Assembly (NCBI GenBank): GCA_016699535.1
Contig: CP064980.1
Coordinates: 3,296,835 to 3,360,834, forward strand
Length of the DNA stretch: 64,000 bases
Origin: Myxococcales bacterium
GTDB lineage: Bacteria > Myxococcota_A > Polyangia > Polyangiales > GCA-016699535
Direction of reading: 5' to 3'
Positions 1-64,000 of this stretch are shown here, in pieces. The stretch's first letter is position 1. Every line of letters starts with the position of its first letter. The notes beneath the pieces are model-generated. The model did not search any database and was not told the DNA's origin. It was given only the letters and a program-made list of their open reading frames with translations. The position numbers were made by a program, and so were the translations under genes.

Positions 1-631
1 TGTCATCGTCACGCTTCTCGATCATGATGTTGTCGGGTTTAAGGTCGCGATGGACGATTCCTGCAGCGTGTGCAGAGATCATGGCATCTGCAACTTGAGC
101 GGCAATATGACAAGCATCCCTCCAAGAAAAAGTTTCGTGTCGATCGAAAAGCTCTCCGAGACTGTGTCCTGTAACAAACTGCATGACGAGATAGGCGCCG
201 CCTTCGGGTAGCGTTCCGTAGTCCAGGGCGCTTGCAATGTGAGGATGCTCTAACCTGGCACTGGCCATCGCCTCGCGGGCAAAGCGCGCCGTGATTTCAT
301 CGTTGCCAATGAATCCTGAAAGAATCGCTTTAAAGGCCACACGCTTGTGGAGTTTTAGGTGCTCGGCGACAAACACCTTTCCCATGCCGCCCTCGCCCAG
401 CACTTCTAGGATGCGATACCGTTCATCAATCACTCTCCCGATCCAAGAACCTTCCTTTGCTTCGCTGACCGAAACAGCAAGCTGGGTTTGCCCTTCCGGG
501 TCTGCAGCGTGCGAGGCAGAGACCTGCATCGGAGCAAAGGCAGCCGTGGGTTGCCGAACATGCCTGCCGCTGTCCTTGCCCACCTCGCTGCTTTCATTGC
601 CATGACCGCTATCTTTAGAAGCATGAGACAT
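1..631 (-). CDS. Ser/Thr protein kinase, N-terminal ~210 aa (gene runs off the left edge of the window)
   Basis: Absent from the ORF track because it is open at the window edge. Reverse-strand translation from the ATG at 631-629 gives the glycine loop LGEGGMGKVF, the VAFK lysine and the catalytic loop HRDLKPDNIM. Confidence 0.85.
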   Translation of the reverse strand, partial: MSHASKDSGHGNESSEVGKDSGRHVRQPTAAFAPMQVSASHAADPEGQTQLAVSVSEAKEGSWIGRVIDERYRILEVLGEGGMGKVFVAEHLKLHKRVAFKAILSGFIGNDEITARFAREAMASARLEHPHIASALDYGTLPEGGAYLVMQFVTGHSLGELFDRHETFSWRDACHIAAQVADAMISAHAAGIVHRDLKPDNIMIEKRDDD

Positions 632-912
632 CTGTGCCCAGGATACCTAAATCACGCTTTCATGCCTAACATGTAACCTTTGGCACGACTTGAGACCGCC
701 ACAAAAATCGCTCAGCCACAGCATTTTTTCAGCTTTTCACGCTCATTGTCGCAGGTCATGGGAGCCCTTGAAAGGGCTTTTAGATCCCTGCCCTGCGGGT
801 AACGACACAATTTGGCACAGCTTTGCGTGCTCAAAACAGAATCATAACAGTAAAGAACCAATGGCACGGTTGTTGCTGTAACTGCACTGAACTTTCAAAA
901 TAAGGAATATCA

Positions 913-1878
913 ATGAATCGACATAGAAAACGTGCTCCGTGGGTTATTGTAGCAGCTTCTGCGCTTAGCTTATCTTCTGCAGCTTGTGATGACGAGAGCC
1001 CTCGCTTCTGTGATCCCTGTCAGTCCCAGTGCGACAGCGGCACCTGCAACCCTCCGCCGCCCTACGAGGATGCGGGAAACGATGGAAATACACCAGATGG
1101 TGGCAATGGCGGCGATGGCGGCTGACGCCCAAGCACACGCTGATCTTGATCTTCAACGCGTTCAAAAGGAGTGGTCGGCACGCGTCACTGCCGAGTACCG
1201 ATCAGCCGCACTTAGCGCGCAAAGCTTGCATTGGCTCATTCAACTTGGCCTAAGCCCTGATACCATTGACCTAGGGCACCGGATTGTTCGTGATGAACTC
1301 GATCACGCGGCTGACTCGTTTGACGTGTTTCAAGCTGCTGGCGGAAAGCAACGCTCCGTGCTGGACCCGCATACGCTTCACTTTAAACAAGCCGGCAAGC
1401 AGCCCTTGCCGTTTCAGGTTTTGGATGTCGCCGCTTCGGTATTCTGCTGTGGCGAGACCGTGGCCGTGCCACTTTTCCAAGCCATGCTCAAACAAACGAC
1501 CGCAAAAGACGCTAGAGCAGCTTTAAAAAGGATTGTAAAAGATGAAGCCGTGCATAGCGCCTTTGGATGGAGCCTGCTGGACGAATTATTGGAACTTCTA
1601 AAAGATCAAGGACGAGATTTTTAAGATCACGACTTGAGGGCTATTATAGCAATCTTTCTAACGACTACTCTCACAGTCTTCTCGAAACGACAGCTTTGGA
1701 AAAGAGTTGGGGCCTACTCGACGGAGCCGAATACCGGCGCATCACTGAGGAGTGCATCGCAAAAGTGATTCGACCACGATTCGAAAACAAACTTCATCGC
1801 CGGTGGATCTCAATTCAACCGCTATCTATCGATAAAGAGACCGAGCAACTTATTGGTGCCTTAACTCACGGGCCCTGA
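913..1878 (+). pseudogene. Ferritin-like (di-iron four-helix-bundle type) protein with a lipoprotein signal, split over three frames
   Basis: ORF 913-1125 encodes a signal peptide with lipobox LSSAAC. ORF 986-1624 carries DELDH and DEAVH (ExxH-type) motifs. The homologous-looking continuation 1567-1878 is in another frame, and the break coincides with the T5 run at 1618-1622. The first junction (~1100-1125) could instead be two overlapping genes. Confidence 0.5.
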
Positions 1879-2027
1879 CATGTCGTTCTTGCACCCACTC
1901 GACCACTGCTTGAGTTCAGCAAACCCTATAAACTCAAAAATGTCCCTTGATTTTTGACGCTTTCGAATTGCCATACCCACAATATATTCTACACTAGGAG
2001 TACTAGCTCTTCGTTGCGGGATTTTTC

Positions 2028-4160
2028 ATGAGACTTACTATGCGGCTTACTTTTCTTCACTTTGTTCTAGCCTTCTTTTTGTTTGCTTGTGGTTCAAGTA
2101 ACCATGCTCTAACCGAAGACGCTGGCGTCGATGGCGAGATCGACGCTGCCGCGCTGCTCAGCGACGGCGGAAAGGAAGGCGAGACGCTACCGGATTGGGA
2201 AGAAGGCGCTTGTCGCCTCGAGCCCGCCGCTGAGCCTTTTGCAAACCCCTCGACTGAGTTGCATTGGGATGCAAGCGCATTGCCTTTTCCAGAGTTTAAG
2301 CATGCCATCATGTCTCCTGTCGTAGTTGATTTTGTACCTGAGGCCGAAGGCGATGCCATTCCCGAAATCGTTTTTATCAGTTACCAAAACTATCCTGAAA
2401 CAGGCGTTCTACGCGTGGTCAGCGGACGAAGCCCCTACACCAATCTCCTCACCTTTGCTGGCGATGGCAGCGCACCGATCGTTGCTCCAAGTACCGATAC
2501 CACAGGCAAAACACCTGCCTTGCGTTTTGACGGACATGTCGCGGCCGGTGATCTGAACGGCGACGGTTATCCTGAGATCGTAGCCACTAAACAAAACGGT
2601 GGCGTGGTGGCGTTTACCCGAAACTCCGATGGAAGTTTTTCGGAACTGTGGAGTAAAAATGGCAGCGACTGGCCGGGAGTCTCAAGCGCCACCGGGGAAA
2701 CGCAGCCCAACGGATCTCCTGCCATCGCAAACTTGGATGGAACAGGCTCCCCAGAAGTAATTATTGGACGTCTGGTACTCAACGGCAACGACGGTTCACT
2801 GCGTTGGATCGGAACAGGCGGAGCCAAAGGGATCAACAGCCAGGGCCCTTTGAGTTGCGTGGCAGATTTGGATGAAGACGGGTCCATGGAAGTCATCGCT
2901 GGAGCCACAGTGTTCGACAAAGATGGAAATATCGTGTGGCAAAACAAAGACGGGTCCAATAATCCTGAAGAAGGGTTTTGCGCTATTGCAGACGTTGTCT
3001 CAAACAGCGATGGAAGTGCTGGCCAAGACGGCTTGCCCGAAGTGATCCGCGTTTCCAAAGGAAAGGTGTATTTTCACGAGACACGCATCAATGGCAACGA
3101 AGGTAATGTTGTTTGGTCTATAGAGATTCCGAAGTGCGATACCGAAAACAACATCACTTGCACGAGCAATTGCGCAAGCAAAAACTCTGGAGGCGCGCCG
3201 ACTGTGGCTGATTTCGATGGCGACGGCAAAGCCGAGGTTGGTGTCGCTGGAGGCAGCTGCTATGTCGTGTTTGATCCAGACTGCAAAGGAGCAAATGTCG
3301 AAGGATGTGTAGAAGACGGCATTCGTTGGGTACACAGCACCGAAGACGATTCTTCCAATGTCACTTCCTCCACCGTTTTTGATTTCAACGGTGATGGCAG
3401 CGCCGAAGTTGTCTACAATGACGAACAACGCTTTTTGGTTTTCGATGGAAAAACCGGAGCCGAAGTATTTTCCGATTGGAACCCTTCAAGAACTCGCACC
3501 GAGCAACCCATCGTCGCTGACGTTGACAATGACGGCAATGCTGAAATCGTTTTTGTCAGTAATACTGAAGCAAACTTTGCTGGCGATGGAATCCCTGGAA
3601 ATGTAAGCGCAGAAGAACGCATCCCCGGCGTCGAAATCTGGTCAAGCGCTGATGATTCCTGGGTCCGTGCAAGGCCACTGTGGAACCAACACACTTACCA
3701 TATTAGTAACGTCAACGACGACATGACGATTCCAACCGAAGAGATAGCCAGTTGGAAAACGCACAACACTTATCGTCTCAACGCTGCGGTGGGAGATTCT
3801 TTGGCGGCGCCTGATTTAGGCACGGATGCTGGCGCCGTTGTGTGTGAAGACTTTACGATGAAGCTTTGCATTCAGCTCTACAATTCGGGTGACGTAGAAG
3901 TTGGCGCAGGGATTGAAGTTGAATTTCACCGCGACAGTGCCGATGGCGAATTGCTCGCAAGCACAGCAAGCTCTCGAAACATCCCCCCAGGGGAATACGG
4001 CGAAGTCGTGTGTGGCGAGTGGGATCCAGCCAGCTCTGAAGTCGGCCCCGTGGATATTGTCGCGTTAATCGATCCTGGGGCAAAAGAACGTGAATGCGTC
4101 GAAGATAACAACTCACTAAGCTTTTCTGTCATTCCCTGTAGTTTTGATTCGGTGTTCTAG
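2028..4160 (+). CDS. Secreted FG-GAP/VCBS-repeat (integrin-alpha-like beta-propeller) lipoprotein
   Basis: Signal peptide with lipobox LFACGSS. Repeated Ca-binding-type motifs: DLNGDGYPEIV, ANLDGTGSPEVI, ADLDEDGSMEVI, ADFDGDGKAEVGV, FDFNGDGSAEVVY, ADVDNDGNAEIVF. Confidence 0.8.
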   Translation: MRLTMRLTFLHFVLAFFLFACGSSNHALTEDAGVDGEIDAAALLSDGGKEGETLPDWEEGACRLEPAAEPFANPSTELHWDASALPFPEFKHAIMSPVVVDFVPEAEGDAIPEIVFISYQNYPETGVLRVVSGRSPYTNLLTFAGDGSAPIVAPSTDTTGKTPALRFDGHVAAGDLNGDGYPEIVATKQNGGVVAFTRNSDGSFSELWSKNGSDWPGVSSATGETQPNGSPAIANLDGTGSPEVIIGRLVLNGNDGSLRWIGTGGAKGINSQGPLSCVADLDEDGSMEVIAGATVFDKDGNIVWQNKDGSNNPEEGFCAIADVVSNSDGSAGQDGLPEVIRVSKGKVYFHETRINGNEGNVVWSIEIPKCDTENNITCTSNCASKNSGGAPTVADFDGDGKAEVGVAGGSCYVVFDPDCKGANVEGCVEDGIRWVHSTEDDSSNVTSSTVFDFNGDGSAEVVYNDEQRFLVFDGKTGAEVFSDWNPSRTRTEQPIVADVDNDGNAEIVFVSNTEANFAGDGIPGNVSAEERIPGVEIWSSADDSWVRARPLWNQHTYHISNVNDDMTIPTEEIASWKTHNTYRLNAAVGDSLAAPDLGTDAGAVVCEDFTMKLCIQLYNSGDVEVGAGIEVEFHRDSADGELLASTASSRNIPPGEYGEVVCGEWDPASSEVGPVDIVALIDPGAKERECVEDNNSLSFSVIPCSFDSVF

Positions 4161-4230
4161 CCGAAACGATCAACTACTGTTATAATTTCTTCCGATAATT
4201 CATGAGTGCACAGTGCTTTAGGAGGTATCT

Positions 4231-4782
4231 ATGTCCAATGCTTGTTTGCTACTCGCCGAAGGTTTTGAAGAAATTGAAGCAATCACCGTGCTCGATGTCC
4301 TACGGCGCGCCAATATCGACATCGCGGCTGTCGGTGTTGACAGCGAATCAGTGCTTGGAGCGCACGGAATCAAAGTGCAAACTGATCTGACCATGCCGCA
4401 AGCCGTTGATCGCAATTGGGACGTCGTTATTTTACCGGGCGGATTGCCTGGTGCACAAAAGCTCACGCAAAGCAAAGAAGTACAAAAGTTAATCAAAAAG
4501 CAACATCAGCAAAGCAAAAACATCGCTGCGATTTGTGCAGCTCCAATGGCGCTCGCCAAAGCTGGCGTCCTTACCGGCAAACAAGCTACATGCTATCCCG
4601 GGTTTGAATCCTACCTGAAAGAGGGTAACGCTACATTCCACAAGCAAGATGTCGTGGTCGATGGCACGATTACCACGAGCCGCGGCCCAGGCACCGCCCT
4701 AGCCTTTGCCCTTGAACTTGTCGCTCAACTCAAAGGGAAGAACATCGCCGATGAGCTTGCCAAAGCGACCTTGAGCACATAG
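4231..4782 (+). CDS. DJ-1/PfpI family protein (YajL/ThiJ-like)
   Basis: Typical DJ-1 layout: LLAEGFEEIEA near the N-terminus and the nucleophile elbow AAICAAP. Confidence 0.85.
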   Translation: MSNACLLLAEGFEEIEAITVLDVLRRANIDIAAVGVDSESVLGAHGIKVQTDLTMPQAVDRNWDVVILPGGLPGAQKLTQSKEVQKLIKKQHQQSKNIAAICAAPMALAKAGVLTGKQATCYPGFESYLKEGNATFHKQDVVVDGTITTSRGPGTALAFALELVAQLKGKNIADELAKATLST

Positions 4783-5040
4783 CGACAACTCTACGAAAAC
4801 CATGTTCTGACTCTTTTACGTACCACGAGTCGTTATTTTCGGCTGCTCCGTAAAGGATGGACTTTATCCTTCGCACTCGCATGGTACAAAACTTTTCAGA
4901 ACTTGCTCCTTCATGGACCCACTGCACATCAATACATGAGGGCGGGTATGGTGCACTGTCGGTATGTTGAGTAAATCGACAGCGCGTTATGTTTGAGTAC
5001 AATAGTGAGTTCGAGTATCTCAAGCGTGGAGGGCAGAACA

Positions 5041-6633
5041 ATGGGGCAGAGCATGCGAATCTTAGTAGCAGTATGGGTTATCTTTTTGTTAACACAATGC
5101 AGTAGTGATAAAAAAAGCGGCATTGATCCAAACGATCAAAACAATACAACCGATATTCCTAGTGACGTAGCATCCGCCTATCCAGTGGGCCTCGCGATTA
5201 GCTCGCCGCTCCAAGTTGCAAGCACTCAAGCGCCTGCACTTCCTCAACAATTACAAAACGCGTCCCCTGTTGCTGCAGCGCGTAGTTTTCTTAGCGGTGA
5301 TTGGCTTAGCAGTCACGAAATGGCCACCACCGAAATCAACGAAGTGCTCAATGGCCAAGTCTCGGTATTTGATGGCAATGATTTTTTTGTAAACGCCGGA
5401 CGGGCCAATTGTTATGGACCAACGGTAAAGTACAGTTCGCATCCCGATGAAATGGGCGGAGGCGGAGGCAGTGCCGATGGCCAGCTTCCCGGTGGCGATG
5501 TCGGCATTTGGCTTGAAAGCGAAAGCAGCGGTGAAGCATGTGCCGCAGCAGAGCTTAATAGTCTGCTAAGTGGCCTAAGCAGCCAAGGTCTTGCCGCCCT
5601 CAAGGCCCTCGCCGCACTTGCCTATGTTGCTTTCAATGAAAACGGTGCGCTACCCGCGGCCGGTGACAGTGCCGACCTTACTGCAGCGATGAACGCGGCG
5701 GGGCTAAGCGATACAACTTTCATTCATGCGAATTTGGGCCAACCGGAAACAGACACCTGGAGTTACGAGCTTGAGTTTGACTTGACTCGGAACAGCGACA
5801 CTCATCGTGTTTATGTAAACCTCGAGCACCATGCATTGGGCACGGACAACTACGATGGTAAAGTCTTTTATCGTATAGGTGGAAGTAGCAGTGACTTTCC
5901 TGGCGGCAACTGCGCAGCTTCGAGTCGTACCCTAAACGGAAGCCTTTGGTATGAACTTGCTTCGGCTAATGATCTAAAAGTGCAGTCACGTACAGCCACT
6001 TATTGTGGAGAAAACATCGATGGCCGCGTTGTGGATAGCAGCACAGGTGATTATGGCCAACTCGACCCAAACAAGCGCATTCCAGACGACAGCGAAGGCT
6101 GGAGTGAGAACTTCAACCTCTTTGTCGGCAACTTTGATCCCAGCAACTCCTCCGGGACTTACACCTTTGCGTGGCAAGCCGGCGCAGGAGACAGCAACAC
6201 GCGCGTCTTTCAAATTGGCATCAACGATTTTGAAGCGCCCGATGGCGAAGCCTACTTTGCTTACGGTGCTCCCATGCACCAATTCACAGGTGAAATCCTC
6301 GGCATGATTTGCAACTGGGCAGGTCCGGGCTCCAATCACAGCTTGCAAGACTATGCACAGCGCCAGTTTGTTGAATTCGATGCCGCCGCAGGTATCTTTG
6401 TGCAGCCTGAAGGCGGATCCGATATTCTCTATGCGCCAACCAATAGTTGTTCCTATGACGGTAATGGCAACTTCCTATACGACACCAACGCTGATGGCTC
6501 GCTCGATGATGAAACCCACGCCGCAGTCACGGCGGATTTGTTTACGCCAGGTTCCGGCCAAAGCATCACCGAAGCCATCGCCGCCCGCGGCTACGATTTA
6601 CCCCAAGCCCCCGGAGGCTGGCCTGCGCCCTAA
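5041..6633 (+). CDS. Hypothetical secreted lipoprotein
   Basis: Long ORF. GGAGGG lies 8 nt upstream of the ATG at 5041. Signal peptide with lipobox LLTQCSS. No domain recognised. Confidence 0.6.
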   Translation: MGQSMRILVAVWVIFLLTQCSSDKKSGIDPNDQNNTTDIPSDVASAYPVGLAISSPLQVASTQAPALPQQLQNASPVAAARSFLSGDWLSSHEMATTEINEVLNGQVSVFDGNDFFVNAGRANCYGPTVKYSSHPDEMGGGGGSADGQLPGGDVGIWLESESSGEACAAAELNSLLSGLSSQGLAALKALAALAYVAFNENGALPAAGDSADLTAAMNAAGLSDTTFIHANLGQPETDTWSYELEFDLTRNSDTHRVYVNLEHHALGTDNYDGKVFYRIGGSSSDFPGGNCAASSRTLNGSLWYELASANDLKVQSRTATYCGENIDGRVVDSSTGDYGQLDPNKRIPDDSEGWSENFNLFVGNFDPSNSSGTYTFAWQAGAGDSNTRVFQIGINDFEAPDGEAYFAYGAPMHQFTGEILGMICNWAGPGSNHSLQDYAQRQFVEFDAAAGIFVQPEGGSDILYAPTNSCSYDGNGNFLYDTNADGSLDDETHAAVTADLFTPGSGQSITEAIAARGYDLPQAPGGWPAP

Positions 6634-6646
6634 AGGGGTCATTCAC

Positions 6647-6664
6647 CAAGAAGTTAACTTCTTG
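6647..6664. terminator. Possible terminator hairpin (18-bp perfect palindrome CAAGAAGTTAACTTCTTG)
   Basis: The palindrome lies 14 nt after the stop at 6633. No clear T-tract follows, so an intrinsic-terminator function is uncertain. Confidence 0.3.
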
Positions 6665-6766
6665 CCTCAGAATATATCTATTTAATAGGGACAAAATCAC
6701 AAGGAAAGTGACCCCCCGTTACAGAAAAACATGGCCTTAGCAGGAGGTTTTGTACGCAGCGAGCGC

Positions 6767-7800
6767 TTAGAGTTGCGCCGGAAGGTCGACTTCGATGCCC
6801 CAGGCCCGACAAGTGGAGCCCGACGGATCCATCCTCGAGCAGGCCTCCAGCCAAAACTCATAGGGGAAAAGTTCCAACGCAAAAAAAGCTACACAGGAAG
6901 TACGTTCAATAAAAACACGAAACCCCCTCAGAGCGGCAATCGCCAGCGCGCTCACGCCCAGAATAGGAGTGAGCAAATCCCAATCAATGACAATCCAATA
7001 GTGCCCGGGCCAGCCTACGGCGAAACCGTTGTCCGGCAATTCATCGATGCCGCTGCGATCGATTGACTCAAGACCGTTATCGGTCCCCGTGCCATACACC
7101 TCATCTGTATTTGGAAGACTATTTGAGTCCCTAACTTCCAAGCCATCAAGACCCGAACTTGCTAACTGATAACTGGCGTCGCTCGATGATACAACGACCG
7201 TTGCCTTGCCGGGCTCAGTTTCCATCACAGGCGATCCTGGAGGACAGGGGCCGCAGATATGTACGTCAAGAAAATCGTGCCAGACTTTCCCGTCCGCTCG
7301 ATCGGGTGCCACCATTTGCGCAAATGACACAGAACTCTCTGCGCCACTATAGAGACTTTCTTTTGTCCTCAGCCACGTTTCATACTGACGTGTCATATCA
7401 AAGTTTGTCCCTATCTCAAACTCTGCGTAGATGCACATCGTGCCATAGCAACCGGTGAACTGATGCATCGCACCAGGGCTGTTGTTGTTGCTATGAGCGT
7501 CAACAAACTCCCCCTAACGATCCCGCCGCGGCTGATATCATAGTATGATTTTTCACAGGCAAGCATAAGTTCACGCTGCGCTAGTTCATCAGAAGCCAAG
7601 GCGGGATTGTTCTCGGCACAGTTGCTTATGACTTGTGTGCACGCTTGCTATGTATCACGCCTGCTATTTATTTATGCAGACGCTTCACTTGACACTGTAT
7701 CGTCGCTTGCAACGGAACACCCTGTTGTGATCAGGATAACTCCCACTACGAGTTGCTTGTATGGATGTAGGCTTAGGTCAGAGATTGGGTTTCCTTGTAT
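6767..7800 (-). pseudogene. Hypothetical lipoprotein with a C-terminal hydrophobic anchor, disrupted
   Basis: Reverse-strand reading shows a lipoprotein-type leader (VVGVILITTGCS) that ends in a stop. A second frame follows (ORF 7411-7599), then a third (ORF 6767-7468). The 7599-to-7468 frame switch coincides with the C5/G5 run at 7510-7514. No ATG start was found for the leader. Confidence 0.4.
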
Positions 7801-8061
7801 AAATGCTTGCTAGTATCCTTGCAAATTTCAGGCCGAATAAATCTGTGAACTTCAAAAATGATTTCATTGCGATTTAGCTCATAGGGGCCATCAAACCCTA
7901 TCTTGAAGAACTCCAGACCGTGATCTTGGAGCGCTGTGATTTCAAATCGCTACAAAACGACTAGTGGTTAAAATTGGCATCCCTTTGAAGCGAGCGCTGA
8001 AACACCTGCTGACTGCAAAAGCAGTTGATAGGGTTGAAGCGTAAGCAAACGACCTGGAGCC

Positions 8062-9423
8062 TTATGCTACAAACACCGTTTTGATGTTGGTGAATTCGTG
8101 GATGCCGAACTCGGAGAGTTCGCGGCCGTGGCCGGAGTGTTTGATGCCACCGAAAGGGAGGCGTGAATCCGAGCGAACGAAAGTATTGACGAAACAACTG
8201 CCAGCCTGAAGGCTCTTTTTGGCAAGGCGTTCAGCTTTTTCGCTGTCTTTGGAGAAGATGGCTGCGCCAAGGCCGTAGTTTGTATCGTTGGCAATACGTA
8301 ACGCATCGTCTTGATCTTGCGCTTCGATGATAGAGGCCACCGGACCAAAGAGTTCCTCATGATAAGCGGGCATACCAGTTCCAACATTACCAAGTACAGT
8401 CGGAGGAAACCATGCACCGGGTTTATCGGGCACTTCGCCACCCAAAAGCAGCTTTGCACCCTTTTTAATGCTGTCTTGAACCTGCGAGTAGAGTTCATCG
8501 CGCAAGTCCATGCGCGCCATGGGACCGATATCGGTGTCTTCATCGAGCGGGCTGCCCACTCGCACAGCTTGCATGTGTTTAAGAACTTGTGCTTGAAACT
8601 CTTCAAGCACCCTCTTTTCAACGATGAAACGTTTAGCGGCAATACAGCTTTGACCGGCATTGATGAATCTGCTTTTGACGCAAGTTTTTGAAGCAAGTTC
8701 AATGTCTGCATCGGCAAGTACAACGTAGGGGTCAGAGCCGCCCAGTTCAAGCACGCATTTTTTTAGTGCCGCACCAGCTCGTGCAGCAACCGCACGCCCT
8801 GCCCGCGTACTGCCTGTGAGCGTTACCGCAGCAACACTCGGCTCGTCAATCAGCGCTTCGGTATCCTCGTTGTTCAGATACACATTGCTAAGCACTTTTT
8901 TAGGAAAGCCCGCCTTAACAAAAGCATCTTCTATTGCCTCAGCACAACCTGGAACGTTCGAGGCATGTTTGAGTATCATCGCATTGCCCGCCATGAGCGC
9001 TGGAGCTGCGCAACGAAACACCTGCCAAAAGGGAAAATTCCATGGCATGATTGCAAGAATCACCCCCAGGGGCTCAAAGGCCACGTAGCTTTTTGTGGCA
9101 TCGCTAGCAATGGGACGCTCGTTGAGCATCTGCTGGGCATTGGCAGCATAGTACTCGCAGCAGTTTGCGCATTTTTCGATTTCTGCGCGGCCCTCGACCA
9201 CGGCTTTACCCATCTCGACCGCCATCAGTTCGGCATAATCATTCGCAGACGAGCGCAAGACCGTTGCAAGACTATCAAAGCATTCGGCGCGCACGTTCAC
9301 ACTTTTACTTGCCCAGTGTTGCGCACTCCTTGCACATTCATTCGCAATGTCACCTGCTTCTTTAAGCGACATGCTGCGTGCCTCACGAAGGGAGCGGCCA
9401 TTTGAAGGGTTAATCAAGGCCAT
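8062..9423 (-). CDS. NAD(P)-dependent aldehyde dehydrogenase, succinate-semialdehyde dehydrogenase-like
   Basis: ALDH family motifs: PWNFPFWQV, VTLTGSTRAGRAV, LELGGSDP, NAGQSCIAAKR, EELFGPV. The length of 453 aa matches the Sad/GabD-type subgroup. Confidence 0.85.
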   Translation of the reverse strand: MALINPSNGRSLREARSMSLKEAGDIANECARSAQHWASKSVNVRAECFDSLATVLRSSANDYAELMAVEMGKAVVEGRAEIEKCANCCEYYAANAQQMLNERPIASDATKSYVAFEPLGVILAIMPWNFPFWQVFRCAAPALMAGNAMILKHASNVPGCAEAIEDAFVKAGFPKKVLSNVYLNNEDTEALIDEPSVAAVTLTGSTRAGRAVAARAGAALKKCVLELGGSDPYVVLADADIELASKTCVKSRFINAGQSCIAAKRFIVEKRVLEEFQAQVLKHMQAVRVGSPLDEDTDIGPMARMDLRDELYSQVQDSIKKGAKLLLGGEVPDKPGAWFPPTVLGNVGTGMPAYHEELFGPVASIIEAQDQDDALRIANDTNYGLGAAIFSKDSEKAERLAKKSLQAGSCFVNTFVRSDSRLPFGGIKHSGHGRELSEFGIHEFTNIKTVFVA

Positions 9424-9514
9424 CGCGTATCCTCTCTTTATTTCAACAAGAACATACGCCTGTTCGAAACAATTGTCGAATACGACTTACTGCATACGCG
9501 CCTCGAGAAGAAAC

Positions 9515-10015
9515 TTATTCAGTGGGAGGACCAACGGTTGGGACACACTGCAAAGTCACGTCGTGCGCGTGAGCGTTGGTTGTCGTCGAGCTTTTCGTGA
9601 GTGTGCCGTTTAATCTCAACGTTGCAATCTCGCCTGAAGTAAAGGTCACTGTATGCATATGGCCACTTCCCGTAAGCGAGTAAGGCCCAAGAGCGCCGTT
9701 TTCAAGATCACTTTCGGTAATCAGCAAAAAATGGGAATGCACAACAGTCTCCACCCCCACACTTAAGCTTTCATCGACGCCGCAGATTGCATTGTTGTTC
9801 GTGAGGCCCGAGTCAGTCGGCGTTAAACCATCTGTTGCAACATCTGCAGAACTGTCTTGACTCGTATTGCTATCCGGATCGCTACTCGTATCCGATCCGG
9901 CATCACTGGACGAACTCGCATCATCACACGCGGAAAGCGAAAGCAGGCCGCTTCCCAAACCAAGCAACACTGCTCCATCGCCAATAAACTCTCGCCTGTT
10001 TCGCTTCATGCCCAA
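9515..10015 (-). CDS. Hypothetical exported lipoprotein (Tat-like signal), His-rich C-terminal domain
   Basis: RREFIG twin-arginine-like motif followed by lipobox LSLSAC, a Ser/Asp-rich linker, then HSH, HMH and HAH motifs. Confidence 0.55.
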   Translation of the reverse strand: MGMKRNRREFIGDGAVLLGLGSGLLSLSACDDASSSSDAGSDTSSDPDSNTSQDSSADVATDGLTPTDSGLTNNNAICGVDESLSVGVETVVHSHFLLITESDLENGALGPYSLTGSGHMHTVTFTSGEIATLRLNGTLTKSSTTTNAHAHDVTLQCVPTVGPPTE

Positions 10016-10071
10016 GCCCTCCCCAAGTCATTAACTTGGCATCGAGCCAATGCAGTGTCAAATGAAGCAGG

Positions 10072-11883
10072 CTATAGCATTTTGTGTTGGTAGAGCGCGC
10101 CATCATGAAAATCATGTCTTCGGTAGTAGGGTCGTGTACCCACAGCCGAGATCACCGAGAGCGTTCGATAGCCTGCTTGCTTGGCCAGTTTTTCAGCCTC
10201 CAACAGCAACGTCCTGCCCACGCCACGATGTTGGCCCGAATGCTTTTGCTTTTGGCCCAATGCCATGGCCTGGCCATAAACATGCAACTCCCGAATCATG
10301 ACAGAATTGGCAATTTCTGGCTCTAAACACGCCATGTTTGGCATAAAAATGCGTATAAATCCAACAACCCTGTCATTCCCGCATAGCGATTCAATGAAGT
10401 ACTCCGTGCCTTCTTCAAGCAGATAGCAGCTATGCTTGATATGAAAATCAATTCCCAAAGCTGAACTTGCGCGAATCTCGCGCGCACGAATATCAAGCAA
10501 GGTTTTACCCAACTGGCGTGCTTTGGCTTCGGCTGCTTCGCGCAAATTGCTTTGCACGTTGCCAGTCACAATATCGCCTGCGGGAATATCGCGCACCACG
10601 CGACTCAAGCGACAATATCGTGGTGTATGCGTCAAAACATGAACCAACACGTCACACAACACCTCGGTCGAATAAGGTTGCCACCTTCCATCTTGATAGG
10701 CCTGCATAAGTTCGGTGTTCTCGATTAGACTGCAAGGATAGATTTTGAGTTCGTCCGGATAAAAAGCAGGGTCACTAAACAACCGCAAAAAATCTTGCTT
10801 GTCTTTTTCAGGATCGCTGCCAAACAGATTAGGCATCCAGTGCGCTTGAAGCTTAAAGCCATAGCGACGCACAAGCTTCGCGGCTTTGCGTGCTGCAGCT
10901 ACATCGTGGCCGCGTTTGTTCAACGCCAAGACCTCGTCATCCAAGCTTTGCAAACCCAGCTGGATTTTGGTGCAGCCCAAACGACGCAGCTCGACTAACA
11001 CATCCTCACTGATTTCATCGGGTCGAGTCTCAACGCTAAGGCCCACGCAGCGTGCCGAAGAGTTCTCGTTTTCGTTATGTGCTTTTTCGAGTTCAGTCCA
11101 AGAGCAATCTTCGTGTGAACTTCGATGGGCCGGGACCTCGGCGTTGTAGTTCGTTTTCTTCAAATCGATGCTGCGTGGCAGCCCGGAATTGTCAAAGGTG
11201 TTTTTTGCTAAAATGCTCGGCCGCTCATCGAGACCCGCTGCAAAATCGTTCATGGCATCGAAACAGCGCTTGATAAACCAACGACGGTAACTTTCCGGAT
11301 AATGCGTCCAGGTCCCGCCGAGCACGATAAGCTCAACTTTGTCGGTGCCATGGCCAATGGCGCGGAACACATTAAGTCGACCCCAAGTCTGCAAATAGGG
11401 ATCAAAGGCATTGTCCTCGGCCCGTTGCGCTCCAGGCTCGTCGCTAAGATAGCTTTTGGGCATACGCACATCGTTTGGACAAAAGATGCACTGCCCCGGA
11501 CAAGGAAAGGGTTTGCAGAACACCGTGACGGGACTTACGCCACTTAGTGAACGCACCGGTCGCATGCGAAGGCGATGCAAAAACTCACGTTCGCTCACCT
11601 CAAAGGGATGCACGTTGCTTAGCGCACGGAAGCCTGCGATGATCTGACTGCGTGAGAAAAGGCCCTTTCCTGCCCGGGGATACCGCTTGAGGAGTCGCTG
11701 AATGAGCTTTGCTGAAAGCGGAGCCGCAGGATCGGGCAGAGCCAACATGCTCTGCTCAAGCTCGCGCAGCAGGGGCAAAAGCTCAACTTCATACGCTGTG
11801 ATATCGAAATGACTTGCAGGCGGGCTTTTGCGCCTGGCAGGGGCTCGCTCGGCAAGACTCTGGTAACTTTCAATTGCTTTCAT
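10072..11883 (-). CDS. elp3: Elp3-family radical SAM / GNAT acetyltransferase (tRNA wobble-uridine modification enzyme homologue)
   Basis: Cys cluster CPGQCIFCPND, then GHGTDKVELIVLGGTWTHYP. C-terminal GNAT block IRELHVYGQ...QHRGVGRTLLLEAE. The ATG at 11883 (MKAIESY) is preferred over the upstream start at 11904. Confidence 0.8.
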   Translation of the reverse strand: MKAIESYQSLAERAPARRKSPPASHFDITAYEVELLPLLRELEQSMLALPDPAAPLSAKLIQRLLKRYPRAGKGLFSRSQIIAGFRALSNVHPFEVSEREFLHRLRMRPVRSLSGVSPVTVFCKPFPCPGQCIFCPNDVRMPKSYLSDEPGAQRAEDNAFDPYLQTWGRLNVFRAIGHGTDKVELIVLGGTWTHYPESYRRWFIKRCFDAMNDFAAGLDERPSILAKNTFDNSGLPRSIDLKKTNYNAEVPAHRSSHEDCSWTELEKAHNENENSSARCVGLSVETRPDEISEDVLVELRRLGCTKIQLGLQSLDDEVLALNKRGHDVAAARKAAKLVRRYGFKLQAHWMPNLFGSDPEKDKQDFLRLFSDPAFYPDELKIYPCSLIENTELMQAYQDGRWQPYSTEVLCDVLVHVLTHTPRYCRLSRVVRDIPAGDIVTGNVQSNLREAAEAKARQLGKTLLDIRAREIRASSALGIDFHIKHSCYLLEEGTEYFIESLCGNDRVVGFIRIFMPNMACLEPEIANSVMIRELHVYGQAMALGQKQKHSGQHRGVGRTLLLEAEKLAKQAGYRTLSVISAVGTRPYYRRHDFHDGALYQHKML

Positions 11884-11898
11884 GGTACAAACACAGCC

Positions 11899-12816
11899 AT
11901 GCAATCCATCTTAGAAGCTCGAACTACCGCGCTTTGCTTGATGATAGCAAGCCTGCTGAGTCCCACCTTGGCCTGCGCCCAAAAAAGCGCTTGGACCGAA
12001 GCGCTCTTTACCGAAAATCGCGCTTTTGATGACACCAAAGCACCCAGCGTGCTCGTGCACGGGCATGGTCAAACGATGCCGCACACCCTGGTGATATTTT
12101 TGCATGGCTGGAATGGTTGTGCGCTGCGCTTAATGAAGGACGGACAGCAGGCATGTTATGAGGGCGGCAGAAAAGGTATGGGCTGGGACCTGGCAAGGCA
12201 TTTTGATCAGACTGAGCAAGATGCCTTGTTTCTGATCCCGCAGCTTGCGCTACTGAAGCGTCACGGCAAGCCAGGCGCATTCGCTAAAGCCAATGTGTTT
12301 CAACGATTTCTCGATGAAAGCCTAGAGCAACTTGAAACGCGAGGTCGACTGAAAGACGCTGACATCGAACACGTCGATTCCATTATCCTTGTTGCGCACA
12401 GCGCCGGTTACGAAACGGCGCTTGCCTTGATTGCAAACAGCGGCGTTGAAGAGAAAATCAAAACCATTGTTTTGTTTGATAGTTTATATTCTCAGCCCGA
12501 AGCCTTTGCAGATTGGTTGCTTGAAAAGCCCGAACAGCGACGCTTGATTTCTTATTTCCTGCCTAAAGGCACACCCCATCAACTCAATAAGAAGTTACGT
12601 GATTTGCTTGATGAGCATCACTACCCTCGCCAAGAACTCGTTGTTCACGCAAACAAAGCGCACTTATCACAGGCTTCGGCACTTTTCATTCAAACACAAG
12701 TGCAGCATGGAGCGCTGGCCAAAAGCTATCTTACGCAGGCTTTGCGTTTAGCTTCGAGGCTACTTGCTTTGCCATCGCGTAGTACTCCGAGAAACGCGGA
12801 TACGCGAGCACGTTGA
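11899..12816 (+). CDS. Secreted alpha/beta-hydrolase-like protein
   Basis: Signal peptide MQSILEARTTALCLMIASLLSPTLACA. Nucleophile-elbow-like VAHSAGY. The 3' end overlaps the convergent gene by 86 bp. Confidence 0.5.
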   Translation: MQSILEARTTALCLMIASLLSPTLACAQKSAWTEALFTENRAFDDTKAPSVLVHGHGQTMPHTLVIFLHGWNGCALRLMKDGQQACYEGGRKGMGWDLARHFDQTEQDALFLIPQLALLKRHGKPGAFAKANVFQRFLDESLEQLETRGRLKDADIEHVDSIILVAHSAGYETALALIANSGVEEKIKTIVLFDSLYSQPEAFADWLLEKPEQRRLISYFLPKGTPHQLNKKLRDLLDEHHYPRQELVVHANKAHLSQASALFIQTQVQHGALAKSYLTQALRLASRLLALPSRSTPRNADTRAR

Positions 12817-13285
12817 GCACCAACGCAAACACAAACAAGACCCAGGCTTCTTTGAGTGTTCCAGCGCCGAAGACAACGACTAAGCCAAAAACAGCGATGG
12901 ATTCATGCAAGGCCCAACTTATAAGCAAGGGGGCCGTGACCCACCCTGGCACACGAAGCATGAGCTGTTCTTGCTCGCCAAGCCCCTCGAGCATGGGCCT
13001 GATTTCCGGGCGGGGATCCGCCTGAAGAAATGTTTCTAAGCGTGCTTCGCTTATCAACGTGCGTCGGATGAGCATCGATGCAAGACTCGCCCCGACGACA
13101 ACCATCATAATGACAGTATTGGGAATTAAAAAAGAGGGCTCTCTGTCCTGAACACTGCTGGCCACGATGAAGCCAATCACAGCGTACATGGGAATGCTGA
13201 CACACAGCGCAAGCCATATAAACTTCAATGTTGTTTCCAGCTTTCTCTGCTTTTGGCGAAAAAATGAAGATATCGATGGGTCCAC
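12731..13285 (-). CDS. Hypothetical integral membrane protein (about 4 TM helices)
   Basis: Four long hydrophobic segments in a 184-aa ORF. No motif recognised. Confidence 0.45.
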   Translation of the reverse strand: MDPSISSFFRQKQRKLETTLKFIWLALCVSIPMYAVIGFIVASSVQDREPSFLIPNTVIMMVVVGASLASMLIRRTLISEARLETFLQADPRPEIRPMLEGLGEQEQLMLRVPGWVTAPLLISWALHESIAVFGLVVVFGAGTLKEAWVLFVFALVLNVLAYPRFSEYYAMAKQVASKLNAKPA

Positions 13286-13446
13286 AATTAACGAGTCTAT
13301 TGATTACTTGAGACTTGTCCAGAAAGCGAAGATTCGCGAAAACCAAGGGATATCCGCCATTGTTAGTGCCCTCGGAATACTGTAATTACTATCCTCCTGT
13401 CGTGCTTTACAGTAGCCGACAAACATTACTCGCGACTGTTTTAAAA

Positions 13447-14045
13447 ATGAAACAAATAGACGAAATTTAGATTTTTGGTTTGGGCCCATCGAGTTTGACC
13501 AAATACCCATTCAAGAGAAAAAAGAGCGGTGGTACAAGAAAGATCCTCAATTTGATCAAACGCTAAAAGAGCGCTGGTTCGATGCTCTGCAAGCCGCCAA
13601 ACGAGACGCTTTAGACGACTGGGCGACCAGTCCTCGCGGAAGTCTTGCTCTGATTATTCTTATCGATCAATTCGGGCGTAATATTTTTCGAAATACCGCA
13701 GCGAGTTTTGAAGGTGATAAAAAAGCACTAGCGATTGCCAAGCAAGCGCTAGACCGACATTTTGATCGGGAACTTCCTTGGGCTATGCGAGTTTTTCTGT
13801 ATATGCCCTTCATGCATTCCGAGGATTTAGTCGATCAAGAGCATTGTGTGGAATTGTTTAAAAGCCTTAAACACAACGCTCCGGAGCATTTTAAGAAAGC
13901 TTTTGACCAGAACATCGACTATGCTATCAAGCACAAGGATATCATCAAGCGCTTTGACCGTTTTCCTCATCGCAATGCCATCCTTGGACGCAAGAGCACG
14001 CCTGAGGAATCCGCATTTTTAGAGCAACCAGGTTCATCGTTTTAA
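13447..14045 (+). CDS. DUF924 family protein, apparent 1-nt frameshift near the 5' end
   Basis: The frame that ends at 14045 is open from 13416 and reads LDFWFGP...WYKKDPQFD...SLALIILIDQFGRNIFR...FPHRNAILGR. The only ATG (13447, MKQIDEI) is in another frame and stops at 13468-13470. Adding one T to the T-run at 13466-13468 would join them. Confidence 0.7.
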
Positions 14046-14073
14046 ATTAATCGTTTTATTTAAGGATTCACAC

Positions 14074-14802
14074 GTGTTTGAAGGCTTCGATCTTAGTCCG
14101 GGCTACCATCTCGGCTCTCACTACAAAGTGGTGCGCTTTTTAGGTTGCGGCTCCGAAGGAGAAGTCTATCAGATTGAAGAAACGAAAACTGGGATCCACC
14201 GTGCGGCAAAGCTGTATTTTGAGAGCGCTGTGCCAAGCGACAAAGCGGTCGTCTGGCACGCAAAAAAACTAAACAAACTGCGGCACTGCCCCATCGTGCT
14301 TCAATACCATCACACGCAGACTGTTCAGCTGCGGGGGCGCCAGGTGCTTTGCCTTATTTCGGAGTTTTGTGAAGGTGTCCCACTTGGCCTTTGGGTGAAC
14401 TCCCAGCCCAAAAAGCGGCTTCATCCCTATCTCGCCCTGCACATGCTCTATTGGATTGTGTGCGGCGTGGAACGCATTCACGCGCTTGGCGAGTACCACT
14501 CAGATATCCATTCACACAACATCCTTGTCTGGCCCCAAGGCGTTGGATTCAATTTGAAGCTGGTCGATTTTTACAATTGGGGCAAGCCCGCGCCTCGAAA
14601 GCGAAAGCAAGACGTCATCGATGCTATCAATGTTCTGTACGAATGCCTTGGTGGTAAGAAACGCTATTCCAAACTAAGTCCACAAGTAAAATACATCTGC
14701 GCTGGCCTAAAAACGGATCTAATTTTAGAGCGCTTCCCAACGATGAGTGCGCTACGGCTCCACCTTGAAACCTTTGATTGGTATAGAATTCCAAGCCACT
14801 AG
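14074..14802 (+). CDS. Small protein-kinase-like protein (atypical or minimal kinase fold)
   Basis: GTG start. Glycine loop LGCGSEGEVY, AAKLY lysine, catalytic-loop-like HSDIHSHNILV and KLVDFYNWG (DFG equivalent). At 242 aa it has no extra domains. Confidence 0.6.
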   Translation: MFEGFDLSPGYHLGSHYKVVRFLGCGSEGEVYQIEETKTGIHRAAKLYFESAVPSDKAVVWHAKKLNKLRHCPIVLQYHHTQTVQLRGRQVLCLISEFCEGVPLGLWVNSQPKKRLHPYLALHMLYWIVCGVERIHALGEYHSDIHSHNILVWPQGVGFNLKLVDFYNWGKPAPRKRKQDVIDAINVLYECLGGKKRYSKLSPQVKYICAGLKTDLILERFPTMSALRLHLETFDWYRIPSH

Positions 14803-14806
14803 AACG

Positions 14807-15565
14807 CTATTGGCTTAGGCGAAAGATAACAAAGCTTAGATCATCGGGCTTGCTTGGAATCTCACTGCCCTGAACTTCAGGAGGACTCATACGCTTGGTG
14901 CAGGCCTCGATTAAAGACTGTGCTGCATCCGCGATGGGACCTTTTCGAATGCACTTTACGATTTCTCCAAGGTAGAGATTATCAGTCAGTCCATCACTTG
15001 AAATAAGAACGGTATCGTTAGGGCTAAGTTCAACACTCGGACCCACTTCAATACGCATCTCTGAGGTTCCAACATAATTGGAAACGATATGACGCTGCTC
15101 GTGTTTCATGGCTTGTAGTTCGTTGATAAGACCAGCTTCGAGACCGTAACCCACCGGACCGTGTGAAATGTTCTGATGCTTAATTCGTCCTCGCCGACCA
15201 ACCACCAGAATGCTTGAATCGCCTATATGAATAGGTTTTATTTTTTTCTCCTCGATCAAGACAAGTGCCAGCGTGGTAGCTGCGCCAGTTCCTAAAGCCA
15301 GAATCTCTTGGTTGGCATGCTCTATACCGCTGATCATGGTTGCCCGACGCAGAACTGAATCGGCGGGTTTCGGCTGCCACGATTTGGCCAAATTCTCGAG
15401 TAACATTCGAGCCGCCTTAGCGCCGGAGCGACTCCCTCCCACACCATCGGCCACTGCGATAAAACCAGTTTGCGAGTCGAGCTCCAAAAGAGCGGCGGCG
15501 TCTTGGTTTTCGCCGCTGCCTTTGGGTCGTCCTCGACTAAATGCGGCTACAGTGCCCCCCTGCAA
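14807..15565 (-). CDS. PP2C-family Ser/Thr protein phosphatase
   Basis: ADGVGG and SDGLTDNL metal-binding motifs, with typical length. Confidence 0.8.
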   Translation of the reverse strand: MQGGTVAAFSRGRPKGSGENQDAAALLELDSQTGFIAVADGVGGSRSGAKAARMLLENLAKSWQPKPADSVLRRATMISGIEHANQEILALGTGAATTLALVLIEEKKIKPIHIGDSSILVVGRRGRIKHQNISHGPVGYGLEAGLINELQAMKHEQRHIVSNYVGTSEMRIEVGPSVELSPNDTVLISSDGLTDNLYLGEIVKCIRKGPIADAAQSLIEACTKRMSPPEVQGSEIPSKPDDLSFVIFRLSQ

Positions 15566-15654
15566 AAGGAAAAACCTCCGCAGTCTCTAGATTTGCTTCA
15601 AAATACGACCGCATTACATGAGCGATTATATCGAAAGCGGAGGAAAACAACGAA

Positions 15655-15670
15655 ATTCATAAAAATGAAT
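15655..15670. promoter_or_regulatory. Inverted repeat ATTCAT-AAAA-ATGAAT upstream of the PP2C gene, within a direct repeat of AATTCATAAAAA
   Basis: Seen directly. The 6-bp arms have a 4-nt spacer. The flanking 12-mer AATTCATAAAAA occurs twice (15654-15665 and 15668-15679). Confidence 0.2.
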
Positions 15671-15758
15671 TCATAAAAACACCTCTATGTATGCGATCAT
15701 CGCAACAAACCCACTACTCTTTTGAACAGTAGGAGACGCGAGCAATGGTGCTTCCGGG

Positions 15759-16370
15759 CTAGCCAAGCCGATGATTGTGGGCAAGTCGCATGTATTTCGC
15801 GGCCAACTGGCGATGAAAGCGCTCATCTTCACCGCTGAGCTTCTTTACAACCTTGCCAGGAACACCAAGCACTAGGCTTCGTGGGGGGATGATCGTTTCA
15901 GCAGTGACTAAAGCCCCTGCCCCAATCACGCTGCCTTCTCCAATCACAGCAGCATCAAGCACTGTGGATTGAATGCCAATCAAACATGCATCCTCTACGC
16001 GGCAGCCATGCAGCACTACCCGGTGCCCTACGACGACATCGTTGCCAACCCATGTGGGGTCGGTATCGCCAAGATGCACAACTGAACCATCCTGGATATT
16101 GCTACCTTCACCAAGGTCAATGCGGTTAATGTCAGCTCGCAGCACAACACCTGGCCACACACTGCTCTTGGGACCAAGCGTCACTTGTCCAATAAGCACC
16201 GCTCCGGGAGCAACATATGCATCCTCTGCAACCGAAGGAAGATGCTCGAGATAACGTTTAAAGATCGCGCCAGCAAAACGCTCTTCAAGGACACGAAGAC
16301 TTCGCTCGAGCTCTTCGATATTTTTCGGTGGCTCGTTTACGGTTTGTACTGAATCAACAATCGTTCGCAT
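15759..16370 (-). CDS. Gamma-carbonic-anhydrase-like / left-handed beta-helix (hexapeptide) protein
   Basis: Hexapeptide repeats and a His pattern (VVHLG, VGHRVVLHGC) typical of YrdA/PaaY-like proteins. Confidence 0.8.
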   Translation of the reverse strand: MRTIVDSVQTVNEPPKNIEELERSLRVLEERFAGAIFKRYLEHLPSVAEDAYVAPGAVLIGQVTLGPKSSVWPGVVLRADINRIDLGEGSNIQDGSVVHLGDTDPTWVGNDVVVGHRVVLHGCRVEDACLIGIQSTVLDAAVIGEGSVIGAGALVTAETIIPPRSLVLGVPGKVVKKLSGEDERFHRQLAAKYMRLAHNHRLG

Positions 16371-16379
16371 GGCTATGTA

Positions 16380-19157
16380 CTATCCTGTATTTCGCAGTCC
16401 CTGAGCAATACCATTAAGGGTTGTGCTTAGCACAGCGCGAAGTCTTATCGTTTCATCGCTTTGTTCCCCGTGATTCTTTTTTAGCTTCAGCAGTTTGACC
16501 TGAAGCAACGAGAGGGGATCAATGTAGGGATCACGTAGTCTAAGAGCCGCTTGTAGGCCTTCTTGATTATCTAAGAGCGCCTTTTGTTCCCGAATAGCTA
16601 GAATGGCGTCCACAGTACTGCGATACTCTTCTTTCAGGCGCTCAAAGAGAGGCCGTCCTTCCGGGCAGAGTTCGCTTATATAGAGTTCTGCGATTTCAAA
16701 ATCGGCTTTTGCACACACCATTTCGACTTTGGCTAAGAAATCATCAAAAAACGGCCACACCTTGATCATCCGCTGAAGTCTGTGAAGCCCCTTCGCATCG
16801 CTCATCACCTTTTTCAAGGCGGTACCAACCCCCAGCCACCCAGGAAGCATGATTCGGTTTTGATTCCAACCAAACACCCAGGGAATGGCACGAATACCTT
16901 TGAAGGTTCCCGTTCCCTTATCCCGGTAGGCAGGACGCGAACCAAAATGCACATGCGCAAGCTCTGAGACCGGCGTACTGCTTTGAAACAAGCTAAACAG
17001 CTCGGCATGTTCATGGACCATGTCTCGGAAAACCACTAAGGCTTCCTTTGACATCGATTTCATTAACTGTTCAAATTCCGACTGTTCGCTCTGATCGACA
17101 CCCTTGCGCCAATCTTCAACACAAGCGACCAAGGTGCCCGCAAGACTTACTTCTAAGCTTTGCTGCGCTACAGAAAAGATTCCATACTTCTGAGAAATAA
17201 CTTCACCTTGTTCGGTGATTTTAACAATACCATCCATCGTGCCCGGAGGAAGCGCGCTTAACGCTCGAACAACCGGCGAGCCACCTCCCCGACCAACGCT
17301 TCCGCCACGACCGTGGAAAAGCAAAAGTTGCACGCCCGCATCGCGACACACTTGCGCAAGCTTTCGCTGTGCATCGTACAGGGCCCAAGACGAAGGCAGA
17401 AGGCCTGCATCTTTAGCAGAGTCAGAGTATCCCAGCATGACTTCTTGGACTTTTCCGCGAGCTTCAAGCTGTCGCAGGTAAGCTGGGTTTTGGAAAAGTC
17501 TTTTCATGACATCCGACGCGTGCTCTAGGTCATCAAGAGTCTCAAACAGCGGCACCACATCAATCTCCGAGCGGGGAATTTCCGCTGCCAAGTCCACCAG
17601 ACCCGCTTCACGTGCAAGCAGCAAAACCCGAAGCAAGTCGTTCTCCGATTTCGTCATCGAAATGATGTAAGTGTTAGCTGATTCGGAACCAAAACGATCT
17701 TGCAAAGTGCGAATCGCATGAAAGGTATCCAATGTCCGTCTACTTCGTTTGGAGAGTTTCGATAAGTCACCCACGAGCGGCCGAGTTCCCAGGAGTTCTT
17801 TTTGCAGGGCTGCGGCGTCAAAGGCTTCTAAACGCAACAGCTTGGCGATTTCGTTCAAAGCTTCGGTATGCTCCTGAGCATCCTCACGCAGATCCAAATC
17901 GTAACCATGAAAACCATACATCTGCATCCGTAGTAACAAGGGCTGAAGCAACGTGGCCCGTGTCTGATGCGCACCACTTTTTCCCAAGGCCTCATCAACC
18001 AGCAATAGATCTTTTTCAAACTCGGCAACGTCTCGATAGCCAACGTAGGTCGCCGCAAGTGGCTGCAAGGGTTTTTCAGAGAGATGCTGCCTAGTTCGTC
18101 TCAAGCGACCTCGGATGAAGCTAAGCTTTAGCCGTATGGGCTCGTCAGCATCCCTGCGTTGATTCATTTCCCATATATCAGGCAGATCAAGGCAATCTTT
18201 TTGCATGGAAGCTCGCAAACTGGAAGGAACAGGAGCAAGGCGCTCGGAAAAGGAAAAACGTTCAATCAACTGATTGATGTTTTCGATGTATTTGCCAAGC
18301 ATGCTCCAGGCCGTGTTTTGCACAGCTTCGATTGTAATCTCCGGGGTCACGTAGGGATTACCATCGCGGTCTCCACCGACCCAACTCCCGACACGTACGA
18401 CGGCTGAAGGGACCAGGGCATCGCCAAACACAAGCTCAAACGCTTCAGAAGTACGTTGCGCCAAATCCGCACCCACCTCAAAGAAACCGTCCTCGAGATA
18501 CCAAAGATTTGTTCCAACCTCATCCATCACCAAAGGTCGGTCATGACGCACTTCAGAAGTCAGCCATAGCATTTCGACTTCAGCTTCGACTTCTTTTTCG
18601 ATCTCTTTGATTCGCGTTTCAGACGCATGGTCTCGCTCAAGCAAGCGATCGGCTATCCTCGCCTGCAAAGATAAAACTGTCCGCCGGGTGGCCTCGGTAG
18701 GATGTGCGGTAAGCACCGGTCTTACTTGCGTGTGCGCTATCTGTTCTCTAACTTGTTTTGACGTAAAACCTGCTTCTTTTAGACGCAGCATTGCCCACGG
18801 AAGTGTACCTGGAGCATGTTCACCGCCAGCATCATCGATCATTTGTTGATGCTTACGCGCACGGTCTACCTGTTCCGCTGTGTTGATAAGCAAGAAAAAC
18901 AGAGTGAACGCTCGAGAAACAATCGTCCATTGCTTTTCATCGATGCCCTCAAGGTGCTGATAGATCTCAAACAAGTTGGGCGCGCCTTCATCCCGCCGAC
19001 GTCGGGCACGACACTGGGTACGCATCAACTCCACTGCCTCGAAACTCGCTTGCCCTTCAAGGCGACGGATCACCTGGCCTAAAGTCGAAGAGAGCCAGCG
19101 AACATCTTCATGAAGCAAACGAGCACCATGCCCTTTGTGTAGCGACTGTGAATCCAT
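16380..19157 (-). CDS. ppc: Phosphoenolpyruvate carboxylase
   Basis: VLTAHPTE, GYSDSAKDAG, FHGRGGSVGRGG and C-terminal LRNTG. The ATG at 19157 (MDSQSL, preceded by AAAGG) is preferred to the GTG at 19226. Confidence 0.95.
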   Translation of the reverse strand: MDSQSLHKGHGARLLHEDVRWLSSTLGQVIRRLEGQASFEAVELMRTQCRARRRRDEGAPNLFEIYQHLEGIDEKQWTIVSRAFTLFFLLINTAEQVDRARKHQQMIDDAGGEHAPGTLPWAMLRLKEAGFTSKQVREQIAHTQVRPVLTAHPTEATRRTVLSLQARIADRLLERDHASETRIKEIEKEVEAEVEMLWLTSEVRHDRPLVMDEVGTNLWYLEDGFFEVGADLAQRTSEAFELVFGDALVPSAVVRVGSWVGGDRDGNPYVTPEITIEAVQNTAWSMLGKYIENINQLIERFSFSERLAPVPSSLRASMQKDCLDLPDIWEMNQRRDADEPIRLKLSFIRGRLRRTRQHLSEKPLQPLAATYVGYRDVAEFEKDLLLVDEALGKSGAHQTRATLLQPLLLRMQMYGFHGYDLDLREDAQEHTEALNEIAKLLRLEAFDAAALQKELLGTRPLVGDLSKLSKRSRRTLDTFHAIRTLQDRFGSESANTYIISMTKSENDLLRVLLLAREAGLVDLAAEIPRSEIDVVPLFETLDDLEHASDVMKRLFQNPAYLRQLEARGKVQEVMLGYSDSAKDAGLLPSSWALYDAQRKLAQVCRDAGVQLLLFHGRGGSVGRGGGSPVVRALSALPPGTMDGIVKITEQGEVISQKYGIFSVAQQSLEVSLAGTLVACVEDWRKGVDQSEQSEFEQLMKSMSKEALVVFRDMVHEHAELFSLFQSSTPVSELAHVHFGSRPAYRDKGTGTFKGIRAIPWVFGWNQNRIMLPGWLGVGTALKKVMSDAKGLHRLQRMIKVWPFFDDFLAKVEMVCAKADFEIAELYISELCPEGRPLFERLKEEYRSTVDAILAIREQKALLDNQEGLQAALRLRDPYIDPLSLLQVKLLKLKKNHGEQSDETIRLRAVLSTTLNGIAQGLRNTG

Positions 19158-19244
19158 ATCAACCTTTTTTAATTCGATAAATGCGAGACCTCCATAAAGG
19201 CGCCCGAAGGCTCTTTTGTCAAGCACGAGCGCGGTAGCTAAGCG

Positions 19245-20060
19245 CTATTTTCCCCAATCTTTAATCAGCGCCACTGCATGCTCCGGATTCTCCCAATGCA
19301 GCCGCGAGCAGTGTTGCACATCAATAAGCTGGCCGATATCGCACTTGGGTCGTATAAATGCATGCTCATGAATCACAGCTAACATCTCAAGCGGCTTCAT
19401 CGGACTAAGCTTTGTATGTTTTGATTGCTCTATCACAACCCAATGAACTTGAGTTGGAAGCACAGGCATTGTCGCCACTTCGCAATCCAACAAAGGATAA
19501 ATAGGTGAAGTGGCCAGCTGTCCGTGAACATCTTTCATCCGGCGATCCACAAAGCGATTCGAGTTGAACAGTGCCGGCCTTTTTGACGGTTCATCCACTC
19601 GTAAATCAAATTGGATACTGCGGGGCAAACCCCACAGAGAATGCCCATCACTCCAGATAAACTCGTCACTCAGGTAGCGAAAGCCTGCCTGCACAGACAG
19701 CAGACTTAAAGTCGACTTACCTGCGCCGCTTGGCCCCATCAGAACCACCGCGTTCTTCGATCGAACTACCGAAGCAGCATGCAGTAACATCAAGTCCTTA
19801 CTCGAGGAAGCCAATTGCAAATAAACCAGTGCTTCGAGCCTAGCTGTCAAATCATCGGCTACCTCAACACGTTCAACATCCTCGCCGTCTTGCTGAATGA
19901 CAAAAGCATGATTTTTTTCCGACACGACAAACTCGGTAGAATAGACGGGCGGAAGAACAGAGTGTTTGCACTGCCCCCATAACAACTCAAGCTGCCCAAG
20001 CAAAAAAGCTGGTCCCGCGATTCTGACTTCAAGGCAAGAGAAGAAAAAGCAAACCCTCAT
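19245..20060 (-). CDS. HPr-kinase-like (HprK-related) P-loop kinase
   Basis: LHAASVV...VVLMGPSGAGKSTLSLL...YLSDE is the pattern of the HprK C-terminal kinase fold. There is a 4-bp ATGA overlap with the upstream PqqD gene. Confidence 0.7.
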   Translation of the reverse strand: MRVCFFFSCLEVRIAGPAFLLGQLELLWGQCKHSVLPPVYSTEFVVSEKNHAFVIQQDGEDVERVEVADDLTARLEALVYLQLASSSKDLMLLHAASVVRSKNAVVLMGPSGAGKSTLSLLSVQAGFRYLSDEFIWSDGHSLWGLPRSIQFDLRVDEPSKRPALFNSNRFVDRRMKDVHGQLATSPIYPLLDCEVATMPVLPTQVHWVVIEQSKHTKLSPMKPLEMLAVIHEHAFIRPKCDIGQLIDVQHCSRLHWENPEHAVALIKDWGK

Positions 20061-20317
20061 AAAAATTCAACAAGATGCTTTGCTTGCAGTTCACGAACAA
20101 AGCTTTCAACGTCTTGTTTAACACGATCATTCGGCACCGGAAGGGTCTGAACAATGCTTTCACAAATCGCATCAACGCTTCGATTGCCATCGATGAGATA
20201 CCATACGGCCGCTCCAACATTGTTGAGGAGCAAAACACAATTATTCTGCTCGTCGACAAGAGCAAGCTCTTCATCATTCATCTGGTGAGTGGTAATCGTT
20301 TTACGTTTTGGAACCAT
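20057..20317 (-). CDS. PqqD-family peptide chaperone (RRE-type) protein
   Basis: The 86-aa sequence LLLNNVGAAVWYLIDGNRSVDAICESI...DVESFVRELQAKHLV fits the PqqD family pattern. Confidence 0.75.
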   Translation of the reverse strand: MVPKRKTITTHQMNDEELALVDEQNNCVLLLNNVGAAVWYLIDGNRSVDAICESIVQTLPVPNDRVKQDVESFVRELQAKHLVEFL

Positions 20318-20322
20318 CGTGT

Positions 20323-21638
20323 TTATTGCACCACCGCATCAAGCATAGTGGCTCTTAGCCTACAAGCCCAGCAAGTTAACGACTCAGCATGCTTGCTGAG
20401 TTGTTCTGGCAAGGTATCAAGGTCAAGCCGAACATCCTTCGGCTGGGTTAATATGTCAGACAACCGCTTTTGATAAACATTACCCAAGGGAGAATTGCGT
20501 GAAAAAATACAAGGATACACCGTGCCATCCGGTCCTATCGCCGCGCTCCCAGAAAAGCGTGGAGCATCATCGCTTGAGCCACCGCTCTGTTTGTGAATGC
20601 CGCCAGCAGCAAGAAGTACTTCTCCACTCTTGGATTTACGAAGCGAAACCCCGCGACCCACATCACTAACGGTATCGTAGCCACTGACTCAGGAGCAATA
20701 CCAATTTTTTCAAGAAGCTCGCGCACCTTGGGATAGTGATCGAAGTTTTCTTGCATCAACACCACACCAGCACGCGCACGTTTGCCATCTGCGAGTACCC
20801 GTTTAATGGCCTCAATAGTACGCCGCTGGCTACCTGGCGTTCGCGTAATGCGGTCGTGCACATCCGGGTCGTGGGAATAAAAAGAAAAGGCAAAGGAAAG
20901 CGAATAGCTACGAATTTGATTGTAGAGAGCGTCTCCTAAAGCAAGACCATTGGTATAGATTTCAACATGCTCGAATTTGAGGCGATCGCATTCTTCAACG
21001 GCATCAAGAAAATGAGAGCTTATCAGCGGGTCCCCGCCGGTAAGCTGCACGGATTCAAAGCCGAGCGTTTTGGCATCTTTTAGAAGTGCTCGAATGGACT
21101 CAAGGCTGAGTTCTTCGTCGCACTGCGGACTTGACTCCGCATAGCAATGAACACACTGCTCATTGCAGCGTTTGGTCAACTCAACAAAAAGTTGCCGATA
21201 ACCAAAGCCTCGCAAAGCCGAAGCTCGCGTCAGTGGCAGTAGCGGTGATTTTGAAAGTGCCTGAAAAAATTGAGCGCTTAGAGCTCCACCCTGCCCGGCA
21301 AAGTGTAAAAGCGACGGAGAAACCGAGCCCGCTAGCACCGACTCACGCCATTGCCCCTCGAGCTCGAAGAGCTTTTTCCCTCCCATGTCTAAAACCGCAA
21401 GACTTCGTTCCGTATCCACAACGAGCCAATGCGGCGCGAGCATGTAGCTCGCCGAGCCGTGCGGTTCGGTGGCTCGACTGCTTTGCTGAGCGCGTTCTAT
21501 GGAAGTCTGCACAAGTATTTTTACCCTTAAAAACAGCCTTCTGGAATAGTCCAAGACCATCCTTTTAAGGAACTGCGATGGCCTTGACGTCTTGACTTCA
21601 GGGGGCGAAACTCGCTTGCAGTATCGTGTTCGCCTCAC
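20323..21638 (-). pseudogene. Radical SAM enzyme with a SPASM/twitch-like C-terminal domain, split by a frame break
   Basis: ORF 20535-21638 has LTKRCNEQCVHCY (CxxxCxxC) and QLTGGDPL. ORF 20323-20661 has VGRG...IGPDGTVYPCIF...GNV...CWAC, typical of the auxiliary-cluster domain. The frames switch at about 20688-20693, which is not a homopolymer. The true start is uncertain (GTG 21638, or a later ATG). Confidence 0.7.
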
Positions 21639-22681
21639 TAAGCCAGCATTTTGCCATGAAGTCCGTTCCAGCAGAAGATTCTTTTTTCAGAAGATGGCTG
21701 CGTCGTACATTCACCCTATCCTTAGTCCTGTTTGTTTCGACGATCTACTTATGCAGTTTTCCGCTCACCTTCTTTTTGAGCCTTATTGTTGATTTAGTCA
21801 GAAACAAACGATTTAGCTCGATACGCGCTCTGATTTTTTTCGGGCTGTTTCTGTTGTCTGAATTTCACGGTGTCGGCGGTGCCATCATTTTGTGGATCCG
21901 ATACCGGCTACTTCGTTTCGGTAGCTACGAACAATTCATTCAAGCGAACTACAGGCTTCAGTGGGCCTGGGCTTCGTTTACGGTAAGTTCAACCCTTCGC
22001 CTATTTGGAATGCGTCTAAATATTGACGCAGACCCTAAAGACGGTCGCGGCCCGGTGCTGGTTTTCATGCAACACAGCAGCATCGCCGATACCCTGCTGC
22101 CCATCTACCTCCTATCCCGGCCTTTTGGACTTAGTTTGCGCTACGTTTTGAAAAAAGAATTGCTCTGGGACCCTTCCATTGACATTGTGGGGCAGCGTCT
22201 TCCTAACGTTTTTGTGAACCGAAGCAGCAAGCAGCACTCTAAACAGATTCGCTCGCTGCACAGCCTGGCTTCAAATCTAGGACCGAAGGACGCCGCATTC
22301 ATTTATCCAGAAGGAACCCGTCGAACCGAAAAGAAGCGGCAGCGTATTATCGCATCCCTTCAAACAACCGGTAACCAAGAGCAAATCGCCTATGCGAAAT
22401 CACTCGAGCATTTGCTTCCACCTCAACTCGGAGGCTCAATTGCTTTTCTCAATGCAGCTCCGAGCACGGATGCTTTATTTTGTGCGCATGTAGGCTTGGA
22501 AGGCTCAACGCAGATTAAAGATGTATGGAAAGGCATGTTGATTGGGAAAACGATTCACGTGAAGTTCTGGCGGTTTGATGGCGCAGACATCCCGACCTCC
22601 CCGCCCGCGAGACGTCGCTGGTTTTTAGAAAAATGGTCCTTAATGGACCGTTGGCTTATTGAACAACACCGCAATGGGTGA
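21626..22681 (+). CDS. 1-acyl-sn-glycerol-3-phosphate acyltransferase-like (LPLAT/PlsC family) membrane protein
   Basis: N-terminal TM segments, the HX4D motif HSSIAD and a YPEGTR block. Confidence 0.75.
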   Translation: MFASLSQHFAMKSVPAEDSFFRRWLRRTFTLSLVLFVSTIYLCSFPLTFFLSLIVDLVRNKRFSSIRALIFFGLFLLSEFHGVGGAIILWIRYRLLRFGSYEQFIQANYRLQWAWASFTVSSTLRLFGMRLNIDADPKDGRGPVLVFMQHSSIADTLLPIYLLSRPFGLSLRYVLKKELLWDPSIDIVGQRLPNVFVNRSSKQHSKQIRSLHSLASNLGPKDAAFIYPEGTRRTEKKRQRIIASLQTTGNQEQIAYAKSLEHLLPPQLGGSIAFLNAAPSTDALFCAHVGLEGSTQIKDVWKGMLIGKTIHVKFWRFDGADIPTSPPARRRWFLEKWSLMDRWLIEQHRNG

Positions 22682-25600
22682 ATTTTATAAAAGCAGTGAC
22701 AACACTGTTGTTTTAGCAAGCGCTGGAACTGGTAAGACCGAAAGCCTTACTACACTTTTTTTACACGTGCTTCTTGGCGCTGGCGAATCAAAGGATCCGA
22801 TAAGCGCAAACCACATGGTCGCGCTCACTTTCACAGAAAAAGCGGCAGCAGAAATGAAGCAGCGCATCGCGCATGCCCTTGAACAACTCAAGCAAGGCGT
22901 CCCCGATAACGAAGCCCTTCACTCGGTGCAGACACTTCGAGCCTCGCTCAAGAGCAAGGGTCAACACCTTGACCCTTCGCTCGTGGCAAGAGCGCTTCAG
23001 TTATTGCCGAGTGCTCGGATCACAACCTTGCATGCCTTTTGTATGAACATTCTACGCCGTTACGCCACGGTCGCGGGTCTTGCGCCTGACTTTTCACTTC
23101 TTAATGAAGTGACGGCCACAGCCATGCTGGACACGGCCATCGAACAAACGATGATCGAAGCGCTGGACGCGGATGAGGCTATCGGCAAGGAGCTGCTCGT
23201 CGAGCTTGAAGGCATGCATCTAAGCCCTCATCGCGGAGCAGTGCCTGTCTTGCGAAAGCTGTACCGAGATTTACGCGAAGCAGCGAAGGATCCGGAAGGC
23301 ACCGAATACCTCGGCTACTATGCTGACGCGCATATCGATCAGGACTTTAAAAAGAACGCTCAGTTACTGGGCTGCTCGCCATCCGACTGTGAGAATCAAG
23401 ATTTAGCCTGCGCATTTGACGCATTGTTGGGAGCGCACCAACAACTCCAACACAGCGAAGGATTGCACGTCAGCACAAAAAAGGTAGTCGGCAAAATCTT
23501 GGAAGCCGTCCAAGCATTGAAAGAACGCTATACGCACACCTCGATTCGCAGCGAACACCTGTTTGAAGCGGCAACACTTCTGGCTGAACAATGCGGAACT
23601 GGCAAAGCAAAGGATCTTGAGCCTGCCAACGAAATGCGCGCAGCAGCCATTGCCCTTTTTCTGCTTCCACAGCTTAAGCAACGCTCGCAAGGCATTCACC
23701 GTCTGCTTAGCCACATCCACATCCGCTACAATGCGCTTAAATCCGAGCAGAACTCCGTTGATTTCCAAGATCTAACGCTTTATTGCCGCAAGCTTTTGCT
23801 CGAGCACCAAGACCTTCGCGAAGAGCTTCAGCGCAACATTGCTACACTTCTTGTGGATGAGTTCCAAGACACCAATGGCCCACAGCGCGATATCATCTAT
23901 CTACTTCGCAACACTGAGAAGCAAATTTCGCTACCGTTGAATGCAAAACACCTTCAACGCCAGGGCTTATTCATCGTTGGAGATCGCAAACAATCGATTT
24001 ACGGTTTTCGCGGCGCTGATGTTGCGGTATTTCAAAATGTCGTCTCGGACTTAGGAAACAACCATGCTAAATTGTATGCGCTTCGAACCAGTTATCGAAG
24101 CAGTCCAGAGCTCATCGCAGCCCTCAACGCTCTTAGCCGAGCTGCCCTTAAAAAAGACAGCGAGCAAATCTTTGACTTTGATTTCGATGAAGATGACGAA
24201 GCTTTGGTATCCTTTCAAGGCACAAAAACCAGCAGCAACTCACCGGCTTTGGAGTTTTTTGACTCGCGCGAGGAGGAAGAATTCTCTGCGGCCAAAGAAG
24301 GCTCGTGGATCGCGACACGCGCAAAGCAGTTGATTGAAGACAAAGAGAGCTGCATCGATCGAAAATCCAAGCAACTCCGCCCAATCAACTATGGCGATAT
24401 GGTTCTATTGCTTCCTCGCTTCAGCAACTTATCGAACTACATCGCGGCATTGCAAAACGAAGAGCTGCCTTACCGAATCGTGCGTGCGCAGGGCTTGTTA
24501 AGCACCCAAGAAGCAAAAGACTTATTCAGCCTATGCAAAGTCTTGCTTGAGGAGCACAGCAACCTTGACCTCTTTTCAGTGCTTAGGTCGCCTTGGGTAC
24601 TACTGTCCGACGATGTCCTCCTACGTTTAGCGATGCAGAGCCGGCAAGATTCAAGACCGCTAAGTTCCCTAAACTGGCCTTATCCCTCTGACGATCACGA
24701 CGCGGAACGAAAGCGTTTTGAGCGAGCCCTTCCCTTGATTCATCGGCTCCAAGGGCATGTCGAGCGTTTAGGTCTTTCCAAATGCCTGGAGTTGCTTCTT
24801 AGCGAACTGCACTACGACACGATCCTTGCAGGAATGCCCTCTGCGAGTGATCGTCTGCGCAATCTTGATTTTCTTTTAGCGCGCATACGTGAGCATGAAC
24901 TCGAAGGCTGGGATGCACAAAAGATCCTTGTCAACTGGCAGTGGCGTCTTGCCCGTGGTCTTGATGAACCCGCACCATCGTTTAGCGATTCAAATGATCA
25001 GAGTTTGTGCGTGATGACGGTTCACCAGTCGAAGGGGCTGGAGTTTCCCGTTGTGTTTGCAGCGGATCTCGGTCGCCGGTCAGCGGAACAGAGCTCGCCG
25101 CTTTTATTTGATCCCGATCCCGATGCAGGACTAGCCCTGGGCCTACGCGCCCCGTCGGGTCAGTGGTTATACGATGAGCACGCAAAAAAAGTGCGCGATA
25201 TTCATCGCGCAAGAGAACGCGCCGAAGCAAAACGCTTGTTTTATGTGCAAATCACACGTGCACGAGACAGACTGATTTTAAGCGGAGCGCCCAGTTCGTT
25301 CTACAAAACGCTCCTAAACGAGACTTTGCCAGCACTGGAACAGGCGGGGCTTGCCGGACGACTTTTGCCGAAACTTTCACCGAAGCAAAGCAGCCACGCA
25401 AGCTCAAGTGAAACAATGCTCGAATCGGCCTCGCTTATCAAGCAGCTTGATGATGCGCCCCAAATCCGGCCCACGCTTCTTCAAACTGCGGTTACCACTT
25501 TGGAGGACTTTGCACTTTGCCCGCGCCGCTACCATGCACGAAGCGTGCTTCGATTGCCGGAGTTTCCAAGGCCTCTCATTAAAGAGCAGGAGCAGGGGCA

Positions 25601-26264
25601 AAGCATGGACCCATCGAAGCGAGGAACTCGTCTTCACGAAGCGCTCGAGCTAATTGATTTTGGCAAAGCTTTGCAAAGCCCCACAGAGTACAGTCAAACA
25701 GTCTTTAAAGAAGAGAGCAATGCTGAGGAACTTCAAAAGCGTCTCAGTCATTTTCTAACGAGCGATTACGCGGCTTGCATCGCACGCTCGGAGCAGCAAC
25801 ACCGAGAGCTTCCCTTTACGCTAAAGGTCGATGCCACACAGGGCAGCATTGTCTTGCGCGGACAAATCGATTTACTTCACGGTGATAATAAGAGCATGGA
25901 CCTCGTGGACTACAAAGCTGCACGCCCTAAAGGTTCTAGTCCCGCAGAACGCTACCGTTTTCAGCTTGATATCTACCGACATGCCCTTAGGCGTGTGCTG
26001 CCAGCGCATACCAAACTTCGAGCAGGCATTGTTTTCCTTGATGGACGTAGCAGCGCTCCTGTGTTTTTGGAAGCGCAACATGATTCTGATACTTTTGAAG
26101 AGAAACTAGGGAAGCTCGCCGATGCTTTACTCGAAGCGAGCACCCGCAATAACTTTGAAGGCAAAGAGGAAAGTTATTGCAAACAAATCGACTGCGGTTT
26201 TCGTTGGCTGTGTCATGCCAAAGACAATGACAGCGAAGCGACGTATTTACACAACGGGCTCTAG
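22659..26264 (+). CDS. UvrD/AddA-type superfamily-1 helicase fused to a PD-(D/E)XK nuclease with four Cys (AddB/Cas4-like Fe-S signature)
   Basis: Walker A ASAGTGKT and DEFQDT. Helicase motifs VGDRKQSIYGFRGA and TVHQSKGLEF. C-terminal FALCPRRY ... DLVDYK ... CKQIDCGFRWLC. Confidence 0.8.
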   Translation: MNNTAMGEFYKSSDNTVVLASAGTGKTESLTTLFLHVLLGAGESKDPISANHMVALTFTEKAAAEMKQRIAHALEQLKQGVPDNEALHSVQTLRASLKSKGQHLDPSLVARALQLLPSARITTLHAFCMNILRRYATVAGLAPDFSLLNEVTATAMLDTAIEQTMIEALDADEAIGKELLVELEGMHLSPHRGAVPVLRKLYRDLREAAKDPEGTEYLGYYADAHIDQDFKKNAQLLGCSPSDCENQDLACAFDALLGAHQQLQHSEGLHVSTKKVVGKILEAVQALKERYTHTSIRSEHLFEAATLLAEQCGTGKAKDLEPANEMRAAAIALFLLPQLKQRSQGIHRLLSHIHIRYNALKSEQNSVDFQDLTLYCRKLLLEHQDLREELQRNIATLLVDEFQDTNGPQRDIIYLLRNTEKQISLPLNAKHLQRQGLFIVGDRKQSIYGFRGADVAVFQNVVSDLGNNHAKLYALRTSYRSSPELIAALNALSRAALKKDSEQIFDFDFDEDDEALVSFQGTKTSSNSPALEFFDSREEEEFSAAKEGSWIATRAKQLIEDKESCIDRKSKQLRPINYGDMVLLLPRFSNLSNYIAALQNEELPYRIVRAQGLLSTQEAKDLFSLCKVLLEEHSNLDLFSVLRSPWVLLSDDVLLRLAMQSRQDSRPLSSLNWPYPSDDHDAERKRFERALPLIHRLQGHVERLGLSKCLELLLSELHYDTILAGMPSASDRLRNLDFLLARIREHELEGWDAQKILVNWQWRLARGLDEPAPSFSDSNDQSLCVMTVHQSKGLEFPVVFAADLGRRSAEQSSPLLFDPDPDAGLALGLRAPSGQWLYDEHAKKVRDIHRARERAEAKRLFYVQITRARDRLILSGAPSSFYKTLLNETLPALEQAGLAGRLLPKLSPKQSSHASSSETMLESASLIKQLDDAPQIRPTLLQTAVTTLEDFALCPRRYHARSVLRLPEFPRPLIKEQEQGQSMDPSKRGTRLHEALELIDFGKALQSPTEYSQTVFKEESNAEELQKRLSHFLTSDYAACIARSEQQHRELPFTLKVDATQGSIVLRGQIDLLHGDNKSMDLVDYKAARPKGSSPAERYRFQLDIYRHALRRVLPAHTKLRAGIVFLDGRSSAPVFLEAQHDSDTFEEKLGKLADALLEASTRNNFEGKEESYCKQIDCGFRWLCHAKDNDSEATYLHNGL

Positions 26265-26888
26265 GCCATGCATATTAAAGGCAACAATGGCACGCGCCGC
26301 CCGTTCGACATCGATGTCCGATTTAAAATCACCCATCACGTACTCTTCCATAACCTGCTTGACCGTGCCGAGCACGCACGATGCGGACACCTCAACATCA
26401 ATATTTCCAATCACACCAATAGACTGACCGTTGCGGATGGATTCCCGAATAAAGTGCCGTAGTGATCCATAGAAGTTGTTGAGAATCTCCCGCGCCTCGG
26501 CATCAAGGCTTACCGCTTCACGCACGATAATTGTCGCAAGTGAACGATCGCGCACGACGGTATTAAGAATGCGCTGCACTGTTTGCACCAACTGCTGATC
26601 TATCGGCGGTGCGTCCGAACCAAGATCCACACCAACGACACTTGCCCGTAGCCGCTCAAGAAGTTCTTTGAGCAAGGCTAGGAACACGGCGCCTTTGCTT
26701 TCGAAGTAAAGATAAAATGTGCCGCGTGCTATGCCGGCGCTCTCAATAATATCGGCAATACGTGTTTGATGGAAACCGCTCTTTGAAAACACCTCCGCAG
26801 CAGCATCGAGAATCTCGGCTCGACGGCGGCTACGCGGACTTGTGCCTTGTTTTTTTAACGGCTTGGTAGAAGAAATCTCCGTACTCAT
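26247..26888 (-). CDS. TetR/AcrR family transcriptional regulator
   Basis: N-terminal HTH: RRRAEILDAAAEVFSKSGFHQTRIADIIESAGIARGTFYLYFESK. Confidence 0.9.
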   Translation of the reverse strand: MSTEISSTKPLKKQGTSPRSRRRAEILDAAAEVFSKSGFHQTRIADIIESAGIARGTFYLYFESKGAVFLALLKELLERLRASVVGVDLGSDAPPIDQQLVQTVQRILNTVVRDRSLATIIVREAVSLDAEAREILNNFYGSLRHFIRESIRNGQSIGVIGNIDVEVSASCVLGTVKQVMEEYVMGDFKSDIDVERAARAIVAFNMHGLEPVV

Positions 26889-27787
26889 ACGTTCAACCTA
26901 AGTGCTCTTGGAAGAGTGTTAAGGGTTAAGGGCTTTAGGCGACAAATCTCGCCATCAATCATCACATCAACTTGACCGAGACCCTCAAAGCGCAAGCTCT
27001 TGCAGGCGTACCCATGTATGGCGGTATGGGCCAAATGCCGGCCCTGGTAGATTGCCGGAAAGGTTCGGAGAAGATCCAAAACCGACAGCGGCTCGACATG
27101 CACCACGTTGAATTTTCCATCGTCAACTTTGGCATCAGGCGCCATATGCATCGTGCCACCCGTAAACTGACTGTTGCAGACGGAAAACATCATGTAGTCA
27201 ACCTTGTCATGTTTTTCGTCATTTTCATGCCAAACGTGGCATGTTTTTTGCGGAATTGATGCCAGTTTTGTCAAAACTGCCATAGCATAGCCGACGTGTC
27301 CGAAGGCCTTGAAGTAGCGGTTTCGAAGCGCACCCACTTGTGCACTAAAGCGAATACTAAAGATGTTAAGAAAGAAAAGCAGACCGTGTTCGTGCCGCAG
27401 CTCAATGAGATCCACCAAGCGCTCTTTTCCCGAATCAAAACGCTCAAGGGCTGCCTTTGTGTCGCTGATGCCGAAGTCGCGCAAAAAAGAATTGCCCGTG
27501 CCTAACGGTAGAATACCAAAACGCAGCGTTTGGTCTTCAAGGGCCTCGGGGAATAAACCGTTGAGCACTTCGTAGGTGGTGCCATCACCGCCTACCGAAA
27601 GAAAACAACGCTTACCTTCTTTCATGGCGTTGCGCGCAAGCAGGGTCGCGGAGCCTTTGGCAGTGGTGTTGAGCCGCTCGACGTGCCAGCCTCGCTCTTT
27701 TAGCTCGGCCAGAGCCTCGTTGGCCAACTTGCCACAACGCCCCGCTCCGGCCGCACCATTAACAATCGCCACGCATTCCTTATTCAT
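26885..27787 (-). CDS. Diacylglycerol-kinase-family lipid kinase (YegS/DagK-like)
   Basis: GGDGTTYEVLNGL and LPLGTGNSF motifs. Confidence 0.85.
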   Translation of the reverse strand: MNKECVAIVNGAAGAGRCGKLANEALAELKERGWHVERLNTTAKGSATLLARNAMKEGKRCFLSVGGDGTTYEVLNGLFPEALEDQTLRFGILPLGTGNSFLRDFGISDTKAALERFDSGKERLVDLIELRHEHGLLFFLNIFSIRFSAQVGALRNRYFKAFGHVGYAMAVLTKLASIPQKTCHVWHENDEKHDKVDYMMFSVCNSQFTGGTMHMAPDAKVDDGKFNVVHVEPLSVLDLLRTFPAIYQGRHLAHTAIHGYACKSLRFEGLGQVDVMIDGEICRLKPLTLNTLPRALRLNV

Positions 27788-29472
27788 CGCAATGCCATCA
27801 TCTCCTCGCTACTGCTCTGTTCCCGAAGCATGGCAGCAAGGCTTTCGCGCTTTAGTTTCAACGATGCTGTGCGCGGAAAATGCTCCGGCCAAAACAAAAC
27901 ACCCTGCAAGCGTTTGTAGTCCGGCAAGCTTTGGTTTTTTTGTTTGAGTCCATCAATGACGCTTTGTCGATCTTGCTCGGAGCGCACCACAGCCACAAGA
28001 CTGTTGTGCTCAAGTTGCTCTTTTTGCCAGAGGTAGTTGCTGGCCATGACAGCCAGCTCTTCACAAGGAAGGTCTTCAAAGGCACTTTCCACATCTTCTG
28101 GATAAACATTTTTGCCGCCAGCCGTCACAATCATGTTTTTAGAGCGGCCGAGCAAACGCAGATGCCCCGCAGAGTCGATGGCTCCAAGGTCTCCGGTCTT
28201 GAGCCAACCGTCCTCAAAAACAGCCGCGCTAAGTTCTGGCGCATCGAGATAACCCAGCATGACCGTATCGCCTCGCACCCAAACCTCACCCACACCGTCG
28301 GCGTTTTGATGAGCAAGTTTCAGTTCAGTACCAGGCACCGGCTTGCCCACGCTGTCTCCGCGAAAGGGCCGCAAATCATTAACGGTGAGTACGGTACAGG
28401 CCTCGGTAAGACCATAACCAATCGCGACCGGGATGCCCAGGCGGTAGAAAAACTCGGCACGCTTTTGGTCCACCATTGCACCACCACAAAACAAAACTTT
28501 AAGCTCGCCACCAAAAGCTTCATGAATGGGCGCAATAAGACGTTTTGAGAGCGCATGATTGGGTGAACGTTGAGTGCACCAACGGTTTACTGCGCTCAAG
28601 GTCGATAGAAGCTTTTGCTTGTAGGTTGGAGATGCTTGGATCTTTTCGCGAATCGCACGCTCGAAGGCTTCAAGCAAAAGAGGAACCACAGCCATGTGCG
28701 TGATGCGCTTCTTTTGCATGGTATCCAAAATGAACTCGGGCCTTAGTGCACGCTGATGAACTACCGTGGCTCCGCCAAAAAAGGGTCCTAAAAAGCCACA
28801 CATAAAATCAATGGCATGGTTGGTGGGCAAAATGGAAAAGTAGCGGTCCCCCTCGCCGAGCGGAAAAAGTACGTTCAACGAGGCATACTGCGCAAGGTAG
28901 TTACCGTGGCTCAGCATGCAGCCCTTGGGTGTGCCCCCAGTGCCGGATGAATAGACAATCGTTGCTAAGTCATCACGGCCTGCCGTGGAGCATGTTTTGA
29001 AATCAAGTTCAGCGGCTGGTAAATGCTCCCAGCGAACGGTGTTCGCAATGAACGCTTGATCTGGCAGCTCCGAGACCAAGGCCGCAAGTGTTGTGCACTG
29101 ATGAAGCTTTTGCCATACCGCGTATTCACTCAACACAAGCTTTACGCCGCTGTGCTGTAGCAACGCCGCTTGCTCTTGAGCGCTCAGCTTGTAGTCGATC
29201 GGCACAAGCACAGCGCCACGAAGAAAAATCGCATAAGCGCCGATTAACCAATTGCTTTGGTTGCTCATGACAATCGCAACGCGATCGTTGGAGTCGACAT
29301 GCTGCGACTTTAGAAAAGCCAGCACCCTTGCCGCTTCTTTGGCGACATCAAGATAACTTAGGGCGCGCACTTGCCGTTTTCGATTCATTTCACAAAGCGC
29401 AAGTGAGTCTTTGTAAGTGATGATCGAGTCGCGAAGCGCTTCGCCTAGGTTATTCCAATGTTTAGGGCTCAT
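27784..29472 (-). CDS. AMP-dependent acyl-CoA/acyl-ACP synthetase (long-chain fatty acid ligase-like)
   Basis: YSSGTGGTPKG, GYGLTE and TGDLG adenylation motifs. Confidence 0.85.
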   Translation of the reverse strand: MSPKHWNNLGEALRDSIITYKDSLALCEMNRKRQVRALSYLDVAKEAARVLAFLKSQHVDSNDRVAIVMSNQSNWLIGAYAIFLRGAVLVPIDYKLSAQEQAALLQHSGVKLVLSEYAVWQKLHQCTTLAALVSELPDQAFIANTVRWEHLPAAELDFKTCSTAGRDDLATIVYSSGTGGTPKGCMLSHGNYLAQYASLNVLFPLGEGDRYFSILPTNHAIDFMCGFLGPFFGGATVVHQRALRPEFILDTMQKKRITHMAVVPLLLEAFERAIREKIQASPTYKQKLLSTLSAVNRWCTQRSPNHALSKRLIAPIHEAFGGELKVLFCGGAMVDQKRAEFFYRLGIPVAIGYGLTEACTVLTVNDLRPFRGDSVGKPVPGTELKLAHQNADGVGEVWVRGDTVMLGYLDAPELSAAVFEDGWLKTGDLGAIDSAGHLRLLGRSKNMIVTAGGKNVYPEDVESAFEDLPCEELAVMASNYLWQKEQLEHNSLVAVVRSEQDRQSVIDGLKQKNQSLPDYKRLQGVLFWPEHFPRTASLKLKRESLAAMLREQSSSEEMMALR

Positions 29473-29711
29473 GACTGTCGCTTTCGAATCAGCTCCGCAA
29501 GACGGGAAAAAGTGGTAACGCCTTGAAGTTCGTAATCAGGAATCTCAACGTCAAAGGCATGCTCGAGATCACTCAGCAGTTCCATCGCTCTAAAGCTATC
29601 AATACCGAGTTGCTGAAAAAAATCCTCGTTGGGACTCAACGTTTCTTTGGCCACCCCAAAGCGTTTCGCAGCAAGTTCGATCAAGCGGAGTTCAATACTT
29701 TGTTCATTCAT
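29469..29711 (-). CDS. Acyl carrier protein
   Basis: 80 aa, with the LGIDSFRAMEL phosphopantetheine-attachment motif. Confidence 0.8.
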   Translation of the reverse strand: MNEQSIELRLIELAAKRFGVAKETLSPNEDFFQQLGIDSFRAMELLSDLEHAFDVEIPDYELQGVTTFSRLAELIRKRQS

Positions 29712-30516
29712 GGCAGATAAGGCCTTAAATCATTTCTGGTTACAAAACTCTGCAAAGCTTCAAACACGGTCGGCTCCATCATAAGCTTGCAGAAAAGTTC
29801 TTTTTCTTGCTCAAGTTCCTCTAGCGGCAAAGCTTTCACAAATTGCTTTGCTTGCCGCACGGTGTGTTTTGAGAAACGAGCACACTGCTGAGCCAGGGCG
29901 CGTGCGGCGCTCAGTGCCTCACCCTTCGCCAGCCGTTGCGAAACAAGGCCAAGTTCATAAGCCCGTTTGGCGTTGAGACTCCGGCCGCTGAATAACAAAT
30001 CACGAACCACGGCATTCCCGAGATCACGACCTAAACGCGGAAGCCCACCAAAACCAGGAACCAACCCCAGGCGCAGCTCAGGAAAACAAAACGACTGCTC
30101 GCATCCGCTACCATGACATCGCAAGTCAGCGCGAGCTCGAAACCACCACCGAATACCGGACCGTGCAAAGCCGCTATCGTTGTGGTTGGCGCGCTATCGA
30201 TGATGTTGAACACTCGGTGGATTCGATTCAAAAAATCCCGCACTTGCTCAAGCGCCACTTGTTTTTCTTCGGCTGTGTGAGCATCACTCAAAAAGTGATA
30301 CAGGGCTTTGAGATCCGCACCGGCACAAAAGCCGCTTTGAAGGCTACTGTAAATTACGAGGGGCGGAAGGCTTGAGGCGCTTTGTATATAGTCAGCAAGC
30401 ACTTCAAGTTCGTCCAATGTTTCAAGGCCAATCTCGTTACAAGGAGCGCGGTGAAGCTCAACCTCAAGCACTGAGTCGCGAAGCGCACAACAAATTGTTT
30501 TTCCTTGGTAGTCCAT
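29708..30516 (-). pseudogene. Enoyl-CoA hydratase/isomerase (crotonase) family, split by a 1-nt frame break
   Basis: ORF 30031-30516 has FCAGADL and ALHGPVFGGGFELALTCD. ORF 29708-30124 continues with FPELRLGLVPGFGG. The junction lies in the A/T runs at about 30083-30093. Confidence 0.75.
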
Positions 30517-30518
30517 GG

Positions 30519-32135
30519 CTATGTGTAAAGCTGATTCAGTTGCACTTGATAGTGCTCTTCCAGCACCTGGCGCCTCAGTTTTTGGTTTGCTGTAAGCAAC
30601 CCGCTTTCAGGCGTAAAAGGCTCCTCGGTAAGATGAAAAGCGCGAATGCGTCGGTAATGCGGCAAACTCTCGTTAAGCGTGTCGATGGTGTGTTTAACCT
30701 TCATCTCGTCGAGTTTGCCCGAAATGATCGCAGTCAAATAAGGTCTACCGTGGCCTACGACCACCACATAGTCTGCTTCCGGCAGGAGCGCATGCAGACT
30801 CTGCTCGATCGGCTCCGGTGCCACGTTGTGGCCAGACTCGGGTACCAAAATATTTTTCAAGCGACCGATGATCTGAAGGTTGCCTGCACTGTCCTGCTCA
30901 ACTTGATCTCCGGTGCGAAACCAACCATCCTCGCTGATGCAAGCATTGCTCTCTTCCTCTTTGCCCCAGTAGCCCATAAACACATGCGGGCCGCGGGTCT
31001 GCAGCTCGCCATCCTCTGAAACCCTGCATTCGACACCTTCGATGGGCTGGCCGACAAAACCATGAGCAGCTTTCTTTCCCAGTTTGTCCATACTCACAAT
31101 GGCCGTCGTTTCAGTGAGCCCGTAGACTTGATACACAGGAATGCCCAAAGCAGAGAAAAAATCTTGGGTGCTTTTTTGCAGCGGCGCAGAACCACAAATA
31201 AGAAAATCCAATGCGGGGCCGAGCTTTCGACGTATGGCAGCAAAAAGCGAAAGCTTTGCAAACTGAAGCGCCAATCGATCGGCTAAACCATGAGCACCGT
31301 GCATTGAGACCCGCATGGCCCGGTTGAAAAGCGCCGCAGCAAAACCACCTTTTTCCTGCAAACCGCTTTCAATCTGCTTTCTTATACGCTCGAGCAAGGC
31401 AGGAACATTCAGAAAGTAGTGTGGCTGTGCGGTTTTCATTTCTTCTTTGAGTTGCTCGAGATCGGTCGAAATGCGCAGCTCTGCTCCCCGCAGCAAACAG
31501 GTCCAAAGCATCACCCGTGATCCTGCAAAGCAAAACGGCAGATAGTGAAACACCCGATCATCTGCCGCATTTCGCGCTGCATCAAAAGCCTCTGCCGTAC
31601 GGTGCAACATAAAATCCAGGTTGGCCTGGCTCAGCATGGCGCCTTTAGAGGCTCCGCTTGTCCCTGAGGTATACACAAGAGTAGCTGGGACATGTTCGTT
31701 GCGTTTTCGGAAAGGCTCGTCGATGGATTTTTCCGTAAAAAGCTGATCGAGTAGCAGTACAGCAGGAGCAAGTTTCTTTTCTTTAAAACTTTCTGCAAGG
31801 TCTTCGTCCGCCACCACAATCACGGAAGGCATACTGTCTTGGATGATCGCTTCGAGCTCTTCCGCCTCTTGGCGGACATACAAAGGAACGGAAATCCCGC
31901 CTTCGGCGATAATGGCAAGATCACAAGCGACCCAACGAAAACTATTGGGCGCCACAAACACAGCGCGATGACCCGCACGAAGGCCAGCTTCGCGAAGCGC
32001 AAAGCGTGCACGTGCGATAGCTTCGATCAAATCATTGGCGGAATACGGCCATAAGCTTGCGCCGTGGACCTCTTGTAAAACAACACGATCCGATTGCTGC
32101 TTCAATTTATCCAGAATCTCTTGCGCAAAGCTCAT
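30519..32135 (-). CDS. AMP-dependent acyl-CoA/acyl-ACP synthetase (second copy)
   Basis: YTSGTSGASKG, VYGLTE and TGD motifs. The ATG at 32135 is preceded by GAAAAAGGAGG and overlaps the upstream stop as ATGA. Confidence 0.85.
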   Translation of the reverse strand: MSFAQEILDKLKQQSDRVVLQEVHGASLWPYSANDLIEAIARARFALREAGLRAGHRAVFVAPNSFRWVACDLAIIAEGGISVPLYVRQEAEELEAIIQDSMPSVIVVADEDLAESFKEKKLAPAVLLLDQLFTEKSIDEPFRKRNEHVPATLVYTSGTSGASKGAMLSQANLDFMLHRTAEAFDAARNAADDRVFHYLPFCFAGSRVMLWTCLLRGAELRISTDLEQLKEEMKTAQPHYFLNVPALLERIRKQIESGLQEKGGFAAALFNRAMRVSMHGAHGLADRLALQFAKLSLFAAIRRKLGPALDFLICGSAPLQKSTQDFFSALGIPVYQVYGLTETTAIVSMDKLGKKAAHGFVGQPIEGVECRVSEDGELQTRGPHVFMGYWGKEEESNACISEDGWFRTGDQVEQDSAGNLQIIGRLKNILVPESGHNVAPEPIEQSLHALLPEADYVVVVGHGRPYLTAIISGKLDEMKVKHTIDTLNESLPHYRRIRAFHLTEEPFTPESGLLTANQKLRRQVLEEHYQVQLNQLYT

Positions 32136-33664
32136 GACGCCTCCTTTTTCTCGGCACACTCGTAGCGTTTTATTAAGGCCTTTAAGTTATCATTAAGCTC
32201 TGGCAAAAAAGCCCAAGGGTCTTCTTTTGCAAGCAACTGCTCAGAGATTGGAAAGTCTGGGTACTGTTTGTGTAAGGCTTCTAAAAAGGTCTTCCCCATC
32301 TGCCCCATGCATTTGAGATTGCGCACCACTGCCTGAGCCATCGCGGTTTTGCTTTGCGAAGCGTGCTGCTGCACATAGTCAAATTGTGTAAGTATTTTTT
32401 CAGCAAGCTCAGGGGCATTCATGTCAATCGAGAGCGCTGCTTCACCACGATCACTCATAAGATTCGCAATGCGCTCATCCATCGTGACACCAATCGAGAG
32501 CACCTGAGCAGGCATGGACGTTACGATGGCGTGAAAACGCGAAGAGATGAGCCAAGTGCTCTGTCGCAAAAGCGAAACAAGGCTGTACATGTCGTACTCA
32601 TCCGATATAAAAAGTGCAGGCGATATTGAACTTAGACGCGCGGCCAAGGCTTCTGCGGCTTTTCTATCGAGGCGCTCCATGCCCACCAACGCAACAAAAG
32701 CATCTTGCTCTTTCTGAATACGGAGCACTGCTTTTGCAAGTTCGTCGAGATAACGCTCTTGTTTTTCTTTAACGTCTGGACCGCCATGATGAAAGTAAAT
32801 CGAAGCGTAGTGATCCTCGTCTCTTCTAGAGTTAAAAGCGAGCTTTGCAGCGCGTGCCAAATCGGGTCGCACCGGCCACCAATAACCATTGATGGGACAT
32901 ACTGTGAGCACTGGGCGCTTTCCGTCCCAGCCCTTCTCTTTTAGCAGCTTCTGGCCGACTTCCGGCGGCGCTGGATCAAAGGTCCAGGCTGTATCCGTGC
33001 CCACGGTGGATTCAATCCCCAACGCACCAAGCACCGAAGCACTCTGTGTGTTACGAACGATTACTTTAGCGTGCTTGCAATAACGTCGCACAAGCTTTTC
33101 CAACGGAGCATCCATAGCCCCTGCTTCGCCACCGTACGCAACCGCAAGTTTCTGCTCGGAAGAAGCCAGACCCAAGGATCCAACCATCATGGTTGAAAGC
33201 GCATTGGCAAACTTGGACTTAAACATCGAGCCTTCAGCCGCGATGACACCGTGATGCGCATGCACTGTGTCGAAAAGGAACTTTGGAAATAGTTTTGGAA
33301 ATTGAATCTGCTTTACCGTTCTAAAATAGCCCTCGGACCATTGGGGGTTCAGAGTCAAGATCGACAAACTCAGGTGCTCATCACCAAGCAAGAAGCGAAA
33401 CTGCCGAATCATCTCTTCAACCCGAACATCGGCCCCAGTATTGCGATTACCGGCATAGCCTACAATCATTAGCTTAAGCGCTTGACCCGCTTTCCACTGC
33501 GCCCCGGGATCAAGGGGATAGCGCGCAGCGCTGAGCTCAATGAAGCTAGCCATGCTTCGCATCAGCCAGCGATCGGCATCGAGATGAGCCAAAGCATTTT
33601 GCTCAGCAAACTGCTTGGCTTTTTTTGCTATCTCTATCCAACCTTGCATCTTTACGTCCTTCAT
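32132..33664 (-). CDS. Polysaccharide-pyruvyl-transferase-fold protein (PS_pyruv_trans-like)
   Basis: N-terminal MIVGYAGNRNTGADVRVEE and C-terminal LISSRFHAIVTSM...IGVTMDERI resemble the conserved blocks of CsaB/WcaK-type enzymes. The family assignment is by eye only. Confidence 0.55.
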   Translation of the reverse strand: MKDVKMQGWIEIAKKAKQFAEQNALAHLDADRWLMRSMASFIELSAARYPLDPGAQWKAGQALKLMIVGYAGNRNTGADVRVEEMIRQFRFLLGDEHLSLSILTLNPQWSEGYFRTVKQIQFPKLFPKFLFDTVHAHHGVIAAEGSMFKSKFANALSTMMVGSLGLASSEQKLAVAYGGEAGAMDAPLEKLVRRYCKHAKVIVRNTQSASVLGALGIESTVGTDTAWTFDPAPPEVGQKLLKEKGWDGKRPVLTVCPINGYWWPVRPDLARAAKLAFNSRRDEDHYASIYFHHGGPDVKEKQERYLDELAKAVLRIQKEQDAFVALVGMERLDRKAAEALAARLSSISPALFISDEYDMYSLVSLLRQSTWLISSRFHAIVTSMPAQVLSIGVTMDERIANLMSDRGEAALSIDMNAPELAEKILTQFDYVQQHASQSKTAMAQAVVRNLKCMGQMGKTFLEALHKQYPDFPISEQLLAKEDPWAFLPELNDNLKALIKRYECAEKKEAS

Positions 33665-34794
33665 GCAGCTTTAGCCGCCTTTTGGGGTAGCGGTGAAAAA
33701 GGAAAACTAAAATTAGACTCTTTTGCAAAGCGATAGAGTTCGGCGGCATAGGCATTAAAGGGAACGGCTTTTAGACCAAGCTCCTGCTCGACCCGAGCAC
33801 TATCAAAGACCGTATCAAAGGTAATGTAAGGCCAAAACACCTTGAGCAAAACAGCCACGCGATAGAGCGTGCTCTCTTTCGGAAGCAGCAGACCGGCATC
33901 GACGGTTCGTGAAAACGCGTGTTCAAACGCAGGGGTGAATCGCGGCACGCGGCGATCTAAACTTTGACACACAGATTTGGCTATTTCGCCTGCGCTAAGG
34001 GCATCGCGACCACTGCTTAAATGATAGCAATCGTAGGAAAGCTTTTGCTTTTGATGCAACCTTGCGATAGCAGCACCTACAAAATCCGCATTGACGATAT
34101 CGAGTCGCCCTTTTGGGTTCATGGGCAAAGCCGGAAACTCCATCAAAGCCGCAAAGGCCCTAACCATGTCGAACTGACTTGTTTGCGCGAAACGCGAATC
34201 ACCCATCACGATCGATGGACGCATGATAAGGACTTTCTCAGAGGGAAGCATTTGCCGAACCATGTGCTCAGCAAACTTTTTGGTCCGGGCATAAGGATCG
34301 TAGTCGGAGCGGCTCCAGTCAATTGACGCATCTTCACTCACAAGCTCAGACTGCCTTTGGCCCGCCACTGCAACCGTCGAGACATAACTAAAGCGTCTTA
34401 GGCGCCGTCTTTGCTCGAGTTCCAGGCCAAGCTTAATCATCGAAAGCGTGCCTCGAAGATTAACGTTCATGCAGACTTTCTCAGAGCGACGGTTTAAAGA
34501 AGCGGCAATATGCAATACCGAATCCACCCGACCAAGCAGCTCGTCGTGATCCTTTCTGCTCATCCCCAAGTTATCTTGAGTCAAATCACCGTAGACAAAA
34601 TGAAGCCGCGGCAGATAAGCGAAAAACTGTTCAGCTGATATATGAAGTTGTAGCGCTCGCCACAGTTTCTCCTCGCAGGCACGTTTGTCTTTTTCTCGGA
34701 CCAAAACATGGATTTTCTCTGAGCTGCCCTGAAGTAGTTCGCTCACCACGTAGCCGCCAAGAAACCCAGTACCACCCGATAGGAACACACTCAT
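33661..34794 (-). CDS. NAD_binding_4 / thioester-reductase-like SDR
   Basis: FLSGGTGFLGGYV Rossmann motif, and a YARTK (YxxxK) catalytic pair. Confidence 0.75.
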   Translation of the reverse strand: MSVFLSGGTGFLGGYVVSELLQGSSEKIHVLVREKDKRACEEKLWRALQLHISAEQFFAYLPRLHFVYGDLTQDNLGMSRKDHDELLGRVDSVLHIAASLNRRSEKVCMNVNLRGTLSMIKLGLELEQRRRLRRFSYVSTVAVAGQRQSELVSEDASIDWSRSDYDPYARTKKFAEHMVRQMLPSEKVLIMRPSIVMGDSRFAQTSQFDMVRAFAALMEFPALPMNPKGRLDIVNADFVGAAIARLHQKQKLSYDCYHLSSGRDALSAGEIAKSVCQSLDRRVPRFTPAFEHAFSRTVDAGLLLPKESTLYRVAVLLKVFWPYITFDTVFDSARVEQELGLKAVPFNAYAAELYRFAKESNFSFPFSPLPQKAAKAA

Positions 34795-36419
34795 ATCTCG
34801 GCCCTCGACACTTCTGCACTTTCAGTACTCGGCTGCACAACACCCAAACGCTTTTCCACCAAACGCAAAGACAAATCGTCGGGAACTTTCTGTCCCTCGA
34901 TTAGCGGTATACACCACTTCATAAGCCCAGGAATCTGCACGTTGATCCAGTAACCGTACCAGTCAAGATTATCGATTCCAAAACGAAAAGCGCTTTCGAC
35001 AGTGGGATCAAGCTCCTCGTTAAGAGTTTGCAGATTTTCACTCTGAAAAATGTAATCGTGATCGTGGGTAAACGGCCGGTAGAGCGTGAGCATGTATTCA
35101 ATGCGATTTAATGTACGCTTGCCATGTTTGATGCTTTTGACCAAGCGTTTAACGGCCTTGTCCACCGAAGTGCCAGCAAACTTTGAGCGGACATGCCTTT
35201 CATGGAAAGTACGAAGCAATCCTTCCGCTTGCTCGCTTCGTTTGCGCCAAACGCCCAAACGTCGCAAATGCGTATCGCCCTCAACTTCAAAGGCATCCAA
35301 ATGACTCCACAAACGCTTTTTCAAACTTTCGCTTTGATGCATCCGTTGATGGCGACGGATGCCTAAGGCCACGAGATCCAAAGTTCGTCCAAAGCTTACA
35401 GGATTGATTGAAGAGGAGCACAAATGATAGACGGCTTTGGCTTGATTGCTGAGTGAAGCAGCAAGCACGAGGCTTATGCCGCGCGCAACCTCATCGCCTC
35501 GCACAACATCAAAACGATTGCTGCTTTGCGACGGGATCCAGCGATAGGGCGTTGAAAGCAGCCATACCAACGGCGCCGAGGTATTAATACCTTCATTCCA
35601 GCCAGCAAAGGGGAAGTCAGTGGCGCATTCCACCACGGAGGGACGTGCAATGCAAAGATCGATGTCTTTGCGGTGCACGAGCAAGTGCTCAGCAAGGCCT
35701 TTGCTTAAGGTGTAAATGTTACGCCAGCCCAGTTCTTCAGCAAAGCGTACTGCGATATCGATACGCGCTTGTTTTGCTTTTCGATCTTCTTGCGGCAAAA
35801 AAAGCGCATCACTTCGCATGCATGCTGCTTCGATATCGCGCAAGGTCTCTCGAGGATCAAAGACCTCACCTTTCGGACATATGCCATACTCAATACTCTC
35901 TTGAACCTGCCCTTGCGCTACGCCTGCTACGTAAGCGGTCGAAATATGGATCAGTTTCTTCGAGGGCGTTTGCGCGGCGAGATCAGCTACATGAAGGGCT
36001 CCTCTCACGTTGACCGAAAGTGCTAGTTTGGGATCCGCTTGAAAATCCGTTATGCCCGCAATGTGCACTACCGCATCGATTCTTGGGAGCAGTTCCTTGC
36101 ATGTTTTATCAGACAGGGCGCACTTCGCTTGTTGAATGTCGCCTTCAAGCACTGTCACTTTGCTTTTGATGAAGGCTTCGTAGCTGTTTCCGTATTTTTC
36201 CCTAAGCGGTCTAAAAACAGGATTTCGTCCAATCATGTCTAAAAACCGTTCGGCGGCGCTTTGCTTTCGCGTCGAACGGAGAAGAATATAGACTTGCTTG
36301 AGATCGCTAATGCGATCCAATGTAAAGGCAAGCCAAACCTTCGCCACAAAGCCGCTCACACCAGTCACTAGCAGCGTCTTACCACTCAAGTTTTGTTTGG
36401 GATTAAAGTCCCTTGTCAT
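34791..36419 (-). CDS. Fatty acyl-CoA/ACP reductase-like protein (NAD_binding_4 plus a C-terminal extension)
   Basis: LLVTGVSGFVAKV, STAYVAG and YTLSK (YxxxK). The ATG at 36419 overlaps the upstream stop as ATGA. Confidence 0.75.
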   Translation of the reverse strand: MTRDFNPKQNLSGKTLLVTGVSGFVAKVWLAFTLDRISDLKQVYILLRSTRKQSAAERFLDMIGRNPVFRPLREKYGNSYEAFIKSKVTVLEGDIQQAKCALSDKTCKELLPRIDAVVHIAGITDFQADPKLALSVNVRGALHVADLAAQTPSKKLIHISTAYVAGVAQGQVQESIEYGICPKGEVFDPRETLRDIEAACMRSDALFLPQEDRKAKQARIDIAVRFAEELGWRNIYTLSKGLAEHLLVHRKDIDLCIARPSVVECATDFPFAGWNEGINTSAPLVWLLSTPYRWIPSQSSNRFDVVRGDEVARGISLVLAASLSNQAKAVYHLCSSSINPVSFGRTLDLVALGIRRHQRMHQSESLKKRLWSHLDAFEVEGDTHLRRLGVWRKRSEQAEGLLRTFHERHVRSKFAGTSVDKAVKRLVKSIKHGKRTLNRIEYMLTLYRPFTHDHDYIFQSENLQTLNEELDPTVESAFRFGIDNLDWYGYWINVQIPGLMKWCIPLIEGQKVPDDLSLRLVEKRLGVVQPSTESAEVSRAEI

Positions 36420-37090
36420 AACACCGACCAATCGCTCTGTTTTGCCAAATGGCGTAGTTTTCGATCCGGATGAATCACTGAAGCATGTCCCATAAGATCC
36501 AGCATCAGGCTGTCCTGACTGCCAGAAGCCACTGCAAAAGAAGCCGCCAAATCAATATTGTTCTCGGCGGCGTACTGTCGCAAACGTTTTCCTGAGACAG
36601 CGCGCCTAATCACCGGATCCAATAACCTTCCGGTGGCTTTGCCCTCACGGTATTCAAGACAATTGCATAGCAACGCATCAGCCTTCACTCGCTCGGCTAC
36701 GCTCTGCATGACTTCGGAGATACTGTCGCTAATCAACACCACATGAGAAACCCGTCGCCGGACTTCCTGAAGATGAGCCAGAGCTTCAGCGTTCAGTCTG
36801 GGTTCAATGATTTGCTCGGCATAGCTGTGCGCCATGGCCCGAATTCGATCCTGGCTCAGCCCGCGTAGCGCAGCCCATCCCAAACGGCGGCCTAAATCGT
36901 AAACATCACTATCGCCTCCAAGTGCAAACGGAAGCGATGCAACAATTTGGCCAAGGCGCAGAGCCCGCTGCCTTAGACGCTGAGCGTTTGCGGCGCACCA
37001 GGCCGGTGCGAGCAGCGTTGGAACGCGCGACAAAGTGCCTTCAACACGACAAAATAACGCTGCTCGTTTGCTTTCTTCAGCAGTACTCAT
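36416..37090 (-). CDS. HAD-IB-like protein with a degenerate motif I
   Basis: Overall HAD-IB (SerB-like) layout, but motif I reads FCRVEGTL where DxDGTL is expected. The nucleophile Asp position is Arg and the second Asp is Glu. Confidence 0.55.
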   Translation of the reverse strand: MSTAEESKRAALFCRVEGTLSRVPTLLAPAWCAANAQRLRQRALRLGQIVASLPFALGGDSDVYDLGRRLGWAALRGLSQDRIRAMAHSYAEQIIEPRLNAEALAHLQEVRRRVSHVVLISDSISEVMQSVAERVKADALLCNCLEYREGKATGRLLDPVIRRAVSGKRLRQYAAENNIDLAASFAVASGSQDSLMLDLMGHASVIHPDRKLRHLAKQSDWSVL

Positions 37091-37117
37091 GGTTGCGTTA
37101 TGGTGTAGCCAAATTAG

Positions 37118-37131
37118 ACTGACATGTCAGT
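37118..37131. promoter_or_regulatory. Perfect 14-bp palindrome ACTGACATGTCAGT, candidate operator
   Basis: Seen directly. It lies 28 bp upstream of the first start codon (37090) of the ten-gene minus-strand operon, whose last gene is a TetR regulator. Confidence 0.4.
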
Positions 37132-37163
37132 ACAATTGAAGCAAACAAGATAACCTATTGTTA

Positions 37164-37421
37164 TTAATAAGAAATTCTGCGTTTGTTGCATTGAAATAGA
37201 GCTCCTAGGCGCCCTGGCGAATGAAAAAAGGCTCGGGGCTCTAGAATACAATGAGTTTGGCAGCCATGAAGAACATTTTCATCAATAAGGTCTTCTATAT
37301 CAACCAGCCCTTCTTTCAATTCTCGGTCGTGCAGCTGTGCATCCATGGGCTGGTAGTTTTCTTCTGCATACTGGATGCCCGACCGATCGATGCCCCCGCG
37401 TGACTCACGCTTGTGCTCCAC
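37164..37421 (-). CDS. Doubtful small ORF (85 aa), hypothetical
   Basis: ORF with a GTG start in an AT-rich intergenic stretch. No motif recognised. Confidence 0.2.
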   Translation of the reverse strand: MEHKRESRGGIDRSGIQYAEENYQPMDAQLHDRELKEGLVDIEDLIDENVLHGCQTHCILEPRAFFHSPGRLGALFQCNKRRISY

Positions 37422-37614
37422 CCGAACTCAAAGCGACGCGGCGATGGGTGTTCTGTGAAAGCTGCATCTATGGTATGTCAAGTCTGAGATTAATTACTCC
37501 AAATTAATGCCAAATTTGGCGTGGTGATGTTTTTTAGGCAATGGCTTATTTGTTCCTACGGGTCGCGTCAGCTCTAAACTCGTTATAAAACAATACGCAT
37601 TAGATAACGAATGG

Positions 37615-38070
37615 GTGGGTTGCATGGAACGTGTTTTTCCTACGCCACTTGCGTCCTATAGTGAATCTTTCCTCGCCACTCTTAGTTCAGAACTCGTTGT
37701 TGAACCGACGAACTCGCTGTCTTTAATTCCTATTGCTACGCAGAACGGTTTCTCGCTTTCATTGATAACAACTCAACACGAGCCGATATATATGTTTGAC
37801 ATTATAGTGACCCACGAAGTCGCTAATCCGAACGAAACCCAGATCAATCATGACAAACTGCAGGCTCTAGCTCCACACGGCTTTTCACCGGACCGCGTCG
37901 AGCTCGAACTAAAATACTATGCAGCACAGCTTACACACTGGCCCTTTTCACATGGCTCAGGTGATGAAGAGTCGGATGCCAGTGGTATGCTAACCCTCAA
38001 ATACGAACGAAACTGGATAGTACCACTGACAAGCGAACTCACGGAAAGCTTGGTGGCCGACGTAAACTAG
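37615..38070 (+). CDS. Hypothetical protein
   Basis: 151-aa ORF with no recognisable domain or signal peptide. Confidence 0.4.
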   Translation: MGCMERVFPTPLASYSESFLATLSSELVVEPTNSLSLIPIATQNGFSLSLITTQHEPIYMFDIIVTHEVANPNETQINHDKLQALAPHGFSPDRVELELKYYAAQLTHWPFSHGSGDEESDASGMLTLKYERNWIVPLTSELTESLVADVN

Positions 38071-38127
38071 AGGGGAAGTGGCGTGTCACTGTGAAGCCTA
38101 AAAATGTGCTCGGCACCTTTTTGGTCG

Positions 38128-38640
38128 TTATCGGAAGGCTTGCTCAATTTGTTCGTTGGTTAGTTTTCGGACTTCGCGTTCGTTTTCAGGTTGCCAACTT
38201 GGGGAAGTCACCAAGAGCATTTTCAGGTTTCCAGCGTAGTAGAATTTGTGGTTCGGAGGCACGACAATGATGTCAGTGGCTTTGACAGGTTGTTTGTGCC
38301 CGTTGATGATAAAAGCGCCCTGCCCTTCGATGATGTAGTAAACAAAGAAACTTGCAACATCGTAAAACTCCTGGCGATGACCGTGGGTGGTTTCAACCGT
38401 AACCATGCCCACCTGGTTTTGGGTGGCATCTCGGACCGGATACACTTTGAGGTCGATTCCAAACTTGGATTTGCTGAAAGCTTCATCTCGCGTAAAAACA
38501 AAACGTGCGGGCGCAGAAACCTTGTCGGAGCTTTTTCGCTGGACAACCGGTTTCGGCGTAGCGCTGCTTGGCGCTCCCGAAATCGTTGAACCGCCACACG
38601 CCACCAGACCAAGACAAAGCAATACAAACAGGGGCTTCAT
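38128..38640 (-). CDS. Cupin-domain lipoprotein
   Basis: Lipobox LVACGGS, and a cupin-type beta-barrel core (HGHRQEFY...YYIIEGQG...G). Confidence 0.65.
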   Translation of the reverse strand: MKPLFVLLCLGLVACGGSTISGAPSSATPKPVVQRKSSDKVSAPARFVFTRDEAFSKSKFGIDLKVYPVRDATQNQVGMVTVETTHGHRQEFYDVASFFVYYIIEGQGAFIINGHKQPVKATDIIVVPPNHKFYYAGNLKMLLVTSPSWQPENEREVRKLTNEQIEQAFR

Positions 38641-38964
38641 TGAGACCTCCAGTCTGGAGAAAAGTTTCCATCAAATCGAAATGAACACAATAACGTTATC
38701 GATCTTGCAAAAGAAAGTGCCAGGCTCCTTTATGGGTGACATGGGGCACTCGGCAATTGCCAATTCTGGCGTCTTTTGACCATATAATATGCCAACAGTG
38801 GCATGTTATAACAAAAAAACATGCTAGTTCTGTCATGTGCGCAGCGCGTTACATCGGGTGGCTTGAACACTTGATAGGCGCCTGCTCTGGGGTCAAGCTC
38901 TACCCCCAAATGCATTGGAAGCTTTGAAGGCTTTAACGTTGTAAGAGAGCATGAGCGCAGCGAG

Positions 38965-39750
38965 ATGGAATCAACGACTATAGAAGAGTGGGCTCAAGCT
39001 TTTATTTTGAGCACGCGTTTGAGCGACAAGCTAGAGCCTTCTGCGCCGCCGAAGCGATTTGCGGCGGATGGATTTGCTGGCGTTGATTTGCGGCCGGGCC
39101 GCCCGGAGGAATTAGTCGTCACAAAGAAGGCGCGTGGCTTTCGAGGGGCACACCGTTCGGTTTTGGCACGTGCGCGTGCGGCGCATACTTTCTTGCATCA
39201 CGAACTTCAGGCGGCGGAACTGATGTGTTGGTGCTTGCTGCGTTTTCCAGATGCACCCAAAAGTTTTCGGCGCGGCCTTGTGAAGATCGCCACCGATGAG
39301 TTGCGGCATATGGCGATGTACCGCGAATACATTGAAAGCTTGGGTTACGCCGTGGGCGCTTTTGAGGTGCGGGATTGGTTTTGGAATCGCGTTCCGCAAT
39401 GCCAGAGCCCTACCGAATATGTGGCAACCATGGGCATGGGTTTTGAAGCTGCCAACCTCGATCACAGCGAGCGCTTTGCGAGCATTTTCGAGGCAGCCGG
39501 CGATCACAGCGGAGCGGCTTTGCAGCGGCATGTGGGCCAAGAAGAGATCGGGCATGTGCGTTTCGCAGTCCATTGGTTTTGCGCTTTTGGTGCAGAGCTT
39601 AACTTTAAAGAATGGAGCAAGCATTTGCCTGCGCCGCTATCGCCGATGGTGATGAAGGGACGGCCGCTCAATCGCGCGGCGCGAGCCAAAGCCTCGCTTG
39701 GGCAAGACTTTTGTGATGAGCTGGAGCAATGGGAAGCCATTGGGTTATAA
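38965..39750 (+). CDS. DUF455-type ferritin-like (MiaE-related di-iron) protein
   Basis: HHELQAAEL, TDELRHMAMY, EAANLDHSERF and EEIGHVRF helices, giving repeated E...ExxH ligand patterns. Confidence 0.7.
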   Translation: MESTTIEEWAQAFILSTRLSDKLEPSAPPKRFAADGFAGVDLRPGRPEELVVTKKARGFRGAHRSVLARARAAHTFLHHELQAAELMCWCLLRFPDAPKSFRRGLVKIATDELRHMAMYREYIESLGYAVGAFEVRDWFWNRVPQCQSPTEYVATMGMGFEAANLDHSERFASIFEAAGDHSGAALQRHVGQEEIGHVRFAVHWFCAFGAELNFKEWSKHLPAPLSPMVMKGRPLNRAARAKASLGQDFCDELEQWEAIGL

Positions 39751-40567
39751 ATTTCGATGCTGAGCTAGAACTGGCCGGCGACTCGCTTCCTAAAAACGCC
39801 ACGCAGTTCTTGCAAAGTTATGATTTGCGAAAACTGCCTTTTATCGCCACAGGCGATACTATTGCTGGTTTGGACAAGCCTAAACCGGGCTCTATAGGAA
39901 AAGCATTTTGTCCCACCCCACATGCGCTTGCTCGGCTTGCACGAGAGGGGGTTATCGCAGCAGCGGCGCCGTCGGTTGATGTTTTGCGCACAGTTAATCA
40001 TCGCGCGTTTTGCGCAAAGCTCGGGCAAACCCTAGAGGGTGCACACTTTGCTACCGACAAGGCAGAAGTGATTAAAGTCATTCAAAGCGGCAGCCCTTAC
40101 CTGCTTAAACGTCCTTTGGCGATGGCTGGCCGGGCAAGTCGTTCGGTGAGCAGCGAGACGCTGTGTGATCAAGATCATCGCTGGATTGAAGCAAGCCTCG
40201 AAGGTATGATGGTTTGCAAGTCGAACCTGAAGTGGCCATCGACATCGAGTTTTCCATCCACGGATTTGTCAACGAGGCGGGTGAATACCGGATAGGCGAT
40301 CCAGTAGAACAAATCGTCGATGAACACGGCGTATGGCGTAGTGGCCAAGCAGCTGAAGCAAAGATTTTTGCCAACGAAGAAGGCGAACTACGCGAACAGG
40401 CAAATAATGTAGCGAAGGCCTTACATCGAGCCGGTTATTTTGGTCCGTTTGGCATCGACGCTTACCGCTACCGCAAGGGCAAGCACATGTGCTTTCAGCC
40501 ACGCTCAGAAATCAACGCGCGCTACACCATGACCTGGGGAATCGCCGGCGGAGCACTCTACTGCTAA
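39729..40567 (+). pseudogene. ATP-grasp-like protein, split by a frame break
   Basis: ORF 39729-40295 has LLKRPLAMAGR. ORF 40214-40567 has LQVEPEVAIDIEFSIHG...GYFGPFGIDAY...RSEINARYTMTWG. The frames join at about 40212-40220. The start overlaps the DUF455 gene by 22 nt. Confidence 0.55.
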
Positions 40568-40708
40568 GTGGAAAAGGAGGTTGGCACCTCTGGACCCGGT
40601 GGAGCACTGCACTGCTCAGCGGAAAAGGAGGTTGGCACCCTTGGTTCGCCCTTGGTTCCGGCGGACCGCTGTACGGCTAAGTGGAAAAAGGAGGTTGGCA
40701 CCCTTGGT
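40546..40708. repeat. Three tandem units (51, 62 and ~50 bp) with the conserved core G(T/C)GGAAAA(A)GGAGGTTGGCACC(C/T)(T/C)TGG
   Basis: The cores lie at 40568-40593, 40619-40644 and 40681-40707. The inter-core segments are also related (CGGYGGAsC.CT..AC.GCT.AG). Unit 1 includes the last 22 nt of the upstream CDS. Unit 2 contains an internal 11-bp duplication (CCTTGGTTCG/CCCTTGGTTCC). Confidence 0.85.
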
Positions 40709-40711
40709 CGA

Positions 40712-40818
40712 ATAATTGCGGAGCAAATCGCTGTTTGCGCCCTTCGTCTGCAGCGTCACGAATTAAACACGTCACTCTAAACTGCTGTTATTTATAGATA
40801 ATTGCAGAGCAAATCGCT
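40712..40818. promoter_or_regulatory. Two copies of the 21-nt motif ATAATTGC(G/A)GAGCAAATCGCT, 86 bp apart, upstream of queD
   Basis: The copies at 40712-40732 and 40798-40818 are 20/21 identical. Each contains TTGC-N3-GCAA dyad symmetry. Confidence 0.4.
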
Positions 40819-40877
40819 TTTTAGTCGGGCGACTACCGGTGAAGCTGATTATTGGGTATAGGGACGGCATTCGCCCC

Positions 40878-41237
40878 ATGCAAACAGAAATCGAAAAAAC
40901 CTTTGGTTTTGAAGCAGCTCACCGTTTGCCGGAGGTCGGCGAGCATCACAAATGCTTCAATCTTCACGGCCACAGCTTTCGCGTCACCCTTCGCGTTCGG
41001 GGTCCCGTAGATCCGAGGAAGGGCTGGATTGTTGATTTCGCAGAGCTGCGTTCGGCCTGGCAGCCTCTTATGGATATCTTGGATCATCACTATCTGAACG
41101 ACATCGAAGGATTGGAAAATCCAACCAGCGAAGTCCTCGCAGCGTGGATTGCTGAGCACATCACCATTAAGGGCGCCAAACTTCATTCGGTGACAATCCA
41201 TGAGACCTGCACCTCGGCAGCAACGGTATACCTTTAA
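40878..41237 (+). CDS. queD: 6-carboxy-5,6,7,8-tetrahydropterin synthase (PTPS/QueD family)
   Basis: FGFEAAHRLP...HGHSF...LDHHYLND motifs. The ATG at 40878 is preferred to the GTG at 40839. Confidence 0.85.
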   Translation: MQTEIEKTFGFEAAHRLPEVGEHHKCFNLHGHSFRVTLRVRGPVDPRKGWIVDFAELRSAWQPLMDILDHHYLNDIEGLENPTSEVLAAWIAEHITIKGAKLHSVTIHETCTSAATVYL

Positions 41238-42914
41238 ATGGTTCTTACTATGAACCTTCGGAGAAACATGCTTATTCGTTCACTTGTATTACTCGTCATT
41301 CTTTTTTCTTCCTGCACACCCCAAACAACTGAAAGCACCTTTCCAAACAAAGCGTATGGAAAGCATCCTCTGGTATTGAGTATTGTTCTTGACCAAGTAG
41401 GAAGCTGGGCGCTGGAGCGCTACCTCCCCTACCTCGACGAACATGGCTTGATTCGGAGCCATTTGCCGAAAGCTGAATACTTCAAATATGTACAACTTGC
41501 GCACGCAACCACGTTTACAGCACCGGGTCATGCGGCGATTTTTACCGGGGAGCCACCACGACACAGCGGGATCGGCGCCAACCGGGTCTGGGACTACAAA
41601 CGCAACGATGTACGCATGATTGTCGACACCGGCAAGCATCGGGTTTTTGCAGACACCGCGCACTTTGCTAGCCCTGATGAACTCGAGGCACAAACCGTAG
41701 GCGACCTTCTCAAAGTACAAAGCAGAGGAAAATCCAAGGTTGTATCGATTTCAATCAAGCCTTGGCCTGCGGTTGTTTCAGGCGGTAAAAAGGCAGACTT
41801 GGCAGCATGGTACACGCCTCGAGAAAACGATGGCGCGATGAGCACCTCCAGTTACTACAGCAAAGAAGAGCCCTCATGGATATCGAGCTGGAACAAGGAC
41901 CACACAGTTGCTCAGTTTTGGGGCGCATGGGACGCTGAGAATCAAAAACTGTACACATCGGTAGTAGGCGCCGATGAGGGCCCTGGGGAAGACACGCTTG
42001 AAGGCTGGAGCACCACCTTTCCTCACGACCCTAAAAAGGCCAAAGAACCCTACGTTGCTTTTGAGTACACCCCGCAAGCTACGGCTTACCTATTGAAGTT
42101 TACCGAAAAAGCAGTTGAACACTACGGTTTAGGACAGGACAGTTATCCCGATCTACTAATGGTGTCTGTTTCTGGCACCGACAAAATCGGTCACACCTTT
42201 GGCGTCGAGTCCTGGGAGTATTTGGACAATCTTATTCGCGTCGATCGTATGCTCGGACAGTTTGTCGCTCAGCTTGAAAAGACAACCGACCTTTCCGTGC
42301 TGATTACTTCCGATCATGGCTCTTATCCACTGCCCGAAAAATCGGAGCACCCGGAAGAAGGTGGCCGTCTTGACTACGAAGCAACCCTAAACGATCTGAA
42401 CACCTTGGCGCAAAAACAATTGGGCCAGGGAAAGTGGTTCGCTTATCTCGAATTTCCATTGCTTTACTTTGCACAAGAAGCAAAAACTGGCGACAAACGC
42501 AAAAAGTTAATCGCGATAGCAACCGAGTATTTCACAAAACTATCTGGCGTTTCTCGCGTATTTGACACGGCGGAATTTAGTTCCGAAAGCGAAGAAAAAG
42601 ATCCTTTGCGCGAAGCCATTCGCCTGTCTTTACCCGCAAAACTTGGCGCGGATATGTACATTATTCCAGGACAAAACACGGTACCACGCGCCAAAGGCGG
42701 CACCACACACGGAAGTCCTTGGCCACATGACCGGCAAGTTCCCGTTATTGTGTGGCGCAGTCGAGCGCATGCTGACGCGGCGCAAACGCCACAAGGGAGC
42801 CAGGAAATGATTCGTAACGAACTATACGATCAACGACGTATTGCATCGACGCTTGCTGATTTGTTAGGACTACCTGCCCTAAAGCGGCCATCGCTCTTAG
42901 AGACAAGCAAGTAA
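41238..42914 (+). CDS. Alkaline-phosphatase-superfamily lipoprotein (nucleotide pyrophosphatase/phosphodiesterase-like)
   Basis: Lipobox [21 protein letters not shown] (nucleophile Thr region), [10 protein letters not shown] and ITSDHGS motifs. The start abuts the queD stop, and the stop shares one nt with the cysD ATG. Confidence 0.65.
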
Positions 42915-43831
42915 TGAAACCTTCGCTAAAAAGCCAACTCAATCATCTCAAGCAGCTCGAAGCGGAAAGTATTCACATCATCCGCGAAGCGACTGCTAGT
43001 TTTGATAAGCCCGTGATGCTCTACTCGATCGGGAAGGACTCGGCCGTGATGGTGCATCTTGCGCGCAAAGCATTTCATCCGGCGCCGCTGCCCTTTGCTC
43101 TGCTCCATGTGGATACCACCTGGAAGTTCAAAGAGATGATCGCGTTTCGTGACCAATACACCAAGCAGTATGGCATGCGGCTCTTAGTGCACTCGAACAA
43201 AGAAGGCGTGCAAAACAATGTCAACCCCTTTGACTATGGTAGTAGCAGCTACACCCAGGTAATGAAAACGCAAGCTTTGCTGCAAGCACTCAAGCAACAC
43301 GAATTCGATTGCGCCTTTGGTGGAGCACGCCGCGATGAGGAGCGCTCCCGGGCCAAAGAACGGATTTTTTCCTTTCGAGACCGTTTTCAGCAATGGGATC
43401 CCAAAAACCAACGGCCCGAACTTTGGGAGGTCTACAACACACGGATTCGGCAAGGGGAAAGCGTACGAGTCTTTCCTCTATCCAACTGGACCGAGCTCGA
43501 CGTCTGGCTCTACATCTGGAAGGAAAACATCCCTGTTGTGCCACTTTATTTTGCCAAAGAGCGTCCTGTGGTTAAGCGGGCTGGCACGTGGATCATGGCA
43601 GACGATGAACGCATGCGCCTTGAGGCAGGTGAAAAACCCGAAATGAAGAAGGTTCGCTTTCGCACTTTAGGCTGCTACCCCCTAAGTGGCGCTATTGAAT
43701 CGGACGCCGACACCGTGCCTAAACTGATTCAAGAAATGCTGCTTACACGTTTTTCTGAACGTCAAGGCCGGCTTATTGATTTTGACACCGAGGGCTCGAT
43801 GGAGCTCAAAAAACGAGAAGGTTATTTTTAA
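42914..43831 (+). CDS. cysD: Sulfate adenylyltransferase subunit 2
   Basis: PAPS-reductase/ATP-PPase fold ([19 protein letters not shown]) with a typical CysD C-terminus ending in KKREGYF. Confidence 0.9.
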
Positions 43832-43836
43832 TCATC

Positions 43837-45678
43837 ATGTCAATCGTAAAACAAGATGACGAATTGATTCGAAGCGACATCGAAGGCTATCTCGCATCGT
43901 ATCAAAACAAAGAGCTCTTACGTTTTGTTGCAGTGGGCTCTGTGGACGATGGCAAATCGACCCTCATTGGACGCCTTCTTCACGACACGGGAATGGTCTA
44001 CGAAGACCAATTGCAATCGGTACGCAAGGCCACGGCCATAGAAGGCGAAGATATCGACTTCTCACTCTTTACAGATGGGCTACGTGCTGAGCGCGAACAG
44101 GGCATTACCATCGATGTCGCCTACCGCTATTTTTCAACAGCAGTACGTAAATTTATCATCGCCGACACACCAGGGCACGTTCAGTACACGCGTAACATGG
44201 TTACAGGCGCATCCACCGCGCATGTCGCACTCATTCTTATTGATGCGCGTTTGGGCGTGCTGCAGCAATCCAGAAGACATGCCTATATCGCATCCCTGTT
44301 AGGGATTCCAAATCTCGCTGTTTGTATAAACAAAATGGATCTTGTTGGTTACGATCAGCACGTTTTCGAACGCATCAAGAAAAACTTTTCTGCTTTTTCT
44401 GACAGCCTAGCTTTCAAGGAAGTAAGCTTTTTCCCCATTAGCGCACTTAAGGGCAGCAACATTGTGTCCGCTTCTCCGCACACCGCTTGGTACACCGGAC
44501 CCACAGTGCTTGGCTATCTTGAAACCGTAGCGCTTGCAGAAGATCAAAACCCTGACGATTTTCGCTTTCCAGTGCAGACTGTGATTCGGCCACATCTTGA
44601 TTACCGCGGCTTTGCTGGGAAAATTGTTTCTGGCTCTATCAGCCGGGGCGATGAAATTATCACGCTTCCGTCGGGCAAGCGAAGTCACGTAAGTTCCATC
44701 GACACCTTTGATGGCGAACTCGAACAAGCTTGTGCAAACCAATCCGTCACCATCCGTTTGGATGACGAGATTGATATCAGCCGAGGCGACATGCTGGTTA
44801 AAGCAAACAGTCTACCTTCTGTTGGGCGAAGCGTTGATGCAAGCCTTGTCTGGATGAACGAAAAAGAGCTTGATTCAGAAAAGAGTTACATTTTAAAGCA
44901 CACTACCCAAAGTGTACGCGTTCAAATCGATAAAGTTCATTGGAAAAAAGACATGGACACCTTAAAAGAGGTGGAGGCTTCAACCCTTGGTCTCAATGAC
45001 ATCGGCAAGGTGAGTTTATCGTGTCATCGCGCTATTTACTTCGATGCCTATACAAAAAACCGAAACACCGGTGCCTTTATTCTCATCGACTCACTGAGCA
45101 ACGACACAGTGGCAGCGGGAATGATTGGGCCCAGTACGACCAAACAAGAATTCGATGAGGCCCTTCGCGAACTTCGCGCAGGCTCGGCACTAAAGCCAAA
45201 AAGCCAAATCAGCCGCGCAGAACGAATGCACCGCTTGGGGCAACATGGCGCTGTCGTATGGCTCACCGGCCTTCCAGGTTCAGGACGCTGGACCCTCGCC
45301 TACGCCCTTGAGCGCCGCCTTTTTGACTTGGGATGCACGGCTACGGTCATCGATCCGACGCAAGAAACCTTGTCGTCCATGATTTCATCTGCCAAAGCCG
45401 TTACACACGCGGGTCTTATCGCTATCTGTGCTTTTCCAAGTTACAAGCACGACGATCGCGAAGCTGTTCGCTCACGCATAGGCGATCAACGCTTTGTGCA
45501 AGTCTACGTGAACACTTCACTTGAGCTCTGTAAAGAGCGACGACCTGGTGCTGATTTTTCCGGCTTTGAAGAGCCCGCGAACCCTGAAGTCACCGTAGCC
45601 CTTGATCACACGCGTATCGAACAAGCCGTCGATTTCATTATCAGTGCACTGAAAAAACAAGGCCGTATCACCATCTAG
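43837..45678 (+). CDS. cysN: Sulfate adenylyltransferase subunit 1 (GTPase) fused to an APS-kinase-like domain with a degenerate P-loop
   Basis: GTPase motifs GSVDDGKST, DTPGH and NKMD. The C-terminal domain is homologous to CysC, but its P-loop reads GLPGSGRWT where GLSGSGKST is expected. No DGDN-like block was seen. Confidence 0.85.
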   Translation: MSIVKQDDELIRSDIEGYLASYQNKELLRFVAVGSVDDGKSTLIGRLLHDTGMVYEDQLQSVRKATAIEGEDIDFSLFTDGLRAEREQGITIDVAYRYFSTAVRKFIIADTPGHVQYTRNMVTGASTAHVALILIDARLGVLQQSRRHAYIASLLGIPNLAVCINKMDLVGYDQHVFERIKKNFSAFSDSLAFKEVSFFPISALKGSNIVSASPHTAWYTGPTVLGYLETVALAEDQNPDDFRFPVQTVIRPHLDYRGFAGKIVSGSISRGDEIITLPSGKRSHVSSIDTFDGELEQACANQSVTIRLDDEIDISRGDMLVKANSLPSVGRSVDASLVWMNEKELDSEKSYILKHTTQSVRVQIDKVHWKKDMDTLKEVEASTLGLNDIGKVSLSCHRAIYFDAYTKNRNTGAFILIDSLSNDTVAAGMIGPSTTKQEFDEALRELRAGSALKPKSQISRAERMHRLGQHGAVVWLTGLPGSGRWTLAYALERRLFDLGCTATVIDPTQETLSSMISSAKAVTHAGLIAICAFPSYKHDDREAVRSRIGDQRFVQVYVNTSLELCKERRPGADFSGFEEPANPEVTVALDHTRIEQAVDFIISALKKQGRITI

Positions 45679-45687
45679 GGAAACACC

Positions 45688-46506
45688 CTAGAACATCGGG
45701 AAGATGGAGCTGGTTTTTCTGTCACGACGGTGCTCACTTGGATGATAGCGCGCATCGACGTAGCGTCGCTCAATGATGAGAACCGAAGCTGGGTTTTGTG
45801 CAGTGTTTTTAAAGTCGCTGATGCTCTCCGGCGTGCAGTGCACCACCGCATTAACAGCAAGAGCGTCTCCTTTCCACTGTATACCTGGACTGAGTACCAT
45901 CATCGACGCCGAAGCTTCCTCGATGATTGGACTCGAATCTGTTTTAAGATCAAGGCGGTAAATTAGCGCATCTTTTCCGTCATGAAAACAACGACGGTGG
46001 ACTCCCTGAACCACTTGCGCAGCAGCTTTAATCTCACTTGGTCGAGCTGTTACGCTAAGCGAAGGCACCCCAAAACCGTCAAGCGCACCAGGTTTTTTCA
46101 AAGTGACTTTCGCCTCAAGCACTGCGCCGTGCTCTACGGATGCAATCGGTGGACTTAGCAGACAACGAAGCAAAACCTGCGCACCCGTTTCAAGTAGTCT
46201 GTAACGGCAATGGCCAAGCAAAAACCGAACCTGTTCAGCGGTCTGCGCGTAACCAACCGTGTACTTTAGTTTCTCAAGATACGCGGCTTGCCCGATGTCG
46301 ACTTGCATCTCGAGATCAACCTGCACGGTTTGCAGTTTATCCAACTCGTGAGTGTAGACGCCAAGCAAAGCATCCAGTTCCAAGCCACTAAGACGTATGG
46401 TCCCGATTGTCATGAACGCAGCATACACAGGTCCGCGACACAGACCAATATTTGGCGTAATTTTCATTGAATCATGACAAATCTGGCATATATCGGATGT
46501 TTTCAT
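45688..46506 (-). CDS. Dihydroneopterin-aldolase (FolB, T-fold) domain protein with an unassigned C-terminal half
   Basis: IRLSGLELDALLGVYTHE...VQVDLEM...TVGYAQ...RLLETGAQ...KVTLKKPGA resembles the FolB pattern. Residues ~150-272 are unassigned. Confidence 0.5.
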   Translation of the reverse strand: MKTSDICQICHDSMKITPNIGLCRGPVYAAFMTIGTIRLSGLELDALLGVYTHELDKLQTVQVDLEMQVDIGQAAYLEKLKYTVGYAQTAEQVRFLLGHCRYRLLETGAQVLLRCLLSPPIASVEHGAVLEAKVTLKKPGALDGFGVPSLSVTARPSEIKAAAQVVQGVHRRCFHDGKDALIYRLDLKTDSSPIIEEASASMMVLSPGIQWKGDALAVNAVVHCTPESISDFKNTAQNPASVLIIERRYVDARYHPSEHRRDRKTSSIFPMF

Positions 46507-46535
46507 GACATGTCTGTCTAGAAGGGCATTGCGTT

Positions 46536-46982
46536 ATGTTGCCGAACGGAGGAGGAACTGTTAAACCGCTGCCGGTGAGTTTTTTAGGCATCGACTATGG
46601 AAGCAAGCGCGTAGGCCTGGCTCTTGCAGAAAACGCAGAGCTCGTCCTGCCGTTAAAGACACTAGCTCGAGGCAAAAACTTTTGGGAGGAACTAAAGACT
46701 TGTATTTTTGACTACGAAGTCGATGTCGTCGTGCTCGGGCTGCCGCTCAACATGGACGGCAGTGAGGGTGATGCCGCAAAGCGAACACGCATTTTTTCCG
46801 ACGAACTTCAGAAGCACATCAATGTTCAAGTGATGCTCTGGGATGAACGGCTTAGTAGCGTCGAAGCTCATGACCGTCTCGATCAAGCAGGATTCTCTTC
46901 AAAGAAACAAAGGCAAGTTGTCGATCAAATGGCTGCCGTGATCATTCTGCAGAGTTTTTTGGATGGCCAAACGCAAAGCTAA
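46536..46982 (+). CDS. ruvX: Holliday-junction-resolvase-like nuclease RuvX/YqgF
   Basis: FLGIDYGSKRVGLALAE, DERLSS and typical size. Confidence 0.85.
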   Translation: MLPNGGGTVKPLPVSFLGIDYGSKRVGLALAENAELVLPLKTLARGKNFWEELKTCIFDYEVDVVVLGLPLNMDGSEGDAAKRTRIFSDELQKHINVQVMLWDERLSSVEAHDRLDQAGFSSKKQRQVVDQMAAVIILQSFLDGQTQS

Positions 46983-47862
46983 CAAACAAACACTTACTTT
47001 GATTGCTGGCTCCCTGGGTGTGCTCATCATCATTGCGCTTGCCTTTGCGCTCTTTTCCTACAAGGAAGCCAGAGAAAAGCGGGCTGCCTATCGTGCACGG
47101 CATGTACGTGTCACTATCCCCGAAGGCTTTGATACCTTTATGATCGGTGCGCGCTTGCAAAAGCTTGGGGTCATTGATGCACAATCATTTATTAGTGCCT
47201 GTGAAGATGAAAGGTTCGTGCGCTACTTAGGGCTCAGCGGCCACAGCCTGGAGGGCTATCTTTTCCCAGACACCTACGAGTTTTTAAAGGAAAGCTCTGC
47301 CGCAATCATCGTCGAGAAGATGGTGAACAACTACAAAAACAAAAGCCAAGCGCTTTGGGATGATAATCGCCGAGCTCTGGATAGCCTCCATGACACCCTT
47401 GGCTGGAGTTCTTACGAAGTACTCATCTTGGCCTCAATCATAGAAAAAGAAGCTCAAAGGAAAGAGGAGCAGGCCATCATTGCTGGAGTGTTTCTAAACC
47501 GGCTTACAAGCACAACTTTTTCTCCAAAACGTTTGCAAGCTGACCCTACCCTTGCTTATGGGTGCAAGCTAGCTTCATCCGCGCTTGTTTCTTGCGCACG
47601 TTTTGACGGAAAACATTTGGGCAAAACGCAACGCATGGATCCTCAAAACCCTTACAACACTTATTTCATCGAAGGCTTGCCGCCCGGTCCGATCAGTAAC
47701 CCTGGCTTATCCGCCATGACTGCAGTGCTCAAGCCCAAGAAGCATGATTTTCTATACTTCGTCTCACGCGGTGATGGCAGCCACCTTTTCAGCCGCACCC
47801 TCGATAAACATCAGCAGGGCATCAATAAATATTTGAAAAAAATTCCTACTAAAACTGATTAG
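46963..47862 (+). CDS. mltG: Endolytic murein transglycosylase MltG (YceG-like)
   Basis: N-terminal TM anchor, then SIIEKEA, QADPTLAYG, YNTY and FLYFVSRGDGSHLFSRTLDKH blocks. Confidence 0.85.
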   Translation: MAKRKANKQTLTLIAGSLGVLIIIALAFALFSYKEAREKRAAYRARHVRVTIPEGFDTFMIGARLQKLGVIDAQSFISACEDERFVRYLGLSGHSLEGYLFPDTYEFLKESSAAIIVEKMVNNYKNKSQALWDDNRRALDSLHDTLGWSSYEVLILASIIEKEAQRKEEQAIIAGVFLNRLTSTTFSPKRLQADPTLAYGCKLASSALVSCARFDGKHLGKTQRMDPQNPYNTYFIEGLPPGPISNPGLSAMTAVLKPKKHDFLYFVSRGDGSHLFSRTLDKHQQGINKYLKKIPTKTD

Positions 47863-48019
47863 AAGCCGCGAATTGGGCAAGAGCTGCACCTGAGCCTTCT
47901 AGACTACAAACTGCGGAAGCTATAAGCCTCTTCTACTCCCGCACTGTCTCAATGCGCCACATGCAGACGCTCTGGTGCAGTCCTTGCCTAATCCACTACC
48001 AAGACCAGTGAGCATTTTT

Positions 48020-48448
48020 TTAACCACTAAAGTGATTGATTACGCTGTCGTCGGGGATGCGACGGCGGGTGCGTAGCGTTATGAGTAATGCGATGAGGGA
48101 CAGAGCAAAGGCGACGCCGGTTGTATCAGCAAGCCAGTCCATTACGGAGGGGATGCGTTTTGGCACGTAGTATTGGTGACATTCATCGATGATCCCCCAA
48201 CTCACGGAAATCACAAAAGCTAAGAGATAGCGAAAACGATTGTTTAGATGGGCAAAGCTTACATGACAGGCAAAGTATACGAGAACACCGAGCACGAAAT
48301 ACTCTGTGAAATGCAAGAGCTTGTCATGCACCAAAAAAGTTACTTTCGGCAGATGACCCGCAGGAATCGCGGATACTCCCCAGATAAGTGTCATGTACAA
48401 AGCAGCAGGCAACCACGATAGGATGGCTCGAGCGTGTGTCCGTATCAT
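48020..48448 (-). CDS. VanZ-family membrane protein
   Basis: DKLLHFTEYFVLG and DECHQYYVPKR...DWLADTTG motifs, with about 4 TM segments. Confidence 0.75.
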   Translation of the reverse strand: MIRTHARAILSWLPAALYMTLIWGVSAIPAGHLPKVTFLVHDKLLHFTEYFVLGVLVYFACHVSFAHLNNRFRYLLAFVISVSWGIIDECHQYYVPKRIPSVMDWLADTTGVAFALSLIALLITLRTRRRIPDDSVINHFSG

Positions 48449-48454
48449 CGAGAA

Positions 48455-49888
48455 CTACTGTACACCAGCTAACGGTAATCGACGAGTGTTTTTAGCAGGA
48501 ACCGGAGCCAGCGACTCACCTCGCTTGACTGCACGCAGCGAGTGTTTGAAGGCTTGGCAAATTTCAACTTCGAGCAGCTGGCCCACAGGGTTTTGCTCCG
48601 GAGCAAGGTCAACGTGCACAATTTCGTTGCGCTCGGTGCGACCCATGAAACGGCCTTGCACTCCCCGCGAGGGCCCCTCGATCAGCACGGACTGAATTGT
48701 ACCGACGAGACTTTCAAGATGAGCATCTTGCTGCTCAGCCACCAACGACAAAAGCGCAGCGAGACGTTCATCTTTCACTTCCTCCGAAACGTCGTCCTCG
48801 AGCTTTAACGAAGGCGTGAAGGGCCGCGGTGAATACTTGAACGCAAAAGCTGATACAAAGCCAACGCTTTTGATCAGATCCAAGGTCTGCTCGAAATCCT
48901 CGTCGCTCTCGCCCGGAAAGCCCACAATCACATCAGTGGAAAGCGTCATGCCTTTTCTGCTTTGCAGTAAGGCTTTAGCACGCTCGATGTAGTGCTCACG
49001 CGTATAGCGACGAATCATGCGTTTCAGAACGCGATTGGATCCGGACTGAACGGGCAGATGAACGTGCGAGGCCAATACCTCAAGCGACGCATGTTTTTCA
49101 AGCAACTCGTCGGTAAGATGCTGTGGATGCGGCGAGGTGTACCGTAGGCGTGACAAAGCTGGGACTTCATCCGAGATGCGTTGGAGCAGCGAAGCAAATT
49201 GGGAACTCTTGTCGAGCGCGCGCTGGTGGGGCGCGAGCATTGAATTAATATCTGCAGTGCCAGGTTCATACCAAGAGTTAACGGTCTGTCCTAAGAGCGT
49301 CACTTCCCGGATACCACCCTCTACCATATGTTTAATTTCATGGATGATGTCATCGGCAGACCTGTAGCGCTCGGAGCCACGGGTGTAAGGAACAATGCAA
49401 AAGCTGCAACGCTGATCGCAACCTTTCATGATAGTAACAAAACTGCAAACTTCATCGCGCGCTGCACGTGGCGTGGCTTGCAGGAACGAAGGATTATCAT
49501 TGTCAAAAACGGTGCGTGCAACCGGGGGGCCACCTGAGCGAACATGTTCGATAAGCGCCGGCAGTTCGGGGATATTGTCCGGGCCCAACACAACATCGAG
49601 ATATGGGACTTTTCTTAAAAGCTTTTCACTTTCTTGTTGCGCAACACAGCCAGCCACCGCCAGAACAAGATCAGGGCGCATATGTTTCAGCGGACGATAG
49701 GTGCCCAGTGCACTCATCAATTTGTGCTCGGCCTTTTCGCGAATACTGCAAGTATTAAACACAATTACGTCGGCATCCGATGCTGTTTGTGCAGCTTCGT
49801 AGCCGGCCTGCGATAAGACCTCTTCCATGCGACGCGAGTCATGGACGTTCATTTGGCAGCCGAAGGTTTGGATGAGGTATTTGGACAC
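48455..49888 (-). CDS. miaB: tRNA-i6A37 methylthiotransferase
   Basis: TFGCQMN N-terminal cluster, radical SAM CDQRCSFCIVP and a TRAM-like C-terminus. Confidence 0.9.
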   Translation of the reverse strand: MSKYLIQTFGCQMNVHDSRRMEEVLSQAGYEAAQTASDADVIVFNTCSIREKAEHKLMSALGTYRPLKHMRPDLVLAVAGCVAQQESEKLLRKVPYLDVVLGPDNIPELPALIEHVRSGGPPVARTVFDNDNPSFLQATPRAARDEVCSFVTIMKGCDQRCSFCIVPYTRGSERYRSADDIIHEIKHMVEGGIREVTLLGQTVNSWYEPGTADINSMLAPHQRALDKSSQFASLLQRISDEVPALSRLRYTSPHPQHLTDELLEKHASLEVLASHVHLPVQSGSNRVLKRMIRRYTREHYIERAKALLQSRKGMTLSTDVIVGFPGESDEDFEQTLDLIKSVGFVSAFAFKYSPRPFTPSLKLEDDVSEEVKDERLAALLSLVAEQQDAHLESLVGTIQSVLIEGPSRGVQGRFMGRTERNEIVHVDLAPEQNPVGQLLEVEICQAFKHSLRAVKRGESLAPVPAKNTRRLPLAGVQ

Positions 49889-50118
49889 AAAAAGCTTCTG
49901 TTAATGATTGAAAGGGACAATGGCGCCACAAAGCCGATGCAAGGATTCACAACGCACAAATACAACGCTCCCTTTTAGAGGCAATTGGCAAAAATTCAAG
50001 CGGCCAAGTAATTTTGAATAATTACCCCAATTTCAGGTCTGCACGAGAAGCAAAGCAGAAGCCTTTGAGTGGCTTGGCGTAGAGAAAACAACCGCAGAAA
50101 AGCACGGGTGGCTTTGCG

Positions 50119-51129
50119 TCACGGTATGGGCGAAGGTATCACGGGCAGTCCGAACAAGGCACCCCCGCCAGAAAATCCTACAACCCCATCCGAGTTAAAC
50201 ACCGGCAGGGCTGCTGCTGAAGCCCGAAAGGTTTCCAAAGGCTGCGCGGTAGCAGAGCTAGCTTCTGTCATCATGGTTACGGGTTGCGCGCCGGTGATGC
50301 CAAAGCCCACGTTGATCAAGAGAACGGCTCTATTCCCAGGAATCCCATCGGCTCCCACAACCACGGCGCCGGGCGTTGAACACGCAATAGCAACAAAGGC
50401 TCCTGAGGGTACGCCTTCAGCCACTTGAGCGACGGCCGGGTTGAACATAGCCTGTCGCGCGAGCATTGCCACGTTGCCGTACCATAGTTGAGTCACAAGC
50501 TCCGAAGTAAACAGCGCGCCATTGACTTGAGTAATAATCCCGTGGAGCGCCAAAATGGTGGCTTTGCATTGATCGATACGAGGTTTTTCAAGCTCTAGAT
50601 CAATATCCGCGCTGGTATGGATGGACAAGCTTTGCTTGAGGTCAAGCGGAGTAAGGTAGTCCTCCACATCGTAGTCTCCGTATCCTCCCTGACCTGGCAT
50701 ACTGGTTTGACCTAGTCGTGCATCATCGAGACTTATTTCGGACGTTGCCATTATAGCTTGCAGGCTATCGGTGACATAATTCCAGAACTCTTGCAGGACG
50801 ACTAAGGGAGCATGACGCAAAGCCTGATCAATAGCATACAGCTGTTTGATCGTGGTCCAATTCTCTGCTGCAAGGCCACTGTCAACATATCGGTCTAGGC
50901 CATATAGCAGCAATCCAGCCCCGACAACCACACCGACCACTGGCCAGCCAAAAGTAAAGCCGACCGCTGCCGTTAGACTAATGGCTTCAGCCGAAGCATC
51001 TTCCGCTGCAAGATCAGCTTCTTCATTGTGCGCGCTGCAATTGGACAATAGTAAGCCAAGGCAAAGAAACAATACAATGCCTGTACAGGTATGACGTTGT
51101 TGGAAATAAGGATTCATCATGATAGTCAT
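50119..51129 (-). CDS. Hypothetical lipoprotein
   Basis: An internal start (M at 51129 or 51120) gives a signal with lipobox LLSNCS. No domain recognised. Confidence 0.5.
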   Translation of the reverse strand: MTIMMNPYFQQRHTCTGIVLFLCLGLLLSNCSAHNEEADLAAEDASAEAISLTAAVGFTFGWPVVGVVVGAGLLLYGLDRYVDSGLAAENWTTIKQLYAIDQALRHAPLVVLQEFWNYVTDSLQAIMATSEISLDDARLGQTSMPGQGGYGDYDVEDYLTPLDLKQSLSIHTSADIDLELEKPRIDQCKATILALHGIITQVNGALFTSELVTQLWYGNVAMLARQAMFNPAVAQVAEGVPSGAFVAIACSTPGAVVVGADGIPGNRAVLLINVGFGITGAQPVTMMTEASSATAQPLETFRASAAALPVFNSDGVVGFSGGGALFGLPVIPSPIP

Positions 51130-51292
51130 TTTAATAAGCAATTTCTGTGCCATGTTCTTGGATAACAATACAATCTTTTCGAACGGATATTGAGATAAAG
51201 ACAGGCTTCTATCTAAGAGAAAAGCTGATCTGCTCGGGGTGTGGAATCCAAGGAGTGGATACAAAAAGCCTCAGTTCACTACAGGCCGATGC

Positions 51293-52993
51293 TCATTGAG
51301 CGCGCTCGAAACGTAAAAAGTCGGCAAGCACTCTGAGCTCGGATTCGCTGAGATCTTCGGCAAAGGCTGGCATCTCATTTAGCTCGCCGTAGTGGTGTTC
51401 AGGATCGGCTGTTTGCCGGTAAATCCACTGCGCTGATCCGTAAGCACTCAGGTCAGGGCCGCCAAGGCCATCGTAGTCGCCATCTCCTTCGTAACGATGA
51501 CAGCCCATGCATTTGCTCTGAAACAAACGCGCACCTTCTTCAACAAGCTCTTGATTAACGGGCAAATCCGTTGGCTCTTGACCAAGAGAGAACAGGAACT
51601 CGACAATCGCGGTGAGTTTTTTTTGCCCCAGTTTTTTTTGCGAGGGCATGTCGTCGATATCTGTCTTTGCAAAAAACCGATTCGCCTGAGGTTTTTCTAG
51701 CAGGGCCATGATCCACTCCCGCGAGGCAAACGCGGTGTGATCCGGGGCTTGTCGCTCGCCCTCCCCATGAAGAATATGACACTGCTGACAGTTTCTGCGA
51801 TACAGATCCTGACCTCCAATCACAGGGTCATTAGCCAGCATGAACAGCGGTCCCTCTGGAGGAACGCCCTGCTGAGCTATCGCATACGCACGCTCTGCAC
51901 GCTTGGCAGCGCTGGCTTTGCTTCTTAGAAAATCAACATCGTGCAAATCATCGTAAAATGACCAGACCGTTAGTCCGGCTATGAATAGTCCTGCGCCGAT
52001 GATCGGTAATATGAATTTCAAACGAGGCCTTAATCCCATCTTTGGTTCATGATCCAAAAATGGTAGTGCGATAAGAAACGCTGCAACCAGAACGGGAATG
52101 AGAGCCGCTGCTATGCTTTCAAAATCCGATGGTAGGATTTTAAACAACTGAAATAAAAAACGAAAATACCACTCAGGCCGCGGCGGATACACAACACTTG
52201 GATCGGCAGGCGCATCGAGAGGAGCGCCATGCCCCTTGAACGTAAAATAGATAATCGCGCCCACGGTGATAACACTTGCGATTTGATTTCGAACAAGCTG
52301 AAAGGGATAGTAGGGTTGCGAGTGCTTGGCTGGATTTGTTCGATACGGATAGCGTCGAAGTGGTCCATGTCGCTGAAACAGCAAAAGATGCATCACGACC
52401 AGCAACACAATGAACGCGGGCAAAATAGCAACATGAAGTGCAAAGAAGCGGCTCAACATGAGCTGCCCGTACTGATCGCCGCCCAACAAAAGTGATTTGA
52501 GCGCGCGACCCACAAACGGCAGACCTCCAATGACACTCGTCGTTACTTTGGAAGCCCAATAAGCTTTTTGATCCCACGGCAAAAGGTAGCCACTTAGCGC
52601 CATCCCCAGCAGCAAGGCCATCAAGGCAAGACCAAACCACCAGCTTAGTTCACGTGGAGCTTTATAGGCGCCATAGGTTGCTGTTTGAACAAAATGCAGT
52701 CCAAGCACAATCATCACTGCAGAGGCTCCATAGTGATGCACACCGCGCACAAACCAACCCAAAGTCATTTGGCTTTGGATATACATCACGCTCGGCCAAG
52801 CAGATTGCACGCCGGGTACAAACACCAGCATAAGCAACACGCCGGAAAACAACTGAATCACAAGCAGCAAAACAAGAACACGTCCGAAGACGCGCGACCA
52901 ACTGGCTCCCCCGGGTCGCTCGTGATGCAAATAACGATCAAGGAGTTGTTGATACCCCGTACGGGCTTGCAGCCATTGGCGAAACTCCATCAT
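51293..52993 (-). CDS. Cytochrome b (bc-complex type) fused to a C-terminal di-haem cytochrome c domain
   Basis: Cytochrome b helices with paired His (VHHYGAS, FFALHV), PWDQKAYW, then two CxxCH sites (CQQCH, CMGCH). Confidence 0.8.
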   Translation of the reverse strand: MMEFRQWLQARTGYQQLLDRYLHHERPGGASWSRVFGRVLVLLLVIQLFSGVLLMLVFVPGVQSAWPSVMYIQSQMTLGWFVRGVHHYGASAVMIVLGLHFVQTATYGAYKAPRELSWWFGLALMALLLGMALSGYLLPWDQKAYWASKVTTSVIGGLPFVGRALKSLLLGGDQYGQLMLSRFFALHVAILPAFIVLLVVMHLLLFQRHGPLRRYPYRTNPAKHSQPYYPFQLVRNQIASVITVGAIIYFTFKGHGAPLDAPADPSVVYPPRPEWYFRFLFQLFKILPSDFESIAAALIPVLVAAFLIALPFLDHEPKMGLRPRLKFILPIIGAGLFIAGLTVWSFYDDLHDVDFLRSKASAAKRAERAYAIAQQGVPPEGPLFMLANDPVIGGQDLYRRNCQQCHILHGEGERQAPDHTAFASREWIMALLEKPQANRFFAKTDIDDMPSQKKLGQKKLTAIVEFLFSLGQEPTDLPVNQELVEEGARLFQSKCMGCHRYEGDGDYDGLGGPDLSAYGSAQWIYRQTADPEHHYGELNEMPAFAEDLSESELRVLADFLRFERAQ

Positions 52994-53517
52994 GATTCCA
53001 ATTCTATTTTCTTTGAAGTCTGTAGCTCAAAACGCTTAAATTGAACTTCGATGGAATTGCCCTTCACCCGGGTTTTTAGCTCATCAAGCGCACGAGGAGA
53101 CGGTCCAGCAAGGGCTTTTCCATCAAGAGCAAAGGCACTTTTATGGCATGGACACGCAAACTCTCTTTTATTTTTTGCCAGAGCGATTTTGCATCCAAGG
53201 TGCGGGCACTCGGCACTTAGAGCCCTTAGCTCTCCCTTTCTAGAACGGCTTAGCCACACCGTGCCCAGTGTCTGCTTTTCATTTTTAATCCAAGCGTCAC
53301 GCGCATCACCTATCACCGCAAACGATATGGGCGTCTCCCCCAAGTGTTCAAGCTTCGCGATAGGGACCCAACGATCTTTAGTCTTGTTCCGCCGAAACCA
53401 AGGGTCAACAAGATAGCCGATCCACGGAACAGCAAAAACCGCACTCAAAAGGGTAGCTGTGCCGTAGGTCACTGTTTTTAAGAGTTGGCGACGTGTTTGA
53501 CGCTTTCTTTCTTCCAT
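52990..53517 (-). CDS. Rieske 2Fe-2S subunit with a Tat signal
   Basis: RRQLLK twin-arginine leader. CPHLGC and CPCHKS cluster boxes. There is a 4-bp overlap with the cytochrome b gene. Confidence 0.85.
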   Translation of the reverse strand: MEERKRQTRRQLLKTVTYGTATLLSAVFAVPWIGYLVDPWFRRNKTKDRWVPIAKLEHLGETPISFAVIGDARDAWIKNEKQTLGTVWLSRSRKGELRALSAECPHLGCKIALAKNKREFACPCHKSAFALDGKALAGPSPRALDELKTRVKGNSIEVQFKRFELQTSKKIELES

Positions 53518-53571
53518 CTATACTCCTCTAGCCAAATCACGCTTTTTTGAGTTACATTTTACGGTGTTAGA

Positions 53572-54120
53572 TTGAACTACTTATGTCAATTGGCAAAGGC
53601 CGTTATTTTGGAGTTGATAGGCAGAGGAGCTGACCATGTTTTCAAAAAACTATTACCTTTGGTTTTTCTTATCCTTGGGTCTGACAGCAATTGTCAAAAT
53701 AGTGCAAACGACGATGCTTCAGAAGCAGAGCTTAGTTCAGGCGATGAGGCATCGGAAGCTAACGCAGATACCGAAGTCACTGCATCTGGGCAGAACGATC
53801 CGGGTTTAATCGATCCGCGTGCCAATGCGATCGAGCAAGAGCTTAGCTCTTTGACAAAAGCGAATTGGAAAAAGCTTCTGAAATCTGGTGAGCGCCGCTA
53901 CGATCGTGCATGCGGTTCATGCCACCCTGGTGGTCAAGACGACCTCGGACCAAGTTTGATTGGCATTCGTTGGTCGATTTCGGATATGTATCGGCAAATT
54001 CGCAAAGGCTCAGGGAAAATGCAGCCGATTTCGGAAAAGCGACTGCCCGAAAAGGACATGGCGGCCGTGATGGTCTATCTGTCGACCCTCAACATCGTCA
54101 AAGACCTTTCAGCTCCCTAA
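53572..54120 (+). CDS. Mono-haem c-type cytochrome (start uncertain, possible frameshift at an A6 run)
   Basis: CGSCH haem site and a distal GKMQP Met. The best start (ATG 53636, with AGAGGAG 7 nt upstream) is one frame off. One extra A in the run at 53644-53649 would give MFSKKLLPLVFLILGS... Confidence 0.7.
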   Translation: MNYLCQLAKAVILELIGRGADHVFKKLLPLVFLILGSDSNCQNSANDDASEAELSSGDEASEANADTEVTASGQNDPGLIDPRANAIEQELSSLTKANWKKLLKSGERRYDRACGSCHPGGQDDLGPSLIGIRWSISDMYRQIRKGSGKMQPISEKRLPEKDMAAVMVYLSTLNIVKDLSAP

Positions 54121-54180
54121 AGCAGCTTTTTAGCATAAAACAGCTGTGAAAACTGCCGTAATCTAGGCTATAAGCGGCTA

Positions 54181-56352
54181 GTGGGGCATCCGGTATCTGG
54201 CTCAAATTCATTCCGTTTGAACTGCCATAGTCGAGCGGACGCTGGCGTCGCGCGAGCTCGTTTGAAAACGGACGCTAGCGTCGCGCGAGCTCGCAAAAAA
54301 ACGGGCGCGAAGAGCAAGCGAACTACTTTGCAAACACGTCCGGCCGAACCATCGAGCAAACAGCCAAGGTGCCGTCTATTTGTGCCACAGTTATTCTTCT
54401 TTTGTGCTGGAATCACTCTGTTTAGTGCTTGCGCCTCGGTTCCCAAGGGACGGTATGGAATCACCAATTTTGAGCTTAGTGGTGTACAGCAGATGGATGC
54501 TAAATCCCTGCAAGCCTGTTTAGCTACGCAAGAACGTTCCTCTTTTTCATTTAATTTGGGAGCGGTTCCCGAACCCGAATGCAATGTTCCGCCCTTCGAC
54601 ACAGATCGCGTCACCTTGTCGTTGTGGCGCTGGCCTTGGACCGACTGGCCTGTCTTTGAACGGACAATTTTTGAGCGTGACCTGGAGCGCATTGTGCGTT
54701 GGTACCGAGCACGTGGTTTTTACAGAGCCCGCATCTTGAATAGCGAAGTTCTTCCCAACTCAGCGTTGGACTCTGACCGAACACTGCTCATGGAAGGGCA
54801 AAAGCTACGCCTAGGTGAAGAGGAAAGTGAAAAACACGCTACGGTAAAAGTCCAAGTATACGAAGGCGAACCGGTTATTGTTCGATCCTTGGAGCTTAAC
54901 GAAGATACCGAATTGGAGATTGATCTTCGCCGCAGATTACACAAGCAAATAGGCCGTATGATCGGGCAGCGCTTTGATGAAGCAGAGTACGACTTGAACA
55001 AAAAACATTGCTTCGAATCCTACAAGACGCTTCCTATGCCCATGCTGAAATTGAGGGCAGCGTTAAAATCGATACGCGCAAATTAACGGCTACCGTTAAG
55101 GTAGTTATCTACCCTGGCCCAGCATGTCGTTTTGGAAAGGTTGATGTGGTTGTAGACGACCGCTACGACCTTCCAAAATCAACTATTTTGGGCGCTGCGA
55201 AAATTCATAAACGTTCAGCCTTTAGCCTCACTGCGCTCGAAGAAGCACGACGAGAAGTCTACGCACTCGGTGCTTTTTCATCTGTTGAAATCGAGCCTGA
55301 GCTGAACGAAAAAAATGCAATTATCGATGTCCATATCCACGTCACGCCCGGACGGTTGTTTCGATACGGTCTAGGTGTTGGAATGCTTTCCGGAATTGCC
55401 CAACTTAGCAGTGTTCAAGAGCAGCAAGATGTTTTGCAGTGGGACCTGCACGTGTTGGGCTTTGTCGAGTTTCGAAATCTTCTTGGTGGCTTACGTAGAC
55501 TACGCATCGAAGAGCGTCCGCGTTTGATTTTTACGAGAAACTTTCCACAGGCATCCGATGGAGACCCCGTCTTGGGTAACTTGGTCACCGTCGAATTCCA
55601 GCAACCTGGCTTCGTTGAAACACGCACTACTTTGACGTCGGGTGCACGCTGGGATTTTGGACCGCAGCCCTATGGCGAGGACTATTCTCGTCACAATCTG
55701 GATGCATGGGTCGGGCCACAACGCTATTTTGCAAAAGGGCACCTTTTTGCTTCGACTCGAATTCACGGCAACGTTTTCTTTCCGACACATATCGGGGCCA
55801 GTGTCGAGGATCCCCCGAAAAAGTATGAAGTGCTTTTCTTTGAACAATACGCCCGGCTCGACCTTCGCGACCGGCCACGACAACCCCATAAGGGCTCATT
55901 CTTCGCACTCGGGCTTCATGAAGCCATCCCGCCCGGATCATGGACCTACTTGCGATTTACGCCTGATGCGCGTGTCTATTTGCCATTGCCGTTAGGCTTT
56001 ACTCTTGCTGGACGTTTTGCGATGGGCATCATGGAGATTCTCGAGAGCTCGTTTAATCCGGCGACAGATCCCCGTCTTGCCACGCTCGGTCCAGGTGTTT
56101 GCAGATGCAGGAGATGTCTCGCAATCCAAGCAATTTCGTTTTGACCATCCTCAAACAACTTTAGGACTTGGATTTCGCTACCACACCATTATCGGCCCCA
56201 TTCGTTTTGATGCAGGTTGGCGAGTTCCTGGCGCACAGGTTATCGGAAAGGATGAACGCGATCCAGAACGAGCAGGGAAACCGTCCGATGCAAGCCTACT
56301 CTTTTTTGGTTTTCCAGGCGCGCTGCACCTAACGATAGGAGAATCGTTTTGA
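54181..56352 (+). pseudogene. tamA: TamA/Omp85-family outer-membrane protein (POTRA domains plus beta-barrel), split into three frames
   Basis: POTRA hallmarks VRWYRARGFYRARI and VYEGEPVIVRSLEL. C-terminal barrel VQVFADAGDV...GLGFRY...IRFD. The frame switches are at the A6 run 55000-55005 and at about 56085-56100. The likely start is TTG 54328, with an LFSACAS signal. Confidence 0.7.
54236..54301. repeat. Tandem 33-bp duplication CGGACGCT(G/A)GCGTCGCGCGAGCTCG...AAAA
   Basis: The copies are at 54236-54268 and 54269-54301. Each contains the GACGC/GCGTC and CGAGCTCG dyads. They lie just upstream of the likely TamA-like start (TTG 54328). Confidence 0.8.
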
Positions 56353-59300
56353 AAGCACGACGGGCAGGCATGCGCGCTCTTATCGCGTCTCTTATCGCTG
56401 CACGTGTTACGATTGCAACCTTTTTTATCGTGCTCGTTTCAGTAAGCGTAAGCGCCTGGTACCATATTCAGCTTCCTCAAGGTCGTCACTTGGTTGCAAA
56501 TTTGGTTCATGATCTTGTCAACGGAGAAATCAAAGGTCAGCTCCAGATTTCAGAAATCGTTTCGATCAGCCCAACAAAGGTCGTGACCAAAAACGTATAT
56601 CTTTACGATGCCGAAGGACGTCGAGTTGCTTTCGGAAAAACGGTTACCATCACACCAGATTTTCGAGCAGCATTCCGAGGCACACTTCGTTTCGCTCACG
56701 CGCGCCTCAATGGAGGACGCGTCAACCTCTACCCATCCGAGAGTGGATTGCCTACCTTAATCACTGCCTTTGAAGCGCGAGACCCTACGCCAGGAATAGG
56801 ACCACCCATCCACGCTGTTGTTGACGACATACAAATTGAAAAGGTTGCAGTGCGAGGTGAGGTTCTTGGACTCAAGGGCCTGTTGGCTAAAGACTTCAAA
56901 GCAAACTGGCGTCTTGAGTTCAATCGAAAAATTCAGGTCACCGTTTTCAGTGCGCAGGGCCAATTGCTCGAACCCTTTCCTTTCAAGCTCGCACTTCAAG
57001 ATTTACGAGGACTGATTGAAACCGATTTAGCGAGAGGGATTAGTTTGGCTGCACGTCTCAAGAATGGAACGGAGCACTATACTGTCGCGTTACGCTATTT
57101 TAAAGATCCTAAGAAAGCAGATGAGCCCACGCTTGATGTACACGTTAACACAGCAAGCGTGTCGGCTCGAACAATTCAGGGACTGGGTTTTGAATGGGCG
57201 AAGATCCTTAATTTTAACGCGGCAGGGATTTTCGTCTTTTGGCCCGCCTGACAAACTTCAAATGGAAGCAAAAGCCACCACCGAAGGAGGCATTGTAAAC
57301 ATTGAAGGCTCCCTTGCTTCAGGACAAAACGCCGTCGTGACCTTCAAGACATCACAACTTAGGCTTAGCAAAGTTCTTGCTGAAGCACCTGACATAGCCG
57401 TCTCGGGTTCCGCAACCGTCACCGCAAGCCAGCCGCACCCAAAGCTTGATATTGATGTCCAAGCTTTTGAATACAAAGGAATCACTTTCCCCGCTTTCAC
57501 TATGCAGGGACGAATTCTTGCGAATCGAATACAAATCGATGCAATGCTTTCTAGGCATCTTGCTGGATCCATCAAAGGTCAAGGAGATGCGTTTTTCAAT
57601 GGACGTATCCGGCTCGAGTTGGAAGCTAACCTCAAGAACATTGGACGTGATCCCAACGTACCATCCGAGATTCAAGCAGATGCAAAAGCAAAGGTTGCAA
57701 TCGATACCCTGGGTTCGTCATCAAGTAGCCTTGAAGTAAGGGGCTCGATTGCACTTTCCGCAGTCCACTACAGAAGCATTAAAGCAGAGACACTGGTATT
57801 TGATGGCCTGTATCGTGGTGCACTAAGACAGCCTTATGTAAAAACACGACTCTCAGGCAAAGGTGTTCGCGTCGGGAACTACGTCCTTGGGGATACGGAG
57901 TTAACCATCGCTGGAGGCCCTTACACCTATGCTGTCGAAGGACGTGCAGGCACACCTGAGCAACGCAGAGCAGAGTTCGCTGCCACGATTCAAGCCAGCA
58001 CGGACGGCTATCTCCTGCACGCCAAGCAGGTAGTTGTTTCAGCTGCCGGCGGTACATGGCGTGGCTTTGTTGAGGGTCTTACCTTTCATCCCGGACAAGA
58101 CCTAGTAGTCGAACGCATCGTTCTGGCGAACGGTACCCAACGCCTGCAAGTCAGTGGGCAATACCGCTTTGATGGCACCGAAGAGATTGAAGCACAATGC
58201 AGGATTTTGATATCGCAGGCCTACGTGCCATCTTGGCAACAGGTGTCGAACCTTTTGCCGGTCGAGCGGACTTGCATCTAAGTCTTCGAGGACATCTGAG
58301 TTCACCTGAACTGTTGATCGAAGGCGCATTACGTGAAGGTAACTTCCTTTCCTTGGAGCCCGTCACTGCTGTTTATGTGTTGAACTATAGCGATGGTGTA
58401 CTCGAATTCGATGCCCAAGCAGAAATCGAAGAACGTGCTGTTTTATCAATCAATGGCAGCAGCCATCTTCAACTCGATGTCGAACACCCGATTGAGGCTA
58501 TTCGTCAGGGACAACATCACTTTTTGGCAAGCATCGACAATCTTTCGCTTGATGTCATTTCGCGTGCGACCAAGAAGCCACTTGAGAATCTTTCCGCTTC
58601 GGTTTTTGGAGATCTCGAGTTCAATGGTTTTTTTCACGAGTTTAGTCTCGACGGAACCTTACGTTTGTCGGAGTTCGTCTTTCGTGATTCGTCACCTGTC
58701 GATATCCAAACGCGTTTTAATTTCGGAGGCCAAACGCTGCTTCTTTCGCTAAGCACCTTACATGAGCAGCGTAAGCTTTTTGATGCAGAAGGAGCTTTTC
58801 AGCTACCACCGAACACCATCCCTGAGGCAAGCTCTGCGTTTGCAGCAAAGGTACTTGACCAGCCGTGGCAACTCTCCTTTGCCTTTCCACCGCGTCGCCT
58901 CGACAGGCTCCCTTCTCCCCTTTCTGAGTATCTAAATTTCCCGGCTGTGATTCAAGGAAAGGCTAATTTTTCAGGGGGTCAACAGACGACCACCGGATCG
59001 GTCGACCTTAGCACCACTTGGTTCGGATCATCGAAGGCAGGTGGTCTTTCAAAATCACGTCCACGCATGCGGATTCGTGGCGATACAAACAACGACCAAA
59101 CACATCTTAGTTTCGACGGTTTTGTCGGCACCGATCGAACCTTTAAAGCCGAAGCCTCTGCGAAAACTCCTTTGCATCAATGGATTCGTGCAGAACTGCC
59201 TTTCAGCATTCCGGGAACACGTTTTAGTGGGCATCTATGGCGCATGCCCATGGAAGATATCCCTCTTATGCCAAACTACATTAAGGGCCCCGCTGACATC

Positions 59301-60928
59301 GCTTGGAATGCAAAAGCTTTGTTCACCGAAAAACCGTCCTGGACGATTGAACTTAGGTCTTCAGCGCTTCGCTTTTTTGAAACAAGCCCTATCGTACTCA
59401 CCCTTGAAGCAAAAACCACTCCGGAAGGGGTATCCGTCGAAGCCACCACAGAAGACCTTTTCAAAGGTAAAGGTACTGTTACAGGACACCTGCCGCTCAA
59501 GTGGCTAGCCCAGCCACCCTTTGCAAGCTTTGATTCTGACGCTCCTTTTTCATTGCATGCAAAATTCAAAAAGGCACGCCTGCAACCGATTCTCACCTCG
59601 ATTCCCAGTGTAACGAACGCCGATGCGATAGCGACCGGACAAGTCGATTTAGCGGGTTCGATAAATGATATTCGTATTACGGGAAGTATGGATGTCTCCA
59701 ATGGCTATCTGCAGCTAGTCGGACTCGGTCAGCAGCTACAAAACATTCAAGGACAAATTATTTTCAGAGAGAAATGGGCAGAACTAAAAAACATACGAGC
59801 TACGGACGGCCAAGGGAGTTCACGTATCTTGGGTGGTATCGGTTTCGAAGGTCTTCGTCCTACAAAAATCAAACTTAGTCTAAATTCGTCACGCTTTCCG
59901 GTTCGACGAGAAGGAGCAGTTTTAGCTCGCCTTACTGGTTCAGCCAATATGACAGCCACAACGACACCGGAACGTCTGGATGCAGCCATGGTCGTACACA
60001 ACTTATCGGTAGCCTTACCCGATGAAAACAACTCGGGGGTTCAGGAGTTGAGTCCCCACCCCGACCTTACAGTAGACGGCGGAAAGACTGCTACTGAAGA
60101 AGGGGATTCAACACCCTTCATCGTCCATATGCAATCGATGCGTCGCAACCCTTTTGGGTGCGACGTTCGGATTTTTCCGCGCAGGTCGCTTCAAAACTTG
60201 ATGTGACGTACAAAGATCCCTACTTGTATATTGAAGGCTATGCCGATCTACGAAGAGGTTTTTTCGACCTGTTTGGAAAGCGCTTTGAGCTCTCTAGAGG
60301 AACCATGAATTTTGATGGCTCAAGCGAACTCAACCCGGAATTGAATCTTCAAGCCACACACGAAGTTGCATCATCCGGTGGAACTCTTGTCACGATTTCA
60401 GTCGGCGGTCGGCTACGTGCTCCAAAAGTTGATTTTACCTCCAATCACCCAGACTGCCGGGAACAAAGCCAAGTCATCGATTTGTTGATTAGTGGTCGCT
60501 GCGCTTCGGGTCAGAACCAAAGTGGTTTTGGCGTTGCCGCTGCTGAGCAGCAAGCAGCATCCTTTTTGGCAGGTCTGACCGCCGGTATTCTTACCTTGGG
60601 TGCACGACGAGAATTTGGAGAATTGGTGCCGGTCATCTCAATCGAGACGGGACAAAGTGGCTTCAGTAGCACAAGGGCTCGACTCGGTTTTCAAGCAGAC
60701 ACAATTATCCCACCATTTATGAAGTCTGTAGTTCGCGGGGCGTACATTGAAGGGGCTTTTCCTCTGTCCTCCGCACAAGACAGCCCTCAAATACAGCAAC
60801 AGCAACTTCAGCAACAGGGTGCAGGTACACGCTTTTTGTTAGAACTTCAGTTTCCTTATGACTTTGTGGGCACCACCCGCTACTGGCCGCCCAGCACTTT
60901 CGGGTTGGATCTTACTTGGGAGCCCTAG
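56349..60928 (+). pseudogene. tamB: TamB-like translocation and assembly module protein (DUF490 C-terminus), split into four frames
   Basis: N-terminal membrane anchor and a long beta-rich body. The C-terminal block GYADLRRGFFDLFGKRFELSRGTMNFDG...NPELNLQA is typical of DUF490. The frame switches are at about 57215-57225, 58195-58205 and 60128-60133. Confidence 0.7.
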
Positions 60929-61044
60929 AGATGTGTGCCCCTGTGTTGATTCGATTCTCGCCTTACCGACGGTCATGATACAGCGCTCCGCCTCAGAATT
61001 CCCGGGCACTCGACTTCTTGGCGCACGACGTGTAGATAGCCTGC

Positions 61045-62373
61045 ATGCAGCGTAAACTCTTCGGAACCGACGGCATTCGCGGTCTGGCAAACCAAGGAAT
61101 TATGAGCCCTGAGACGGCCTTCCGGGTTGGAGCCGCGGTCAGCTACCAAGCACGAAAACGGGGTATTCGATCTCCTCGTGTCGTTATCGGCAAAGACACT
61201 CGCCTGTCTGGCTATCTATTTGAAACCTCCCTCGCAGCAGGAGTCTGTACCTTTGGAGGGCGCGTCCTACTCTCCGGTCCTCTTCCGACCCCAGCCATTG
61301 CTCATATCACTACAAGCATGCGTGCAAGTGCTGGAATTGTTATCAGTGCATCACATAATCCATTTGAGGATAACGGAATCAAAATATTTGGCCCCGACGG
61401 ATACAAACTACCGGATGAGGTTGAACTTGAAATTGAAAGCCTTATTTTGGGAAACGAACTCGATAGCCGACGACCCATCGGCAAATCCATTGGTAGAGCA
61501 GACCGCCTAGACGACGCTTGGGGACGCTATGTAGCTTTTGTCAAATCACGTTTTCCTCAACATCTACAACTCGATGGCGTACGCATTGTAGTCGATGCAG
61601 CACACGGCGCGGCCTATCGAGCTGCACCCTGTGTATTTGCCGAGCTTGGAGCCGAGGTATTTCCCATTGGCATAAAACCAAATGGGAAAAACATCAATTC
61701 ACGTTGCGGCGCACTGCATCCCGAGCACTGTGCGCGTGAGGTAAAGAAGCGGCATGCTCATCTTGGTATCGCTCTTGACGGAGATGCCGATCGCGTCATC
61801 TTCATCGACGAAAAAGGAAACACCATCGATGGCGACGTCATCATGGCGCTTTGTGCGACTCGCATGATTCGAGCAAAAACTTTAAAAAAGAAGACCCTTG
61901 TCGCAACCGTCATGTCTAACCTTGGTCTTGAACGATCACTTCAACGCGAGAATGGGAAGCTTATTCGTTGTCCGGTCGGTGACCGCTATGTGGTCGAAAC
62001 ATTGCGCCGCGGAGGATACAACTTTGGAGGCGAGCAATCTGGACATCTTGTTTTTCTAGATCACGTCACCACTGGAGATGGCCTTGTAGCAGCACTCCAA
62101 CTTCTATCTATTATACTACAAGAAAACCGCCCGCTTTCTGAATTGGCAAACGAAGTGATGCAGCCCGTTCCACAGGTGCTAGTGAATGCTACTTTCAAGA
62201 CACGCAAAGCCCTTGAAAACCTTAAAAAGACGAGCAAGCAAATCCGTTTGATTGAAGCAAAGTTAGGAAAAGAAGGCCGCGTCCTGGTTCGATGGAGTGG
62301 GACAGAAGCAAAGCTACGGGTGATGATCGAAGGACCCGATCATAAGCTTATCTCTACTCTAGCAAAAGAATGA
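61045..62373 (+). CDS. glmM: Phosphoglucosamine mutase
   Basis: FGTDGIRG, the active-site [23 protein letters not shown] and GGEQSGH. Confidence 0.95.
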
Positions 62374-62398
62374 TTAATACTGCAAAAAGCGAGCTCGT

Positions 62399-64000
62399 CT
62401 AGACTTCCGTTGTGGTGTGACAGCTTTGAGCCGCTTCATGAACCCTAAAGAACAGGTTTTCCTCACCGATTAACTCAGCCAAGCCTGAACGCTCCATGAC
62501 ATCACGCACGGGACCTTTAACTGAAGCCATTTTCAAACAAATACCACGTCTCTTGTAGTCGCACACGAGTTCGCGAAGCGCAGCTTCCGCCGAAGAATCA
62601 AGATAGTTGATACCACTGGCATCGAGCACAACAAAGTGTAACTTCTCCTTCAGGTCTCGCTCCAAAACCCGTAACGTTTCTCGCAAGAAACTCACATTTC
62701 CGAAATAGAACTGAGCGTCAATGCGCAGCAACAGTACACCTTCGCAGCGTTGAGCCTCCGAATACCGTAAAACATTTCTATAGATTTCCGTCCCAGGCAG
62801 ACGACCCAACAAAGCGTAGTGTGGACGAGTGGTGCGAAACACAAAAGTAATGAGAGAGGCTCCAACGCCAATAAGCAAACCGTTTTGAACGCCAAAGCTC
62901 CAAGTCGAAACAAAGGCAAGGCCCAACAAAAACAGGTCTTTCCGATCAAAACGGCGAAGACGTCGCAGTTCTCCAATTTCCAGCAAACCAAGGACAGAAA
63001 CAAAGATAACCGCGGCAATAACAGAAACAGGCAATAGTCTCACCCAAGGCGTAAGCCAAAGCAAAACCATAATAACAATTGTAGCCGCAAACCAGTTGTG
63101 TCTTGCGCTTATTGCCGAGGCACGAGCGGCTACGGCTGAACGAGAAAAACTTCCCGAAACGGGGTAACACCCTGAGAAACTTCCGGCAAAGTTGGCACAG
63201 CCCAAGGCAAAAAATTCCCGGTTTGGATAGGGCTCCTCCGCAGCACTACGCGCCAAGCCTTTGCCGATTGAAATGGCTTCAACAAAACCAATAAACGCGA
63301 TGCTCGTTGCAGCTGTAGTCACGGAAAAGAGCAAAGAAAAATCCCAAACCGGAACTTTGAACGTCGGCAAACCTGTTGGTATGGGCCCGACATTGTTCAC
63401 TCCAAGTTGATCGGTATGAACAATGGCTGCCAGACAAATTCCCAGCAAAGTCACGAGCAACACAGCTGGAAATTTGGGCCAGAACACTTTGCATACCCAG
63501 AGAATAGCAATCGTGCCCAGCGCTATCGTGAAAGTCGCTAAATGTGTTTTTTCCACCTGTTCGATCAGAAAGACAAAGGCACTAAAGTTGTCGCTTCCTT
63601 TGGGAAGCTGCACCCCAAGAAGCAATGGCACTTGTTTTAGCGCGATAATTAAAGCAGCCGCACTCGTAAAGCCTCGTAGGACCGGCCGGGAAAGGAATTG
63701 GCCAAAAATCCGCCATGCAATAAACCGAGGCAAAGTTGAACCATGCCCACAACGGCGCAAAACATCGGAGCAATCGCCAAAGCGGATACGCCATGTTTGT
63801 GACTCAACAGCGATAAAGATGCTCCTACTAAAAGAGAATCCAGAGCGACGGGACCGACAGAAAGATAACGACTACTACCAAGCAGGCCATAAACCACAGG
63901 TGGAAGCAACGCCGAATACAAACCGACTTCCGGTGGAAGTCCTGCAAGCAACGCGTAAGCAACAGACTGAGGCACAAGGAGAGCCGAGACACTCAGACCT
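62399..64000 (-). CDS. SulP-family anion transporter with a C-terminal STAS domain (5' end beyond the window; one apparent frameshift)
   Basis: The ORF 63649-63975 frame (extended by eye to the window edge at 64000) has PQSVAYALLAGLPP...LGSSR. ORF 62399-63760 has FLSRPVLRGFTSAAAL and a STAS tail (VVLDASGINYLDSSA). The frames join at about 63696-63698 (AATT(T)CC). Confidence 0.8.

Follow-up and report, generated by a model that had tools for sequence, protein, structure and literature searches.

The reading-frame breaks in the stretch of DNA considered here are best explained by two superimposed causes, assembly indels in genes scattered along it and a genuine pseudogene operon encoding TamA and TamB, a reading that is given a probability of roughly 0.55. 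The window, meaning the whole stretch of 64,000 nucleotides that was analyzed, has a GC content of ~0.50 and comes from the record "MAG: Myxococcales bacterium," an uncultured Myxococcota represented by one contig of 4,018,971 bp (~4.02 Mb). What was observed is where each lesion lies, its size and sign, which orthologues are intact, and the statistical results; which lesions are present in cells and which in the assembly only we infer from them.

Source assembly and lesion spectrum

GlmM, CysN, and the gene fragments of the window are QQR896xx proteins on that MAG contig. The public annotation enters the pieces of broken genes as individual proteins and marks no pseudogene from 39.7 to 56.3 kb. 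Judging from contiguity alone, the single-contig MAG was probably assembled from long reads. MAGs built on Nanopore data are known to retain indels that split gene calls (PMC9262707), and residual indels of this type would be the expected artefact for a single-contig MAG. A search among 15 billion proteins returned no second sequence at least 90% identical to GlmM or CysN, which indicates that there is no independent assembly and that short-read coverage is presumably low.

A lesion was taken as verified where orthologues or profile models continue seamlessly across two reading frames. The sequence-only reading had listed about 14 frame breaks, and 11 of them, in eight genes, are verified in this way: one each in the DUF924, radical SAM-SPASM, crotonase, ATP-grasp-like, cytochrome c, and SulP genes, two in TamA, and three in TamB. 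Three to four further candidates, in a ferritin-like gene and an orphan ORF, lie outside the verified set since these two have no homologues. Ten of the verified lesions change a single nucleotide (nine by deletion, one by insertion), with clean flanks and no residues lost, and the eleventh is a ~146-nt deletion in TamA. Breaks per run increase with run length, from 0.06% of 2-nt runs to 3.4% of 6-nt runs, and none was found in the 21 coding runs of at least 7 nt. The estimate that roughly half of the breaks sit in homopolymers holds (6/13 single-base sites in runs of at least 4 nt). Nearly half of the sites are in 2-3-nt runs, and five verified single-base lesions occupy 2-nt runs, unlike the classic long-homopolymer context of sequencing error. 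No common sequence motif was seen among the break sites. Because run-length dependence and a bias toward deletions are also expected of real slippage mutations, both discriminate weakly between artefact and real lesions. The broken genes, 12.3 kb in total, contain no nonsense codon, whereas two to four would be expected if the lesions were real and 5-10 substitutions accompanied each indel [P(0) = 0.12-0.013].

Lesions of TamA and TamB

TamA (54181-56352, forward strand), with POTRA repeats and an Omp85 barrel that are recovered as separate Pfam pieces, is read in three frames and shares 60% identity with the intact TamA (704 aa) of loci L081 and L082. The annotation has its middle piece as a protein of 378 aa (P0145). 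At the first lesion, one base is missing in the A6 run 55000-55005, and the junction is seamless (...EYDLNKK followed by TLLRILQDASYAHA...). The second, at 56094-56097, had been taken for a frameshift indel at about 56090, but tblastn of orthologues places here the junction of the ~146-nt internal deletion: the four nucleotides GGTG stand in place of 50 codons of the orthologues (DSYRLRGGGPNSVRGF...ELRVPLTPDFETVA). Both flanks are unique sequence and match the orthologues perfectly up to the junction. The deletion takes out the Omp85 loop-6 RGF segment, which is retained in 40 of 40 full-length homologues, together with adjacent barrel sequence.

TamB (56349-60928, forward strand) is read in four frames, pieces of which appear in the annotation under QQR89642, QQR89644, and QQR89645. 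The joined protein of ~1520 aa is collinear over 98-100% with intact TamB proteins of 1499-1521 aa (P0003-P0005), at 47-51% identity. The first lesion is a +1 shift (one base extra or two missing) at 57228-57240, where there are two T4 runs. At each of the other two, one base is missing from an A2 run, in GCACAATG at 58195-58197 (seamless ...EEIEA.MQDFDIAGL...) and in CAATC at 60133-60135 (seamless ...FIVHMQ followed by IDASQPFWVRRSDF...).

TamAB has four single-base lesions, where its run content would predict 0.8-1.1 (P = 0.008-0.024). An interval of 6.5 kb at 53.6-60.1 kb, covering the three adjacent genes for cytochrome c, TamA, and TamB, contains six lesions; a scan gives P = 0.065 for this grouping, or 0.015 when the count is confined to verified lesions. 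For the window as a whole, 14 lesions over 10 distinct genes amount to weak clumping (P = 0.15). The description of the breaks as strongly clumped thus goes too far, and clumping holds up for TamAB only. Locally poor polishing or strain heterogeneity, in place of relaxed selection, might be the source of this excess, the adjacent cytochrome c gene being broken as well.

In the preferred reading, the TamA-TamB operon has probably been genuinely and recently inactivated. Since a homopolymer miscall cannot yield a 146-nt deletion, the inactivation of TamAB is supported by the second TamA lesion; with selection on the pair lifted, extra single-base lesions would then accumulate. For TamA and TamB, the identity ratios are 0.79 and 0.78, inside the range of intact neighbors (0.64-0.95), meaning that neither protein has accelerated. 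As there are no stops and no faster protein evolution, the inactivation, if real, can only be very recent.

An account in which all lesions are artefacts, the TamA deletion and TamAB cluster included, is rather unlikely. It holds that 53.6-60.1 kb was poorly assembled or polished, with low coverage or a mixture of strains as examples of a cause, and that all the genes are intact in the organism. The source is a metagenome consensus, the six clustered lesions extend across cytochrome c, TamA, and TamB, and the latter two are otherwise well conserved, stop-free, and not accelerated, all of which suits such an origin. However, a loss of 146 nt that is clean and bounded by unique sequences, with flanks that align perfectly to orthologues, is atypical of consensus error, and no unusual base composition marks the TamAB region.

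Genes with single lesions

All verified genes outside TamAB carry one lesion each, and these scattered single missing bases are most likely residual consensus indel errors, each of which would make one gene appear as two overlapping ORFs. In the DUF924 gene (13447-14045, forward strand), the 1-nt deletion lies in AAATTT (A3/T3, 13463-13468). The start ATG (13447) and the complete domain are in different frames, and the domain's own frame lacks a start codon; in the open frame 13416-14042, residues 18-206 match positions 2-180 of the Pfam DUF924 profile with 226 bits. The radical SAM-SPASM gene (20326-21638, reverse strand) lacks one base at CC 20681-20682. Eight homologues (378-405 aa) follow frame -3 and then, at 20682, frame -2 without gap or overlap and are collinear to the stop, the Pfam Radical_SAM and SPASM matches are in different frames, and the public record holds a 325-aa fragment (P0025). 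In the enoyl-CoA hydratase (crotonase) gene (29708-30516, reverse strand), one base is missing in A4 runs at 30083-30091; the ECH_1 profile matches with positions 4-122 in 30034-30606 and 118-243 in 29711-30193, both on the reverse strand, and with one base restored the protein reads ...SSRFVFPELRLGLVPGFGG....

The case of the ATP-grasp-like gene (39729-40567, forward strand) is tentative. One base appears to be missing near GG 40203-40204, the stop-free stretches 39720-40292 and 40190-40564 are in different frames with an overlap of ~100 nt, and a weak NCBIfam PurT match of the joined protein (positions 133-266, E = 0.0046) crosses the junction; in the annotation, QQR89624.1 is the N-terminal piece. 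The cytochrome c gene (53636-54120, forward strand) has its ATG at 53636 with an AGGAG Shine-Dalgarno sequence and a Pfam Cytochrome_CBB3 match, and one base is missing in the A6 run 53644-53649, four codons after the ATG. Its orthologues in L081 and L082 are intact lipoproteins of 171 and 181 aa. The SulP transporter gene (reverse strand, from 62399 to 64000 and beyond the window end) lacks one base at AATT 63696-63699; positions 21-123 of the TIGR00815 profile match 63652-63999 and positions 123-565 match 62402-63871, both on the reverse strand, and with one base added the protein reads ...GGFLANFLSRPVLRGFTSAAA....

Homology and profile searches found no homologues of the two sequences with putative lesions. 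The ferritin-like gene (913-1878, forward strand), which has faint family matches only, would be read in three frames: a lipoprotein signal and linker in frame 1 (913-1125), the ferritin-like core in frame 2 (953-1624), and the C-terminal part in frame 3 (1567-1878). A codon-usage frame profile that switches 0>1>0 is the sole indication of its two junctions, a putative +1 shift somewhere in 1050-1122, where there is no homopolymer, and the T5 run 1618-1622, where one added T restores the frame. The orphan ORF (6767-7674, reverse strand) runs from an ATG over 6767-7468, and its putative upstream extension would need one extra base in the C5 run 7510-7514. Farther upstream are the stops TAG 7648-7650 and TAA 7672-7674, followed by a lipobox-like mini-ORF without an in-frame start. 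In place of the single in-frame stop reported near 7690 there are two, and the sequence around them has negative coding potential and no start in frame. The stretch 7650-7900 might be a gene remnant, the sole candidate in the window.

That all lesions are real is improbable. Under this explanation, relaxed selection or a mutator would have led to early gene loss, with ~10 of 53 genes very recently inactivated, nearly all by single-base deletions. The TamA deletion and TamAB excess are hard to attribute to base-calling, and several lesions lie outside long homopolymers. In addition, the genome is smaller (at least 4.0 Mb) and poorer in GC (~50%) than is usual among myxobacteria. Yet the coding density is 94.5%, no transposase or other mobile-element domain was found among the Pfam hits of the window ORFs, and syntenic relatives (GC 0.51 and 0.57) carry these genes intact, the gene order cytb-rieske-cytc-tamA-tamB-glmM being common to two relatives. 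Real pseudogene sets normally combine frameshifts with nonsense mutations, truncations, and insertions, a mix that differs from the lesions here, in which nonsense codons are absent, genes outside TamAB are hit once, and protein evolution is not accelerated. Broken genes also lie within otherwise intact operons; the crotonase gene is one of 10 in an acyl-ligase/reductase cluster, and the gene for cytochrome c adjoins those for cytochrome b and Rieske.

Earlier interpretation from the letters had kept both explanations open and leaned toward relaxed selection, which fits TamAB, with its 146-nt deletion and ~4-fold single-base excess, and not the other genes, with one missing base each. The host-associated or genome-reducing lineage suggested along with it is not supported, given the coding density, the lack of mobile-element domains, and the intact genes of relatives. 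The long genes named there as unbroken are indeed intact, with full profile coverage. The contrast drawn between housekeeping and accessory genes is post hoc, as the named genes had been chosen for being intact, and lesions are not distributed over genes in a way that departs significantly from random.

Comparison with known systems

Homopolymer contingency loci, and transcriptional slippage at poly(A) tracts that rescues frameshifted genes, are the systems to which programmed frameshifts or phase-variable switches would be compared. The window shares lesions in A-tracts, including one, in cytochrome c, that is at the 5′ end of an envelope-protein gene; it differs in that its tracts are only 6 nt and not conserved and most sites are not tracts. 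Although two of the breaks occur at A6 tracts and two come no later than the seventh codon of their gene (cytochrome c and DUF924), functional breaks are highly improbable, as orthologues are single-frame through the sites, many sites are 2-nt runs, and the sites have no motif in common. Neither a conserved shift site nor a long variable tract was found, which speaks against programmed frameshifting and phase variation.

The indels of Nanopore-based, hybrid-polished MAGs, as measured by IDEEL-type tests, resemble those of the window in being single-base and mostly deletions (PMC9262707). Their frequency likewise grows with homopolymer length, and split ORFs are likewise annotated separately in multi-megabase single-contig MAGs. 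The window differs in having nearly half of its sites in 2-3-nt runs, the platform being presumed here, and the 146-nt TamA deletion is of another kind.

The translocation and assembly module (TAM) of Gram-negative bacteria shares with the window a TamA with POTRA and Omp85 domains, a TamB with PF04357 (DUF490), and adjacent, co-oriented genes. The window departs from it in that the loop-6 RGF segment of TamA is deleted and both TamA and TamB are out of frame.

By the criteria used for bacterial pseudogenes, frames are disrupted relative to intact orthologues, several mixed-type lesions in one gene or operon occur in TamAB only, and neither nonsense codons nor faster protein evolution is seen. 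A reduced myxobacterium is known in Pajaroellobacter abortibovis, with a genome of 1.82 Mb (PMC5295582), a different organism from that of the window. Unlike the pseudogenes of host-restricted or genome-reducing bacteria, those of the window would be set within a coding density of 94.5%, without nonsense codons, mobile-element domains, or faster evolution. TamAB nonetheless resembles them as a functionally linked operon that is hit by several independent lesions, and TamA in the deletion of an essential motif while the orthologues of relatives are intact.

Reading-frame lesions across the window

Reading frames were checked in three ways: from ORFs called stop to stop together with a frame profile of codon usage, from Pfam and NCBIfam profile coordinates, and by tblastn searches of the window with intact homologues. 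Lesions were counted as verified because a homologue or profile runs on from one frame into another, which gives 11 lesions in eight genes, and the break positions proposed by the sequence-only reading proved accurate to about 10-20 nt. By profile coordinates and reading of the sequence, one base is missing from the DUF924 gene (AAATTT at 13463-13468, seven codons past the ATG at 13447), the crotonase gene (A4 runs at 30083-30091), and the SulP gene (AATT at 63696-63699). tblastn of homologues places a single-base deletion in the radical SAM-SPASM gene (CC at 20681-20682), and the ATP-grasp-like gene appears, on weak support, to have lost one base at GG 40203-40204. The cytochrome c gene lacks one base in the A6 run at 53644-53649, four codons past an ATG with AGGAG. 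Through tblastn of orthologues, TamA (a POTRA and Omp85 gene, 54181-56352, plus strand) was found to lack one base in the A6 run at 55000-55005 and, as homologue alignment also shows, about 146 nt at 56094-56097. In TamB (56349-60928, plus strand), tblastn of intact homologues locates a +1 insertion at 57228-57240 and -1 deletions at 58195-58197 and 60133-60135. Exactly one base is affected in ten of the 11 lesions, nine of the ten being deletions, and the residues flanking each single-base site align to orthologues with none lost.

Two loci fall outside this set. Codon usage places both putative junctions of the lipoprotein-type ferritin-like gene (913-1878, plus strand), one at the T5 run 1618-1622 and the other an ill-defined +1 shift in the Gly-rich linker 1050-1122. 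Homologues of this gene or of the orphan ORF (6767-7674, minus strand) were not found in JGI metagenome scans or in PDB, NCBIfam, and lenient Pfam searches, the last three giving faint ferritin-like matches only, and no homology support was found for the orphan's break at C5 7510-7514. Two stops (TAA 7672-7674 and TAG 7648-7650) lie in the orphan's upstream "lipoprotein" part, where one had been noted near 7690; this part lacks an in-frame start, has a negative coding potential, and is either an old remnant or no gene. Upstream of the ORF, the stretch 7650-7900 (minus strand) carries a lipobox-like peptide (...VVGVILITTGC) and may be the sole candidate in the window for a gene remnant of older date. 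Besides the split ferritin-like gene, with its faint Ferritin_2, DUF455, and EncC matches, a second one is present: an intact DUF455 protein at 38965-39750, immediately 5′ of the split ATP-grasp-like gene.

The radical SAM-SPASM enzyme is encoded at 19245-21638 (minus strand) together with a HprK-related kinase A (TIGR04352, weak) and a PqqD-like protein, a cluster that looks like a peptide-modification cassette. Extra frameshifts in its SPASM domain, suspected from displaced-looking Cys motifs, were ruled out, as the homologues share these degenerate motifs and are collinear to the stop; the degenerate Cys pattern (...FSGSAAIGPDGTVYPCIF...LTCWACR...) is common to the whole family and not to the window copy alone. 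Crotonase is the one split gene of a co-oriented 11-kb operon (26247-37090, minus strand) that also encodes a TetR regulator, a DAG-kinase-like protein, two AMP-dependent ligases, an ACP, a pyruvyl-transferase-like protein, two NAD_binding_4 'male sterility' reductases (one with a Sterile domain), and a HAD hydrolase, and that may form a pathway to fatty alcohols or for lipid modification. At 40545-40706, a unit of about 49 nt recurs in three direct copies (71-86% identical, with spacings of 51 and 62 nt), which overlap the ATP-grasp-like ORF at its 3′ end and occupy the interval up to a PTPS/QueD-like gene (40839-41237); these repeats have no Rfam match, and a further pair of 25-nt repeats is found at 40712 and 40798. 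Once restored, the signal peptide of cytochrome c (53636-53700) ends in ...LILGSDSNC, which is not a canonical-looking lipobox, where the two orthologues have ...TSCGG and ...SSCGG; this may be plain divergence or another small lesion.

Source assembly and the case for consensus error

The window has a GC content of about 50% and 53 genes once split genes are merged. Exact protein look-ups identify GlmM as QQR89646.1 and CysN as QQR89629.1, both labeled "MAG: Myxococcales bacterium", on a single contig of 4,018,971 bp. The reduced, low-GC myxobacterium Pajaroellobacter abortibovis was rejected as the source, as its gap-closing primers do not occur in the window and the proteins come from this other MAG. 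In the GTDB species set, the closest genomes come from Polyangiales and Sandaracinaceae MAGs, and their GlmM identity is just ~67%. No independent assembly of the same species was found, GlmM and CysN each being alone in their 90% cluster and the exact-protein look-up being empty. The sequencing platform was not found in the long-read activated-sludge and myxobacteria-in-wastewater papers examined, nor by accession or locus-tag strings, and tRNA and Rfam scans, meant as an error probe, found no RNA genes in the window. A TamB search returned two syntenic relatives, GCA_020633325.1 (L081) and GCA_964640175.1 (L082), with the order cysN-folB-ruvX-yceG-cytb-rieske-cytc-tamA-tamB-glmM and every gene intact; in L082 alone, miaB was called in the interval from yceG to cytb. 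Synteny is interrupted at 50119-51264 by a 381-aa hypothetical gene without family match, between miaB and cytb, and is lost 3′ of glmM, where the window has SulP (62399-64000) on the opposite strand and the relatives have ybbR-cdaA-folP-ftsH. The CysN-CysC fusion (43837-45678) has a weak APS-kinase profile match and a P-loop, GLPGSGRWT, that is degenerate by eye; the APS_kinase matches of CysN in both relatives are likewise weak, and judging from sequence this domain may lack kinase activity in the clade.

At the scattered single-base sites, several observations count for error. The window derives from a MAG of several megabases in one contig, and such assemblies retain gene-splitting indels unless well polished (PMC9262707). 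The spectrum of verified lesions is extreme, and coding sequence makes up 94.5% of the window. Gene pieces are annotated as separate proteins, including at least three from TamB (QQR89642, QQR89644, and QQR89645), one from the ATP-grasp-like gene (QQR89624), and the rSAM (P0025, 325 aa) and TamA (P0145, 378 aa) fragments; no pseudogene is annotated at 39.7-56.3 kb, judging by the equal locus-tag and accession steps there. Real decay usually brings 5-10 substitutions per indel. At this ratio, 2-4 nonsense codons would be expected in the 12.3 kb of affected genes if the lesions were real, and none was found (P(0)=0.12-0.013). When divergence from orthologues is scaled by that between the two relatives, TamA (0.79) and TamB (0.78) lie inside the range of their intact neighbors (0.64-0.95), and broken genes occur singly within otherwise intact operons. 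Against error, or neutral, are the rise in break frequency with run length from 0.06% (2-nt runs) to 3.4% (6-nt runs), the absence of breaks from every one of the 21 runs in coding sequence that reach at least 7 nt, and the five verified sites in 2-nt runs. Run-length dependence and deletion bias are common to real slippage mutations too.

The TamAB lesions

The break at about 56090 is present, and tblastn of orthologues resolves it as an internal loss of about 146 nt. The window TamA reads ...LATLGP-GGTG-FADAGDV..., whereas in both orthologues 50 residues separate LGP and F(V/A)D(A/M)GDV (DSYRLRGGGPNSVRGF...ELRVPLTPDFETVA); GGTG thus stands in place of 50 residues, and about 146 nt are missing. 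This segment is kept in all 40 full-length homologues aligned, and it includes the motif best conserved in the Omp85 family. Such a loss cannot come from a homopolymer miscall, and a GGTG microhomology at both deletion ends would fit replication slippage. The TamA frame returns because the A6 deletion and the -146 sum to -147; in either case, the sequence predicts a product that cannot function.

The breaks had also been described as strongly clumped, which holds for TamAB and fails elsewhere, as shown by scan and per-gene statistics and by the TamAB excess over run-content expectation. The 14 lesions counted originally are spread over 10 distinct genes, which is unremarkable (P=0.15). For the six lesions in the 6.5 kb from cytochrome c to TamB, the scan P is 0.065 (0.015 when verified lesions alone are counted), and the lack of breaks in the housekeeping genes named earlier has P=0.013-0.034, for a set picked post hoc. 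The TamA deletion gives independent ground for testing TamAB separately, and four single-base lesions were observed there against 0.8-1.1 expected from run content (P=0.008-0.024).

Interpretation and significance

The best reading is a mixture of consensus error and TamAB inactivation. The background, at roughly one single-base break for every 6-9 kb of coding sequence, is most likely consensus error, and TamAB is probably an operon inactivated recently, in which further lesions are starting to build up. Two explanations in which all breaks share one origin remain: that every lesion is real, and that all are artefact, including a badly assembled region at 53.6-60.1 kb. It is unlikely that a Polyangia-like member of the Myxococcota (4 Mb or more, ~50% GC) is at the onset of gene loss, with about a fifth of its genes lost fast, almost all by single-base deletions in a mutator-like spectrum, and TAM the first pathway to decay further.

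The main import concerns data quality. The public MAG record gives pieces of single genes as separate proteins, and such fragments spread into protein databases as short "hypothetical proteins". Inference of metabolism or pseudogenes from the MAG needs re-polishing first, so the practical value is one of annotation caution. Loss of the TamA Omp85 loop-6 segment is the sole lesion of real biological weight; if confirmed, the organism does without a TAM module that its relatives keep, a modest observation. No new kind of biological system is indicated, and the finding is an ordinary one.
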